In this document: positions 1-64,000 of the stretch, piece after piece
Numbering within the stretch: position 1 is the first letter of the stretch
Layout of the letters: each line of letters starts with the position of its first letter
DNA from: Leucoraja ocellata
Lineage: Eukaryota
NCBI GenBank assembly: GCA_036785375.1
Contig: JAWMAR010000578.1
Location: forward strand, 868,001 to 932,000
Length of the DNA: 64,000 nucleotides
Direction of reading: 5' to 3'
Translations under genes and position numbers: made by a program
Notes under the pieces: generated by a model
What the model was told of the DNA's origin: nothing
Databases searched by the model: none
Seen by the model: only the letters and a program-made list of their open reading frames with translations

Positions 1-800
1 CCCAAATCTGCTCACAATACTCAAAATGCAGTCTAACCAATACCTTATAAAGCCTCACCATTAAATCCCTGTTTTTGTATTCTTGCCCACTCTAAATAAA
101 TGCAAGCATTGCATTCACCTTCCCTACTACCGATTCGACTTGTAAATTAACTTTTTGGGAATCCTGCACCAGCACTCCCAAGTCCCTTTGTATCTCCTAT
201 TTCTGAATTATCTCCCCATTTAAAAAATAGTCTATGCCTCTATTCCTACTACCAAAATGCATGACTCCATACTTTGCAACGCTGTTCTCGATCTGCCACT
301 TCCCAGCCCACTCTCAACCTGTTCAAGTCATTTTGCAGAGCTCCTGATTTATCTATACTACCTGCTCCTCCACCAATCTTTGTATCATCTGCAAATGTGG
401 CTATGAAGCCTTCAATTCCTTCATCCAAATCGTTGATATATACCGTGAAGAGAAGCAGTCCCAGTACGGACCTCTGCAGAACACCACTGGTCAGTGGTAG
501 CCAACCAGAAAATGCCTCCTTCATTGCCACTTTTTACCTTCTACTATCCAGCTAACTTGCTATCCATGCTAGTATCTTCCCTGTGATACCATGGACTCAC
601 ATCTTCTTTAGCAGCCTCCTGTGTGGCAGCTTATCATAGGTGTTCTGAAAATCCAAGTAAACCATATCCATGGACTCTCCTTTGTTTATCCTGCTATTTA
701 CTTCCTCAAAACGTTCCAGCAGGTTTGTCAGGCAACATCTTCCTTTCATAAAACCTATTTTATCGTGTGCGGATGTGGGGTACTCAGAAACCTCATCTTT
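1..800 (-). mobile_element. CR1-clade LINE reverse-transcriptase fragment
   Basis: ORF 249..530(-) has SGVLQRSVLGLLLFTVYINDLDEG...FADDTKIGG, the CR1 RT motifs (GVPQGSVLGP, FADD); degenerate. Confidence 0.9.
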
Positions 801-2369
801 TATAATGGACTAATTAACTTGTTTTCAGAATCATCATTATTTTTTAAATCCCGGATTTCAAATTTATTATGGTCTGCCATGGGATTTGAATCTAGGTACC
901 AAAGACTTTGCCCTGGACATTTAGACTATTAATCCAGGAATCATATCACTGTACTATTGCCACCCCATTTATAACTGAACACGCTCTCTAATTAAATAAA
1001 CCATGCTCGCTTTTATACAAGATCCTTTCCATTATTAAATTATGGACGATTGTGACATAGTCTTGAAAGGAATCTGACCAATATTTTAGTCTATTACCCC
1101 AAAATTACTTCCCCAACTAGACTGCACATATTTCTACAGTGCTTGCTCCAATTGCTGTCAACAGTAGTTAAGCATAAATTCCTACTTTGATCTATCCTAA
1201 GTCCTCTGGTGTTCACCTGTGTGTGACCCAGTGTTCCACTCTAAAATTGTTATGTTCCATCACATTTAGCACAGTGCACCATTTACCTTGCAATATCTTC
1301 ATTTAGCCTTTGCACTGGGTTGACATTTTTCCAAAGTTGTGAAATCAATCCATATCAATTCATTACGCAATTTGCCATCCAGCATGCAAACTATTACTTG
1401 GTTACAAATTCCTACCTCTTCCTGGCAACTGATTCATTAGCAGATACATCATGACATAGTTTCATATTTGACCCTTGGAACAGCTACCGCAAATTGTGCT
1501 TTGAAAACCATTATTTGCACTTCTGACTGACTACTTTGCTGCCTCAGTGCCTGCTGGCAAAAACCCATATACTTAGTTATTTTTAGATTTGACCTTTCCA
1601 ACATGTACATATCCTCTCAGTGTTGTGCCCCATACAAACTCGAGATCATTCCGGACGCTGCAACTGTGACCCAAGTTGAAAAAAATCCAATTTGCCCATC
1701 AATCCTGGGCAAAGCAGCACGCAATTAAGCATTGTCTCAATTTTAAAATACTCTTCCTGGTTGTCATATTGTTCATGCCTCACTCCTTCCTATTATCTAT
1801 CTCCAAAGTTATCTTCTCGACCCCTACAATAGAATAAGGTACCAGCACACGACGTCTAGTTCGCATCGTGAGCATCCTAGCTTTTAATTGTCCCATTGGC
1901 ATAATTGCCAATGCCCGTCTGCATCCATCTAACCAGATATTTTAGTTTCAGGATAGTTCTCAATGCCAATCTCTGATCAAGTATCGAGTCATTTGGCCTT
2001 CCCTCTCATTGCACCTCTGTGAAATTCTCTTTTGCAACACTCCTGTGACATGTCTCAGTAAGGTACTATTTAACAGCATGTAGTATTGTCGCAGTCCACG
2101 CATATATTTGATATTGAATGGCTCCATTTATTTATATCAGCTTCACCAACTGTGATACGCAGACATGTGATAACTAATTCAAAGAGAAACGATAAAGCAG
2201 ATAATGTATTCACCAAAAGAAATTCAAGGGATCTATCTCATCTAAGTTGTCTACAGAGATGTAAGTGTTACATTTATGTTTTACAAACCTTATTCACTGT
2301 AGAAGTGATGAAGGTAAACAAAACAGTACGACATGAAATCTTTAAGATAGCTCTAGTCATTTCCTGTAC

Positions 2370-2800
2370 TCGAGAGATGCTGCTTGAGTTACTCCAGCAT
2401 TGTGTCTATCTTCGGTTTAAAACAGCATCTGCTGTTCCTTCTTACACATTTTATCTGCTCCACTGCTAAATCTCAAGGTATGTCTACTTTGAAGAAGTTC
2501 TCCTCCTCCCTCCAACGAGTGTTCAGCAGCATCCTCTCTCGCTGCTCCCCCTCTGTGATTCCTCCTGTTCTCAGACCACGTTTTCTCATCTTGCAAACAG
2601 CTAACAATAAAGGCCTGTTTCCTTTATCATTGTTACTTTTTTGCACATTTTCATTCATTTGTTCTATGTCTCTCTACATTATCGTCTACACCCCGTGATT
2701 TTCAGTCTGAAGAAGGGTCTCGACCCGAAAAGTCATCCATTCCTTCTCTCCAGATATGCTGCCTGTCCCACTGAGTCACTCCAGCATTTTGTGCCTATTT
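2370..2800 (+). repeat. Short Penelope-associated interspersed repeat with hammerhead-like core
   Basis: CTGAAGAAGGGTCTCGACCCGAAA at 2707 followed by ...ccattccttctctccaga(t/g)atgctgcctgtccc...ctccagcattttgtg; the same unit recurs ~15 times in the window. Confidence 0.75.
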
Positions 2801-2879
2801 CCACCCTTGACATATTGCAATTAATAAATACTTAAAGTGATAGTTTTCTAGCTGCTAGTATTTTCAAAGTGTTGGCAAC

Positions 2880-3890
2880 CCAAGGTCTGGGCCCTTCTTC
2901 AGAGTGATTGTGATGGGGAAGAAAGGAAAGCTGGAAGAGCGGAGGGGCAAGACAAAGCCTGGCAAGTGGTATGTGGATAAGGGTGGGCTGGGGATGCAGG
3001 AGGTTTGATAGGCAGATGGTTGGACAAAGGACAGATGAAAAGATAGCAGGTGCGAGATTAGAAGTGCAAATTGTGAACCAGACGAAGACTAGGTGGAAGG
3101 GGAGGAGGATAATAATAATAATAATAAATTTTATTGTCATTGCACATAAGTGCAACGAGATTTGCGTTTGCAGCTTGCAGGATGGGGGGGGGGGGGGGGG
3201 GGATATGTCCAAGTAGGTACAGAAAAGCGATGGGGAGGGGGTAGTGGTTGAGAGGGGGGGGGGTTTGTTTATAGGTTAGCTACCTAAAATTAGTTAGGTT
3301 GTAAGCTACCCAAGCGGAATACAAGGGGGTGCTCCTCCAGTTTGCTCGAGGTCTAATTCTGGCAATGGAGGACCAGGAATGAAAGGTCAGAATTGGAATG
3401 GGAAGATAACAGCTGGGATCCACTATCGGCCATGAACAGCAACAGAATTACACAGTGTAACTTCATAAACCACTATATGCCCGATTCTGACACAACTAAT
3501 CAGAACAAAAGGAAAACCCTAGTTCAATGTTGAGGTACGTCAGGAACAGTGCTGTGTGCCAAAAGCTGTCAATATGAACCTATAAAATTAAAATTACAGG
3601 ACATTGGGGATGCTGGAATATTGTACAAAAAAGTATTGGTGGATCAGTCTGAAAACTAGGTTAGAAATTACCTAAAACTGGAGAATTCAACTTTCATACC
3701 GTTGGGTTGTAAGATACTGAAGCAGAATACAAAGTGTTGTCCCCCAGTTTATGTATGGCCTCACTCTGACAATGGAGGCGGCTCAGAACAGAAAGGTCAG
3801 TATGGGAATAAGAAGGGGGTTTAAAATGGTCAGCAACCAGGAGATTCAGTAGGCTTTGGCGGACCAAGTGTAGCCAAACCGGCAAACCAT
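2880..3890 (-). mobile_element. Penelope-like element 3' fragments (GIY-YIG tail)
   Basis: ORF 3694..3885(-) LLVADHFKPPSYSHTDLSVLSRLHCQSEAIHKL resembles the PLE GIY-YIG C-terminus (VAxHFN...H...); a second related piece lies at ~3280-3410. Confidence 0.7.
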
Positions 3891-5469
3891 CAGTACTTGA
3901 AATTCCAAGCCAAGAACAGAATGCTCACAAGATAAAACCTGTGACTTGATCAGCTGCAGAGACAGCTAAACCTGTTGCATTTAGAGAATTATCATCAGAA
4001 GCTTCTCAAGGTCAGGAGCAATTATCAAAAGGTAGTAACCCACTTCAGGCCCAAACTAATAATTGCTTTCTTCAGCACTGCAACTAGAACAGTGTTTAGC
4101 CACACGGTACATCAATTGGATATAAACTTTGGGAATAGTCTTTTGGCATTCTCAATGGATTGCCATGGACAAATTGACAGAATATCAACATGACAAGCAG
4201 CGTAAAACTCATGCTCATATACTAAAAATAATTAATTTGCCTCTTTTAAGATCAACGGTGACTCCTACAAACTTTCCAAATGCTTTTCAGTTGGCCTCAG
4301 TGTACGTGGGGCATACCTCAGGGATTGCAGTGTTATGCAAAATAAATCAGACATGTGAGTGTATTTAAAAAATCAATTATGCACCATGCAGTAAATGCCA
4401 CCTCAGTTTATTTTGTGTGAAATACTCCCTAGTGTACAGATAATCAAAACAAACTTCAGAAGATTTTTTTTTTTTTTTTTTTTTTTTTGCACTGTGTTTT
4501 TGTTGACAGGTCTCAATGGAACTAAAAATAGTTGTGACTCTTTCCAGACAATGCACCCTCTTGTATCTCATCCAAATTACCCATTCCACTTGCAAAACTC
4601 AAATTGGCAGTGGTGGGTAAAAGGAAGAGATTTAAAAAAAAAAAAACCCTAAGGAATTGAAGTCTGCCTAGTTTTCTACCAATCGGAGTAAAATCAGGTA
4701 ATTCAGCATTGGTGAGAAAATAAACCCAGGATCTTGAGCAAATAATACCAACAAAGTACTGGAGGAAACCCACAGGTCAGGAAGGATCTGTTGAAGCAAT
4801 GGTCAAACAACATTTTGGGTCGGAACATTTCAGAATGACTGGAGTAGGGGGAAGAAAGCTGGAAAAGAAAGGTGGGGGTTCAACAAAGCCTGGCTAGTAA
4901 TGTGGATACAGGTGCCCGGTGGTGTGTGTGGATGTTTCATTGGCAAGTGACAACGGCTAGGCTTGAGAAGGAGACAAAGGCATCAGATAAGGAAAATAGA
5001 AGAGTGAAATGTAAAGCTGGAAAGTGGGATATGGGTGGAAGGGGAAAAAGGGGAAGATATAGTTTACAATCTGAGTAAGAGACTGTAGAACTGTCACTTC
5101 TGCTGCAAGCCATCCATCTGGGAATTGATTCAGCTTTTCAATCCCTCTTAGCGGGCATGTCCTATATTTTGCATGATGTTGTCTACATTATCACTATCTA
5201 TTGCCATTACTATTTACCCACTGAGCAACTCGATTAAATATATTTATTTTATTACTCCATTGCTTCCATAGCCTTCTCTATAATTTTTAACTAACTATAT
5301 TTTGCTCCATTTGAGTTCTGACAAAGCATCTTTGACCTGAAAATGTTAACTGTTTCTATTTACACAAATGCTGCCTGACCTGCTACGTTTCTGAAGAAAG
5401 GGTCTCGACCTGAAACGTCACCCATTCCTTCTCTCCAGTGATGCTGCCTGTTCCGCTGAGTTACTCCAG

Positions 5470-6595
5470 CTTTTTGTGTGTATCTGAGGTAGAGGAGAAT
5501 CTGACTGTACCCTATCTTATGGAAGAACTATTCAGAGGGGAATTTGGTGGTGCGCTCTTTCAAGCTTCTGTATCTTCTGGGCTTGACAGAGGTGGGAAGG
5601 GCTTTGATAATGTTGGCTGCTTTTCCGAAGCACCAGGAAGTATCTGGTGGAGGTACTCTGCATGATGAACTAGGCTACATCCACAAATCTGCAATTTCTT
5701 GTGATCTGGGGCAGAGCTGTTACCAAATAAAGCTGTGATGCAACCCAACAATATGCTTTCTATGGGGCAATAGTAAAAGATTGTAAGAGTCATTGGAGAC
5801 ATGCCACATTTCCTTCAGTCACCTGAGGAAGTAGAAATGTCAGTGTGCCTTATTGGCTGTGGCTTCAATTCAGTTGAAGCCACAGCCAGGGAATTTAAAC
5901 TTCTCAATCAATTCTACTGCAGTAGCATTGATGCTAATTGGGGCATGTACTTACTCCACCACTCTTCATGAAGTAGATAACTAGCTCCTTCATCTTGCTA
6001 ACATTAAGGGAGAGATCACTAGCCTGACATTATGTTACTAGGTTCTCCATTATTTTCTGGACTCAGCCTTGTCGTTGTCATCCAGTCCATCACAGAGGTA
6101 TCGTCTGCAAACTTGTAGATGCAGTTAGAGTTTAATTTGTCCACACAGTTGCGAGTGTCCAGGGAATATCATAAGGGACTGAAAACGCATCCTTGCAGGG
6201 TACTGGTATTAGGAATTATTGTGGACAATGTGTTGTCCCCTATCCTCACTGAATGTGGTCTATGGATCAGAATGTTGAGGAACCAATGGCAGATGGCAGT
6301 GCGGGCTCCAATGTCCACGAATTTGGAGATCATTTTGGATGAGATTATAAGTGTCCTTGTTGTGTAGGTGTTCCAAAGGCGAACCTTGGCTCGTGAGATG
6401 ACATCCGCTGGAACATATTGTGACGAGAGACAAACTGCAGTGGATCAAGTGTCTGGGAGGCTGGAGTTAATTTGCACCATTACCAGTCTCTCCACGCACT
6501 TTCATGATAGTGAATGTTAGAGCCATTGGACAATAGTTACAGCATGCCACCTTAGTTTTCTTTGGCACTAGGATAATAGTGATCATCATAAAATA
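5470..6595 (-). mobile_element. Rex1/Babar-like non-LTR retrotransposon fragment
   Basis: 5560..5802(-) TIFYYCPIESILLGCITALFGNSSAPDHKKLQ matches the Rex1 RT C-terminus; 6467..6590 IILVPKKTKVACCNYCPMALTFTIMK is RT domain 1/2. Confidence 0.75.
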
Positions 6596-6860
6596 GACGA
6601 CGGCCACAGAGGCCAACAGAATTAACAAGCTCATCAGAAAGACTGGCTCCGTCCTGGGGGTGAGGTTGGATTCACTGGAGGTGGTGTTGGAGGTGATGAT
6701 ACTCCTCAAACTGCAGAGCATCTTGGACAATACCGCTCACCCCCTCCATGACACACTGATCAACCCTGAGGAGCACCTTCAGCAACAGACTGGTTCCACC
6801 AACATTCAGCACAGAACGCCACGAGAGCCCTTTTCCCCTGTGGCTACCAAACTGTACAAT
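6596..6860 (+). mobile_element. Rex1-like LINE 3' fragment, opposite orientation
   Basis: RINKLIRKTGSVLGVRLDSLEVV...LQSILDNTAHPLHDTL, a typical Rex1-group C-terminus. Confidence 0.7.
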
Positions 6861-7489
6861 CCCCCCCCCCCCCTTTGCACATCCCCAATCCTGGGCTTTC
6901 AACTTGTCACTTTAATTTCATGTTTCATGTATTGTAGGATTCCACAGATTCCCTCTCAGGAAGGCCGATCTTGCAACTGCCACAGTGATCATTGATGTAG
7001 GCGCCTCTGAGACTAAAGGGCAGGTGATGTTCCTCTATTGACCCTCTGCTCAAAGTGAGCATAAAATATTCCCTCTTATTCAAAAAATTACCACTTGCAA
7101 ATAAGTGATCCAGAAACTGACCATCAGTACCTGGTATAAAAACAAAAGCAGCTGCTACTGTTTACACAAGTAAAAAAAAGTTATTAAATTATTAAAGTTA
7201 GCGAGTTTGCAATACTATGCTTTTGTACAACATATCAAACTGAATAATGGTTCCCAAGGAAAACCATTTCTACCAGACAGACTGTAAACAGGATAAAAAC
7301 ACAGCAGCAGTGCATATTCAGTTCTTGACCAAAACATAAAATTAATACTTGGGCACCAAAAAGCGTGGCTTACACCCAATGTTACCAATTCACTAAATCA
7401 AGCAATGAGCAACTTCAGTTGGAAAAAATCCACTCTTCATGGAGTAGTTTTCACAGTGCAACATAGGGAAATGAGAGTAGGATAGGTGG

Positions 7490-7780
7490 GGTTACTTGCA
7501 GTTGGAGAATTCAATATCCATACCTTGAGGTCTAAGCTGCCTAAGGGAATACAAGGTGCTGTTCTTCCAAAGTCCATGTGGCCTTACTTTGGCCACTTTT
7601 ATATCAACGAGAACAAGTGTAGAAAAGCAGATCTTCACACTGATCACTTGTGCTCTATTTGCTAAGGTCTGCTGGAACACCCCGGTAGCTAACCATGTGA
7701 ACTCCCCTTCTCATACCGATCTTTCTGGCCTTGGCCTCATACATTGCCAGAGTGAGGCCACACACAAACTGTAAGAACTG
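7490..7780. mobile_element. Two inverted Penelope GIY-YIG tail fragments
   Basis: Plus: PVANHVNSPSHTDLSGLGLIHCQSEATHKL; minus: LRPQGMDIEFSN. Same family as 3694..3885. Confidence 0.65.
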
Positions 7781-8865
7781 TAACTTGCCCCTGTCCTGCC
7801 CTTCACACACTCATTTCACATCCCCAAGTTCCATACATTCACTTCAACTTTCACTCTTTCCCTTGTCGTTGCTCCATTACAGACTTTATTCCCATTTTCT
7901 AAAATGATGTTGAGACAAAAAAAATGTTGGTGTACTTCCTCATTCTGAAATCTAATTTCTTCTGAATCCAATGGGACCTAGATTACATTTCCTCTGAGAA
8001 ATAAGACACATTCCTTTCTTGCCCAATTTTATTTCTTATATTTTCTCTGGCAATTACTGACATCTCTTTGTTTGTTACTAAAATTCTACCAGCCCCCAGA
8101 CATCCGGCAACATTATAAACCTCTTAATCCAACTCTATACTTTCTCTCTAGGCCAAATTATTTCTCCCAAAGAAGTGTTATAATTTTCAATAAACATACA
8201 TTATACTGAAATATTTATTTAAATATTTGTCTTTCGAGCATTTTTTTTAAACCAATTTCCCAATCTAGCTAAAGTAACTGTATACATTTAATTGACAATC
8301 TAGTACATTCAATGGAAATTTATCTTATCATGACAGCACTTGACCAAATTGTTTCTTTTGTATGCTCTTACTATTTGTATTGTCTCATAAATTCACTTCT
8401 ACATCTTGTACAATGAATATTTAAATTTATGGCTGTTCTTTATGAGAGCTCTTTGATAGCTTATATACACAGATTTCTAGATAATCCATAAACCGTATAG
8501 AAGTGAGAAGGCTTTATCTTGCATGTGAAAGTCAAAACAACAACCACCAATGTTATACTGTAGACACTAAACACTGGAGTAACTCAGCAGGACAGGCAGC
8601 ATCTCTGGAGAGAAGGAATGGGTGATGTTTCAGATTATACTGTCAGACAAAAAGCGCCTCCTGACATTTAGATTGCCATTATGTGGCTCCATTTTCTTTT
8701 ATTAATTGAGCATAACTATCAATCTTCTGTTTATTGTACAAAACGTCCAACAATCTCCACCCCTTCTAACTCATCCCCAAAATATAATTTTGAAAGTAGT
8801 TAGCTTTACAAAATTACGCAATGGGAAAAAGTTTGCAGAAACATAAAAATAAACCTTGAGTAGGG

Positions 8866-9095
8866 AAGCATTAACATTTGCATGGGGGGGGGGGGGGAGA
8901 AAGCATGGGAGGCTTCTGACCACTATTCAGCGACTCGATAACAAGTGTAAACATACATGGGTATGGATAAATGGCAAAAGCATTAACATTTGCATACAAA
9001 CACACAGGTTAAGGCAAGAATAAAAAAGCAAATGAGACTTCTGACCACATGAATCTCTACTGAGTGTTAATATACATGGGTATGAGTATATGACA
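8866..9095. repeat. Degenerate tandem duplication, ~112-bp period
   Basis: aagcattaacatttgcat at 8866 and 8978, each followed by cttctgaccac and atacatgggtatg. Confidence 0.7.
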
Positions 9096-10140
9096 GTTAA
9101 ATCCAATTGTGATCCAAGTCCTTTGACCTGCTTTCCTTGCCTAGGTTTAGATAGACCGAGCACTTTGGACAGATATAATATTCACAAAATGGCAATATTT
9201 AAGTAGGATGGGAAAAATTTGATTCTTTTTTTGTGCTCAGATTTGGATACAGCTGTTGTAGAAACTGTCTGAAGACTTTAAATTCCACTAACTAAAACAC
9301 TATAAATATTTGTTGGGCACCATCTTGCCTATGAAATGTGCATCCAAGCTGAAATTGTTTCAAGTTCCGATTTCATCTTCAAAGTTCAAAAAGTTTGCAA
9401 TTCATATTCATGTAGATTCATGAGTAGCTTAAAGGGAATTTCATGTTTATTAACTCACTGCAGAACAACATTATGGCTATTATAAAATATCATGTTTTAC
9501 CAAGTTTGCGATATTTTGAATTTAACAGAATAATTTCCAAAATATTTACAAGATGCTTTAAAACTTTGGACAAACATTTCAACTAAATACAATGACGAAT
9601 AAAAGGTATTTCCTAACACATCACAACAAGAATCCAATGCCAGTGGCAAATAATCAGATTCACAACGTTTATTTGACTAATTTACAATGTTATTTTGTAT
9701 GTTCTAAATATTTATCCCAAGTGAAACATATCTTTCAGTTCAGTAAATTGTTTGAAGATTTTGATGTAGATGTTTAAAAATACAAAGTATCCAATTTTAA
9801 AATAACGCAAAATAAAAGTTCTGCAGAATATTCGATTCCTTCCAACAGAGAAAATCACGGGAAATTAAGGAAATATTATCTGACCATCGGAGTTTTTAGC
9901 GATAATTCAACTACATCGCATTATCACCAGAAAATTCACATCTCCTATATTTTTAAAACACTTTGGGGGAGTTGCAATTTTACTTTCAACATTTCGCACA
10001 TTTAGAAAAATCTGAAGCAAGTCAATGCCTTAACTATTTTGCCTCTTGAAAGTATGAAGCTTGGACAGAAAGTCCTCTCGATTTTTAGATTTCCGGCGAC
10101 AGGAAGGGGGCGGGGTGAAGGGAGAAACCCAAACACTCAC

Positions 10141-10533
10141 CCAAATACACCAGCCGTCTGATACCAGGTACCAGGCTATTTCCAGGGCGAATCCGTGGCC
10201 TTGAGCCCACTCCGGTCTGCCCGAGAGTCCCAAATCGGGCTCACCATGGTCAACGTAGATCCCTGCGCCAGGGTGGACGCGCTGCTCGCGGTCTGCTCCG
10301 GTTTCCCCGTCGCTGTTGGCTTCGGCGGCCGGTAGATCGCCGCTTATGGCGTCAATAGGGATGGGAGTGCCGAGGTTGGGATGGTAACGAGGGACAGAGA
10401 TCGGAGCTTGGCCCGGGGGCAGGCTGAGGTGAGAGTAGGCGCTGAAGAGGCTGGCGGCGAGCAGTACCGCGCTGAGGGCTGTGTACAACCTCAGACTGGG
10501 CCAAGGGAAGCGTTCGAGGAAAAGCAGCGGCAT
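10141..10533 (-). CDS. AMFR: E3 ubiquitin ligase AMFR (gp78), coding exon 1 (131 codons); later exons not identified in the window
   Basis: MPLLFLERFPWPSLRLYTALS... is the AMFR N-terminus; IAWYLVSDGWCIW is followed by a phase-0 GTGAGT donor at 10140; CpG-rich context. Confidence 0.95.
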
Positions 10534-10810
10534 GATCGGGCCGAGGCTCGACTTGCGGGTGAGGGTGAGAGCGGCGCTGCCGTTAGCCAGTGACGAAGCG
10601 CGGGCGCGAACCGCTGTCTCCCCTGCTCCTCCCGAGTTTGTGGCGAGTAGCAGTGGGCGACGTCGCCAACAAGCGGGGCGGCTGGTGATCTGTTGAAAGC
10701 ACCCGGAAATGAAATGTGTGAGACGTCAGCACAGTTCAGGGAACATCCTGAAAGGGGTGAGGTCACGTTGCCATGGTTATAATCTCCGGGGTCACTGCAG
10801 CAGTCGCGAC
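10534..10810 (-). promoter_or_regulatory. AMFR 5' UTR and CpG-island promoter
   Basis: CpG-rich; ETS-like CCGGAAAT (~10703), CRE-like GACGTCA (~10723), GGGGCGG GC box (~10675). Confidence 0.6.
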
Positions 10811-11183
10811 ATTATTCTCATCTGCGGTCAATGTAATTATAATCATGTGATAATCTTGCTATAAATCGCCGTGGAAAATTGAAGAAATTATATCTTATAT
10901 TTCTCTTTCATGTCTAGTTTTCACACCTTACACTTAGGGGTGGGAGTTTATCTCTGTGTCTCCCTCACCCCTGACTCAGTTTGAAGACAGGTCTCAAGCT
11001 GAAATGTCACCCATTCCTTCCATCCAGAGATGCTGCGTGTCCCGCTGAGCTACTCCAGCATTTTGTTGACTGGTACGTTAGGAACACTTGGCGCTGGAAT
11101 AATTCGGTGGGTTAGATGACATCCCTAAAGTACATATTATGAAGTTGTAGGAATAGCGACAAGTAGTTTAACTTCATAAGTTT

Positions 11184-12017
11184 ATAGGGTGATTTCATGA
11201 AAGGTCACTGGAGCGTAGATCCGCACCCACGTGACCGAAAATCTTAACTGGAGTACATGTTATACATCGGTGCATGTTAGTGATTGGGAAAACACGCACT
11301 TTCCCACCCGTTAAAAACATCGAAATGTCAATGTCCACAACAAGGCAGGATGGAAACTCAGGACTATGCCTTAGCTTATGGAAGGACCATTCAGAAGCAT
11401 AATAACGGGGGAAGAAGCTGTGGCTGAGTCTGGTGGTGTGTGCTCTCAAGCTTCTGTTTCTTCTGCCCTATGAGGACAGTGGGAAGCAGAAATGACCGGG
11501 GTAGGAATGGTCCTTGATTATGTTGGCTGCTTTCCCAAAGCAGCGTGATATGTAAATGGTGTCAATGTTGGCGAGTCTGGTCTGTGTGGTGGACTGAGCT
11601 GCATCCACAACTCTCTGCAATATCTTGCAATCTTGGGCAGGCATTATTAACTTACTTTTGATGAAATTCAGTGAGCAAACGCGATAATTCCTGATATTTT
11701 GGATCTTTAAATCTCCACGGCAAATGTCTGCTAAGCACTTCCGCTGTTTTTCCACCTTCAGTTCCCTCTTGTAATTACCTTACTTTCTATCTTTTTTTTT
11801 GCCTGAAAATTTAGGTCGCTGTGCTTCACGGTCACCCCGACTAGCACAGAAAATTTCAGCTCAAATATCGGCCGTTTTCCATGTTTTTAACGGGTGAGAA
11901 AGTGCGTGTTTTCCCATTCACTAACATGTACCGATGTATAACATGTACTCCAGTTGAAATTTTCGGTCACGTGGGTGCAGATCTACGCTCCAGTGACCTT
12001 TCGTGAAATTACCCTAT
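11184..12017. mobile_element. Non-autonomous DNA transposon (MITE) with ~140-bp terminal inverted repeats, containing a Rex1-like fragment (~11330-11640)
   Basis: 11184-11325 (atagggtgatttcatgaaaggtcactggagcgtagat...ttaaaaacat) is the near-perfect reverse complement of 11876-12017 (...atctacgctccagtgacctttcgtgaaattaccctat). Confidence 0.9.
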
Positions 12018-12259
12018 TGACCACGAAGCAACCAAACTATTGACAAAGCCCCTGCATTCCGTTCAGTACTCCCTGTCTGAACTGCTCCTGGATGGCACGC
12101 ATGCGTTAAATAACATACTTTGGCGGTTGCAAGAACGACAACTGAATTTTTTAAATAATTTTTATTCGGAAATTCACTCTTCAGTTTACAGGCTTTCTTG
12201 ACACGTCTGGCTACAATGGTGGTCAGTGCTGACCTGCCGCGTGAAAACAAAACCGCGCA

Positions 12260-14500
12260 AAATCAAGCAGCCCCTCCCGAGTCACGTGACCGCGGCTTCC
12301 AAACCTGTTCGATACCCGCAGGTGCCGCTACATGCCCCCCCCCCCCTTGCGCTGGCTTAAGGTGGCTCACAGAGACGAACTCCTTGCCACCCATGTCCAA
12401 CGTAAACGTCGAGGCACCAGTCCTCAGCACCCTGTACGGACCCTCGTACACCCGCTGTAACGGCGAGCAGTGAGCATCCCTACAAAGGAAAACATAAGCA
12501 CAATCCCGTAACATAGTAGGTATATGCACCGCAGCCAAACCATGCCGGGAAGTGGGAACCGGGACCAAAGCGTGCGCCCGCTCGCGAAGGTCAGCTAACA
12601 CCGCCGAAGCCGGGATCTCCTGATCCCGGGAGACGGGCAGGAAATCCCCAGGTACTCGCAAAACCGAGCTGTAAACCAACTCGGCAGAGGAGCTGTTGAG
12701 GTCCTCCTTAGGAGTGGTTCTGATGCCTAGGAGGACCCAAGCAACTGGTCGACCCAATTGGGGCCGGTGAGCCAAGCTTTCAACGCCGACTTGAGCCTGT
12801 AGAAACGCTCAACCAAACCGTTGGACTCTGGGTGATACGCGGTGGTCTGGTGCAGCTTCGCGCCATACAGCTGCACCATACCACTCCACAGGGATGACGT
12901 GGCCCCATGATCAGTAGTGATATCAGAGGGAACCTCTAGAATACTCTCTAGAATTTAGGAGATTGAGAGGGGATCTTATAGAAACTTACAAAATTCTTAA
13001 GGGGTTGGACAGGCTAGATGCAGGAAGATTGTTCCCGATGTTAGGGATGTCCAGGACAAGGGGTCACAGCTTAAGGATAAGGGGGAAATGAGATGAGAAT
13101 AACTTTTTTCACACAGAGAGTGGTGAATCTCTGGAACTCTCTGCCACAGAGGGTAGTTGAGGCCAGTTCATTGGCTATATTTAAGAGGGAGTTAGATGTG
13201 GCCCTTGTGGCTAAGGGGATCAGGGGGTATGGAGAGAAGGCAGGTACGGGATACTGAGTTGGATGATCAGCCATGATCATATTGAATGGCGGTGCAGGCT
13301 CGAAGGGCCGAATGGCCTACTCCTGCACCTAATTTCTATGTTTCTAACCCCGAAACGAGCAATCCAATTCGAGACGATGCCCTCGCGCACGCCTCAGCGG
13401 AGGTATCCGTTAACGGTATCGCCTCCGCCCACCTGGTAAACCTGTCCACGATAGTCAGTTGGTGAGTAGCCCCGCGCGAACATGGCAAGGGACCCACCAG
13501 GTCAACATGGATGTGCAGGAATCTGCTGTCCGGGACAGCGAAATCCTGCACATGTCTCTGCACCTTGGAATTCTGGCACGGGATGCAGGAACGGGCCCAT
13601 GCTGCGACCTGCTTTCTCAACCCATGCCAGACGATCTTGGCCGCGACCAAGGCAGAGGTGGCGCAAATGGACGGGTGCATTAGGCTGTGGATAGTCGAAA
13701 ATCATACGCCTCCAAGCAACCGGGACAATGGGACGGGCTTTGCCCGTGGAGATATCGCAAAGGACTCGCACGCCGGCGGCGCTGCAGGGCACCTTAGCCA
13801 GCTTGAGATCTGATTCAGCATTGCTGTAAACCTCCATGCCGGCATCTGTCTGTTGGGCAGCGGTCAGCTCCGCATAATCCACGCCTAAACTTAACGCTGA
13901 AACTGCGGGCGGTGCTGGGCGGGACAGCGCGTCAGCCACAACGTTCAGCTTCCCCGCCACATGCCGAATATCAGATGTGAATGCGGTAATGTAGGCGAGG
14001 TACCGCTGCTGTCTGGCAGACCAGGGATCGGATACCTTGGTCTACGCAACCGTGAGTGGCTTGTGGTCCGTGAATGCGGTGAATGCAAGCCCCTCCAGGA
14101 AATAACGGAAATGGCAGATCGCTAGGTAGAGCGCAATATGTTTCCGGTCGAAAGCGCTATACTTAATTTCGGGGGCTCACAGCTGCCTGCTGAAAAATGC
14201 CAGCAGCACCCAGCAACTACATGTTCGTTGCTCGAGGACGGCGCCTACCGCGACGTCGGAAGCGTCCACGGTGAGGGCCGTTTGGGCGTTCCAGCATAGT
14301 GGCGTTGGCCAATGCAGTCTTAGCCCCCTCGAATGCCTTCTCTGCCTCCTTGGACCAGACCTGGCATACCGGCCAGGCATTGGAACAACGGCCGCAAGAT
14401 GGTGGCTGCTGATGGGACGAATTGGTGGTAGATATTAACCATCCCGATAAACCCCAGCAGGCCCTTGACAGATAGGGGCCTCGGGAAGCGACGGGTAGCA
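12260..14500 (-). mobile_element. Ty3/Gypsy pol remnant (RT end, RNase H, integrase)
   Basis: TALTVDASDVAVGAVLEQ...LAFFSRQL and FTDHKPL (RNase H); GKLNVVADALSR; HIHVDLVGPLP...LTIVDRFTRWAEAIPL (integrase core); PLQRVYEGPYRVL (GPY/F motif); frameshifted. Confidence 0.93.
12935..13345 (+). mobile_element. Young CR1 3' end inserted into the Gypsy integrase
   Basis: Splits WIARFGV/PSDITTDHG, with AACC repeated at both junctions; near-identical to 56976-57348. Confidence 0.9.
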
Positions 14501-14509
14501 TGATAATCA

Positions 14510-15335
14510 TGTTGAGAGGTATAACGGAATCATTTTGAAAGCAGTGAAGCTGGCTTTAAAGTCAAATGACATATCAGATCAGCAGTGGGAATGTGTTCTA
14601 CCAGATGCATTGCACTCTGTAGATTGGTTATTGCATGTGAACCAATCATAGTAGAAATAACATCACTAACTCCACCTTACTGTATGATTCATACTAACAC
14701 CCACTTCCTATACTGGTCAGTCTTGGAAGCAGTAACGATGAACTAACAACTAATAACCTACTGTACCGCTACATTATGGGTACTGATTAAAGACGATCTT
14801 GAACACCAGATTGTACAGTCTGCTTATTTACACATTCCATCAGATCTCTACTGTCAACTGCTACCAATACTACTCCACACGAGCGGTTCTTTAACTTGAA
14901 ACACCGTTCTTCGAGTGGTACTTCTCTGCCATCATGGTTGACCAGCACTGGGCCTGTTGCTTCGTCGATACGTCCGATCAAATAAGAATGAGCCTTTTGT
15001 TGATGAAGTTGAACTGACTGATGTCAACTCTTCTTATGCAACTATCAAGTATCAGGATGGACATCAGTCAAGGGACGACAGATGGCGCAATGGCTAAGTG
15101 TTCGGCTGGCGACCGGAAGGTAGCCGGTTCGAATCCCGCTTGGAGTGCATACTGTCGTTGTGTCCTTGGGGCAAGACACTTCACCCACCTTTGCCTGTGT
15201 GTAAATGTAATGTAATTATGTGAAGCACTTTGGGGTCAATGCAAGTTGACTAAAAATGTGCTATATAAATAAGATTATTATTATTATTATTATTAACTGT
15301 CTCACTTCGTGACCTTGCACCATGTCCGTCTTCTC
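14510..15335 (+). mobile_element. Second Gypsy-type integrase remnant, opposite strand
   Basis: ERYNGIILKAVKLALKS...WECVLPDALHS and HSIRSLLSTATNTTPHERFF...SGTSLPSWLT...VDEVEL...QDGHQS|TVSLRDLAP. Confidence 0.8.
15072..15295 (+). mobile_element. tRNA-derived SINE with CORE-like centre and L2-type tail
   Basis: A box TGGCGCAATGG (15083), B box GGTTCGAATCC (15126), gttgtgtccttggggcaagacacttcaccc, 3' hairpin GTCAA-TGCAAG-TTGAC, (ATT)n tail; interrupts the integrase reading frame. Confidence 0.88.
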
Positions 15336-15679
15336 CATCAGCTCCATCACTCCTTGATAATATAAATCGAGAACTTCCTTCAACACTCCCATCATCCCCT
15401 AGTAAATTACAAGCAGCGTAAAAAATTAATTAACCTCACAACATATATATCCATATATTTACATGTGTATATTTAAAAATATAATTGCCTTCATGGTTTA
15501 TGTACATCCCAGATAGTACAATGAAATTCTTACTTTGCTTCAGCACAACAGAATATAGTAGGCATGAATACAGAACAGATCAGTGGGTCCATATACCATT
15601 ATATAAATATATACACACATGAATAAATAAACAGATAAGGTGCAAATAAACAGATAATGGTCTATTAATGTTCAGAGTT

Positions 15680-16045
15680 TTGTTTCATTTGAGTTTAATA
15701 GCCTGATGGCTGTGGGGAAGCAGCTATTCCTGAACCTGGACGTTGCAGTCTTCAGGCTCCTGTACCTTCTACCTGAAGGTAGCGTGTGGCCAGGATGGTG
15801 TGGTGCCAGCCTTTTTGAGGCAGCAATAGATCTCCTCGATGGTAGGGAGGTCAGAGCCGATGATGGACTGGGCAGTGTTTACTACTTTTTGTAGTCTTTT
15901 GCGCGCCTGGGCGCTCAAGGTGCCAAACCAAGCCTACTCTCTACTGTGCACCTGTAGAAGTTAGAGAGAGTCCTCCTTGACATACCGACTCTCCGTAATC
16001 TCAGGAAGTAGAGGCGATGATGTGCTTTCTTTATAATTGCATCAG
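15680..16045 (-). mobile_element. Rex1-like LINE 3' fragment
   Basis: gggaagcagctattcctgaacctgg...caggctcctgtaccttctacctga...caggaagtagaggcg, the same type of sequence as 5500-5850. Confidence 0.65.
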
Positions 16046-16409
16046 TGTAATCAAAGTTGCTTCTGATCCATGAGACGGAACTTTATCTATTTATCTCTAA
16101 CTTGCCTCTCACACACACAAACACACATTCATATATATAAATATATATATTTACATCTATGTTAAATTTAATTTTGTGCACAGTGTGTGTTAAAACAATA
16201 CAAGGGGAACTGCACAATACAATGCAAGGGAAACTACAAAGGAGGGGGCTGGGGAGGAAGGATGGGAGGGAAATAGGCAGAAACAGGGGGGAAACATTTA
16301 CAATAAAATTAATTAAAATATGCGAAATAATAAATGAGCTATATCACACACTGTTCCCCTACAACACTGATTACACCAAAGATGATGGAGCGGATTACAC
16401 TGCGAGAGG

Positions 16410-16460
16410 CACAACGGAAGTCACGTTTTGCATTGAAAGATGGCGGCCGTGACGCTCCGT
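16410..16460 (+). promoter_or_regulatory. Orphan ETS + YY1 + CRE-half motif cluster
   Basis: CGGAAGT (16415), AAGATGGCGGC (16437), GTGACG (16449); locally CpG-rich. Confidence 0.45.
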
Positions 16461-17074
16461 TACGTACAACACCTCAGTGCGTTGGATTACGTAGGAGTGG
16501 AGTATCTTGCACCGCTCTATCATCTTTGGTTCTTACCTCGGCAATTTTCCAAATAGATTTATGTACTTAACAGCTTGCTCAGAGCTGCGTGCAGTTCTGG
16601 AGCACGTCTTCAGCCAAACCACTGGGATATTCTCGATCCCTAGATCCTATACCGAATACAATTTATCCAGTCTTGGCATCATATGCTGTGAAACAAATTC
16701 ACTGAAAACTGCCCTTTCTGATGGTGGAGACCTCAATAATAGGAAATGGTGATCCACTTGACATTTCTGTCTGAAAAAGGTTGCATAGGCTCCCCCTCTA
16801 TAAGAAGTCAAAAGCAAAATACTGCATATGCTGGGATTGTGAAATAAAATATAATTATATACCGGAAACGCTGAACAGTTCAGACAACTGCTGATATCTG
16901 AAGAAAAAGAAAGATAACTGCTTCTCTCTCACAGGCGCTGACCTTTCGAGTATTTCCAGATTTTAATTCTCACTTCAAAGAACTGTCTTTCTGCTTTATA
17001 TTGTTTTTATTTGCAGCTGAAGTAAAAGCTCCCTCTGCTGGTCTCGACAATTGCCCGCACTCCAGCAGCAGCAG

Positions 17075-17175
17075 CAGCCCCCACATGGCGGCGGCGGCAC
17101 GGTCCGGCCAATCACGTGCACATCCCTTCTGGCGCCGTTCTCTCACCCGGAAGTGCTGTGCTCACCCGGAAGCGA
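17075..17175 (+). promoter_or_regulatory. NUDT21 core promoter
   Basis: YY1-like ACATGGCGGC (17083), CCAAT (17108), E-box CACGTG (17113), tandem CCGGAAG ETS/GABP sites (17147, 17166), 130-230 bp upstream of the ATG. Confidence 0.75.
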
Positions 17176-17303
17176 ATCTCTTCGGTTAAAGCGCCAAGAC
17201 AGGTTCATTCGTAGATTCGAGTTCTTAGCGTTGTAGACTTTTGTCTGTTCCCGTGGCTTCGCCGTGTCCTAGAGTCTACTCCCGCAGACGGAGATCTGCT
17301 GCC

Positions 17304-17416
17304 ATGTCTGTGGTTCCACCGAGCCGCTCGCAGGCTGGCTGGCCTCGAGGTGTCTCTCAGTATGGGAACAAATATCTGCAGGCCAAGCCCCTGACCCTGG
17401 AAAGGACCATTAACCT
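17304..17416 (+). CDS. NUDT21: NUDT21 (CPSF5/CFIm25) exon 1
   Basis: gccATG; [37 protein letters not shown](L); donor GTGAGT, phase 2. Confidence 0.96.
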
Positions 17417-20117
17417 GTGAGTAACCGTAGTGGATGGTAATAGGTGGTCTGTATCTCGCTAAGAACCGCCAAGCTTCCAAACGCCCTTCTGTGTGACAGG
17501 ACTCGTGTAGCAAGCAGTAACTGACTGTTCCTAACATTGAACAGTAATGTGTCGTCTGGGGTCCATTGTGTGGTGTGTAGTTTGGGTGATGTTCAAATTA
17601 TTTATTCACCGTCGGCTGCACCACCCTCTGTGTATTTCAAGTGTTGGTACCTGCAAATGTAGTCCCTGATCTGAAGAATTTGCCGACGGTTGGTTGAATG
17701 TAAAACTGTTATCTTTTGTAGTTTGGAGGGGGCTTAATATTACTTGCGGACTTGTCGATACGATGTGTTTATAAATCTATAGTTTTTTTAAAACTTTAAT
17801 GCTTTGTTCAATTCTACTGTGCTATTTAACATAATCATTAGCCTGGGTGCATGTCTTTTGGCTCACGATGTCTATGCTGAACACATCAAATTAAACCAAA
17901 TCCTTCTGCCTTTGCACGATCCCCAGTCCCTTCATTCCTTGCAAATTCATTCATATATGTTTCAATTTTGTCTTTGCAAAAAAAAAAAAAAAAAAAACTT
18001 GGTTTGCAATCTTTAAATTTCCCCTCTTACCTTAAAGCCATGCCCTCAAGTATTTGACATTTCCACCCTGGGGGAAAACAATTCTGACTGTCTATCCTAT
18101 CCATACTTCTCAATTTTATAAACTTCTGAAATTGCTTTAGTATGGTTAGTAATCCAAGTCCGCTGGAGTAATGAACCAGGCATCAGTTCAAATTGAACTA
18201 CATTGGGCACAAATGTTTTATCTTTATTAATTTAATTAATCTTGATAGATGACTGATGTTTTGACTAGTCTCCTATGTAAGTGGACTCCAGGATCCTTAT
18301 AATACAGTTGATTCACTGATCCAGCAAGCCACTTCGTTCAAGAGCAATTAGAAATGGGCATTAAATACTAGCCTTTCCAGTATGCAATATCTGTGAATGT
18401 TCTTTATGCTTCTCTGTTCAGGATATAAAGGATGTTGTATGTAATTGAAAATATTAATACTCTAAATCTAGTTTTAGAAGCCTTTTTAAGTACTAAATTG
18501 TGTTTAATGTTGACATCCCTTTTATACAACACATGGGCTGTGTTATTCTCATTTATCTCTTAACTCATTAGAGTGACAATTCCATGATAGTACCTGGTCC
18601 CTATTCCTTGTTTAATTGCCCATTTTTGATGGTATTCCACAACTGATAGTGTTACCTTGCATTTAGTGCAATATCTACAACCTTGATATCTTGCTATTAA
18701 TTGTGAGTGAAACGTTATGGTTTTTTCCTTCCTCCCTAATTCTGCAAATACAAAGTATTTCATTGCTAAACTATTGAAGAAAAACATTCAGCTCTATTGC
18801 ATGCACTTCTAGTCTTTTTGAAATACACCTGCTGCTTGGCTGTGTTAGGAGAATAGGGTATTTGAGAACAACAAGATAAGATAATCTGCAGTTTTGACAA
18901 ATATAATTGATTTCATTTGGGAGATGTAAGCAGCCTCGATGGTTAAATCACTTTTGGTTCTCATGTGAGGCATGGTCATTTATGTGGGGTGCTGGTAAAT
19001 GACCATGGATTAACTGATTTATCTGTGCTGTTGAGAAAGGAGTACAAACAATTTGTTCATATTGATATGTAATGGTTCAGACATTCTTTTGTCTCTTAGG
19101 ATTATTGCCTTACATTTTAAGTTTTAACTGACAATGTAGCAGAAGACAATGCTGAATTGTGAACACTATTAGTGGGCTTCTCGTGGGATTAGACATTTCT
19201 TCTGTTATCTCTTTTATGAGCTATTCAATTTGTCCTGCAAATATATCCTCCTTGAATTTGCTTCTCTCTTGTTTCTATACTTTAAAAAAAATATTGTGCT
19301 TATTCGCATCTTTATTTTAAACCTGTGCTCTCGGATTACTGCTAAAAGGTGCTCTATATTTCTGCTGAAATCCACCAGACCTGTTTAATACCTTTGTGAA
19401 ATCTTTCAATAAATCCTTTTATCTGAATGTAGCCTTGTTTTCGCTTGGCATAACTGGGAAACCACTAGTATTCTGAATTAATATTCTCTGCATTTCTAGA
19501 ATGTTTTTCCTTTGAAGTGTTTAGTGTGGTTCCTGAAATCCTTTGAAAGTATGCAAGTTGAGCAAAGTAAAAGAACTGCATGACTTCCAAAGTGCAACAT
19601 TGAAACAACTGTTAATCTCTTTATTTCTCTACATTTTACATCTTATATAAACATTTGGGGGCTCAAGAGACTGCAGCTGCTGGAATCTGTAGCAAAATAA
19701 AGGGAGCTGCTGGAACAATTCAACAGCAACTGTGGTGGGAATTGGATAGTTGATGTTTCGGGCCAAGCCGCTTCACCTAGACTTTAAATGAAGGATATCA
19801 ATCCAAAATTCAGCTGTCCACTCTTCTCTCCACTGATACTACCTGACTTACTGAATTCTTCCAGCAGCTCTTGATTTTTGTGATAAACATTTACTGTTTT
19901 GGGTAATAATGAAACAAAAAAAAGGGTTTAATCTTTTTAAATGAGTTTTGATCAGTGGAAAGGCAAATAGAATTAATGTGGCTTTTCACCTAACACTGTT
20001 TCAATGTGAAAATTGAAAAGTAACAGCATTCTAGAAATGTGGCTTCTCACTAATTGACAGCAATCTCTCTACCGTCTAGCTTGATTTACCCTTATCCTAG
20101 AACCCTAAGTATGTTAG

Positions 20118-20378
<261 letters not shown>

Positions 20379-20649
20379 TGAGTCCATATGTCAATGAGAT
20401 CAATAACATCTAAAAGGTTGGGAGTATGAATCAAGTCCTTGAGAAACATTTTAAGTACATTTGGTGGCTGATCAGTGGTGTGTACTGGAGTTGGTGTATC
20501 TTTTGGTGTCCATCAATCTTACTAATGTCATGTTTCAGATGGTGACTGTAGCCAAATGTTGTAAACGTTTTCCATATGATGGACATGAGATGGTTAGACA
20601 CAAAAAGGCATTGATCATTTTCTATGAATATGTATGAATAGTGTGCAGC

Positions 20650-21370
20650 TAGTAGGTCTTAAATTCCATGTGGTCCATCATGTCTACTCCACTATTCAGT
20701 CATGGCTGATCTATCTTTCCTTCTCAACCCCATTCTCTTGCCTTCTCGCCTTAACCCCTGACACTTGTACTAATCAAGAATCTGTCAATCTCTGCCTTAA
20801 ACATATCCATTGTCTTTGTCTCCACAGCCGTCTGTGGCAATGAATTCCAAAGATTCGCTACCCTGTGACAAAAGAAAATTCATCATCTCTCTTTATTCTG
20901 AGGCTATTGCCTCTGGACCCGTACTCTCCCTCTAGTGGAAGCATCCTCTTCACTCTATCCAAGCCTTTCACTGTTTAGTAAGTTTCAATTTAGTCCCCCC
21001 CCAATCCTTTTAAACTCCAGTGGTTAGAGGCCCAGTGCCATTAAATGCTCATCATATGTTGACCTAATCATTCCTGGGATCATTCTAATAAACCTCATCT
21101 GGACCCTTTCCAAAGCCAGCACATCCTTCAGATATGGACCCAAAACTGCTCACAATTCACCAAATGCAGTCCGACTAGTGCATTTATAATGCCTCAGTAT
21201 TACACCCCTGTTTTTATATTCTAGTCCTCTCTAAAATTAATGCTAGCGTTGCATTTGCCGTCATTACTACCGATTCAACTTGCAAATGAATGTTTTGGGG
21301 CATCCTGTACCAGCACTCCCCAATTGCTTTGCCCCTCCAATTTCTCAATTCTCTCGCCATAATAGAAAAT
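20650..21370 (-). mobile_element. CR1 LINE 3' fragment in NUDT21 intron 2
   Basis: Same sequence type as 1-250 and 46615-46960 (RT C-terminus and 3' UTR). Confidence 0.8.
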
Positions 21371-22659
21371 AGTCATTTTATAAATAAGGGGTTCAGGATG
21401 ACTTGCTTTCACATCTCTATTCACTGGGGACATGTCAAAAACATCAAACTGTTTTAGTTGAGGACATTGACTTGAAGTCATAGTTTAACCTATATTTTCA
21501 TTTTAAACTGCATTTTTGGAGAATATTGGAAAATGAATTTTGTGGGCAGATCATATGTTTTCTAAGGTACTTTCAGTGTATTGAATTCAACAGTACTGGA
21601 GGAACTCAATCGGTCACGCAGCATCTGTGGAGGGAATGGAGCAGTCTGAAGAAGGGTCCCAACTCAAAACATCATCTGTCAATTCCCTCCATAGATGCTG
21701 CCTAACCTTTTGAGTTCCTCCAACGCTCCAGGTTCTAGTAACTGCAATTTCTTGTCACGTTTGAATTCAATACACTTTGGTTCACAGGATAAACTTGGTC
21801 TGGGGATGTCTAGTGAGAAAATGTAGATAGGTATTCCCTGCAGTAGAAGATTTGCTATATAGTGTTTAATTGAGAGGATATAGACTGATCTAAACTCACC
21901 AATCTGTTTCAGAATACTTCAATGCTATGAAACAGATCTCATGTAATTTATTTCATCTTGGTGTGCTTCCTGTCCCAAAACCATTGACTTCCAATCCAGT
22001 GCTGTTAACAGATGTATCAGTGTATACCAATGTAACTGGTGCAATGGTTACAGAGCAGACTATTTCTGAACACTAGTCTTCTTAACAACAGAATACAAAT
22101 CTTGTGTGCTTAATATACATGGTATTGGCAGCAGTTGTTAGTTAATGATTGAGAGCCCTATCTATCTCCACAGCCAAGAGCTAATGAGAATAATTTTAAT
22201 AACTGACTGTGATGGACACAGCTAGATTTGGTGTTTGTGAACAAAGTGTTAATGATCTATGCAGTGAACTGGACATGAGGGGTGTGGCAAAAATGAATGT
22301 TCATGCCCTTTTCCCTAGGATAGAAGATTCTAAAACTAGTGGGCGTTGGCTTAAGATGAGGGAAAAGATTTCGGAAGGACCCCAGGCAATTGAGGTAGTC
22401 TGCATCTGAAATGAACTGCCAAAGGAAGCAATAGAGGCAGATAAAAATGCCTTGTAAAAGGCATTTCAAAAGATGTATGGATAGGAAACATATAGCGAGC
22501 TAAGGGCCAATTGTAGGCAAATCAGATTTGCCCAGTATGCCAGCTTGGGTAAGGTAGGCTGAAGGGTCTGTTTTTGTGATTCTGAGCTCTAACATGTTTA
22601 GATGTGATCTAGAGTGCATTTTTTTTTTTTTTGCATTGTAACAGTTTTTGCTATGTTAA

Positions 22660-22767
<108 letters not shown>

Positions 22768-23203
22768 TAAAAGATCAGCTGGTTTGATTCTGGTTTGGAT
22801 GTCATTTTTTTACTAGCAGGCCTGATTTGAATCTTGCAAATTTTCTGAGGGTTGATGCAAGTATGGAAAGACTAGTGGAATCATAAAGATCATTTAGGTT
22901 TCCACAAACTGCAATCCTACTTCTCGTCTCTTCATCTAGTCTCAGCAATTTTGCTTTTCTTGCCTTTCAGGAAATTCCTTGTGATTTGTGCTCCATTTAC
23001 CATTATGTTTCCACTGATTTCCCCACCTTTTAAATAAGCTGTCAAAGTATCAGCCAAATAAGGTGTAGGGGGGGCGGGGTGTGATAACAACCTGATTAAA
23101 GCCAGCACCTATCAGACAAGCCCCAAGGGTTTGATGGTCCTTACCCCCAAGACGGAGAAGTTCACATCTGTTTGATGTTGAAGACGAACTGATACAACTG
23201 TAA

Positions 23204-23371
<168 letters not shown>

Positions 23372-23559
23372 TGATAACTATAAGTTCTTGAAACATGGTT
23401 GATGCTTTATAGAAAGATTAGATCTAGTTCAATGCTAAACACAATGTAAAGAACAGTGCTTCCGAAGGTTTGCGACTGTCTCGCTGTTCCCGAGTGCTAT
23501 TTATTATTAAAACTTAAAGAAAATGGCTTCACTTAGAGTTGTATAACACAAATATGTAA

Positions 23560-25930
23560 CATGCTGACCAAGCTACCACATCTGCACTAGTCCCACCTGC
23601 CCAAATCACTCAGCGATTCCTGTCCATGTACCTGTCCAAATGTCTTTTAAATGCTATTCTAGTACATGATTTGAGAATTAAGGGACAGAAGTTTAGAGGT
23701 AACATGAGGGGGATCTTCTTTACTCGGAGAGCGGTAGCTGTGGAATGAGCTTCCAATGGAAGTGGTGGAGGCAGGTTCGATTTTATCATTTAAAAATAAA
23801 TTGGATAGGTATATGGACTGGAAAGGAATGGAGGGTTATGGTCTGAGTGCAGGTAGATGGGACTAGGGGAGAATAAGTGTTTGGCACGGACTAGAAGGGC
23901 CGAGATGGCCTGTTTCCGTGCTGTAATTGTTATATGGTTATATGTTGTATGCTTATATCTGCTGAAACTATCTCTTCTGGCAGCTCATGCATATACCCAC
24001 CACCCTCTGGAAAAAGTTGACTCTCAGATTGCTATTAAATCTTTCCCCTCTCACCTAAACAAATGTCCTCTGGTTCTGGATTCCCCTATTCTAGGTAAAT
24101 GACCCTGTGCATGTACGTATGATCTCATACAGCTTGATAACCTCATCCTCTTGGGCTCCTAGAAATAAAGTACCAGTCTGCCCAACCTCTCCCCATAGCT
24201 CGGGCCTCAAGTTCTAGCAACACCCTCGTAAATCTTCTTTGCACTCTTTCCAGCTTGACAACATCTTTCCATTAGTGGGGTGACCATAACTAAACCAAAT
24301 ACTCCAAATGTAGCCTTACTGATGTCTTGTAAAACTGTAACATAATATCCTAACTTGTATACTCTGTACCCTGACTGATAAAGGCCACTATGTCAAAAGG
24401 CTTCTTGACCACGTTATCTACTTGTGACGCTACTTTCAAGAATTATATACCTGCACTCCTGGATCTTTACACTTTGCTGCACTCCCCAGGACCCAGCTAT
24501 TCACAGTGAAGGTCCTGCCCTGGTTTGAGGTCCCAAAATGAAACTCCTCTCATTTACCTGCAATGAACTCCAATAACCATTCCTTAGCTCACTTGACCAA
24601 CTGATCAATACTGTTGTGTAATCTTTGATGGTCATCTTTGCTATCTACAATACCATCCCTTTAGTGTCATCTGCAAACTTACCAATTCTGCCTTGTACAT
24701 TCTCATTCAAATCGTTGATCCAAACTGCAAATTATGAAGGGCCCAGCAGTGAGCCCTCAGACACCCCACTAGTCACAGGCCACTAGTTTGAAACACAGCC
24801 TTCTGCCATCCCCCTATGCTTCTTTCCATTGAACCACCTTTCTATCCAGTCAGCTAGCTCTCCTTGGATTCCATGCAATCTAACTTTCTAGAGCAGCCTT
24901 CCAGCAGACTGTAACAAATACCTTGCTGATATCCATATAGACAATGTCTACAGCTCTGCACTCATCAACCTTTTTGGTTATATCTCCAAAAAACGTAATC
25001 TGGTTGGTAAGATACAATCGTCCATGTACAAAACCATGCTGACTATCCCTAATCAGACCCTATCAAAATGTCCATATTTATCTTGCCCTTGGAATACTCT
25101 CCAGTAACTTGCCTGCTGCATATGTTAGGCTCATTGGTCTGTAAATCCCAAACCTTTCCTTGCAATCTTCCTTCAATGGAGGCACAACATTAGCCAACAT
25201 TTCCATCCAGTCTTATTTAATGAAGATTTGCATATTTCAGCCAGGACGCCTGCAATTACTTCTCTTATGTCCCACAGTATCCACGGACATATCTGATCAT
25301 GCCTGAAATATTTGTCTATCTTCATGCGCCTTGGGATGTCAGCACCTCATCAACTGTAATACTGACTGTCACCAAAACCCTTCCATTGACAACCCCAAGT
25401 TCCTCATTCATCTTTCTCCATGGTAAAAACAGGAGAAATACTCATTGAAGACCTTGCTCATCACCTGGGGCTCCACACAGATGACAGCTTTGGGTTCTGA
25501 GGGGTCATGTTCTCCCTCTAGTTGCCCTTTTCCCCTTAACACACTTAAAATCTCTTTGGACTTTCCTTAACATTATCTGCTGGAGTTATCTCCAAAGCTC
25601 TTTTTACCCCCCTGATTTCCTCCTTAAGTATGTTGCTCAGTTCCTGAAACTTCTCCAGGGATACACTTGATCACACCTCGCAAAACCTCCTTTTTCCTGA
25701 CCAGAGCCTCAATTTCTCTCATCATCCAAGCTTCCTCGCGTCCATCTGTCCTGGCTTCACCCTGGCAGGAACACTCAAGCCCTGAACTCTAGTCATCACA
25801 TTTTTAAAAGCATCCCACTTTCCAGATAATCCTTTGCCTGCAAACAACCTACTCCAATCACCTTGAGTTTCTTTCTAATGCCTTCAAAATTTTCCTTGCC
25901 CACATTCAGAATTTTAATCTGTAGGCCTTC
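23560..25930 (-). mobile_element. Long CR1 LINE remnant in NUDT21 intron 4, with a younger plus-strand CR1 3' end inserted at ~23666-23945
   Basis: Colinear with 59640-61790; the inserted piece matches 56560-56840 closely. Confidence 0.85.
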
Positions 25931-26322
25931 CTTGTCTTTATCTGGTTTAAAAGATCTCCTTTGGCTGAAATGTGATTTTTTTTGGAATGGAAATAATCTT
26001 GCAGGAATAATTGTACTATTTAATCTTATTCTTTGTTATATGTTATGTCACTGGTATGGAGTCAAAGTATTTCCAGAGACTAATTCTGGCATTCCTGTCA
26101 ACTCACAACAAAACTGCTTTGGGAACCATTCATTATATTGGAAAAATAAGCTATTATTCTGAGCTACTATAGTCTTGACTAGTATATCAGTGACTTGCTT
26201 GGATATCTTGATTTGCTGTTTGGTTTTCATCCACTGATGGTGATTAGTTCCAATATCTTTTTTAACAACTGGTGAATAATACATCTAAGTGCCCTGAAAC
26301 ATCATATTTTATATTAAGATAA

Positions 26323-26499
<177 letters not shown>

Positions 26500-26883
26500 T
26501 AGATACCATTTGATTTGTTGCATTGTCTCAAGTGCTTTGGTAAATGAGTGAAAAGGAAAGCGGCGCAAACAGTTCATATACTGCAAGATCCAATGAACAT
26601 CAGTTGCATATATGATTGATATGTTAGACTGTTGCTTGGATTATGTTGTTTGACTGTAACATTGGAATTTTGGCATCTGCATAGCAAATGTATAGGAGTT
26701 TGGTTAGTCAGTGGCTTGTATGAAGGGCAACTCTGATGCAATGCTACTTCAATTACTTATAGACTTGAATTTCACCTCTATCTTTGATTTAGATGTTGAC
26801 AAAAAGTGATGGCTGATGTTTGTGATGCAAAAAAAGTGTAATAAGTTGGCTGATATTATGGATGCTTCACCACACCCCAACAA

Positions 26884-27106
26884 TCTCTATACCTATAAAA
26901 GTCATCTTGTATTTGTGTGTATGTGTCTTTTCTACCTTCGTTAAAACGCCACGCGCTAGCCACACGCCACAGAAATGTTCACAGATTATTAATCACATTA
27001 ACCCCATCGACAAAATTAACTGCTTCACTTCAATTAATTTATCTTGGCATTGTGTGTGCCGCAACGTTATAGGCCCATTGGCCTCTTCCTGTGCTGCATT
27101 GTCTTG
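26884..27106 (+). mobile_element. Probable short non-autonomous Helitron
   Basis: A|TCTCTATACCTATAAAA 5' end similar to 47279; hairpin AGGCC-CATT-GGCCT near a CTTG|T end. Confidence 0.45.
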
Positions 27107-27165
27107 TATTTTGGATTGTGTTGGTTGGGGTCCAGGTGTTGTGTTGGTTATATTATGTTAAATAG

Positions 27166-27348
<183 letters not shown>

Positions 27349-28047
27349 TAATGAAAAAATGTACTAACAGCTTAAGCAATTTTCTTTTGAAATGGTCAAG
27401 TCATGCTTCTGGGAATATGACTCCTTGGATTTATTACTTTCTGTCATGTTTGCCTCACTAGTTTACATATTAAAAATTAAATGCAGTCACTAATATTTTA
27501 AAGGTATCTTCCCAACCATCTGACAATTGTTTTGCATGGTCCACTTTCTATTTCTATATTGGGCACTTCCATTATCAATAAACTAATTTTCAGTACAAAC
27601 TGAAAACCAACGTCTGATGTTTGTTTTTTAAAAAGATTTCCTTTCCCCATGGATCATCTACATTTGCACTAGGCCATATATGCTCGAGTTTTGATTAATG
27701 TGGCTTTCTAAACCCTTCAGCTCTTTTTTTTCCCTTGTAACAAGCTGACAAAGTGCTGTAAGACAGAATTCTTGAAGCACAATAATTCGAATATCACTGT
27801 ACTTTAATTGATACACATGACGATAAAAGGCTTTTGAAACCTTTGAATTGTTCTAAATATTACCTGCATAAACTGGCTGATCGTGAGACTCTGAAATCGC
27901 TGATTTGGTCTGCTTCAAGTTATGTGGCCTGATTCATCTAATGCTTTTTCTATATGAAGCCATTTGGCTCATCTGTTTTTTTTTTTTTCCTCTGCAGTGT
28001 ATGCACTTGTTTTTAAATGTACCTGAAGTTTCTTCTTTAACTTTTAG

Positions 28048-28069
28048 GTTTAATTTTATTTATAACTGA
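28048..28069 (+). CDS. NUDT21: NUDT21 exon 7, coding part
   Basis: ttttag|(R)FNFIYN-TGA; the seven exons sum to 681 nt = 226 aa plus stop. Confidence 0.95.
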
Positions 28070-28510
28070 AGTGTATGGATGCATTGCTCAAGATCCTGAT
28101 GGATGTACAACTACAATTTCTTGTGAACATCTCCAAGCCAGTAGTCTGGCTTCTCAGCCAGAGAGTAAATCGGTTCTACAAACCAAATCCAACAGCATGC
28201 AGCACCTGACCTGCTCAGCTGATGCTCCTGTGAGATTTTGTTCAACTGTACACCAACTATGAAGCCGAGGAGTTTTAACTGGTGCTTTTTTTTTAAGAAA
28301 TGTTTTCTGCTTATGTAATTGTTTGAGTTTTCTACTTTATTAAATGGACAAATACCTTTATTTTTGAGGGTTTTAATTAGCTGTAGTTTGTGTATTTTGT
28401 ATTTCACCATTTATTTGGACCTATTGTAATTGGATATGAGAGAAACCTAGTCGATGTATATTGATTAAAGACAAAACTGACCTGATTTATTCTGCTTTGG
28501 TTTATATAGT
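28070..28510 (+). terminator. NUDT21 3' UTR with candidate proximal poly(A) signals
   Basis: ATTAAA at 28339 and 28464, UGUA-rich upstream, U-rich downstream; a distal AATAAA lies at 30221. Confidence 0.55.
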
Positions 28511-31299
28511 AGAAGTGATTTTGAAGCAAATCTTCTGATTAATCATTCTTTCCTCCAATTTCACGGTGAACTTTTCAGGGCTGTTTTGTAACCTGGGATG
28601 TTAACTGCATGTTTTGCAGTTAAGTGATATGCTTTGGACCATTGAGGTATATAAACAAGTGATTCTATGCAGCTGTTATAAGGAGTGTGTCGAGGCATTA
28701 AATACTTGAATATATTCGAACGTGAATTGTTACATCAGCAGCAAAGTGGTGATCTTGGGTATATGTGGATCTTCAAAAATTCTGTCATTATGTATTCTAA
28801 TTACAGATTGGTTAGGGATACTTCAAATCACAAATCGGTGCAAAACTGAAATGTGCAATGGTTGTAATTTGATCGAGCGAACATGAAAATCCATTCTTGA
28901 TGTGGGTCTTGCTTGCTTTTAAGTTTAATGACCTAGACCTTAGTGTGTCTTTCCAGTTAGTTGGTGTTTGGTTCAATTTTGGGGCAAAAAACTAATTTGG
29001 AAGTTCTCACGTGAAGAATCCTAGTTTATGCTGCACAATTCTAAACTTCAGTTTGGAGGATTTTAATTCCTTTCTTGGTGTATTTCAAATTATTTGATTT
29101 CCTTTTCAACAATTCCAGAAGTTGGTCATCAAAAAGAGTTGGCATTCTCAAAACTAATACCCTGACTTCAGTAACAGATGTCCTTGAATGTTTCAGATAG
29201 ATGAAATGTTCAAAATAACTTTTCTTCCATTGTTACAATATCATTAACACTTTAGAGGTCCTGAGCATTTTTCTATTATGTTGTCTGATTGTTTTTCATT
29301 CTGCCAAATGTATTACAGCCTCAGCTTTGTAAGATGCTGAACTAAATGAAGAAATACGTTTGCAGAATTATTAGATTTGCTTGTTTAAACTACATTCAAT
29401 GCTAACTGTTTTGCCGAAATTGAACAAAAGCATGTTGGGGTGAATTTATTGCAGAGGTGGGGTATTGTGCCTTGGTAAGGGAGAGATGAACAACTGCTGC
29501 TTGTATATCCATAATGGGTGACTCTGGGCTCCCAATGTATTGTGGGGTACTGTAGGTTAAGAGTCGGGCAGTGGATTTCCTTTTCTCCCCATCTATTGCC
29601 CTCGGCAGCCTATCACTATACCAATCCCATAATATATAATAGTACTTTAATCACCAGTTAATGGTGGTAGATTATCCTGACTTGTACTTCTAATGCTCTG
29701 CAATGTGAACATGTTATGCCAATGTGGGTTTCCTTCACTTTCCTTCCTCTTTACCGTAAATTGACCCTGGGTTAGCTGAGTAGGAGACGTTGATGGGCAT
29801 GAGAGAAAAAAGATGTAGAAAAATGTGGAATAGGACTGCCTAGATATGATATGTGTGTGGCCTGCATTTAAGCCAATGTTAAATGCACCAATCTGTTCTT
29901 ACTCCCAGAAATAATTCTTTAAAATGCTGTTCTCTAAATTCAGCCATTCAATGAGATTACAGATCTTCTCAACTCGATCTATAAGTATCCAAGTCTTTTC
30001 GTCCAAATATTTGAACAGGTGCAAAAGTCACTTCTTGCAAGGACTTGGAGTGCATCTTGTGGTTCCGCACTGCCCTAATCACTTTGGGGAACAATGCATT
30101 TCTCTCCTGGTTTGTTGGTTGGCAATTTTTTCTGTTTTGTATCAATACAGATGGCAGTCACAACAACTGATAATCTTCAAGCCGTGGATGAATTTGAAAA
30201 GACAGTTTTAATTAAGTGAAAATAAAATTATTTTTATAAAATTGAAGTAACGGGCATTTTCTTATAGAACGTAAGCTCACTTTGTGAAATTTTGATAACA
30301 TTGCACCAAATGTACAGTACAGCAGCATAAATGAGGGAGGATAGGTTTTTATGTTTGCACCTGTATGACACTGGCATTACTGTTCTTGCTTTCGTCTTGG
30401 AAAGCACTGGTTATTAACACGTCGGCTTCCGATTCTGTCAAGGTATTTCCTCTGTTGCAAATGATAGCGATCCCCTTCCCTGATCTGCGATGTGGTTCCT
30501 TTCAATTGGACAGGCAATAAATGGCAAGTGATAAGGTCTTGCATCTTCACTCATTCACAGTACCGTTACCCCTTTGAAATATTTATATCTGCGTAGACTG
30601 GGTGTTCGTTCTTGGGTTTAGGTGCTGATTTAATTGATTTGGAAAACTGCAGAGCAGCGTAAGTAGGCTTGTCAGCTTCGCTTCCTTTAGTCTGTGAAAG
30701 TCATTAAATATCGGATGTTAGTAAATACATGAATAGATTTTGTTTTCAAATATCGATCATTGATTAGTATAAGATAGCTACTTTAAGTATTTTTTCTTAC
30801 TCCAATTTTTAATTGTATTTATAAAGCAATATTTATTTTTGCACTTAATGTTCATACTAGGTTATTGCTAGTGTAATCTCCTAGGAAGTGTAGGTAAAGA
30901 TTTAAAGTACTACTTTTTCAGTATGCTAATACATTAGTTCAGCGTTCAACTAGCGTTCGGTGTCCCTTCCCAGAAAGCAAGTCGTGTTTATACATGGCCT
31001 GTTACAACCAGGCTTGCAGGGCCGGGTTCCTGGTTATGGACACGACTCGCCTCTGGCACAACCAGGCGATGCAAAAGTCAGTGACCCAGTAGCAGACTAG
31101 CCCATGTGGAAGGAGCCATTTTAAATATTCGATGGCTGTCTGTGTGCTGCTATCGGGTGGGATGGGGCGAACAGGGAGGCGAGTATCATACAGTGTGCTG
31201 TTATGCAAGATACAGTGAGACATCCAGTGAGTGCAGGTCATTGCTACAGAAAAGCAGCTGGGCGGGCGCCCTACAAATCCTCCCTCACCTCCTGCTAAT

Positions 31300-31845
31300 T
31301 GTGATGGAAGTCGCTTTGTGGCCCAAGTATGTATGTATCATACCTTATCGAGCCGTGAACCTGTCCAAGTGTCTTGTATATTGTAATTGTACTTGCCTCG
31401 CACTTCCTCTGGCTGCTCGCGAATCACCCTTTTGGTGAAAAAGTTGCTCCAAAGGCCCCTTTAATATCCCTCTCTCACCTTAACCCCATTCTCCCTATCC
31501 TGGTGAATAGCTGTATTTTCACCCCAGAACTGTACACAGTACTCAATGTGACCGTACCAACATCTTAGCCAGCAATAACATGCCCCAACTCCTGTACTCA
31601 ACCTGACTCATGAAGACATGCATGCCAAATATTTTCTTCAGCACCCTGTCTACCTGCATCACCATATTCATGGAACTATGTACTTCTAGGTCTTTCTGTT
31701 CTACAGCACTCCCCAGGGCCTGCCATTTATTGTATTAGCCCTGTCCAAGTTTGGCTTGCCAATGTAAAACTTCTGCATTAAACTCCATGTGCCATTCCTC
31801 GGCCCATTGTCCCAGTTCATCAAGATTCTTTTGTGATCTTAGATG
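31300..31845 (-). mobile_element. CR1 LINE fragment
   Basis: LDELGQWAEEWHMEFNAEVLH, CR1 RT C-terminal motif. Confidence 0.8.
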
Positions 31846-32254
31846 TGCTGATGAGACGGGGCCCCTCTCAACCAATGAAGCAGCCCCATTTTCAGCTGTT
31901 GAGCCCATTCGTTGCAGGATGCATTCATGATCCCCGCATCTCAGTGTTGAGTGGCTGCGCCTGGACAAAGTACAGCTTCTACAGTACTCATTGTCCTGTG
32001 ACAATGCAGTCGCAAGTTCATAGGTACAGAAGCACCAGATTCTCTGATGTAGCGGTAGAGTATAGGCCAACCAGATGAATATCCTTTTTTATATAAAGAA
32101 ATCTAATTGGTCTGAGTTTTTGGATTCTAAGACTAAGAATGGTTGATAAATTCGAGTAGTGCTCAAACATCAGGGTACAAGATTATGCAAAGTCCCCTGT
32201 TGAGATATTTGTTTCTGATCACTGATTGAGGGTTTGACTAATATTTACCCTATT

Positions 32255-32572
32255 CACACAGTGGTGCAGCAATAGAGGTGCTGCCCAAAGATTGGTGCTG
32301 CCTTAGTGCCAGAGACCCGGGTTGGATCCTGACCTTGGACCCTGGGTGCTTGCCTGTCTGGAGTTTGTACGTTCTCCACGTGACGTGTGGGTTTTCTCCT
32401 AGAATTTCGGTTTCATCCCACACTCAAGACGTATTAGTTTGTAGGTTAATCGGCTTGGTAAAATGTAAATTGTCCCTAGTGTGTGCAGAATAATGTTAAT
32501 GTACGGGGATCGCTGGTCTGTGCGACTCAGTTGGCCGACGAGCTTGTTTCAGCACTGCATCACTAAACTAAA
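32255..32572 (+). mobile_element. HE1-like V-SINE
   Basis: tRNA head (gtggtgcagc...gggttggatcc), V-domain ggagtttgtacgttctcc.cgtga..tgtgggttttctcc, CR1-type tail ending ctaaactaaa. Confidence 0.85.
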
Positions 32573-33084
32573 AAAAATTTGCAGCCTTGGTCATATTGCG
32601 GATCGGGGCGAGGACAATTTGGTTGCACCTTGGCAGAAATCAGCCCACACAGCTAAGAGTATTTGTTAGATTGAAACTGGGATCAAAAGTGAGGGCGATG
32701 TCCTTGCACCATGGACCTTTACCATGGAAAGAGTCAGTTGGTGAATAATCTAAGCTGCATGTGGACTCATTCCCTGACTGATGAAGGCCAACATACCAAA
32801 AGTCATCTGACCACTCTATCTGTGACACCACTTTCAAGGAATTCTCCCAATTTTGCTAGCCCTTCCTGTCTCCTCCCCTTCCTTAACCCTCAAGTTGTCT
32901 CCTCCCATCTCCCCCCCCCCCCCCCCCCTGCCCTCGGGCTCCTCCTCCTCCCTTTTTCCTTCCTTCTCCCCCCACCCCCCATCAATCTGAAGAAGGGTTT
33001 TGGCCCGAAACGTCGCCTATTTCCTTAGCTCCATAGATGCTGCTGCACCCGCTAAGTTTCTCCAGCAATTTTGGGTACCTACAA

Positions 33085-35360
33085 TATTAGATCCCTTTGC
33101 TCCACAACACTTCCCAGGACCCTGCCTTTCACTGTGTGGGTCTTGTCCTGGTTTGATTTCCCAAAATGCAACACCTTGTGCTTATCTGCATTTAACATTA
33201 ACAATCTCTCAGCCCATTTCCCCAACTGATCAAATATCTGCGTTATCTACGATACCACCCACTTTAGTGTCACCTGCAAACTTATTAACCATGCCTTGTA
33301 CATTCTCATTCAAATCATTGATACAAACCACAAATAGCAATGGGCCCAGCACTGATCCCTGAGGCATAACACTAGTCACGGGCCTCCAGTCAGACAAACA
33401 ACCTTTCGCCATCACCTCTGCTTCCTTCCATGAAGCCAATTCTTTCCAGTACTCCCTGGATCCTATGCAATCTAATGTTTCTCTCCAGTAATTTGCCTAC
33501 CACAGATATTTGGCTCACTGATCTATAGTTCCTAAGATTTTCTTTGCAATGACATTCAGTACCTCCTCAACCATGAGGAAGAAGGGTCTAAAGAAGTGTC
33601 TCGACCCCGAAACGGCACCCATTCCTTTTCTCCAGAGATGATGCCTGTCCCACTGAGTTACTCCAGCTTTTTGTGTATGCTCCTCTTACATAATACATAC
33701 TGTCCTCGAGATTTCTATTATTGTTCCAAGTTCCTCTGTCTCCAGCAAGGAATGTCTGGAGGCCTGGGAGTAAGGGTGTGCCTCGGGGATTGGTGCTGGG
33801 TTCATTGCCGTTTGTGTTGCATGTCAATGATTAGGGCCAGAATATAGAAGATTTTTTTGGTAAGCTTGCAGATGACATTAAGTCAGTGGTAAAGTAGATA
33901 ATGAAGATGGTCATCAAATATTACAGCAGGATCTTGATCAGTTAGGCATGTGCAGATAAGTGTGAGGTATTGCATGTCGGGAAATAAATCCAAACATTTT
34001 CTGCAGCTCAGACCTGTTTAATGATGATTTGTTTACCTCAGCCCAGATGCTATTTCTTCTCTAACTTCCCACAGTGTCCTCTGATATATCTGATCAGGTC
34101 TGGTAGATTATTCTACATTCATACACCTCAGGACATTCAGCACCTCCTCGATCGTAATGTGGGCTGTCAAGACATTTTCATTAACTGTCCCAAGTTCCCA
34201 GTCTTCATGTCTGCCTCCATGTTAAAAACAGAGGAGAAATACTCGTTGAGTACCTTGCCCATCTCCTGCCGCTCCACGCAGAGATGACCACTTTGGTTTC
34301 TGTGGGGCCCTATACTCTCTAGTTACCTTCTTTTGCCTAATATTTTATAAAATCTGGATTTACCTTAATATTATTTGCAAGCGTTTCCTCTTGACCACCT
34401 GTTGGCCTCCTGATTTCCTTTCTAAGTATGTTCCTGAAAATTAGTTCCTGATACACTTACATCTGCCTAGACCTGACCTTTTTCCTGACCAGACCAGAAT
34501 GTCAATTTCTCTAGTCCAAGATTTTTTTACGGTCATCTGCCTTGACTTCACTTTAACAGGACATGCATGCCCTGAACTTTTCTTAATTTTTAAATTTTTC
34601 CTCACTTTCTGAATGTTCCTTTGCCCACAAACAACCTACTTGAATTAAATTTAGCAAATTCCTGTCTAACACCTTAAAAGTTGGCCTTGCCCAAATTCAG
34701 AATTTGAACTAATGGGTCCACCCTGTCTTTATCCATAACTATTTTAAAGTTAATAGAACAGAGCACTGGTCCCAAAAGGGTAATCTATGAACACATCAGT
34801 CACTTTCCTTTCCAATTGCCTTTGCATAGATCAAGCTTTGCCCTCTCCTACATATTGTCTAAGGTAACTTTCCTGACCATATTTGACAATTTCCATTCCG
34901 TCTAAGCTCTAGGTGTTATGACGATCCCAGTCTATATTGAGAATATGAAAATCCCAGATTTGACAACATTAGTCTTGAAGATGCCTGCAATCTCCTGGCA
35001 TATTTGCTCTTCTAAATTCCTGTTGATTATTTGGAGGTCTAAAGAACGCTCCCAACAACAATTTCATATTTCCACCCATATAACCTCACTGAACGACGAT
35101 CAGTAATGTCATCTCGGACTACTTCCATGAAGTTCTCCTTAAATAAAGCAACACTACTTCCTCTTACTCCTACCTCTCTCTCCTATAACATCTGTACCCT
35201 GTCCCTTTCTTAGCCAGGTTTCTGTAATGGCTACAATGTCCCAGTCACACGTACCCGCTACACATTACCTATAGACCTCTCGCATTAAAATAAATGCAAT
35301 TCAATCCAATAGTCTTTCCTCACTCCTTGCCATGCTCCTGCCTATTCTCTCCTCTAAACA
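33085..35360. mobile_element. Mosaic of CR1 LINE fragments, mostly minus strand
   Basis: 33230..33439(-) WRPVTSVMPQGSVLGPLLFVVCINDL...KFAGDTKVGG; further ORF2 remnants to ~35360. Confidence 0.8.
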
Positions 35361-35957
35361 TTCTCTCAGCATCTGTTTCTCACCTGCCTCAGTCCTGTAT
35401 TGGATCTCCCTCCCCCCCCCCCCCCCCCCCCCCCCGCCAATCTAACTTAAATCCACCCATGTAGTATTAGCACAACCTGAGACAGACACAAAATGCTGCA
35501 GTATCTCAGTGGGACAGGCAGCATTTTAGCAGAAAACGGATAGGTGCCGTTTCGGTCCAGGACCCTTCTTCAGACTGATTGTAGAGAGGGAGGTCTGGAA
35601 GCTAGGAGGAGGCCCAGGACAGAACCTGCCTCGGGAACTGCCTCGATATTGGTTCCAACCAGTTCAGGTGCAACCATCCCTATTGCACAGGTCACCTCTG
35701 CCTCAGAAGTGATCCACCGCACCAAGAAACTTGAATCCAAAAATCTAATTTGTAAGTCATGTTTGAGAACAATCACTTTGAAAACCAGGCCTAGAAATGG
35801 AAAGGTGTCCGTGGTGACAAATTGTGAAAGCAATCCATCAACGGGGGAATCGCACCCATGCTGTTTGTACACTTGCACAGGGTGTCAATTCTAAATATAA
35901 ACAAAGATACAAGGCTATACCTTTGACTTAAAGAAAGTGAGAGGAGTCAAGAGTAGT

Positions 35958-36925
35958 TGTTAAAGCTGAAGCCGTATTCTGCCAGATGGAGGAAAGTGTT
36001 AGTTGAGGGGAACTGATTGGATCTCCATAAAAAGATTGGGAATGGCCTGAGACCTTCCTGGTGGGGAATGGAGATAGGTATAAGGGATATGGTGTAGATT
36101 GGGCAATGGGGGTTGTAGATTGACTATTGGATGTTAGCCAATCAGAATGCTTAGTAATAATAACTCTGCCTAGTGCATGCGTTATGTAACTCGCTTACTG
36201 TATTCAGTAGTTGCAGCAGAATGAATGTACAATGTACTGCATATGTGATACTGGAATGGATATTAAAGATGCTTATACCTTTATCTGAGTGCGAGTCGGG
36301 TAATTACATGGTTATTGGGTCTAACCCACTACGTTCGTTTACCGCTGTTTATTTTCTTTATCAGTTTTATTTCGTGATTTTTCAACGTTATGGCCAACTC
36401 CTGTCGAAAACCGAGTCCCATTGTGTTTTACTGACATAGATGAACGATGGCGCATGTTTGAACGTGATTATGCTCACTAAATGACCCCGATGATCTGAAG
36501 GCATCGCTACTGCTCAATGTAGCGGGTCCAGAAGCAATGCTTCGTGCAGCCAACTTCGAGTTTTCCCCAACGATAATGGCCAGGTCCTTGTGCCAGCAGA
36601 ATCTATCGACAATCCAACCGTCCTACTCAGAAAATTTTAGAGTTATGTTACCTGCCCTCGAATCGCATCCTTGAGAAAACAAGGTTTTTTTGCCCGACAG
36701 CAGCAGATCGATGAACCTGACAAACGCTTCATCAGTGACTTGCGACATATGGCTACACGGTGCCGCTTCGGTGAGTTGACTAATGAGTTAGTACGCGACA
36801 AGATTGTGGGGGGAATGAGCGACCGCAAGCTAAGAGCTGAACTGTTTCGGAAAGCTGAACTGACTAGAGCAAACCATTCATTCATGTCGCATGGCAGAGG
36901 TTGTGGCCCCGCTCGCAGACTTTGA
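35958..36925 (+). mobile_element. Gypsy (Mag-like) 5' LTR, PBS and gag remnant
   Basis: TGTTA...TTACA (35958-36308) followed by TGG (PBS-like); then ASLLLNVAGPEA and FFARQQQIDEPDKRFISDLRHMATRCRFGELTNELVRDKIVGGM, typical gag. Confidence 0.8.
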
Positions 36926-37457
36926 TCCTACACATTTGTACTCTTCCCTTGCAATATGTATTTTTTGCCTTCCATCACAGTGAGGAATGTGGGGGAGTCA
37001 CTGTGGTAGATGTATTTTGTGTGTTTGGTGCTTTTTATTGATATGACTGTGTGGCAAATCAAATTCCTCGTATGTTGTAAAACATACTTGGCTAATAAAG
37101 TATGATTATGATATTTCAACATAGCCTGCCCCTTAAGTGCTTGATACATTCCTGTTCTGTGCGCAACTGTCCAGCTGCATAATAATTACTACTTTCTCAC
37201 CATACAAGTTTTTTTTAACATTCCTACAGAATAACCAGAATTTCACACTGTGACAGCTGCTTAACGTTAATGATTTGGAGATCATTCTTTGAAATTGAAA
37301 ATAAGGATTGGTAATTACTCGAAAATGCAAGGTTGATATAAACAGGACAGCTTCCACTGTACCACAATAATTCTAGATTTTACTCAACGAAATTAAAATC
37401 TTTGCTAAAAAACATTTTTGAAAAAAAAATTGCAATACTAAGAACATTGCACCCTAC

Positions 37458-37501
37458 CGTTTCTGCACTTCGACTTGATTCCATCGAATTTTTATTAGCA
37501 T
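37458..37501 (-). CDS. Ig receptor gene A, probable cytoplasmic exon
   Basis: Strong acceptor ttgttttctttag|; in frame with the TM exon: (D)ANKNSMESSRSAET|gtaggg. The terminal exon was not resolved. Confidence 0.6.
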
Positions 37502-37969
37502 CTAAAGAAAACAAGACAACAAAATGAATATTGTGTCTTTGAAGATAATTAAATGTATTGGCTAAAGTAAGAACTCCTGATGGCGCCGTTGTATTTGAAA
37601 CCGTTTAGCAATAGCGGTTTTTGCAATCTTGTGTTAGTGTATTAACTTCGCATAGTCGGTAATACGTAATCGAACATGACTTTGAATTAAATTATCAAAT
37701 GGTGATAGCGTGTCAGCAGCTGTGTCGCATTCCAAAATTACAATGAAAATTAAAAGTGTGGCAAGTTAGAGCAGGTTGATCACAAACAAAGTCAAGGTCC
37801 ATATCAAATTTCTTAAGATTCAATATTTTTAAAGAATAAAATGCAATGTATGAACAATTCCTCTTGATTGTGAAATAAAGACGCAGTCGATGAGCGACTA
37901 ATTCGAACTTTGAAAAAAAAATGTTCCAGCACATTTCAATAGTTAACTGTCATAATGTTTTTGTTATGT

Positions 37970-38014
37970 GAATGATGACCTAATGATCACCTAATGATCA
38001 CCTAATGATCACCT
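37970..38014. repeat. 11-bp tandem repeat (TAATGATCACC), about 4 copies
   Basis: Directly visible. Confidence 0.9.
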
Positions 38015-38120
38015 GCAATGTTTCTTCTTCTGCACTCAACATTTATTAATTTACTGTTCCTGTTTTCTGAAATACTGTTAGGATATTAAAGCAATTGGCA
38101 AAAATAAATAACGGTCTTAC

Positions 38121-38219
38121 CATTTGTTGCCTTTATTCTGAGTACTATCAAAATTATAATCGGGATTAAAATTGCCAATACGCCCACTACACATCCGGGA
38201 ATCAGTGCGAGATTAGAGT
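38121..38219 (-). CDS. Ig receptor gene A, transmembrane exon (uncharged)
   Basis: ctcctgcag|(D)SNLALIPGCVVGVLAILIPIIILIVLRIKATN|gtaaga; 99 nt, phase 1/1. Confidence 0.85.
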
Positions 38220-40226
38220 CTGCAGGAGAAGCAGATACATTTAAAACTGTAAAACAGATAAACTAAGAAACTGGTGAGAAATTAGGAGTCAGGAAGGCAG
38301 AGCACTCCGAATGTGTCTTTTTATCCTTGGTGTACAAGCATTCCAATATATACCGAATGGAACGAATTGCATTATTTGCAAGTTAGCGAATAAATATATA
38401 TCGTCTGCTTTGATCTGTCATTTTCAGATCTGACATCTCTTTGTAACCTTCCATATCTCTAGTTTCCCTCTCCACTGACTCTCAGTCTGAAGAGGTGTCT
38501 TGACAGGAAACGTCACCCATTCCTTCTCTTCGATGATGCTGCTTGACCTGCTGTTACACCAGCATTTCATGCCCATTTTCGGTGTAAACCATCATTTGCA
38601 GTTCCTTCCAACACAGATGTATGGTAAACACGTAAACCGTGTCACATAATGATCCAGTGAGCTTCTCTCTGTGCATGAAAGTTACTTATGAAATATAAAG
38701 TGAGACTTGCTTTTTTCTTAGCAGATTCCATATTTTAGGACCGGCATATAGCACCTGATTCTACAGCTTTTAAGGTGTAACAAAAGCAATTTACCTTTAC
38801 ATGCGGGATTGCAAGCCTTTAACGTGTTCAAATATTTCAAGAAACAGGCAGGCCTTCCAACAAGATTTGCCTCCAAATCGCAGATTATGAGAAATTAGGA
38901 GAGTCATAGCACGAAAACCGGTCATTCCGCCACTCACCCATGCCGAGCACGTTGCCCAACCGAGGTAGTCCCAGCTGCCTGCCGTAGGAACCCAACAGGC
39001 TTAGTTGCATTGCTGGAGGGAAATTACGTTTCGAGTAGTGACCCTTCTTCAGATACCCTCCGCACAAGCTACCTGAGATGCTAAGTATCTCCAGAACTTT
39101 GCAGATGCTGGAAACATTTAAAAAGCAATCTCCTTTGCCTCCTACTTACCTGCTCCTGGCACATATCTATTCAAACCGTTCCCGTCCATATGGAGGTGAC
39201 ATGATACTTGGTAGAAATGGTAGAACATTTAAGGTGAGATTATAAGCCAGAAGGGCATGGAGGGGCATAGTGTGGGTAGTTGGTGGCATCATGGGCAGTA
39301 AACGGATAGAATAATTACATTTGAATACAACTAGACGAATACAGTGACATTTCATGTTGGTAAACTTATAAGGACTAGAGAATAAGGCCAGATGACCTCT
39401 CCGGGTGCACGATTGTGGTCGTTCCTCAATTAGAATCCATTTCTTGCCCATTGTTCATACCTTTTGATTTTAAAACACAAATGATCCGGGTAAAACTGAC
39501 AAGGCCAGCACATACAGTATTCCCAATTCATACTTGTCCTTCACAATGTGGCAGTGAGCAGCCTTTGTGAATCACTGCAGTCCTCTCGAAGATAATTCCA
39601 CAGTGTTATTGGGTAGGGAGTTCCAGGATCAAATCCAAGCGACGATACGGCCGATTTATTTACAAGTCATGATGGTTTGTGACTCGGAAGGGAATTTGCA
39701 GGAGATGGCGCGTTCCTATGCACCTGTTGCCCTTGATCATCATTTTCAAAAACTATTGATCTCAGCTCTGAAATACAACATTATGAATCTGTGATGTTCC
39801 GAGGTACGGAATTACAAAGATTCACGCATCTCTGGGAAGTGAAATTTATCGCCTCAATACAAACGTTAAAAGCCGACTTCCTGTCTTAAAGAAAATATGT
39901 CTTGTTCAGAGCATTCTCCTTCCCCATTCGTCATATTATGTCACTTTGTAGTCGCGAGTTGAATGTGTGCTTGCTACACCACTGTCAAGTGCCTGAAAGT
40001 TTGCTGTTTCACACGCACAATATACATTAAACGTATCAATTAATCGTCGCAGTTCTAATTGAGAAAATATAGCGCTAAATGATGCATTAGGTGGCTTGCA
40101 CATCGATATTCTACTGTGAATAAATAGGTTAACATTTACTACTCCACGTACAGTATTCGGCCAGATATAATTTCTAAATCGGATCGGAGGTCTCCCTCTG
40201 TTCCCAGTTCTGTTTGCCAGTCTTAC

Positions 40227-40517
40227 CTGGCTTGACGGTGTAGTCGACTCTGGCGGGGACCGCAAGGGAGACATGTGACACTTTGCAGGTGTAAATATCA
40301 ACGCGCCAGGTAGGCTTTGTTACTTCGAGAAAACTGGAAGCCACATACAACCCCCCCACGCTACTGGTGTTCACAGGTTCCTCCCCGGTGGAAATTGTTA
40401 CACCATTTCTTTGCCAGGATATTTTGACTTCCTTCGGGGAAAAGGCAGCCGTTTGACACACAAGTTTTGGCGGCGAACTGCCATTAACTTGGCTAATGCT
40501 CAGGGGAGTTGGCGGAG
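40227..40517 (-). CDS. Ig receptor gene A, C1-set domain exon
   Basis: (A)PPTPLSISQ...LVCQTAAFSPKEVKISWQRNG...LYVASSFLEV...YTCKVSHVSL; C1 motifs C-x4-F-x-P-x6-W and Y-x-C-x-V-x-H; AG/GT, 291 nt, phase 1/1. Confidence 0.92.
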
Positions 40518-40779
40518 CTGTAACAGAAGGAAAAAAAAGTTATGTTGGATGTCTTCTTTCCATGTCAATGAATACTCTGTCGTACGGCTTGTGAAGACAT
40601 TGCAGTATCATGACCACATGGGTTATCGGTACGTTCACTTTGAAACTCGTGGATTTGTCACTGATTTATAGTTAGTCTTACCATGGACAGTAAAATACAT
40701 TCAAGGAACACATAGGGATGTGATTTTCGATTTAAGTAATATGCGGAGAATGTTGCAAAGAATGATACAGGCCCGGTGT

Positions 40780-41010
40780 CGCCTTCACGCTGACTATTAA
40801 ACTCCTATTAATTTATCCAATTTTCCTGTCGCATCCATATCAACTGTCCTCATTCTTCCCCACCACAATCAATTATCACGGGATAATTTACCGCTGGCTA
40901 CCCTACCAACCAGCGAAAAGTTGGCAATGGGTAAGTTAGCGTAGCAACGGAAGAAAAACCACGAATTTACGAGGAGATTGTTAAACTGCACACAGACTAA
41001 CGAATCCTAA
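40780..41010 (-). mobile_element. Degenerate V-SINE, at the equivalent position to 62860-63090
   Basis: Reverse-complement similarity to the 32255-32572 V-domain. Confidence 0.55.
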
Positions 41011-42675
41011 CGAATCCAGCCCTGTATATATTCACATCTCGCCAATGCATATGGTCGAGGGGCAGGGTTTGGCTACATCTATCGATCTGAGGTTTGGCCC
41101 CATAATAGTTCAAGATACAAGATACAAGGTACATGTAATTGTCACATGTGCCAGACTGGGGTTGAGAGTTCAGATGAAGTAACTTTCACAAGGAAAACCT
41201 TTTCCAGGCCGCGATATACGGTATGATTGTACACGGTATGATTGAGTTATACTGACAATTGGTTGATAATAACAAATAAAGGTGATAGAACGTGAAAGTG
41301 ACTTCCAATGTGGCAACACATTTTATCTATATCTCTGGCCTTTTCTAAATTTGCTCGATATATTGAACGCATTCCATGTAAGTAAGATTCTATTGAACCG
41401 AACTCCATATTTGTCATTTACGAACACTGATCTTTCTCAGTTAAATCTACAGTCAATGTTTAGCTGGAAGGACAGGTGTATTGGGAGTCATTACAAGCAA
41501 TCTGTTGAACACCTAACTTTTAAATGTTCTTACATTCCGTTTTTGTACTAACAAGTTATTGAATCAGGATCATTATTGCCTTCGGGAGAGAGTTCTGTGT
41601 TTATTCTCAACCTCAGCGAGTGCACTACCAGCTAAAACTCAAAGTTTCTCCATGGCACAAAAACAGATTATTTTATGTGGAATAAATATTTGTTGCGATG
41701 TTGAGTGACAGCGCCGTTTTACTTGTAGGCATTTCAACCGAGGGTCGTGTAAATGGAAACCACGATTTGCAAGGACAGGAGCACTAGTGGTTCTTCAAAA
41801 GACCTTTACATTCTGTTCGTGCTTTACAAATATTTGGCGGTTAAATAAAAATGCTCGAATACACAAAAACCGTAACTCAGCGGGACAGGCAGCATCTCTA
41901 GAAAGAAGAATTGGGTGACGTTTCGGGCCGAGACCCTTCTTCAGTTTGAATCATCACTATTAGAGATGCTGCCTGTCCCGCCGAGTAAATTCAGCATTTT
42001 TTGTCTATCTTTAATACATCCAAATCATGAGAGCTCCCTTTATTCACACGTTTCCTGACTTTAAGGATAAAACTAATAGATTTCGGAAAATTAGTTATAA
42101 CAAATACTGGGTAGACAACTTGTAGCGGTTGCGTCAAAAAGAATAAGATTGTGTGTGGACTGTGGGTGGACACAGTTCTGGGGAGGTTGTAGCCACAGTT
42201 GGCCTGGAATGGTGACTTTTCATTATACACAAGAGCAGACCCAGACTCAGTGTGTTAAAATGATTCCCGTGAGGAAAAAGCCGCCATACTTCCCACAGTC
42301 CAGATTAAATATCCAAGTGGCTTGAGCATCTTCACTGAAAAACAATGTGATCACTGAGCACCGTGGGAATGATGAAGAGTGAATCTGAATCGTGGGCGAT
42401 AGCAGCGCGACTACAGAAGGACAAAGGAAAAGGCCCCCTGGAAGCACGAAAAACGAGAACAACCCTCCCTCGCCACACACATGCTGCCCGATCAGCTAAT
42501 TATTTCCAGACATTTCAGATTTCAAGTCAGCAGAGTGGTTTGATTTCATAACAAAAAATACAGTTATTAGTAATCATCCAGTTTTAAGCCAGTGATAAAA
42601 TGTGATGTTATTCACATTAGAGAGCATAATTTATACTATAGAGAGCTTACGTTCTCTCCGTCATGGGATACTTAC

Positions 42676-42981
42676 CAATTACAGTCAGCCTGGAGCCAGG
42701 TCCATCTCCGATAGATTGCTGCTGAACTTTCACTTTACAATAATAAACCCCGGAGTCCGCTATATTTGCATTCAGGAGAACAAAATCCCCAATGCCCTTT
42801 CTGGTAGAAATTATTTTTCTGCTGTCTGGTTCTATAAGTGTCTTCTCTCCCCATCTCCACCAGGAAACATCAGGAGTAACTTGTTGTATTGAGAACGTGC
42901 AGAACATGGACGCATTGCCTCCTCTGTGGACTGTCAGCTCTTTCGGGAATTGGTCCACTTTGGTCGTAGTTACTTCGTTGG
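42676..42981 (-). CDS. Ig receptor gene A, germline-joined VJ-type domain (NCR3/NKp30-like)
   Basis: (A)NEVTTTKVDQFPKELTVHRGGNASMFCTF...VSWW...DSGVYYCKVKVQQQSIGDGPGSRLTVI; J-like GxG-x-x-L-x-V in the same exon; ggcag| and |gtaagt, 306 nt. Confidence 0.92.
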
Positions 42982-43186
42982 CTGCCAGAAATTAAGGAAA
43001 ACACGGAAAACAGTTGCACAAACTGGACAAGGAAAATTAATCAAGAGTTGAAAATTACAAAAGTAAATTAGAATTAGCGACAAGCGAGCTGGAGAAGCAC
43101 TGTAACTAAATTCACAGTGGGCAACTAAATGGAGTATTCTAAAACAGAATTAAATATGATGGACCGGCACATATATCTAAAAGTAC

Positions 43187-43241
43187 CTTGCCAAACTGTC
43201 ACCAGAAGGGCCATGTACCGAAATGATGCTTCCACTGTCAT
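43187..43241 (-). CDS. Ig receptor gene A, leader exon
   Basis: ATG; MTVEASFRYMALLVTVWQ then a phase-1 donor GTACTT, 205 nt upstream of the V acceptor. Confidence 0.75.
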
Positions 43242-44149
43242 ATTATAAGATAGTTGTTGGCCGCTTGTTGCAAATGAGAGGTTTCCTAAAAGATCCTTGC
43301 AAGAAAGAGTTGCTGGTGAATAAATATTTTCCGCTTGTGACCATGACATAGGATGTCACATGACGGTAAAGTGGGTTTCACATTTGGTTCGGTGTTGGTG
43401 GAGTACTAGTGTGAGCGAGGGTCCGCCCCCACTGCCAAGTGAACAGTTTCTATCGGGGTACAATTCTCTCTCAGACTTCCCTGGATCCATGTTCAAATGA
43501 TTGACTGACCATTCAGAAGAGAATCGCAGATTTTCCTCATTCGACGCAAGGGACTTACAATCTAATATGAACTTTAAAAAAAAAATTACAGGGGGAAGGA
43601 AGGAGAATGCGGTTGAGAGCGAAGGGTTAATCAGTCATGATAGGATGGCGGAGAAGACTCGATGGGCTGAATGGTCTAATTCTGCTTTGATTTATGAGCT
43701 TATGAATTTATTTCGTCACCCCACTTCGGGTTTGATGTCTTTCTAATCTCTCTTATGTTCCATGTCCCAGGGCTTGAAGCCCATTGGAAAAACAACAGGA
43801 GTAACTAACCCAGATATGTCTTTCTTTATTTCTTTTGCTTCAACCCAGCCTGATTTTAATTGGAATATAAAGCAAGGAAGGATGAACTGAAATGGACGAT
43901 TAGAAGGACCAAAAGTTGCCACGAGGTGCTTGAAGAAGGGTCCCGAAACGTCACCCATTCCTTGTCTCCAGAGATGCTGCCTGTCCCACTGAATGACTCC
44001 AGTATAAAAGGTGCCACAAAATGGTTTTGGGGAGTCGGTTTACATACAATCCCTTTAAAAAAAATACCTACATTAAAACAAGAGGGTAACGAAGAGAGGG
44101 GAGGGGTCACTCAATGTAAAATAGCAAATTTGTGCATGGAGTCGGGTTG

Positions 44150-46310
44150 AGGCAAAGTACTAAACAGGTACATTGCATCTGTATTGACTGAGGAGAAGGG
44201 CATGGAAGACGGTGAGTTCAGTGTTGAGAATATTAATTTTCAAGGACAGATTTTTGATTAAGATACAGGGGTTTTTAACAAACATTAACGTGGATAAATC
44301 CACAGGGCCTAACGCGATATATTTCTTGAGAGAGGCAAGAGCGGAAATTGCAAGAACCTTGACAAAGATTTTAGCATTTTTTCTGGCTACATGCAATGAT
44401 CTGGAAGACTGCAGAGTAGCTAATGTTGTTCCATTGTTTAAAAAGGGAAATAGAGGGAATTTAACTAATATGGGCCTGGTGCACCACACGTCAATAGTAG
44501 GGAGGCTATTGGATATGATTCATTTGGATAGGATTTATTCCCATTTGGAAGAGAATGGTTTCATTTAGACAGTCAGCATGGCTTTGTACATGACAGGTCA
44601 TTTTTTACTAATGCTCCAGATTTTTTGAAGAAGGAGCAAAGGTGATCCATGACAGTAGAATAATGGATGGCATCTACATAGATTTTAGCGATGCATTTGA
44701 TGTAGGCTGATCCAAAAGATCAGGATCTTGTGTATTAACAGAGGATTAACAATGATTTGATTGTATGGATTCATAAATGGCTTACTAATAGAAGGCAGTG
44801 GGTAGTGGTGGAAGAACAATATTCAGGCTGGAGGTCTGGATGATCTATTGTACATTTTTGTTGTACTCCGTCCCCTTTGATATCTTGTTTTCACACCTTA
44901 CCCATCCATATCTTTGTGTCTCCCTCTCCACTGACTCTCAGTCTGCAGAAGGGTCTCAACCTGAAATGTCACCCATTCCTTCTATCTAGGGTTGCTGCCT
45001 GACCTGCTGATTTACTCCAACATTTTGTGTTTTTCTTTGGTGTAAATCAGCATCTGCAGTTCCTTCCTACACTTAATAATTTCTTTAGCTGAAGGGCAAC
45101 ACACCAGAGGACTGGAGAACAGCCAATATTGTTCCTTTGTTTAAGAAGGAAACTAGAGATGATCAAGGAAATTATAGGACTGGGCCTCACATCAGTGATA
45201 GAACAGCTATTGGAGTGGATTATTTGGGAGAGGCTTTATTTGTGTTTGGAAGAAAATGGGCTAATTAAAGACAGTCAGCGTGGCTTTGTACATGGAAGGC
45301 CATGTATTATGACCCTGATTGGTGTTTTTGAGCAGGAGATGAAGGTGATTGATCTGGGTGGGGCAGTGGATGCTGTCTACGTTTATTTTTGGCTAGACAT
45401 TTGATAAAATCCCTCATGGTAGGTAATCCAAAAGATGAAAGTGTTTGGAATCCAAAGTGATGTGGTTGTTGGAATTCAGAACTGACTTACTCAGAGCAGA
45501 CTGAGTGCTGTGATGGAAGTGAGTTATTTTGGCTGGATGTCTGTGACTAATAAAGTTTCTCAAGGATCTGCACTGGGACCTCTGTCATCAGCAATATATA
45601 AAAATGATTTGCAAATAAATGGGTTGGTTAGTAGTTATCAAATAATACCAAAATTGGGAAACTTGTGGAAAAGAGGTTGGCAGTCAAGTTATATAAGAGG
45701 GATTATAATCAGTTGCAGAAATGGATGGAGAAATGGCAGAATGAGTCTGCAAGTGTGGTGCACTTTGGGAGGTCAAATGTAAGGGGAAAGTATACACTCA
45801 ATAGAAAGTACCTCAGCAGCATCGCTATACAGCGAGCTCTCGGGCACCTTGTTCACAGCTCCCTGATAGATAGATATGCCATTTATTGTCACTATACATG
45901 TATAGTGAAATTGAAAGCTGCTCGTACTCAGTGCATGCATATAATTTAGTACAAAAAACAAGAAACAGAAAAACAAAACAGAAGGGATAAGGGGGGGGGG
46001 GGGGGGGGGAATAGGTGCTCAATTCTGCGGCGCTATATACATATATACATATATACAGATGGAAGTCCGGGTGTTGGGCTGTGAAGTCAGTGCATGTGTG
46101 AATTTGAATTAAGAGTAGTTATAATTTTCGGAAAGATAAAGATAAAGTAATAAAGAAAGCATCTGATATGCTTGCTTGCATCAATCAGAGCATTGAATAG
46201 AAAAGTCAGGAAATCGCGTTTAATTCAACTTGGCACCATGTTCGGCATGGACATCAGGCATGGGTTCAGGGCCTGTTCCTGTGCTGTACTTTTCTATGTT
46301 CTAATATGTT
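44150..46310 (+). mobile_element. Two successive CR1 ORF2 remnants interrupted by a Penelope-type repeat
   Basis: EDCRVANVVPLFKKGNR; LIKDSQRGFVHGRPCIMTLI; VSQGSALGPL. Confidence 0.8.
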
Positions 46311-46614
46311 GCTATTAATTCAAATGTATTCCGTTTTTTGCAATAAATTTGCAAAATCAAGATTTGCCGAAAAGTCTTCTCTACCAGATTAGTTGACCCA
46401 AATTAGGAAGAAATAATCCTTCAATGGTGCCACTCACACTGCCACCCAACATGGCCTGCTCAATGATTTGGTAACTGCAGGACGGAGATAGATTGTCAGT
46501 CACTTCCGGATTTCAGGTACCTCCGGTTGCTTTGCAAATCAATGAATATAACGAGCTGCCAAGAGAATTGGCAGAAACGGGTATCATTATGACAATTAAA
46601 TAAAACCCGGTAGT

Positions 46615-46960
46615 TCATAAGGTCATAAGTGATGGGAGTAGAATTATGCCACTCAATCTTGGCTGATCTATCTCTCCCTCCAATCCCCATTCTCCTGTGT
46701 TTTCCCTATAACTGTCACCTGTACTAATCAAAAATCTATCCATCTCTGCTTTAAAAATATCCACTGGTTTGGCCCCTACAACCTTTTGTAGCAAAGAAAT
46801 CCACAGATTCACCAGCCTCTGACTAAAAAATAATACCCTCATCTCCTTCCTAAAAGAATGTCCTTTCATTCTGAGTCTGTGACCTCTAGTCCCAGACTCT
46901 TCCACTAGTGGATACGTCCTCTCCACATCCACGCTATCCAACTTTCTCTATTCTGTACGT
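46615..46960 (-). mobile_element. CR1 LINE 3' end
   Basis: MDSVDVERTYPLVEESGTRGHRLRMKG...FFSQRLVNLWISL. Confidence 0.85.
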
Positions 46961-47278
46961 TCCATTAACTGAGCTCATCAATCTGCCATTTTTTGCAAAC
47001 GTTTTTCCATTTACTTTGTGATTCTTAATATCATCAAAACCAGAATGAAATATTTGGTTGTATTTACTTAATATGAGGAGATGGATTACGAAACATGGAT
47101 GATTTGCCAGTCCCACTTGCCAGCACCTGTTTCATGTCCCAAAAAAATATTTCCTCTCACTGTACCTGGCTGTCCTTTAACTGACTAAATTATGTCTGCC
47201 TCAGCAACCTCCTCCCACAGCTCTTACAAGTATGCACCACGCTTTGTGTGGCCCTCAGGTTCCATTAACTCTTTTCCA

Positions 47279-48662
47279 TCTCTATAATACTAAAACTCTT
47301 CCTATTGTTTGTGTTTGTGCCCACGATGTTTCAATCTGCTTTTCCTATCTTCTTCCAAACGCGAGGCCACAGCCTTACAATTTTCACATATCCTACTCAC
47401 ATTTTCCCCGTCGAGGCGATAAACATCTTCTCGTCACATTCCCGCCTATATTTCCAAAGTTATTAATCCTTTAAATTTTAAAAACAGCCCCCAAAACTCG
47501 CCCATTTCGGAAAAAAGAACCAGAGTGACGTCACAATGCACTTGCAAGGCAGGACGGGACACTCCAGGGGGGAGGGGCACTCCAATGCTCGCGGTGAACG
47601 AGGGGTGGTGGTGGCTGCTGGCGCCCGATGCCCAAACCTGGTGGGGAGTGTGGTGCTGGAGCTGGAGTGAGAGCTGAGCCCGGGGCTGGGGATGGGGCGC
47701 TGACCGGGGCCGAGAAAGAAGCTGCCGCTGGAACCAAGGACAAGCCTGGGTCCGGCGTCATGGATGAGCCCTGAGATGAAGTCAGGACCTGCACTGGAGC
47801 CCAGGCGGCAGCCGAGCTGACGGATGGAGTCTGGAGATGAAGTCGAGGCCTTCACTGGAACCCAGGCAGCGGCCGAGCTGACGGCTGGAGTCTAGTGTCA
47901 GGACCGAGCACAAGTACGAGAACCAGGCCGAGTTCCAGGCCCTGGCGCTGCTCTACGACCTGGGTAGGTGCTGGGGCAGGGAATGGGAATGAGGCGAGGA
48001 GGATGAGGGAAATGAGGAGGAAGGAGATGTGGTGGGGAGTGGAGTGGTAGAGGGAGACGGGGGTGTGTGCAGGAGGCTAGATGGGGAGGGGTGGAGGAGG
48101 GAGAAGCCCCTCCCTATCTACCCTCACTCTCACACTCTCTACCCCCTCCCTCTCTACCCCCTCCCTCTCCTTCCCTCACCCTCTCTTCCCCCTCTCTCTT
48201 CCTCTATCCCCCCCGTCTCTCTCTCTACCCCCTCCATCTCTGCCCCTCTCACTCTCCAGCCCCCTCCCCCACAACCCCCCTCCACTACCCTCCCTCTCCA
48301 CTCCCCCTCCCTTTCGTTCTCTACCCCGTCCCCCTCCTCTCCCTCTCTACCCCTTTCCCTCTACCCCGTCCCTCTTTGCCCCCCCCACCCCCTCCCTCTA
48401 TACCCCTCTCCCTCTTTACCCCCTCCCTCTCTACCGCCCCACCCTCACTACCCCCTCCCTCTCTAGAGATTGAAGAGGGAGGGTGAAGAGGAGTAGATGG
48501 GAGTGCTGGGGGATGAGTAGAAATGAGCCGCACCTGCGCAGTTGGGGACTATGCGTGAGTGGCGCAATATTGCATTGGGGGAACGGCTTGTGTTGGGGGA
48601 ACGGGTGAGTGGTGGAATCTTGCGTTGGGGGAGTAGACCCAATGGGTCTGCACTTGGTCTGG
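47279..48662 (+). mobile_element. Non-autonomous Helitron-like element inserted in a CR1 fragment
   Basis: A|TCTCTATAATACTAAAA start; AGACCC-AAT-GGGTCT hairpin 8 nt before CTGG|T; no TSD; the flanks rejoin into contiguous CR1 3' sequence. Confidence 0.8.
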
Positions 48663-49519
48663 TCTTCAATTAAAACGGTGCTCTCTAGTTTTTCTGACTC
48701 CCCTACCCTGATGAAAAGTCTGTGCTGTTCACCTTATCTATGTTCGTTGTGATTTCATATATAGAACCTCTAAAAGGCCAGATAGGTCTCCGACTCTCTC
48801 GGGAAAATGATCAAGCCAATTCTCATTGCTCAAAGCCTCCAGATTCAATGAATACATTATAGCTCTAACTAACCTAATATTTTATGGAGAATTGCACATT
48901 AATGAATTGTGCCAATTTAGAAAAGTAATACCAGTTTCATACATGTCATTGTTAAGGGGAAATCAGGCTGATTTCTCAAAAAGTAGCCTCACACTGTCAT
49001 GGCCATCATCATTAATCGCTACGAATTACCCACCCCCCCCCCCCTTCTATTTTGCATCCCCTCCCTATTTTATATTTGCTTCAGATTTCAGCATCCCCGA
49101 ACAAGTTCTTCCCGCCTCCTTCACCGCTTCTTCTCCTCCCTCCCTTCCCAGTTAGTTTTTCTCTCTCGATCTCCAGCGGTTCTCTCAAGAAAAATGGCCG
49201 AGTGCCAAGAGATGCTTGTGGTCCCTATTCCTACTATCGTCTCAATCACCAATGCAGATCAGCATCCGTATACAATGTACTATTTCCGACGTTGGGATCT
49301 CACTCCATCAACGGGTTCTTGGGAAGATCTGTCAGCTGTTGTGTTGAGATTCACCCAAAAAAGTGAGATTCACCAAAAAATAGTCAATCGGAAAGCCGAA
49401 AATAAAGAAAGAAAGCACGGAGCAACCATTTCAATGCTTGCTCCCCACTTGAAATCACATACAAAAGCAGAGGATTCATTTCTGGTTTCCGAACTAATGA
49501 CTCTCCCATACGTAGGGAT

Positions 49520-49785
49520 ATGGAAGTTACGGAAGTGACCAAAAAACCTTTGTTGAAGATGCGATCTTAACTGATGTCAACTGAACATTTCCTCCGTCCA
49601 TTCATCTAAATTACTCTAAAGCACCGCGAAAAGGATTTCACCTTTCAATAAATGTTCTTTGTTCCTATTTTCTCCCTTGAAGCCTAACGACCTTACTCTT
49701 GTTGAGAGACTCTGCGGTACACTCTTGCCAAGTGTTTCTGGATTCACAACAACAAAATTCACAGGTCCAGAATCTTCAGTCGATA
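49520..49785 (+). pseudogene. Possible decayed Ig V-domain exon
   Basis: One frame reads VN*TFP (TGA at 49582, where a B-strand Cys is expected)...*SLTTLLLLRDSAVHSCQV; a shifted frame continues KFTGPESSV; no Trp, two stops. Confidence 0.35.
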
Positions 49786-51340
49786 GAATCATACAACGTG
49801 GAAACAGGCCTTTCGGCCCAACTTGCCCACACCGACCAACATGCCCCAAGTACACTTCTTCTAAATGTCTGCGTTTGGCCCATATCTCTGCCCTATCCAT
49901 GTACCTGTCTAAATGTTTCTTATTTCCGAAGATGGGATCTCACTGCATCAACGAATATGCAGTTCTCGGGAAGATCTGTCAGCTATTGGGATAGTACCTG
50001 CCTCAAATACTTCCTCCAGCAGCTCGTTCCATGCATGCACCCCCCTCTGTGTGAAAAAGCTACCCCTTAGGTTTCTATTAAATCTTTCCCCCTCACCTTA
50101 AAACTATGTCATTTGGTTCTTGATTCCCCTACTCTGGGCAACTGGCTCTGTTCGTCTATCCAATCTATTCATCTCATGATTTTGTACACCTCAATATGAT
50201 CACCTCTCATCCTATTGCGCAACGAGGAATAGAGTCCAAGGCTGCTCAACCTCTCACTATAGCTCAGGCACTCGTGTCCAGGCAACATCCTCGTAAATCT
50301 TCTCTGCACCCTTTCCAGCTTGACAACATCTTTCCTAAAACACAGTGTCCAGAACTGAACACAATACTCTAAATACGGCCTTACCGCTTCATATCACATA
50401 TCACTGCAACATAACCTCACAACGTCTATACTCACTACGCTGTCTGATTAAGGCATATGTGCCAAAAGCATTTTTGACCACTCTACCTACCTGTGGTGCC
50501 ACTTTCAAAGAACTCTGTACCTCCACTCCCCAGAGCACTACCTTGCACTATGTAGGTCTTGCCCATGTTAGTCTTCCCAAAATGTACCACCCCGCATTTA
50601 TATTAAATTCCATCAACCATTTTTCAGCCCACTTGACCAACTGATCAAGATCCTGCTGTAATTTTTTGATAACCATCTTCACTGTCTATACAATGTTGAC
50701 TATCGCTAATCATCCCACGTCCATCTAGATGCATTTTTATCCTATCCCTCAGAATAATCTCCAGCAATTTACCAACCACGGATGATAAACTCACTGGCCT
50801 GTAGTTCCCAGCCTTTTCCCTGCCACCCTTCTTGAATAAAGCACAACATTTGCCACCCTCTAGTCTTTGGACACCTTGACGATTCATAAATCTCCGCCAG
50901 GGTCCTGCAATTTCCTCTCTAGCTTCCCAGAGTCCTCGGATATATGTGATCAGGCCTGGGAGATTTTTCTACCTTCATACGCTTCACGATATCCAGCACC
51001 TCTTCAGCCATAATATTGACTGCTCTCAAGATACTTCCAGTGACTGTCCCAAGTTCCTCAGTTCTCCTGTCTTTCTCCATGGCTAAAAAAATAGAAATAC
51101 TCATTGAGGACCTTGCCCATCTCATGTGGCTCTACCAGAGTTAACCCTTTGATTCCTTATGGATCCCATACGCTCTGGTTCCCCCTTTTTCCCTCGATGT
51201 ACTTATAAAATCTATTGGGATTATCCTTAATGCTATCTGCCAGGGATAATTCCTGTCCCCTTTTTGCCCTTGCAATTTAATTTGTTTAGCTTACTCCTTA
51301 GTCCCGAAACTCTTCCAGGGACACAGTTGATTCCGTCAAA
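49786..51340 (-). mobile_element. CR1 LINE remnant with internal deletion
   Basis: LFKKGGREKAGNYRPVSLSSVVGKLLEIILRDRI; KSPRPDHIYPRTL. Confidence 0.88.
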
Positions 51341-52046
51341 CCTGACTCTTGATTCTGTCAAAAATATGAACGTTTTGTCTTATTCAGGGGAAGATGTAGA
51401 TTTGGCTTTTTTTCCATTTTGTTTTATTACCCTATCTGGATGCGAAGCTTTGTAAACTTGTTAATTCAACCCTCTACTGTTTACAGTAATGACAACATGT
51501 TCGATGACAATAAAGTGCTCTGGGACCAAAAGTAGATTTAAAACACATGTTCCCTCGTGTTTCACTAGTTGTTTTCTTTGTTAAGCAGCTCATCTCTTCT
51601 TGCAAGCATATTAACCGACAAATTATTTCAGATTTGTTTTCAGCTGAAATTACATCAGTGTTTCGAAATGCCCCTCTCTTGTCATAACCGATAATACAGG
51701 GGAATGTCAGGATATTTATCCAATTATCAATTTTATAATGATTGCCAATGAAACAATAAGTGGTTTGTCCTTCTACGTTGCAATAGAAAGATTGGCAACT
51801 TTAAAACTTGTTTTGAATTGATATCAAGATAATTGTTTCGTATTTCTTTTTTCCAGAATGTACACGGCGCGCAATTACCAGACATAAAACTCGCAGAGCA
51901 AATATTTTGGTATCAGAAACAGGGTCTCAAATAAATTACTCAAATTAGACTTCTTCCACTTCAGCGTCAAATTGGATACCGCAAGCAGTTTGCAACTTCA
52001 GATCATCGTACACTTTGACCACAGCGAGTTTCCATGATGTCACCAG

Positions 52047-52155
52047 CAGATTCAAGGTGCATTATTCTTATGGGTTACTTACTCTTAGTTCGAGCTATGA
52101 ATGTATTTATGGGGGTTCATTGGCTATATCATCTTTTTATAGAGAAGTTGCAAAT
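52047..52155 (+). pseudogene. Possible NKp30-like Arg-containing TM exon relic
   Basis: ccag|(A)DSRCIILMGYLLLVRAMNVFMG...|gtgcgt; followed by a strong acceptor tttccttccag at ~52291. Confidence 0.35.
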
Positions 52156-52559
52156 GTGCGTGCTCTGGCTACAGCGAATTACAGACAGAAAGCTGAAGTT
52201 TGAAGAAAGGTCTCGACACGAAACGTCGCCTACACATCTGATCCACAGAGTTACTCCAGCACTGTTAATCTTTTTTTAAATTTCCTTCCAGAGGACGTAC
52301 CCTTTCCAATCGCAATGGAACAAGAAGCAAAAAAAGACATTTACAAAGGACGAGAATAAATTGAAAAGAAGGCTGATAAGCACGCACGCATGTACAGATT
52401 TAGATACACATACACACATTTATTTAAACGCATACGTTTTACTGCGATGTTTTCTCAGAAAACGCCAACTTTCATTGATACAACATCTTCAAACCATTTA
52501 AAGAAAATACACAGAACGTGCTTTACGGGAAGATAAAGGTCTTGCAAAGTGAGTTTAGG

Positions 52560-54150
52560 GAGTTCCACAAATGTTTTAAAAAAATTACTTCATGAGTCCC
52601 TATCTCAGGATTCCTGCGTGGGATCTGTATAGAAAACATTGATTGATCTAAACTGGAAGGGAACGAAGATCAGAGAAGAGAGGATTATTCAAGCTACTTA
52701 GAAGTGTTTAAACGAACTTGGGAAGGGAGAAGGTCGGTGGAAGCATGGAACCAGTGCAACAACTGGGGTGAAATTTGTGCAGGACAAATCAAGCAAGTCC
52801 CAAGGGCAGAGTAGAGGGTGGCAGGTTCGCAAGCCGAGGAGGCTTAGCAGGCTCAACAGCATTTACTTTAATGCAAGGTGTCTCACTGACAAGTCAGTTG
52901 ACATTAGAGCATGTGTCAGAACTTGGAATGATGACTTTACTGCAATCACATAGTTGAGGGAAGAGGGAAGGACAAGACTGGCAACTTAATGTTCCAAGTT
53001 ATACAACCTTCAGGTGTGAGAAAGAGTACTGCAGAAGAGCAGGGGGGTACGTTTGCATTGCCTGTTAGGCAGAAAATAATTAACCCTTTGGAAGGGTATC
53101 CTGGAGGGTTCATCCAATGAGGCCTTATGGATCGAATTTGGGAAAAAGAGAGGAACGATCACTTTGCCAAAGTTATAAGATAGACTTCCCAGTAGTCAGG
53201 AAAAATGACTGGAACAGGTATGTAAGCAAGCCGCCAAAGTTTGTTATAGTGGGCATTTTTATATGCTCAATCTTAACTGGATTGTCCTGATTGTCACGGG
53301 TTTAGATGGAGAGAAATTTGTTAAGTTTGTACCACACATTTTGAGAGCCAATATATTATTGGTCCTGTCAGATATGAGTCAGTACGATGCTCGACATTAT
53401 CAGGAAAGCACTGGGTAGGTGGTGGAAATGTTGGTGGAGCGAGACTTTTAGAACAGTGAAAATTCAGAAATGTTCAAGTTATTTATGCAAAGGGATCAGG
53501 CTGTTCCTTAAATTTGAGAAAGGCTTGTTTCAATAGCATAACTAGAAATTGATGAATGTAGACTGGGCACAGATGCTTGTGGGTAAAACTGACAAGTGGA
53601 AGTCTTTTAAGGGACAATTAACCAGACTTCAGATTCAGCAAGTTCCAATTAAGGTGAAAGGAAAGATGGCAAGGCAGGAGATACATGTGGCCCAGGCAGA
53701 GGTTTCAGTACCTTCATTCTTCAAAGGTGACATGCCAAAACAGGGAAGGATAACTACTATTCTTTCACTTAAGAAGAGCACCAAAGATATGCCAAGTAAT
53801 TACAACTGTTGTGCCTTACTTCATTAATGAGGGAAATTAATGAGGAAGGTCTTAAGAGATATGATTTATGTAAATTTGATAATTCAGGTATTTATTAGGG
53901 ATAGTCAGTAGATCTTTGTGCGGGGGTAAATCCTGCCTCACTAATTTGATTGAGCTTTATGAGGCAACTACTAAACAGATTCATCAAGGCGGGATTGTAG
54001 GCATTTTTTTGACGTTTGACATGGTTTCACATCGCAGGCTGGTTCAGAAGATTAAGACATACTGGATACACCTTACATCGTTGGCTAATTGCATCTAAAA
54101 TTGGCATGGTGAAAGTAGACAGTGGTAGTGGTGGAAAGCTACATTTCTGA
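52560..54150 (+). mobile_element. CR1 ORF2 5' part (APE endonuclease to RT), degenerate
   Basis: SIYFNARCLTDK...IRACVRTWNDDFTAIT (APE N-terminus); GKSCLTNLIELYE (RT). Confidence 0.8.
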
Positions 54151-56231
54151 CTGCCTTGGAAATTAATTCCACACAACCATGGAAATAAAACTGTCTCTCA
54201 TTTCTCCTTTCAATTTATCCTGTGTCAGCTTAAACAATGCTCTTTAATTCCAGACTCTCCTGGTGAAGGAAAATGACTGACTATTGTCCTATTTATGCTT
54301 CTGATCAAATTATAAATCATGATGTGGTGTGATCAGAACTGTACATTGTACACCAAAGGCGCACATAAACAGCACATGCTTACTCACATGTTTCAGTGCT
54401 TTATGCTCCCACTGTCTTCCAGGCAAAACCTATCTGCATTTTATGTTTTTCCTTCCATGTTCTTGTTCATGACACTCGGTGGAGCATATTTATTATTTAC
54501 GTGGATACATTTAGCTCTAAAAAATACTCAAGAAGCACAACATTATTCAGGATAAAGAAACCCTTCTCATTGGTACCGATTCACCAACATAAAATAAATA
54601 GTCTCCATTACTGTTGCATCATAGCTGCAGTGGACCACGTTGATGGAAATATATTGCAATTCCTTCAGCTACTTCCTATCCAGGAGTGGTGATCTTTCAC
54701 TTGAAGGGGAAATCATGGAAGATGACCTACCAATTTTACACCGTAATTAAATAATTCCTCAGTTACAGTTGCTTAGTTAGGTTGCAGTTGCTCAAGACAT
54801 TAGTGAGGCCACATTTGGAATATTGTCTTCAGTTTTCGTCATCCTATTGTAGGGAATGTTATTGGTGCAGAGACGATTTACGAGGATGTTGCCAGAAGTA
54901 GACTGGGGAGATTGAGCAGGTTAGAACTTTATTCCTTGGAGCGCAGGAGAATGAGGAGTGATCTTATACAGATATATGATCATGAAGGGAATAGATAGGG
55001 TAAACGTCTACTCTGTCAAACCTTAAAACTTCTATTAGGCCACTCAATTACATTGTTTATCCATACAGACCAGCCCGAATCAATGTTTTATTTCTGGATA
55101 AGAATTGCCTCATTTTGTACACTGTACTGCAGTTCAATCCACTTACCTTATTCTTTTCTGCTTTTCAATTCTGAGTAAAAATGAACGGTGCCATGTTCTT
55201 TTTATATGGCCCCGTTAATCTCTCTTCATAGATTTGTGTATTAATGCTCCCAAACATCTTACTCATCCAATAACTGGGTATTATTTGGTGTTTATCTTTC
55301 CAGGAGTGTGGGCAACATCAACGAATCCAGCATTTATTGTCCGTACCACGTTGCCCTGAGAAGATGGACATTATCCACAGGCTTGAATTACTGCATTCCT
55401 TCATGTGAATGAACTCCCCCAATGCAATTGGGAAGGAAGCACTCAGATTTAGAAGTAAACCTGATGATGAAAAACAGCATATTTTTAAGTTAGGATGGTT
55501 GCCAGACCCTGATGCCATGGTGCAGATTAGGTTGGTAGATGGGAAACTGATCAAGGATGGTGTTGAACTTCTTCAATGTTTTTGGAGTTTGATTTATCCA
55601 GGCAAGTAGGTTAAGCTTTGGCATGCTCTTAGATTGTGGATAGGCTGTCAGGAGGAGAGTCATTTCAAATTGCCTGAGCAATTTATGTATTCTTTTAAAA
55701 AGTACCGCCTCATACCTATCTAAATCAAAAACTAATTAGTTATTAAATGGTCATTCTTGTAAGTGTATTTAATTCCTGAATTTTACTTCATTTACCTTTA
55801 GATTTAAACAAATCTGACATTGAGAACTACAAACATTTTGTTGCATTTGATTATGGCTTGTTTATGTTTTCAATTTCCATCCAATTTCATTTAATTTGCA
55901 GTTGAAAAGGTCAACATCAAGGGATTCTATTACAAAAGTGATGCCAATGCATAACATGGTTAAGTTACAACTTATCTGTTACATCATTGTCATAAATTCA
56001 GACAAACTGATAGAGCATATTTAATAAAGACTCAATATCTTTAAAACCGATTAATTGCTCAAAACTATATTCTAAGAATTAATTTCTTGCCGATATCATT
56101 TTGTGGAAGAAATTTAAAATTTAGAATGAGTTAAATCTGGCATAAAATTAGATCTAATAAACACCAGTGAATAATAGATTACACCCTTTGAACTTGAAAA
56201 AAATTTCAGGCATAACTCTTTTCACTCAAGA

Positions 56232-57348
56232 TCATAGAGTATAGAAGTTGGGATGTAATGTTAAAATTGTACAAGGCATTGGTGAGGCCAATTCTGGAGT
56301 ATGGTGTACAATTTTGGTCGCCTAGTTTTAGGAAGGATGTCAACAAAATAGAGAGAGTACAGAGGAGATTTACTAGAATGTTGCCTAGGTTTCAGCAACT
56401 AAGTTACAGAGAAAGGTTGAACAAGTTAGGGCTTTATTCTTTGGAGCGCAGAAGGTTAAGGGGGGACGATAGAGGTCTTTAAAATGATGAGAGGGATAGA
56501 CAGAGTTGACGTGGATAAGCTTTTCCCACTGAGAGTAGGGAAGATTCAAACAAGGGGGCATGACTTGAGAATTAAGGGACAGAAGTTTAGGGGTAACATG
56601 AGGGGGAACTTCTTTATTCAGAGAGTGGTGGCTGTGTGGAATGAGCTTCCAGTGAAGGTGGTGGAGGCAGGTTCGTTTTTATCATTTAAAAATAAATTGG
56701 ATAGTTATATGGATGGGAAAGGAATGGAGGGTTATAGTCTGAGCACAAGTATATGGGACTAGGGGAGAATACGTGTTCAGCCGGACTAGAAGGGTCGAGA
56801 TGGCCTGTTTCTGTGCTGTAATTGTTATATGGTTATATATAGACAGTTTATTTTTTCTACTCTCGTAGTTTATTTCATGCCACATTTGAAGTTTATGCCA
56901 GTTTTGCATTTATATATCTTTCTGGAAGAAAGGGACTGAAAAAAATATACAAATTCAAATAGATGCAAACTAATAGCTTACAAAATTCTTAAGAGGTTGG
57001 ACAGGCTAGATGCAGGAAGATTGTTCCCGATGTTGGGGAAGTCCAGAACAAGAGGTCACAGTTTAAGGATAAGGGGGAAATCTTTTAGGACCGAGATGAG
57101 AAAAACATTTTTTCACACAGAGTGGTGAATCTCTGGAATTCTCTGCCACAGAAGGTATTTGAGGCCAGTTCATTGGCTATATTTAAGAGGGAGTTAGATG
57201 TGGCCCTTGTGGCTAAAGGGATCAGGGGGTATGGAGAGAAGGCAGGTACAGGATACTGAGTTGGATGATCAGTCATGATCATATTGAATGGCAGTGCAGG
57301 CTCGAAGGGTCGAATGGCCTACTCCTGCACCTATTTTCTATGTTTCTA
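56232..57348 (+). mobile_element. Two young CR1 3' fragments (56232-56840 and 56976-57348)
   Basis: MLKLYKALVRPILEYGVQFWSP...LGLYSLERRRLRGD; near-identical copies at 23666 and 12935. Confidence 0.92.
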
Positions 57349-58865
57349 ATAGTTACCAGTATCTTTATATCAGATCTAATTTCGCATATTGATAAAAAAA
57401 TTAATTGACAACGATTTGTCCGGAATTAACTTGTCCAATATATGTTTTGAGCAGTGGATTAAGTTTATAACCTTTGCTTCCTTTGTGAAATATTCTGCAC
57501 TGATTAATTTGGATTCAACATTTGTGGTTATCAGGCAGGCGGGTTGCAGACATCGGAGTCATGGTGACTTAACTCATCAGCCTCAGGCATGCTGAGGTTA
57601 TGGAATGATGGGAGAGCGCAATATTCAGGTGCTGGAGGCACCGCCCAGATGGAAGAAGGACATGATGCTAAATTGCAGAACGGATTGACAAAGTCTGTAG
57701 TACTTCGATGAAGCCACAAGGTGGAGCCCGCCCCTCGCGCAATGTAAAGAGGCTCTCTATGGCAGATGGAAGCGATTTTCTTTCTGATGAAGGATACAGA
57801 GGAGCTGGACATCAATTCGGACTTGGGATCTGGCCTTTCAACAACAACACCAGGATGCATAATTTTATTCAGATCTTTGTAAAATCAAGACTCGCCTCCC
57901 TGAACAAAGCTGGAATTACTCGGCCAAATGCAGCTTTTAAGACTGAGACGGTGGTCCGGTTTTGAGTAAATAGTGCAATTTTCAGTATAATACGCTTAGA
58001 TTCAGTCAGCCGTTTCTAGCACGATCTGTTAAAGAAACAAAACATTTAAAGTTTATATCAACTGAATTATTGTGATAAGTCCCCTAGCGTTCTTACCCGT
58101 TTCTATCACATACCCGGAGGTCTTTCCATGTTCCTCTCTGTTCATTGTTTGCTCTGATGTCTCGACCAATCGGTCAACCTTTACCACGGAGCCTAGACAG
58201 GAAGACAAATTAATTGGGTACTATAGTGCAGATTTGGCGATCGTGAGTTATTTTGAATGTTGACATATTTTCTTACACCACTCTTATTATGAGCCGACAA
58301 GACATCTAACGGGCGCCGATTCCCTATTGCCCAATTTGTGCTCCCGACTAAAATCGATTTGTCGCCTTTGTCTCCAGATGGGTTCGAGGTCAAGGCGAGA
58401 GAGTCACCACTAAATGATACTTTGAATAATTATCTGAACATCAGTTTTGAAGACATTCCCGACGCTTCATCTTACAGGGATCAGCCGCGGCTGGGCTCCA
58501 CCCTTCAGAAGCAAAAACAATGGGATGGGGACCAATTCGGGCAGATGCAGAAATCACAACATTCAGCGGAGTCCCGACTGACCACAAAAATGAAAGAAGG
58601 AACGGTAATCGTGCCGACAACTTTTAAATCAAAGGATTGGGAAATAATCAATTTATCCAACATGCATTGGCCCAAGATAAACAGTTGCACAAAGCTGTAA
58701 CTTGAGGAAGGAAACCGCTCCAAGTGGCGACATCTAAATTACAACCGCTCTCATCTTCCAATTCTGCATGTGGCGTTTCAGCAGTGGAACAATTATTTTA
58801 TAACAGTTCGATTAGAAGACGGTATTGTATTCCTTGATATTAACGATGATTAACAATTTATTTTT

Positions 58866-58966
58866 TTAAGCTCTTTCAATGCCCTCTTTTGTTTTTGGAT
58901 TTTTACAAGTGAATTTGGAACACTGGTGATAGCGGAGACTTGACGGAATTGTTGTCCTCTGTGAGT
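58866..58966 (-). CDS. Ig receptor gene B, candidate terminal cytoplasmic exon
   Basis: ttctccatccccag|(D)SQRTTIPSSLRYHQCSKFTCKNPKTKEGIERA-TAA, with AATAAA immediately after. Alternative: the TM exon reads through to AKGE-TGA. Confidence 0.4.
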
Positions 58967-59128
58967 CTGGGGATGGAGAACTGATATAATTCTGTACCGT
59001 TTGGGGATCACGATCTTGTTATTAACAATGTGGCCAAATAGCATCAATTCACGTAGCGTCATTTGATTCTCCGCAGCACCATTTTACAGGGAATTTGAAG
59101 ATTAACTCTAGAATGAAGCTTCATTCAC

Positions 59129-59227
59129 CTTTGGCAGAGCTTGATCCAAAAACAATTCTCAAAGTAGCCAACACCAGTAGAATGATCAATGTACCTCCTA
59201 AATTGCGAAGGACAACGCTGGCCGAAC
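59129..59227 (-). CDS. Ig receptor gene B, transmembrane exon with Arg residues
   Basis: tttttacgtctgcag|(G)SASVVLRNLGGTLIILLVLATLRIVFGSSSAK|gtgaat; 99 nt, phase 1/1, same length and relative position as the gene A TM exon. Confidence 0.75.
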
Positions 59228-59639
59228 CTGCAGACGTAAAAAGTAATTGAGCAATAAGACAATTATCACAAGTGAATGAACAAACTATAGAATTGTATTT
59301 GTGTAAAGAGCTTTATCAAGTGTCACTGTACTACAAAAAATATCCAAATAAAATAGCAATATTAGGCAAATGGACACTGTACAAAATAAACGGGAGATCT
59401 TGCTTCCAATATGAACAATATTGTTATTGCATTATATGTCAACGAGTGATACATTTCCAAGTCAAGCTAGTGTGCAATTTGGAAGGCAGCCTGCAGGCCG
59501 TGGTGTTCACATGCACCTGTTGCCCTTGTCATTGTTGGTGATCCAACCTGTCCAGAAATCTATAAATGTCAATCCTCACTTTTCAAACATCTGCAACGCT
59601 TCGAGGTAGGGAATTACAAAGATTCACTCATCTCTGAGA

Positions 59640-61790
59640 AGAGTCATACAGTCACAGAATGATACAGTGTGGAAACAGGCCCTTCGGCCCAACTCGCCTA
59701 CACCGGCCAACAATGTCCCTGCTAACCTAGTCCCACTTGCCTGTGCTTGGTCCATAACCCTCCAAACATTTCATATCCATGTACCTGTCCAACTGTTTCT
59801 TAAACGATGGGATAGTCCCAACCTCCTCTGGCAGCTTGTTACATACACCCTCCACCCTCTGTGTGAAAATGTTACCCCTCGGATTCCTATTAAATCTTTT
59901 CCCCTTCACCTTGAACCTATGTCCTCTGGTCCTCGATTCCCCTACTCTGGGTAGAATCTGCGCATCTACCCGATCTATTCCCCTCATAATTGTGTACACT
60001 TCTATAAGATCTCCCCTCATCCTCCAACGCTCCATGGAATAGAGACCCAGCCTACTTAACGTCTCCCTATAGCTCACACACTCTCTAGACCTGGCAACAT
60101 CATCGTAAATCTTTTCTGAACCATTTCAAGATTGACAATATCTTTCCTATAACATGGTGCCCAGAACTGAACACTATATTCTAAATGTGGTCTCAGCAAC
60201 GTCTTATACCACTGCAACATGACCTACCAACGTCTATACTCAATACTCTGAATGATGAAGGCCAAAGTGCCAAAAGCCGTTTTGACCACCTGCGATTCGA
60301 CCTTCAAGGAACCATGCACTTGTACTCCTAGACCCCTCTGCTCTACACCACTAGCATTTACTGTTTAGGTCATGCCCTTGTTCGACTTCCCAAAATGCAA
60401 CACCTTAAACTTCTCTGTATTAAATTCCATCAACCATTCCTCTGCCCACGTGGCCAAGCGACCCAGTTCCTGCTGCAATCGTTCATAACCATCTTCACTA
60501 TCTGCAAAACCACTAACTTTTGTATCATCAGCAATCTTGCTAATCTTGCCCTGTTTGTTTTCATCCAAATCATTGATGTAGATGCCAAACAGTAACGGGC
60601 CCAGCACCGAACCCTGTGGCACACCACTAGTCACTGGCCTCCATTCTGAGAAGCAATCTTCCACTAACATTCTATTTTCTTCCATGGAGCTAATTTACTA
60701 TCCATTCAGCTATCTCTCCTTAGATCCCACGAGATCTAACCTTCCAAAACAGCCAACCATGCGGCACCTTGTCGAATGCCTTATTAAAATCCATGCACAC
60801 AACATCTACCCCTCTGCCATCATCAACCTTTTTGCCCACGTTTTCAAAAACAATCAATCAGATTGTGAGACACGACGTCCCACGTACAAAACCATGCTGA
60901 CTGTCCCTAATCAGCCCATGCCCATCCAAATGCATGTATAACCTATCCCTCAGAATACTCTACAGTAACTTATCAACTACAAATGTTAAGCTCTCCAGCC
61001 TATAGTTCCCAGCATTTTCCCTGCAGTCCTTCTTGAAAAGAGGCACAACATTTGCCACCCACCAATCCTCTGGCACCTCTCCTGTATTTAAGGACGACAT
61101 ACATTTAATCCAGGGCCTCCGCAATTTCCTCCCTTGTTTCCCGCAATGTCCTCTGATATATCCGACCAGGCCCCAGAGATTTGACTACCTTCAAACACGA
61201 CAGTACCTTTAGTACTTCCTCGACAGTACTTCCTCGATGCTCTCATGACACTTCCAGTAACTGCTCCAATTTCCTCCATCCTACTGTTTTCTCCTTGGTA
61301 AATGCAGAGGAGAAATACTCTTTGAGGACCTTACCCATCTCCTGTAGCTCCACACAGAGGTGACCGCTTTTATTCCTGAGAGGTCCCACTTTCTCTCTGG
61401 TTATCCTTTGCCCCCTTATGTTTTTACAAAATCTTTTCGGATTGTCTTTTATGGTACCCGCCAGAGCTATCTCCTGGCCAATTTTTGCCCTTCTGATCTC
61501 CTTTTTTAGTTTGCTCCTTATTTCCCAAAACTCCTCCAGTGATGCACTTATCCCAACTGCCTTTACCTGTCCCATGCACCCTTCTTGTTTTTGACTAACG
61601 TCTCAATTTCCCTCGTCAGCCAAGCTTCTTTACGTTTGCCTGCTTTGCCTTTCACTCTAACGGAGACGTACACACCCTGAGCTCTCTACAGCATACGTTT
61701 AAAACATCCCACTTGGCCGATGTTCCCTCCCCATCAAATAACCTGCCCCAGTCAAGTTGAGCTAGACCTTCTCTCATACCCTCAAAATAG
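59640..61790 (-). mobile_element. ~2.1-kb CR1 LINE in the gene B C1-TM intron
   Basis: SEWRPVTSGVPQGSVLGPLLFGIYINDLDE...IADDTKV; IKDNPKRFCKNIRG; intact 3' end at ~59640. Confidence 0.92.
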
Positions 61791-62114
61791 TGAAATATCT
61801 CAACATTGCAAAGTTATTTCCCGACTATATATAAAGAACGTGTACCTCTATCCCCATCTCACTGATTGTGTCTTTTTGATTATTTTTTGTTTGCTAACAC
61901 CTCTGACAGCCTTGAAGGTTTAGCCACGTCACAGACACTATAAATATTGAAGATGCAGATATAATTTAGAAAACAGATGAGAGCATATGATACGTCAGTT
62001 TGCCCGAACTCCCGCGGCGAATAAACACGGTCCACATTCAGCCCGTCTAGTCGTGTTTGAGCTGTATCCATCAATATTTCTAAATCTGTTCCCAGCTCTA
62101 TTTGCCAGTCTTAC

Positions 62115-62405
62115 CTGGCTTGACGGTGTAGTCGACTTTGGCCGGGACCGCAAGGGAGACATGTGACACTAGGCAGGTGTAAATATCAACGCGCCAGGTA
62201 GGCTTTGTTACTTGGAGAAAGCTGGAAGCCACATACAACTCCTCCACGCTACTGATGTTCACACGTTCTTCCCCGGTGGAAATTGTTACACCGTTTCTTT
62301 GCCAGGATATTTTGACTTCCTTCGGGGAAAAGGCAGCCGTTTTACACACAAGTCTGGGCGGCGAACTGCCATTAACTTGGCTAATGCTCAGGGGAGTTGG
62401 CGGAG
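62115..62405 (-). CDS. Ig receptor gene B, C1-set domain exon (V and leader expected beyond the window)
   Basis: 291 nt with the same splice sites as 40227-40517; 15 nt differences counted by eye. Confidence 0.92.
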
Positions 62406-62859
62406 CTGTAACAGAAGAAAAAATATGTTGCACATTTTCTTTCCAATTCAACGATAACATTCTAGTTTGCCTCGTCACACCGCGACCTTGCACTCCCACC
62501 ATGAGATCGGTTATCGGTACAATCGCTTTTGCAATCACTGATTTGTCATTGTTTTAGATTTGACAGTGAAATATATCCAAGCAATACATAAGGAATCCGA
62601 GGTTTGGATGTAGGTAATATGAGGGCTTCTGAACAATCGCCAATGTTCTAAAGTGCCAAATCAGTAGCGTGGCGGGTGTGTATCATCGATGGCAACAACT
62701 TTTTATGTTCATTCAAAAATGACTGTTTTTACGAGATTTTGGTGTAAAGAATGATACGTGTAGAGTGGAATATCACAGAGATACACAGCACAGCACAGCA
62801 CAGAGCAGCCCAGATTACCTATTGCGTAATTAAACCTCCATCTCCACGTATTCATTTTT

Positions 62860-63090
62860 CATCTCCTGTCAACTTTCCTCTTCACTCCTCACCACGACCA
62901 ATCAACCGGGACAATTTACAGAGGCTAGTTTTCCTACCAACCTGCATATCTGTGGCATGCGGAATAAACCGGAGCACCGGTGGAATGTCTACGCGTTGAA
63001 GGGGAGAACTATATATGGACGCACGCAGGATCTGGGTCGAACTTGGGTCGCTGAAATTTTGGGCAGCGCTAACCAATGTAGCGCTGTATA
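62860..63090 (-). mobile_element. Degenerate V-SINE
   Basis: Reverse complement of a HE1-like head and V-domain. Confidence 0.6.
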
Positions 63091-64000
63091 TATCCAGATG
63101 TCACCAATATCAATAATCAATACGCAGGCCGTAGTTGCATTGATGAAAGCTTGGGCCACACAATTGTTTAATACCTGGGATGGAGGGCTCGAGTGATACA
63201 GCTTTTGGCCCGGGACGTTTCTCCACAATGCTAACCGAGCAATTTGAGCATGATAGAGTTATACTAATAGTTATTAAGAAGGAAATGCAGATGTCTGGAG
63301 AAGGATCTCGACCCGAACCGTCACCCATTCCTTCTCTCCAGAGATGCTGCCTGCCCGTTAAGTTACTCCAGCTTTTTGTGTCTATTTATTGATAATTAGT
63401 ATCGCCGTGCAAATATTAGACACTTCTTCAATAAGTACAATACGCGAATGGGAAATCCAAATTAGACTACGTTTCTTCTACAATTTTGCCATTTTCCAAA
63501 TGTACTCGGTTTGTTGAAGACGTTTGGTCTGAATAAGATTTCACTTATATCAGCACAGAGTGGGTATTTGCGAACGCTGATCTACCTCCGTCGGATCTAC
63601 AATCAGTAGGTAGTTAGTAGGAGGCCTCTTGTTAAATCGCTCTACGAGTTGATGACTACGAGTTTAATAAGTTTTAAATATTTTTACATTCCGTTTCTTT
63701 AGTAACAGGTTGTTGGATCGGTTTCTTTATTGAACTCAGAGGAGACCTCGATGCTTATTCTCAGCCTCGGCGAGTGCATCATCAGCTAAAACGTAAAATT
63801 AATCTGTGGCACGAACACAGATCTATTTAGATAGAATGAATAATTGGGGGGAAACGTGGAGAGACTGATTCTTGTGGGTAACGTGGTTGAGTCATGTAAG
63901 AATGTAATTGTAAGGACGGGAGCTCAGGCGTTTGCCCCAATGCCGTTAAATCTTACTCGTATTTTATAAAGGTTAAGGGTTTAATGAGAATCCTCGGAGT

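What the first reader, a model, noticed from the sequence alone, without database searches (positions are those of the whole stretch)
37458..62405. Candidate paired receptor system of non-rearranging antigen-receptor-like VJ-C1 genes
Seen: gene A is leader - VJ - C1 - neutral TM - cytoplasmic exon, all in compatible phase. Gene B has an almost identical C1 exon but a TM containing Arg (VVLRNLGG...TLRIV) and at most a ~33-aa tail. Established: TM Arg/Lys marks receptors that signal through ITAM adaptors (NKp30 with CD3zeta/FcRgamma), and similar ectodomains with opposite TM/tail types define paired receptor families (KIR, SIRP, LILR). Mammalian NKp30 has only a V domain, and C1 domains are largely confined to Ig, TCR, MHC, tapasin, SIRP and B7-H6. 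Inference: this is an elasmobranch paired NK-type receptor cluster whose V(J)-C1-TM layout mimics a TCR chain without rearrangement, close to the proposed pre-RAG antigen-receptor ancestor. Whether it has been described already cannot be determined here.
Basis: partly seen in the sequence, partly recalled or inferred. Interest (0 to 1): 0.9.

Follow-up and report, generated by a model that had tools for sequence, protein, structure and literature searches.

The report
Shark SIRP-like VJ-C1 receptor gene pair
Two neighbouring genes of a cartilaginous-fish family of non-rearranging V-C1 immune receptors that look most like mammalian SIRP proteins; one gene is complete, and the "activating" partner proposed for it remains unproven.

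Summary
The exons are real. Gene A (minus strand) is a complete leader-VJ-C1-TM-tail gene. Gene B has an intact C1 exon, 276 of 291 bases identical to gene A's.

Relatives occur in sharks, rays and a chimaera. Their public names are automatic (SIRP-alpha-like, NCR3-ligand-like, tapasin-like and others).

A profile of the family aligns end to end with a rodent SIRP-alpha (probability 99.4%, E 4.7e-21), including all four tail tyrosine motifs. NKp30 matches gene A's V exon only weakly (E 0.012). I therefore read this as a two-domain SIRP-like family, not an NKp30 cluster.

The family holds ITIM-tailed forms and short-tailed forms with a charged TM. One catshark pair has ectodomains 93% identical, so "paired" holds for the family.

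For this locus it is not shown. Gene B's Arg-bearing TM exon has the right phase, size and splice sites. It matches no family TM profile, and four RNA runs gave no reads.

Other windows of this genome carry notes on the same family; none was followed up. The shark NCR3 paper (Kinlein 2021) could not be read.

The parts
43187..43241 (-). Gene A leader exon (ATG at 43241; 18 codons plus 1 base; split leader)
   Evidence: Read from DNA. GT donor confirmed. tblastn hits to the N-termini of relatives such as P0162 and P0151 are weak, E 0.03-0.3.
42676..42981 (-). Gene A germline-joined VJ exon (306 nt, phase 1-1; Cys-Cys spacing 54; ends in a GxGxxLxV J-like strand)
   Evidence: Pfam I-set 7.4e-9 and V-set 6.7e-8. 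31-61% identical to 18 relatives in alignment A1. No RSS. AG/GT.
40227..40517 (-). Gene A C1-set exon (291 nt, phase 1-1)
   Evidence: Pfam C1-set 2.2e-14. PDB hits to Ig constant domains and UrIg2. AG/GT.
38121..38219 (-). Gene A transmembrane exon (99 nt, phase 1-1; no charged residue in the hydrophobic core; RIK stop-transfer)
   Evidence: Top hit of three family TM HMMs among 2178 six-frame pieces: E 3.1e-8, 1.7e-7 and 6e-9.
37458..37501 (-). Gene A small cytoplasmic exon (44 nt, phase 1 to 0). Model only.
   Evidence: AG/GT and phase. Resembles by eye the juxtamembrane stretch of relatives. No statistical or RNA support.
30566..30691 (-). Gene A last exon (41 codons plus stop) with two tyrosine motifs (PTYAAL, PVYADI).
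   Evidence: tblastn E 7.8e-8 to P0027. Tail HMM E 5.2e-12, next piece 3.6. Aligns to the last two tyrosine motifs of SIRP-alpha P0198. AG acceptor, TAA stop.
62115..62405 (-). Gene B C1-set exon (291 nt, phase 1-1, intact)
   Evidence: Pfam C1-set 3.5e-13. 276 of 291 nt identical to gene A's exon, against 155 of 236 aligned columns in the adjoining intron. No RNA reads in four runs.
59129..59227 (-). Gene B candidate TM exon with two Arg (99 nt, phase 1-1). Unproven.
   Evidence: The only candidate with a good acceptor and donor in the 19 kb downstream of gene B's C1. Not significant against any family TM HMM. Zero RNA depth.

Best explanation
The region holds two tandem minus-strand members of a multigene family of non-rearranging VJ-C1-TM receptors found across cartilaginous fishes. 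The closest characterised relatives are the SIRP paired receptors (SIRP-alpha, beta, gamma).

Gene A is a complete six-exon gene of 306 codons by exon arithmetic. It has a split leader, a short germline-joined VJ domain, one C1 domain, an uncharged TM, and a short tail. The tail keeps the last two of the four SIRP-type tyrosine motifs.

By analogy with SIRP-alpha, gene A's product would bind a cell-surface ligand through the V domain. After tyrosine phosphorylation it would recruit SH2 phosphatases and damp the cell's response. This function is inferred. Both of gene A's motifs have Pro at position -2, not the usual Ile/Val/Leu/Ser/Thr, so the signalling may be weakened or changed.

Gene B is a duplicate. 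The window holds its intact C1 exon and a possible 99-nt Arg-bearing TM exon. If that exon is used, gene B would be a short-tailed partner signalling through an ITAM adaptor, as SIRP-beta does with DAP12. That step is a hypothesis.
For: EXONS AND DOMAINS.

FAMILY: the search with gene A's V exon gave 409 proteins at E<=1e-3. Among the best 150 listed, a series of single-stretch hits were 35-60% identical to the V exon. The 33 fetched, plus hits, are mostly leader-VJ-C1-TM-tail models from 18 cartilaginous-fish species.

SIRP LINK
- hhalign of a 21-protein family profile against a rodent SIRP-alpha: probability 99.4%, E 4.7e-21, 337 columns. The alignment is colinear from V through C1 and TM to the C-terminus, with all four tyrosine motifs aligned.
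- Human SIRP-alpha ectodomain 2wng is rank 10 in the PDB profile search (E 6.9e-28, V plus C1 colinear).
- A Bos mutus SIRP-beta-1-like protein is among the best 150 hits of gene A's V exon.
- Gene A's last exon aligns to the SIRP-alpha tail (42% over 33 residues).

GENE A PARTS: the TM exon and last exon are the single significant hits of the family TM and tail HMMs in the window.

PAIRED FORMS IN THE FAMILY: of 94 proteins classed, 36 have a TM plus a tail with tyrosine motifs. Eight have an R...(D/N)H TM with a short tail. P0167 and P0176 also belong to that class but the rule missed them. Catshark P0165 and P0166 share 202 of 218 ectodomain residues yet carry different TM and tail types.

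GENE B: its C1 exon is far better conserved than the intron. Its TM candidate is the only well-signalled one in 19 kb.
Against: - No transcript evidence. Four bulk RNA runs of unknown tissue, 5-25% of each read, gave zero depth on gene B's C1 and TM candidate.
- Gene B's TM candidate is not similar to any TM class of the family (E 3.1 to 140).
- No tail exon for gene B was found in the window.
- SIRP-alpha has three Ig domains; this family has two.
- Gene A has only two of the four tyrosine motifs, both with Pro at -2.
- Orthology to SIRP, as opposed to a shared older origin or tail-exon shuffling, was not tested by a tree or by synteny.
- Ig, UrIg2 and SIRP ectodomains score in the same range.
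- dN/dS between the two C1 exons is 0.63 on only 15 changes. That is weak evidence of constraint.
Confidence: 0.7

Rival explanations
1. The genes are members of the shark NCR3 (NKp30) family. In this reading they are NK-type receptors whose ligands are B7H6-like molecules, and gene B signals like NKp30 through a TM Arg.
For: The V domain is a single-exon VJ type, as stated for NCR3 (passages of PMC12227049). NKp30 is a weak PDB hit of gene A's V (3pv6_B, E 0.012). Other first-reader notes on this genome speak of an NKp30-like V signature followed by C1 (unchecked). The paper on eight divergent shark NCR3 subtypes (Kinlein 2021) could not be read, so that family could be this one under another name.
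Against: The NKp30 match covers only the F-G/J part of the domain. NKp30 is not among the 60 rows listed in the V-profile search. None of the source names I saw was NCR3 itself. The tail and overall layout align with SIRP-alpha. Passages of PMC10751288 list NKp30 among VJ genes and call UrIg the novel VJ-C1 gene, which suggests that shark NCR3 was not seen as VJ-C1. MHC linkage could not be tested.
Confidence: 0.15
2. Gene B is a truncated or dead duplicate, or encodes only a secreted or other form. The Arg-bearing 99-nt frame is a chance open frame, so this locus holds no activating partner.
For: No similarity of the frame to any family TM class. Zero reads on gene B's exons in four RNA runs. 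Homology between the A and B introns stops about 220 bases upstream of the frame. A transposon-derived block fills 59601-61800 of the intron. No tail exon was found. TM-like open frames are fairly common in this AT-rich DNA: 30 phase-compatible ones in the window on both strands.
Against: After splice-signal filters only 3 loci remain in 128 kb. They are gene A's true TM exon, this frame and one other, so about 0.02-0.15 would be expected by chance in 3-19 kb. The frame is exactly 99 nt like gene A's TM exon, in the same phase, and is the first candidate after the C1 exon. Gene B's C1 exon is intact and 95% identical to gene A's while the intron is about 66% identical. TM types in this family are diverse.
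Confidence: 0.35
3. The genes are relics of the non-rearranging antigen-receptor lineage (UrIg/UrIg2-like), closer to Ig/TCR than to any innate receptor family.
For: UrIg2 (9dmx) is rank 2 in the family-profile PDB search (E 1e-34) and scores 9.9e-18 with the C1 exon alone. The genes have a split leader, a single VJ exon and a C1 domain, as described for UrIg2.
Against: UrIg2 has four domains in that PDB entry, so its summed score is inflated. UrIg has three C domains and is secreted, and UrIg2 has nine C domains. This family has one C1, a TM and a SIRP-type tail.
Confidence: 0.07

Closest known systems
SIRP family (SIRP-alpha/PTPNS1, SIRP-beta, SIRP-gamma) of mammals
   Same: N-terminal V domain with a J-like last strand, followed by a C1-set domain, a single TM, and a tail with four tyrosine motifs in the same order (family profile against rodent SIRP-alpha: probability 99.4%). 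The family has inhibitory forms and short-tailed forms with charged TMs and near-identical ectodomains. That matches SIRP-alpha (ITIM) against SIRP-beta (DAP12), as in passages of PMC3716694.
   Different: One C1 domain, not two. A short V (Cys-Cys spacing 54). The commonest charged-TM class carries Arg near the outer end and Asp/Asn-His near the inner end, unlike SIRP-beta's single basic residue (that detail is recalled). Many copies per genome. Gene A keeps only the last two tyrosine motifs, with Pro at -2. Ligand unknown.
NKp30 / NCR3, including the shark NCR3 family of Kinlein et al. 2021 (paper not readable here)
   Same: Non-rearranging single-exon VJ domain. A possible TM Arg in gene B. 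Multigene in cold-blooded vertebrates (recalled from the abstract of Flajnik 2012).
   Different: Mammalian NKp30 has no C domain (recalled). Specific sequence similarity is weak (E 0.012). The tail here is of SIRP type.
UrIg and UrIg2 of elasmobranchs (PMC12227049)
   Same: Split leader, germline VJ exon, C1-type domains, confined to cartilaginous fish. High PDB score to 9dmx.
   Different: UrIg is secreted with three C domains. UrIg2 has nine C domains. Neither is described with ITIM-type tails or paired forms.
Ig light chains and TCR chains
   Same: V-J-C1 order of domains, and C1 similarity.
   Different: No RSS and no separate J segment. Has a tyrosine-motif tail.

Membership tests
SIRP family | N-terminal V-set domain with a germline J-like G strand | tested here: met
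   The V aligns with SIRP-alpha domain 1 in hhalign.
SIRP family | C1-set domain(s) after the V; mammalian SIRPs have two | tested here: inconclusive
   One C1-set domain is present. In hhalign it is matched by the start of SIRP-alpha domain 2 and the end of domain 3. The three-domain layout is therefore not met, but the domain type is.
SIRP family | Cytoplasmic tail with four tyrosine motifs in SIRP-alpha order | tested here: inconclusive
   Met for the family profile. Gene A has only the last two, both with Pro at -2. No other tail exon is in the window.
SIRP family | Paired partner with similar ectodomain, basic TM residue and short tail | tested here: inconclusive
   Met in relatives. For gene B the TM exon is unproven.
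SIRP family | Orthology by tree and by synteny with the SIRP locus | not tested
SIRP family | Binding of CD47, recruitment of SHP-1/2, association with DAP12 | not testable with these tools
   Needs bench work.
NCR3 / NKp30 | V domain specifically similar to NKp30 | tested here: not met
   3pv6_B matches at E 0.012 over residues 78-109 only. It is not in the 60 rows listed with profile A1. This tests the human protein only.
NCR3 / NKp30 | Ectodomain of a single V domain (mammals; recalled) | tested here: not met
   A C1 exon follows the V exon.
NCR3 / NKp30 | MHC linkage; B7H6 as ligand | not testable with these tools
   The window holds only repeats beside the two genes. Notes on other pieces of the genome do not give linkage.
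UrIg / UrIg2 | VJ followed by three or more C domains | tested here: not met
   One C1 exon, then a TM exon.
Rearranging antigen receptors | RSS-flanked V and J segments | tested here: not met
   V through J lies in one exon, and no heptamer or nonamer occurs in 42500-43100.

The most novel reading that the evidence does not exclude
The family may be an undescribed, very old two-domain branch of the SIRP lineage. It is present from chimaeras to rays, with the four-tyrosine tail kept since before cartilaginous and bony vertebrates split. It also has its own class of partner chains whose TM carries both an Arg and an Asp/Asn-His. That would put a SIRP-type VJ-C1 paired receptor system at the base of jawed vertebrates, beside UrIg and NCR3, as a third non-rearranging relative of antigen receptors. 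In this locus gene B would be a further Arg/Arg TM variant.
Probability: 0.3. Interest if true: 0.6.

Novelty: new member of a known kind. Interest (0 to 1): 0.4.

Why it matters
Non-rearranging VJ-C1 genes bear on how antigen receptors arose. If the SIRP link holds, SIRP-type paired receptors with a four-tyrosine tail existed in the common ancestor of jawed vertebrates and expanded greatly in cartilaginous fish. Public annotation of these genes is a mix of misleading automatic names, so a correct family assignment would help comparative immunology. The locus itself is one of many copies in this genome. Its proposed activating partner is unproven, which limits its own weight.

Tried and rejected
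- A second V exon in the window: none. The weak tblastn hit at 25048-24971 lies inside a reverse-transcriptase frame.
- Further tail exons between 37458 and 30691, and a last exon of the kind seen in short-tailed relatives downstream of gene B: none.
- A remnant of gene B's TM frame in gene A's intron: none. A/B homology ends at A 39653 / B 59448.
- My by-eye match of gene B's TM frame to Arg-bearing TMs of ray proteins (P0118, P0207, P0211): rejected as evidence after the HMM tests.
- Teleost V-only proteins P0149 and P0150 as a bridge to NKp30: their best PDB hits are titin, antibodies and TCR, not NKp30.
- Atlas search with a homologue's V: only generic Ig clusters.
- Rfam on 30000-64000: no family at gathering score.
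- Poly(A) signals after both genes: present but uninformative.
- Literature. The two that combined SIRP terms with cartilaginous-fish terms listed no relevant paper on SIRP-like genes of cartilaginous fish. One search ranked poorly: none of its 15 listed papers holds 'SIRP'. The PRARP search returned only unrelated uses of the word. Supplements were not opened. The supplementary files of PMC10751288 and PMC12227049 may list these genes.
Full report
WHAT IS IN THE SEQUENCE

The window has no N runs. Both genes lie on the minus strand.

Gene A was read from the DNA and every boundary has canonical AG and GT:
- leader, 43241-43187: 18 codons plus one base
- VJ exon, 42981-42676: 306 nt
- C1 exon, 40517-40227: 291 nt
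- TM exon, 38219-38121: 99 nt
- small cytoplasmic exon, 37501-37458: 44 nt

All Ig-domain exons and the TM exon are in phase 1-1.

Pfam gives I-set 7.4e-9 and V-set 6.7e-8 for the V piece, and C1-set 2.2e-14 for the C1 piece. The V exon runs from the first Cys through YYC into a GxGxxLxV strand and then a splice donor. No RSS heptamer or nonamer occurs in 42500-43100, so it is a germline-joined VJ exon. Its Cys-Cys spacing is 54, as another note on this window says.

Gene B's C1 exon is 62405-62115 (C1-set 3.5e-13). The window holds one V exon and two C1 exons only. The rest of 1-30500 is largely repeat-derived frames, such as the integrase-like ones at 12263-13960.

GENE A RUNS FURTHER THAN REPORTED

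tblastn of 59 family proteins against the window found a last exon at 30691-30566 (E 7.8e-8 to P0027; sequence). It encodes two tyrosine motifs, PTYAAL and PVYADI, and a stop codon.

An HMM built from the last 105 residues of 26 relatives hits this piece at E 5.2e-12. The next of 2178 six-frame pieces scores 3.6. The 44-nt exon ends in phase 0 and the last exon starts in phase 0, so the six exons give 306 codons by arithmetic.

No exon for the first two tyrosine motifs of relatives was found between 37458 and 30691. The 44-nt exon rests on splice signals and phase only.

THE FAMILY

A search of 1.84 billion representative proteins with gene A's V exon gave 409 proteins at E<=1e-3 (85 at 1e-10, 6 at 1e-30). 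The top scores are giant multi-Ig proteins matched many times over. Below them come single-stretch hits that are 35-60% identical.

I fetched 33 of the 150 listed. I then ran word-indexed searches with three of them: 31, 18 and 34 hits. Most hits are leader-VJ-C1-TM-tail gene models. They come from Heterodontus, Scyliorhinus (two species), Heptranchias, Mobula (two species), Narcine, Pristis, Hypanus, Hemitrygon, Chiloscyllium (two species), Stegostoma, Hemiscyllium, Rhincodon, Cetorhinus, Mustelus and the chimaera Callorhinchus.

The source names are automatic and inconsistent. They include SIRP-alpha-like (PTPNS1-like), SIRP-beta-1-like, NCR3 ligand 1-like, tapasin-related-like, Ig lambda-like, TCR beta-like, MHC class II-like, PD-L1-like and uncharacterized. 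None that I saw is named NCR3.

Gene A's V is at most 61 of 99 residues identical to any fetched relative, and its C1 at most 53 of 93.

WHAT IT IS MOST LIKE

- Profile against SIRP-alpha. A 21-protein full-length alignment (A2) compared with a rodent SIRP-alpha (P0198) gives probability 99.4%, E 4.7e-21 and 337 aligned columns. The alignment is colinear. It covers the V domain, the C1 domain (bridging SIRP-alpha domains 2 and 3), the TM, and the whole tail to the C-terminus, with all four tyrosine motifs aligned.
- PDB, full-length profile. Rank 1 is an IgA1 heavy-chain entry and rank 2 is UrIg2 (E 1e-34). Human SIRP-alpha ectodomain 2wng is rank 10 (E 6.9e-28, V plus C1). Light chains follow at about 1e-24 to 1e-25. 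Chains with more domains gain by summed scores.
- Pairwise BLAST. It shows the same colinear matches. Gene A's last exon aligns to the SIRP-alpha tail at 42% over 33 residues.
- V exon hits. A Bos mutus SIRP-beta-1-like protein is among the best 150.
- NKp30. By contrast, 3pv6_B matches gene A's V piece only over residues 78-109, at E 0.012. It is not among the 60 rows listed with the V profile A1.

I therefore file the family as SIRP-like, with one C1 domain where mammals have two. This is similarity, not a tested orthology.

PAIRED FORMS

I classed 94 fetched proteins by rule:
- 36 have a TM and a tail of 60 or more residues with at least one [ILVST]xYxx[ILV] motif.
- 8 have a TM with Arg near its outer end and Asp/Asn-His near its inner end, and a short tail. 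P0167 and P0176 belong to this class but fell outside the rule's window.
- 31 have a TM with a short or other tail. Several of these look like truncated models.
- 13 have no TM.
- 6 lack the C1 motif.

Catshark P0165 and P0166 share 202 of 218 ectodomain residues but have different TM and tail types. So the family does behave as a paired-receptor family. This rests on gene models, not on experiments.

GENE A IN THIS SCHEME

Its TM exon is the single significant hit in the window for three TM HMMs built from relatives (E 3.1e-8, 1.7e-7 and 6e-9), and its last exon for the tail HMM. It belongs to the uncharged-TM, tyrosine-tailed class. Both of its motifs have Pro at -2, where relatives have Leu, Thr, Ala or Val. 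An inhibitory function is therefore inferred, not shown.

GENE B

Evidence for a live gene:
- The two C1 exons are 276 of 291 nt identical, while the adjoining intron is 155 of 236 aligned columns identical. This fits selection or recent conversion. dN/dS is 0.63 on 15 changes.
- Collinear intron homology is A 41514-41692 with B 63668-63846, and A 39839-39653 with B 59641-59448.
- About 220 bases further on lies the 99-nt frame 59227-59129, in phase 1-1, with a pyrimidine-rich acceptor and an AAG|GTGAAT donor.
- I listed all phase-compatible AG...GT open frames of 75-135 nt that contain a hydrophobic 19-mer. There are 30 in the window on both strands. After splice-signal filters three loci remain: gene A's TM exon, this frame and one other. 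This frame is the only filtered one in the 19 kb downstream of gene B's C1.

Evidence against the TM exon:
- The frame ranks 9th (E 3.1) against the R...(D/N)H class HMM. It ranks 41st (E 29), 246th (E 140) and 152nd (E 60) against three other TM HMMs.
- No tail exon for gene B is in the window. If the donor is not used, the frame stops two codons later.

RNA

One run search offered raw-read RNA runs with the same species label. I laid four bulk runs (X12, X15, X16, X19; 5-25% of each read) on 57001-63000. Depth was zero on 59001-59600 and on 62201-62600, and 0.09 in one strand column of one run in 62001-62200. Reads piled up only on the repeats at 57001-57400 and 59601-61800.

LITERATURE

- PMC12227049: I read the outline and sections 4, 7 and 13, plus passages. 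It describes UrIg and UrIg2 as the non-rearranging VJ-C1 genes of elasmobranchs and uses NCR3 as a VJ outgroup.
- PMC10751288 (passages): lists NKp30 and PRARP as VJ genes and calls UrIg the novel VJ-C1 gene.
- PMC3716694 (passages): states the SIRP paired-receptor scheme and a putative relation to primitive antigen receptors. Its reference list carries Hatherley 2009, 'a link to antigen receptor evolution'.
- Not held: Kinlein 2021 on shark NCR3, Flajnik 2012, Flajnik 2023 and Ohta & Flajnik 2015. What I say of them is recalled from abstracts or taken from citing passages.
- Searches combining SIRP with shark terms listed no relevant paper.
- Supplements were not opened.

VERDICT

The family is SIRP-like rather than NKp30-like, and gene models for it already sit in public databases under automatic names. 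The 'paired' idea holds for the family. At this locus it rests on an unproven exon. The same family was noted in several other windows of this genome, with none followed up.

Noticed in passing
window 59601-61800 and 57001-57400: Transposon-derived blocks in and below gene B's C1-TM intron draw thousands of RNA reads on both strands, most at 95-99% likeness. They are transcribed repeats from many copies, not this locus. Reverse-transcriptase-like frames lie at 60365-60685 and 59727-60077.
   Followed up: partly
window 41860-42010: Another note calls this a minimal hammerhead-ribozyme core in a high-copy short repeat, inside gene A's V-C1 intron. The repeat recurs at several places in the window. 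Rfam gave no family at gathering score in 30000-64000.
   Followed up: partly
relatives P0022, P0153, P0166, P0167, P0176, P0104, P0159, P0189, P0191, P0087: A conserved TM class with Arg near the outer end and Asp/Asn-His near the inner end, in catsharks, Heptranchias, a bamboo shark and one protein of unchecked source (P0087). A TM with two opposite charges is unusual for adaptor-coupled receptors.
   Followed up: partly
relatives P0164, P0160, P0182, P0214, P0223, P0225: Some gene models lack a TM. They pass from C1 straight to a short end or to the tail, which suggests secreted or alternatively spliced forms, or model errors.
   Followed up: no
hits P0010, P0040, P0069, P0086, P0093: Turtle, gecko and viper proteins with several tandem domains match the whole of gene A's V, including the J-like strand. 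They carry unrelated automatic names such as NCAM2, FCRL5-like and obscurin-like. They may be a reptile family of VJ-type repeats.
   Followed up: no
window 12263-13960: Integrase-like open frames of an LTR retroelement on the minus strand.
   Followed up: no

Follow-up and report, generated by a model that had tools for sequence, protein, structure and literature searches.

The window, by which we mean the whole 64-kb stretch of skate DNA analyzed here, holds parts of several host genes and many copies of one short repeat. On the minus strand, exon 1 of AMFR (10533-10132, 98% to Leucoraja erinacea AMFR) is the only exon of that gene in the window; NUDT21 (PF13869) has four exon matches at 20178-27348 on the plus strand; and an Ig-superfamily receptor gene (40177-42991, minus strand) contributes an Ig V exon frame at 42991-42650 and an Ig C1 exon frame at 40539-40177. 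The intron between these two has GT and AG splice sites, and the RNA runs, which were without coverage of the receptor exons, gave no spliced reads confirming it. A second Ig C1 exon at 62086-62424 (minus strand) is 88% identical to the first, which points to a duplicated V-C1 receptor gene, and the window has only one V exon. Further features include a decayed LTR-retroelement remnant at 12266-14041 (minus strand) with matches to the integrase zinc-binding and core domains, a low-complexity stretch at 47990-48480, purine-rich and then pyrimidine-rich, that can fold back and gave chance matches to miRNAs in Rfam, and two open frames of protein-like composition without a Pfam match (58293-58697, plus strand; 57534-57884, minus strand). 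An Atlas search with the AMFR exon returned no match, PDB searches with this exon and with the reverse transcriptase (RT) piece described below returned nothing useful, and no RNA runs were listed for window positions 1500-6500.

Within the V-C1 intron, in sense orientation, lies a repeat copy made up of a hammerhead core and a tail (41845-41948, minus strand). Its core (41944-41917) agrees letter for letter with the reading of a first-pass annotation, which had described CUGAAGA, one extra A, GAAA, an ACGU palindrome and a GUC cleavage triplet. The architecture is that of a minimal type I hammerhead, with the CUGANGA and GAAA boxes, U16.1, H17, the G10.1-C11.1 pair and stem II (4 bp, including one G-U pair) all present, and the palindrome at 15.1-16.1, which is ACGU both in the family majority and in this copy, would permit a dimer stem III. 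Stem I is 0 bp, with an A-A mismatch at 2.1/1.1. Across a spacer at 41945-41961, of which only the first bases are related to the element, the copy stands head-to-head with an inverted tail arm without a core (41962-42024, plus strand), and pairing with this arm is predicted to enclose the core in a long hairpin. In the predicted fold stem II has a probability of 0.0, and the copy sits in a fold-back hairpin. Lacking stem I, and adopting in these models a fold other than the hammerhead, the copy at 41.9 kb is predicted to be non-cutting.

Cores of this kind occur far above chance. A search with a minimal-hammerhead descriptor, a check that the first-pass annotation had itself proposed, gave 21 cores in the 40 sampled 10-kb stretches plus 4 in the window; the reversed sequence gave 0, and ten dinucleotide shuffles of the 464 kb gave 0-1 each. 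An Rfam scan of the window gave no hammerhead among its 12 matches at E<=1, all of which we rejected as low-complexity chance matches under gathering scores. Five window copies served to build a profile, which picked up 24 pieces in the window; with an extended profile and a stricter cut-off the count was 22. The repeat has the most self-matches of any in the window, in keeping with its earlier description as the commonest short repeat. The 14 further sites that had been listed as related cores are all family members, including one at 2895 that is only a half core (2878-2905, minus strand; the first box and part of stem II, without GAAA) and was missed by the profile. As cores the 15 sites are more modest: catalytic boxes are kept in 6, and a closed stem II and the palindrome as well in 4 (5391, 32987, 39052 and 41944). 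At these four, stem I measures 1, 1, 2 and 0 bp, a correction to the 2-3 bp that had been proposed for most copies; that most copies are probably inactive is supported.

The copies at 2.4-8.6 kb lie, we infer, in AMFR intron 1 and mostly antisense, since exon 1 is the sole AMFR exon in the window. They comprise a partial tandem at 2361-2805 (plus strand), in which a tail and an ORF start of ~60 codons jump to a 3' UTR followed by a core with a broken palindrome and another tail; an old degenerate copy at 4733-4831 (minus strand); another old copy followed by one with an intact core (5391) and a 1-bp stem I at 5317-5498 (plus strand); and a copy truncated within the core at 8556-8635 (minus strand). 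A copy with a short 3' UTR and broken core (10977-11066, plus strand) lies upstream of the AMFR start codon. Head-to-head pairs occupy 19662-19870 (old) and 21588-21727, the latter with a broken core and flanked by NUDT21 exons. The intronic positions named by the first-pass annotation are supported. On the plus strand there follow an intact core with 3' UTR and 1-bp stem I (32983-33093), a copy with a broken core (33585-33681), and a long-tailed copy with intact boxes and a broken closing pair of stem II (38483-38608); on the minus strand, a copy with a broken cleavage triplet (35472-35577), which has a small fragment of Penelope-like element (PLE) RT upstream at 36069-35953, and an old copy with intact boxes, a GUA triplet and a 2-bp stem I (38984-39053). 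The remaining plus-strand copies all have broken cores: solo copies at 43930-44005 (with a 12-bp target site duplication [TSD] candidate), 52197-52283 and 63292-63397, and a copy with 3' UTR and long tail at 44939-45070.

The family is real and very abundant in the skate genome. We took 10-kb samples, 40 in all and each from a different contig of the 3.44-Gb assembly, at round-number positions, and found 205 pieces, 126 of them covering the core, amounting to 4.2% of bases, and none in reversed sequence; the family end thus makes up 4-5% of sampled DNA. Extrapolation gives ~1.1 million core-bearing pieces and, from 21 intact minimal cores in the sample, 180,000 intact cores (Poisson 112,000-277,000), with a real uncertainty wider than Poisson because stretches held from 0 to 24 pieces and the assembly contains duplicated stretches. 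The exact degenerate core pattern matched 74,111 times in the whole assembly, and the reversed pattern 0 times. The window itself has a near-identical twin on another contig (C1270) and many of the loci read were also paired; separate haplotypes or duplications have probably been retained in the assembly. One subfamily, in which stem II contains a U-G pair and the triplet is GUU, accounts for a large share of the pristine cores among the matches listed, which suggests that it is among the youngest.

The Penelope origin proposed for the repeat is borne out by its junctions, which connect it on both sides to an ORF encoding RT and GIY-YIG. In the first two loci, a GIY-YIG-like frame ends ~110 nt before the core, and among 38 loci picked solely for their GIY-YIG region the repeat lay just downstream on the same strand in 36, with the core in 34. 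Upstream walks passed through a Cys pair and YIG, a CX4CX2C linker, DKG and RT motifs and ended at the ORF N-terminus, which is joined directly to the repeat's tail with a putative start codon ~167 nt after C3; the same junction in the partial tandem at 2361-2805 ties the repeat to a PLE ORF within the window. As a query, the RT piece returned 40 proteins, several of them carrying RVT_1+PF26215+GIY-YIG and the top two being batoid records (Mobula 75%, Amblyraja 81%); an 893-aa RVT_1+PF26215+GIY-YIG protein is collinear with locus L094 over residues 167-844, and an Atlas search with the C-terminal RT piece gave PF26215 clusters. Among the element's own broken frames, Pfam matched one of eight pieces (GIY-YIG, E=8.4e-4, below cutoff at 20 vs 22.6 bits) and none of the RT pieces. 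The ORFs are broken in every copy read, the element unit was assembled from overlapping walks, and no intact full-length element occurred among the loci from four walks (40 of 1,729-11,716 candidates scored per search). Pieces of the PLE RT also turn up in three records of skate or ray proteins whose names refer to kinase or chitinase-domain isoforms, reflecting either exonization or annotation error.

The end is repeated before the ORF start, and partial tandems and an inverted 5' copy complete a pLTR organization. The repeat is the pLTR-plus-tail end of an EN+ PLE, probably of the Neptune/Nematis type, a clade placement that rests on the CX2-5CxxC linker between RT and EN, also found in the homologs. 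According to published descriptions (bioRxiv 2021.04.23.441226; PMC3846280), Neptune/Nematis elements share with the skate element the RT, DKG, the CX2-5CxxC linker and, at the C-terminus, GIY-YIG, together with 5' truncation, partial tandems, an inverted 5' copy, an optional 30-40 bp tail, also present in skate copies, and TSDs. They differ in that most skate copies are only ~100-135 nt long and start at the hammerhead edge, with no intact copy seen. None of the papers listed in our literature searches describes the skate family, and Repbase/Dfam or the supplements of a retrozyme preprint discussed below may already list it.

How the short copies end is informative about how they were made. 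We classed by their flanks the 155 copies, sampled or from the window, in which the core is covered: 85 were solo, a class that may be inflated if old subfamilies are lacking from the 3' UTR library, 56 stood head-to-head with an adjacent inverted arm, and 14 ran into a shared 3' UTR (at a looser cut-off, 23 of 133 tail-bearing copies; ~30 by eye). Variable TSD-like matches of 10-15 bp were found in 13 of 73 strict solos, compared with 1.6% of swapped pairings, the other 60 having none at the cut-off, and in 11 of 34 young solos (two of them duplicates), compared with 3 of 1000 controls. Most copies measure ~95-135 nt, their 3' ends clustering at +90-105 and +123-131 from C3, ~37 nt apart, in agreement with loose ends in RNA at +88/+95 and +131/+132. 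At the other end, 5' truncation proceeds at 0.3-0.7% per nt over +10 to +69, and at least three quarters of the copies that reach the core begin 0-8 nt before it. The rate at the cleavage site is 0.5%, and the 133 tail-bearing, core-reaching copies have no excess of 5' ends there. Since a cleaved RNA would give starts after C17, and none are in excess, the RNA template was likely uncut.

We consider it quite probable that the repeat is the end of a PLE bearing the known minimal hammerhead, that its short copies stem from uncut RNA copied up to the motif's front edge, and that the copy at 41.9 kb does not cut. The element's own enzyme would start within the tail and would copy the uncut RNA only as far as that edge. 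A more specific reading, which we advance tentatively and would not back at even odds, is that the short copies, roughly one million, arose as strong-stop-like cDNAs from the 5' leader of uncut PLE RNA, itself starting at the ribozyme edge, with RT initiating in the 5' tail and running off the RNA end after 95-135 nt; the ~10^5 intact cores would exceed the counts in PMC4209133 more than 10-fold. If true, this would explain the 2-bp stem I, with few nucleotides upstream, and a protein-gated ribozyme, and it would supply a very large natural archive on which PLE insertion could be tested.

An RNA 5' end at the core's front edge is our preferred cause of the 5' pile-up. The alternative, a serious contender that we nonetheless rate as rather less probable than its negation, keeps the same PLE and lets the sharp 5' ends arise at insertion, through cDNA stopping or resolution at the near-palindrome TCAG-T-CTGA. 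Many head-to-head junctions run exactly through this sequence, the ends spread over ~10 nt with microhomology or extra bases, and palindromes at inverted pLTR junctions are described for rotifer PLEs in PMC3846280; against this, the end point is the same in solos that have ordinary TSDs and lack a partner arm. There is no clear cap signal: a G before AGT, as a cap would leave, occurred in 14 of 27 copies in a small sample (p=0.017), and genome-wide in 3056 of 8529 (36%, vs ~30% expected), with a similar excess one base on, where the count was 43 of the first 100 among the matches listed. At TSD-defined junctions, an extra G was present in 2 of 5 G-class solos, and other additions were as frequent. 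The TCAGT at the core's front edge resembles the initiator consensus, which favors an RNA start over an insertion step. An Inr-like TCACT is noted in PMC3846280, and an internal Inr/DPE promoter is reported for Drosophila virilis Penelope in PMC2377424; the DPE match in the skate element is weak. At 3' UTR-core junctions (e.g., 44900-44943), a pyrimidine tract ends in CAG 2 bases before the core, resembling a splice acceptor. A reading of this CAG as an acceptor, with host exons as the 5' flank, is disfavored because the upstream sequence is the TSD wherever a TSD is seen, and might apply to a minority of copies.

Whether the hammerhead does anything is a separate matter. In 113 inserted copies, the core is essentially no more conserved than the flanks (divergence of 5.9% at non-CpG core positions vs 7.8% in monomorphic flanks, p=0.06; 22 of 113 intact), one of two outcomes that the first-pass annotation had named as together speaking against its reading, and G12, at 27% divergence, is similar to other CpG sites; on these observations, inserted copies decay neutrally, without selection after insertion. 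Between subfamilies, differences fell on 0 of 10 non-CpG core positions vs 13 of 52 in the flank (p=0.10), and when 21 structural positions were counted post hoc the result was p=0.015. At the three structural positions that do vary, pairing or the NUH rule is retained; the pair-keeping changes are one-sided, and for no pair do two-sided changes exceed 3 of 113 copies. That the motif changes between subfamilies keep pairing lends weak support to selection on the motif in source elements. The short stem I, at 2 bp, is the family's majority state and does not reflect decay of individual copies. In the majority monomer, the minimum free energy is -12.7 kcal/mol vs -3.9 for the hammerhead shape, stem II has a probability <0.01, and pairing of the purine run with the tail is predicted to be favored over it; for a dimer in which both stems II form together with the ACGU duplex, the value is -12.7 vs -29.3 for the cofold minimum. 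These energies leave out tertiary contacts and co-transcriptional folding.

In four RNA runs carrying a related label, which may not be of the same species, the repeat makes up 0.2-0.8% of reads in both orientations, and repeat-bearing reads mostly continue into unlike flanks (53-97%). None of these runs has a pile of read starts or ends reaching a fifth of depth, a level beneath which low-level cleavage would go unseen, and back-joints in the RNA fall within the tail rather than at the cleavage site and may stem from genomic tandem tails.

It is possible, though we think it somewhat unlikely, that even the source elements have a hammerhead incapable of catalysis, retained as a signal for protein binding or promoter activity. 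Every subfamily seen has the 2-bp stem I, the competing helix would hide stem II, and we found no subfamily with a longer stem I in 60 loci read (30 each from 158 and 792 pattern matches), nearly all of which were point variants of the main family. Against this, a 2-bp helix I is also reported for D. virilis Penelope (PMC4209133), and the subfamily differences described above (0 of 10 vs 13 of 52; pairing or NUH rule kept) argue in the same direction. For the Anolis Poseidon element PAc, the published work (PMC11167929) cuts both ways, hammerhead mutants being without effect on insertion in vitro and the hammerhead cleaving with protein, which it needs. On our favored account, the hammerhead, if it works at all, would do so in source elements, with ACGU joining two copies into a dimer and with help from protein; in inserted copies it would be a passenger. 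Locus L239 has a different tail and a possible bulged stem I. Old copies at 5317-5392 and at locus L165 near 2030 suggest a variant whose stem I has 4 bp and follows a GUU triplet; the pattern search found no such subfamily.

The first-pass annotation had proposed a discrete non-autonomous element. We did not find one; the copies instead form a graded series derived from an RT+GIY-YIG element by 5' truncation, inversion and partial tandem formation. A retrozyme- or SINE-like element, ribozyme-driven and amplified from its own short transcript, appears improbable, notwithstanding that most copies are 95-135 nt long with shared ends and TSDs. It also draws on close tandem pairs with both cores intact (7 of 32 among the pairs listed, with L241 and L242 near-duplicate loci; examples are L137 at 164 nt and L012 at 207 nt) and on a preprint that reports non-LTR retrozymes derived from PLE pLTRs in one chondrichthyan (bioRxiv 10.64898/2026.07.22.740005). 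Those retrozymes resemble the skate repeat in their PLE derivation, type I hammerhead and some close tandem pairs; they differ in forming tandem arrays of a fixed monomer, whereas the skate ends are dispersed with variable 5' extent. We saw no tandem array of a fixed hammerhead monomer and no close same-strand core pair in the scan of the 64-kb window, and elsewhere scattered same-strand pairs at spacings of 104-461 nt. The same end is joined to ORF pieces of every length, and starts precede the core, whereas a retrozyme monomer would start at the cleavage site. The internally shortened tandems read break at different points from copy to copy among those listed, which argues against a single non-autonomous master. 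That intronic copies were co-opted to cleave or regulate the pre-mRNA of AMFR, NUDT21 or the receptor is very improbable despite their intronic placement and abundance in RNA, given neutral decay, an intact AMFR-intron copy that is antisense, a broken NUDT21 core, a sense copy in the receptor gene without stem I, and a density of one repeat piece per 2 kb, at which intronic positions are expected and need no special explanation.

The ribozyme side of these results is ordinary. Hammerheads in PLE pLTRs have been known since 2014 (PMC4209133), and those published share with the skate motif the core boxes, an extra nucleotide before G10.1-C11.1, a palindromic 15.2-16.2 without stem III, and placement in the pLTR, mostly as single dispersed copies. 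Stem I is 2 bp in skate and in D. virilis, where the Penelope intron ends at helix I, vs 4-5 bp in Schistosoma, and skate stem II is 4 bp (PMC4209133). The skate total of at least 74,111 exact cores stands against ~4,000 in coelacanth and ~9,000 in Xenopus (PMC4209133), a comparison across differing methods and with duplicated stretches in the skate assembly. Published minimal hammerheads are inactive as monomers and weak as dimers (PMC4209133), and 1 of 9 Xenopus dimers cleaved according to bioRxiv 10.64898/2026.07.22.740005.

A close parallel is PAc (PMC11167929, Frangieh et al. 2024), for which two RT start sites were shown that the two skate 3' ends match. In PAc two tail end points lie 30-40 nt apart, uncut RNA is the apparent template, no RNA reads pile at the hammerhead cut site and the tail continues into the ORF start, all as in skate. 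PAc belongs to another clade and its ORF starts at stem II, vs a putative start ~167 nt after C3 in skate. PLE terminal-repeat hammerheads being already known and the skate copies decaying neutrally, what matters here lies elsewhere: fixed ends on both sides, together with TSDs and inverted pairs, allow the internal-initiation model for PLE reverse transcription to be checked against what happened in vivo, and the natural two-core tandems of the skate genome offer ready substrates on the role of the PLE hammerhead. That 5' ends fall mostly at the motif's front edge is the one unusual detail of an otherwise ordinary repeat. Finally, locus L212 carries, at ~1697-1900 (oriented), ~66-nt tandem units of the tail starting at the GAAA box, and the same tail-to-GAAA junction appears in 3,437 reads of one RNA run (X16).

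Follow-up and report, generated by a model that had tools for sequence, protein, structure and literature searches.

The short immunoglobulin exon at positions 42,676 to 42,981 of the 64,000-nucleotide stretch analyzed here (the window) probably belongs to an intact VJ-C1-transmembrane gene that does not rearrange, of which it encodes the front domain; this gene is part of a large cartilaginous-fish cluster and likely encodes an inhibitory paired immune receptor. Six exons join into a single open frame of 306 amino acids, with AG/GT or ATG/stop boundaries at every exon:

43187..43241, reverse strand: leader exon, beginning with ATG, 18 codons plus one base (split leader), GT donor in phase 1; located by tblastn to the N-termini of shark homologs P0002 and P0004
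42676..42981, reverse strand: joined VJ domain, Cys-Cys distance 54, predicted to be without C''/CDR2; from sequence, Pfam, an AlphaFold model and a fold search
40227..40517, reverse strand: C1-set constant domain exon, AG/GT-bounded; Pfam C1-set E 2.2e-14 (54 bits against a cut-off of 21), best PDB matches Ig constant domains
38121..38219, reverse strand: transmembrane exon with an uncharged hydrophobic stretch, AG/GT-bounded; from a hydropathy scan and tblastn to P0004 (E 1.3e-7)
37458..37501, reverse strand: inferred short cytoplasmic exon of 44 bp, phase 1 to 0, restoring the frame to the last exon
30566..30691, reverse strand: last coding exon with two tyrosine motifs and the stop; from tblastn to shark tails (E 2e-5) and the gene model

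The predicted protein is colinear with horn shark protein P0004, to which it is 49.5% identical over 321 columns. The least certain exon is the 44-bp one, which is the candidate with the best polypyrimidine tract and is conserved in a sister copy but has an alignment score of only 27. The tail motifs, PTYAAL and PVYADI, lie 22 residues apart, and both have Pro at position −2, where relatives have LTYxxL and TxYxxV; because this is not the usual hydrophobic residue or Thr, phosphatase binding by the predicted tail may be weak.

The VJ sequence occupies a single AG/GT-bounded exon of 306 bp (42981..42676, phase 1/1), flanked by an acceptor CAG ending at 42982 and a donor GTAAGT from 42675. Its B-strand and F-strand Cys codons lie at 42901 and 42739, confirming the distance of 54 residues reported in the sequence-only reading, and the C-strand Trp is at the first Cys +13, 41 residues ahead of the F-strand Cys. 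Together with a D-x-G-x-Y-x-C motif and a J-like G strand (G-x-G-x-G, then L-x-V) in the same exon, these are the features of a joined VJ domain. The earlier description of a J-like exon end lacking a recombination signal sequence (RSS) also holds: a scan of the whole window allowing at most one heptamer and two nonamer mismatches found no RSS near the exon, the only match being intronic, at 37051. With a looser nonamer, two of the 40 family V exons have an RSS match, in each case on the opposite strand, and 14 of 29 background V exons have an RSS directly behind the F-strand Cys.

For these comparisons the background was taken from the genome's 30 top-ranked PF07686 loci, 29 of them measurable, comprising TCR-like segments, joined light chains and others. 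In this set, which was chosen by a V-set profile and is thus biased to full-length V domains, the Cys-Cys distance is 68–73 and the Trp-Cys distance 54–60, and against these values the exon is indeed unusually short, as had been proposed. Since its Trp-Cys distance is 41, the missing length lies mostly between strands C and F. A canonical V-set domain has a Cys-Cys distance of about 65–75 with C'/C'' strands and CDR2; here the distance is 54 and no C'' strand appears in either of two models.

It is extremely improbable, and already largely refuted, that the domain is short only because the assembly is wrong, an intron went unnoticed or the gene is a decaying pseudogene. The spacing is not an assembly slip, because the same exon is present on a second, haplotype-like contig with 97% amino-acid identity, and because contigs from two other public runs span it with substitutions and no listed indel inside. 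The spacing of 54 is kept in all 20 of the nearest copies as well as in most measurable related proteins (counts below), all exons are open, and the ratio of nonsynonymous to synonymous differences (pN/pS) is below 1. What could be cited for an artefact is the presence of broken family copies nearby and of 0 reads on the V exon in one RNA run of a related organism, of which ∼6% was read, tissue unspecified; no RNA data set is listed for the exon. Separately, the substitutions in two related organisms bunch at window positions 42715–42727, corresponding to FG-loop codons, a hint of faster change in the CDR3-equivalent loop.

An AlphaFold model of the V domain, built on an alignment of 31 sequences, reached a pLDDT of 92.4 and contains strands at residues 7–9, 12–15, 21–26, 35–40, 53–58, 61–66, 75–83, 86–90 and 94–98. 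These correspond to A, A', B, C, D, E, F and G, with one bridge residue near 46 at the place of C' and no C''; in the model of a paralog with a spacing of 59 there is likewise no strand between C and D. The domain is therefore predicted to be compact and without C''/CDR2, in agreement with the earlier proposal, and intact C' and C'' strands are not seen. The same proposal had called the domain VNAR- or I-set-like, and both kinds head the structural match lists. In a search against 48,161 chains the best matches are skate VNAR 8ht3 (Z 14.8, rmsd 1.8, 96 residues aligned), NCAM2 (Z 14.7) and CD147 (Z 14.3). Among re-scored Foldseek matches VNAR (Z 14.8–14.9), NCAM I-set domains (Z 14.5–14.7) and TCR V-alpha and light-chain V domains (Z 14.2–14.5) are tied within Z 14.2–14.9, so the fold search singles out no one kin. 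Relative to the V domain the aligned span of VNAR is ∼7 residues longer, that of NKp30 ∼14 longer and that of NCAM2 ∼4 shorter. The suggested NKp30-like FG loop is not supported as a pointer to kinship: NKp30 (6yjp) scores Z 12.7, rank 45 of the 50 matches listed and ∼2 below the top rows (CD79b scores 13.5), and the gene differs from it in its C1 domain, its membrane segment without charge and its tyrosine-bearing tail. With a profile of the family's E–G strands, NKp30 is not among the best 60 matches, and it is also missing from the listed sequence matches of the domain, although such absences exclude nothing. PDB entries 5xpw (amphioxus IgVJ-C2) and 5l8k (VNAR) match the E–G profile nearly end to end and are the listed matches of that kind without a long multi-domain architecture.

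The model combines I-set and V-type features. According to the consulted parts of PMC8470474, the I-set is defined by an A/A' split, a very short C', a straight C'-D link and no C'', all of which are present in the model; excerpts of PMC8470474 and PMC4622739 place VNAR between the I- and V-sets and describe it as having lost two strands. Excerpts of PMC11926128 name PD-L2 and the sponge “early variable” (EV) domains as further CDR2-less V domains, and give as I-set hallmarks a short FG loop and an Asn four residues past the F-strand Cys. The F-G hairpin of the family is long and V-like: 35 of 40 exons have both the Gly at Cys+14 and the Val at Cys+19. Asn at Cys+4 occurs in 0 of 40, although this marker is weak, being seen in 45 of 156 long I-set matches. 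It is consequently very unlikely that this is an ordinary I-set adhesion domain resembling VJ by chance, in an adhesion molecule or a B7H6-like ligand, even though Pfam scores the domain slightly higher as I-set (36.4 bits) than as V-set (33.7 bits; both above cut-off), sequence matches include NCAM, ROBO and titin, and some relatives are named NCR3LG1-like or tapasin-like. The ITIM-type tails and Arg-membrane partners found in the family also point to signalling receptors rather than adhesion molecules.

The assembly contains 48 matches to the V exon, distributed over contig 578, on which the window lies (C578, 11 matches), and contigs C1270 (14), C26 (22) and C105 (1). In the 40 copies that were measured the Cys-Cys distance is 54 (20 copies), 56 (3), 57 (1) or 59 (16). 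C1270, 99.5% identical to the window across a 27-kb stretch that takes in NUDT21, probably represents the second haplotype, from which we infer roughly 30 family genes per haplotype, although some C26 copies may be duplicates. Pooled paralog comparisons give no excess of amino-acid change, with pN/pS below 1 for both domains: 0.48 in four type-A and 0.84 in five type-B copies for V exons, and 0.38 and 0.67, respectively, for C1. The type-C value (two copies) was discarded, since a 3-residue FG deletion in one copy shifts the comparison. With no excess of amino-acid change, these data do not show a pathogen-driven repertoire. The type-C copy with the FG loop three residues shorter lies at G000:C578:1093572-1093856, and its counterpart at C1270:120644-120928 has an internal stop. 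In type-B genes at about 947–948 kb, 962 kb and 1018 kb of G000:C578, two different TM-like exons occur in tandem, ∼0.7–1.1 kb apart, and could be alternative membrane forms or remnants of deleted genes.

A homolog search at near length returned no match, and RefSeq models from cartilaginous fishes represent the same family, combining a short joined VJ (54–60) with one C1, a membrane segment and either an ITIM-type tail or an Arg in the membrane segment. Among 65 related proteins examined, isoforms counted, 60 were measurable, with distances of 54 (37 proteins), 56 (4), 58 (1), 59 (17) and 60 (1). Their sources are Callorhinchus (a chimaera), several sharks, sawfish, rays and Amblyraja, and within one species they mostly come from a single long contig; one skate paralog is nearly identical to Amblyraja protein P0127. 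The names in RefSeq are automatic, most often “SIRP-alpha-like” but also “NCR3LG1-like”, “tapasin-related-like” and “Ig lambda-like”; examples are P0004, P0028 (XP_062923465.1), P0026 (XP_038662025.1) and P0162 (XP_007902825.2). P0127 and P0190 have a duplicated C1. In a quick tree the 54-type sequences of elasmobranchs group in one clade (13 rows, SH-aLRT 97). In an alignment they are set apart by three additional small gaps, which take two residues from the BC loop, two from the C-D link and one near the D-E turn, and the 54 spacing recurs in chimaera genes outside this clade. The short domain is old, 59 being the widespread length and 54 marking an elasmobranch subfamily.

The reading as a paired-receptor family follows from the relatives that have a membrane Arg and a short tail. 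Many relatives carry canonical LTYxxL / TxYxxV tails, and P0001, P0026, P0091 and P0106, two of the four within the 54 clade, have a short tail and carry an Arg at the outer membrane end. In the skate genome two Arg-bearing TM exons with AG/GT boundaries, at G000:C26:7870441 and 7948205 on the reverse strand, are candidate activating forms, and no ITIM-type exon was matched between the one at 7,870,441 and the next gene; the C578 part of the cluster yielded no membrane exon of the Arg type. Clustered paralogs bearing either tyrosine tails or a basic membrane residue with a short tail are what defines, at the level of sequence, the paired class of ITIM and charged-membrane receptors. By analogy with the known signalling of SIRP, NITR, LILR, PD-1 and NKp30, the single V domain would contact a cell-surface or microbial ligand through the BC loop, the FG loop and the exposed GFC sheet. 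Src-family kinases would then phosphorylate the tail tyrosines, and the phosphorylated tail would recruit SHP-1/2 and dampen a leukocyte, while the membrane-Arg paralogs would pass on an activating signal via an ITAM adaptor.

The V domain probably functions on its own, because the residue before G-x-G is never aromatic in the 40 exons (it is Ile or Val in 30); pairing VH, VL and TCR domains have an aromatic residue at this position. This bears on the quite improbable alternative that the protein is a surrogate non-rearranging antigen-receptor chain, a PRARP/VJC1/UrIg-like relic in a C1-paired, TCR-like dimer. The split leader and the joined VJ and C1 in light-chain order would suit such a chain, UrIg2 and Ig chains are the top matches of the V-C1 profile, and Atlas ranks “putative antigen receptor” first among its clusters (score 0.94). 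However, long tyrosine tails and multigene clusters suit paired receptors, and the family V profile gives skate TCR and light-chain V domains ≤32 bits. The five joined light-chain-like V exons found in the skate genome have Cys-Cys distances of 68–71, and germline-joined light chains in general combine a full-length VL with no TM exon, whereas the skate gene has both a TM and a tail. UrIg/UrIg2, PRARP and Xenopus VJC1 resemble it as non-rearranging VJ-C1 genes with a split leader, but in the accessible text of PMC12227049 UrIg has 3 and UrIg2 has 9 or more C1 domains and they lie in the MHC or Ig/TCR complex, in contrast to one C1 beside NUDT21 and a G2BR-domain gene in skate. IgNAR differs in having V, D and J segments with RSS and five constant domains, as opposed to no RSS and one C1 followed by a TM and tyrosine tail. 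VNAR itself is among the tied best structural matches and shares the absence of C''/CDR2, the short C-D link and the V-type FG hairpin, but it is V(D)J-rearranged where the skate gene is germline-joined, and identity is only 21–28%.

Two further features of the window define its neighborhood:

20175..20378, forward strand: NUDT21 (CPSF5) exon, a flanking marker and not a receptor; PDB CPSF5 match E 9e-40
62113..62415, reverse strand: C1 exon of the next upstream family gene, whose V exon (C578:932946-933251) lies just beyond the window

NUDT21 is present twice in the assembly, once on C578 and once on C1270. Window positions 10033–10575 (reverse strand) resemble the N-terminus of AMFR and are likely its first exon, head-to-head with NUDT21. 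An Atlas search with this putative exon gave nothing informative, but 28 kb left of the window, on the same strand (G000:C578:839685), lies a gene with a G2BR domain that is likely AMFR. OGFOD1 is found among the C26 family copies. AMFR, NUDT21 and OGFOD1 are together on reedfish chr9, relative to which the block is rearranged in skate, because OGFOD1 is on another contig; the block is of the human 16q type. Of the next upstream family gene the leader, V and C1 exons were found, and no TM or tail exon was detected across 43400–62100 before the following gene; its C1 read-through stops within a few residues, and its product may be a soluble or a truncated protein, or the gene may be spliced to exons further downstream. 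The window also contains broken LTR-retrotransposon-like pol pieces at 12266–14555 (reverse strand; RNase H/integrase-like frames by eye) and LINE reverse-transcriptase remnants at 44188–44565, 46618–46947 and 59730–61602.

The locus is also relevant to the alternative, which we consider unlikely, that the cluster would correspond to SIRP in cartilaginous fish, as its ortholog or ohnolog, after shortening of the V and loss of one C1, and would recognize a CD47-like self marker. SIRP-alpha/beta genes do share the joined VJ followed by C1, the paired ITIM and charged-membrane forms and the tandem cluster; SIRP-alpha-like is the commonest name among the RefSeq relatives; and SIRP-alpha 2wng is the best non-immunoglobulin immune receptor match of the V-C1 profile (positions 24–212, E 3.4e-29). 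A clade of the family with SIRP is not rejected (p-AU 0.14, obtained with one SIRP row on a long branch). On the other hand, SIRP has a full-length V with a Cys-Cys distance of 66, which scores 21.7 bits on the family V profile, the level of titin-like domains, and it has two C1 domains instead of one. The activating forms of the family have the Arg near the outer membrane end, unlike SIRP-beta, which has a central Lys in its membrane segment. The flanking genes also differ, AMFR-NUDT21-OGFOD1 not being the SIRP neighborhood, which in human is 20p13. The consulted section of PMC13262535 places the SIRP family in tetrapods.

The comparison extends to other germline families. The NITRs described in the available part of bioRxiv 10.1101/2021.06.11.448072 likewise come in large germline V-J receptor clusters, with ITIM or a charged TM; but the second domain of NITR is an I domain, unlike the C1-set domain here, and holostean NITR clusters lie by runx1/donson, not by NUDT21. 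That part of the preprint also cites a report that cartilaginous fish are without NITR homologs. NKp30 shares a single-exon VJ with a G-x-G strand and, with the activating relatives of the skate gene, the Arg-TM, but it consists of one full-length V and an Arg-bearing TM with no C1. Sawfish NCR3 genes are on the MHC chromosome, according to the portion of the PMC10751288 supplement at hand. The sponge SAML/RTK EV domain and PD-L2 are similar in having a V-like domain without C''/CDR2, a long FG loop and then a C1-like domain (PMC11926128, consulted in excerpt); these cases show that CDR2-less V domains recur, and direct kinship is not indicated.

Outside cartilaginous fishes, similar domains were found in reptiles and teleosts. 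On the family V profile chondrichthyan members score 94–120 bits and TCR, light-chain, SIRP and titin-like domains ≤32, while four reptile-named multi-domain receptors and one unnamed look-alike score 51–66 and three teleost proteins 62–63; the reptile and teleost rows came from the same query, and this score gap is therefore partly selected. The reptile proteins P0015, P0046, P0068, P0088 and P0092 carry 2–6 tandem short VJ-like domains (52–63) and have either an ITIM-type tail or an Arg in the TM; their annotations are titin-, obscurin- or FCRL-like, and they are possibly another unnamed paired family. P0122, P0147 and P0150 are unnamed teleost proteins with a single short VJ-like domain (Cys-Cys 53–55). 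In a 27-row tree the family is monophyletic (78/89) and the deep forks are open; a single clade of the family with the reptile and teleost rows is neither shown nor rejected (p-AU 0.19). In the accessible rows of the PMC10751288 supplement, reedfish chr12 at 7.3–12.5 Mb holds a dense gene run with SIRP-like, tapasin-related-like and NCR3LG1-like automatic names, by these names only a possible bony-fish counterpart. No Ig-like gene is named beside ogfod1/nudt21 in reedfish among the rows listed.

In the literature covered by the search there is no description of the family or its short V domain, and the elephant shark genome supplement contains no match for SIRP, NKp30, ITIM or tapasin. VJ-C1 genes in tetrapods and UrIg in sharks are mentioned in the part of PMC10751288 consulted, and known joined-VJ genes are listed in that of PMC11599192. 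The gene models are already in RefSeq under borrowed names, and the fold alone is not a new category, since CDR2-less V domains are known from VNAR, PD-L2 and sponge EV domains. A broader interpretation, which at present seems rather doubtful, is that the family belongs to an unnamed germline VJ lineage as old as the jawed vertebrates and built on a CDR2-less domain, with each cartilaginous-fish genome holding ∼30 paired receptors of the VJ-C1 form and with the reptile multi-domain ITIM/Arg proteins and the teleost single short-VJ proteins as survivors. If true, this lineage would supply what sharks have so far lacked, a counterpart of the NK or myeloid receptors of the NITR/SIRP type. The VNAR fold would then have either its template or a separate precedent there, and an I-set-framed VJ-C1 chain would have existed apart from the rearranging loci.

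No large paired inhibitory/activating Ig receptor family in cartilaginous fish is described in the literature covered, and the cluster supplies named candidates. It likewise provides candidates in the search for joined VJ-C1 genes related to the gene that the RAG transposon split. The V domain of the family is as compact as VNAR or smaller and is conserved from chimaeras to skates. The cluster thereby makes two questions testable: which on/off receptors shark NK or myeloid cells use, and whether the loss of CDR2 in VNAR is ancestral or convergent.
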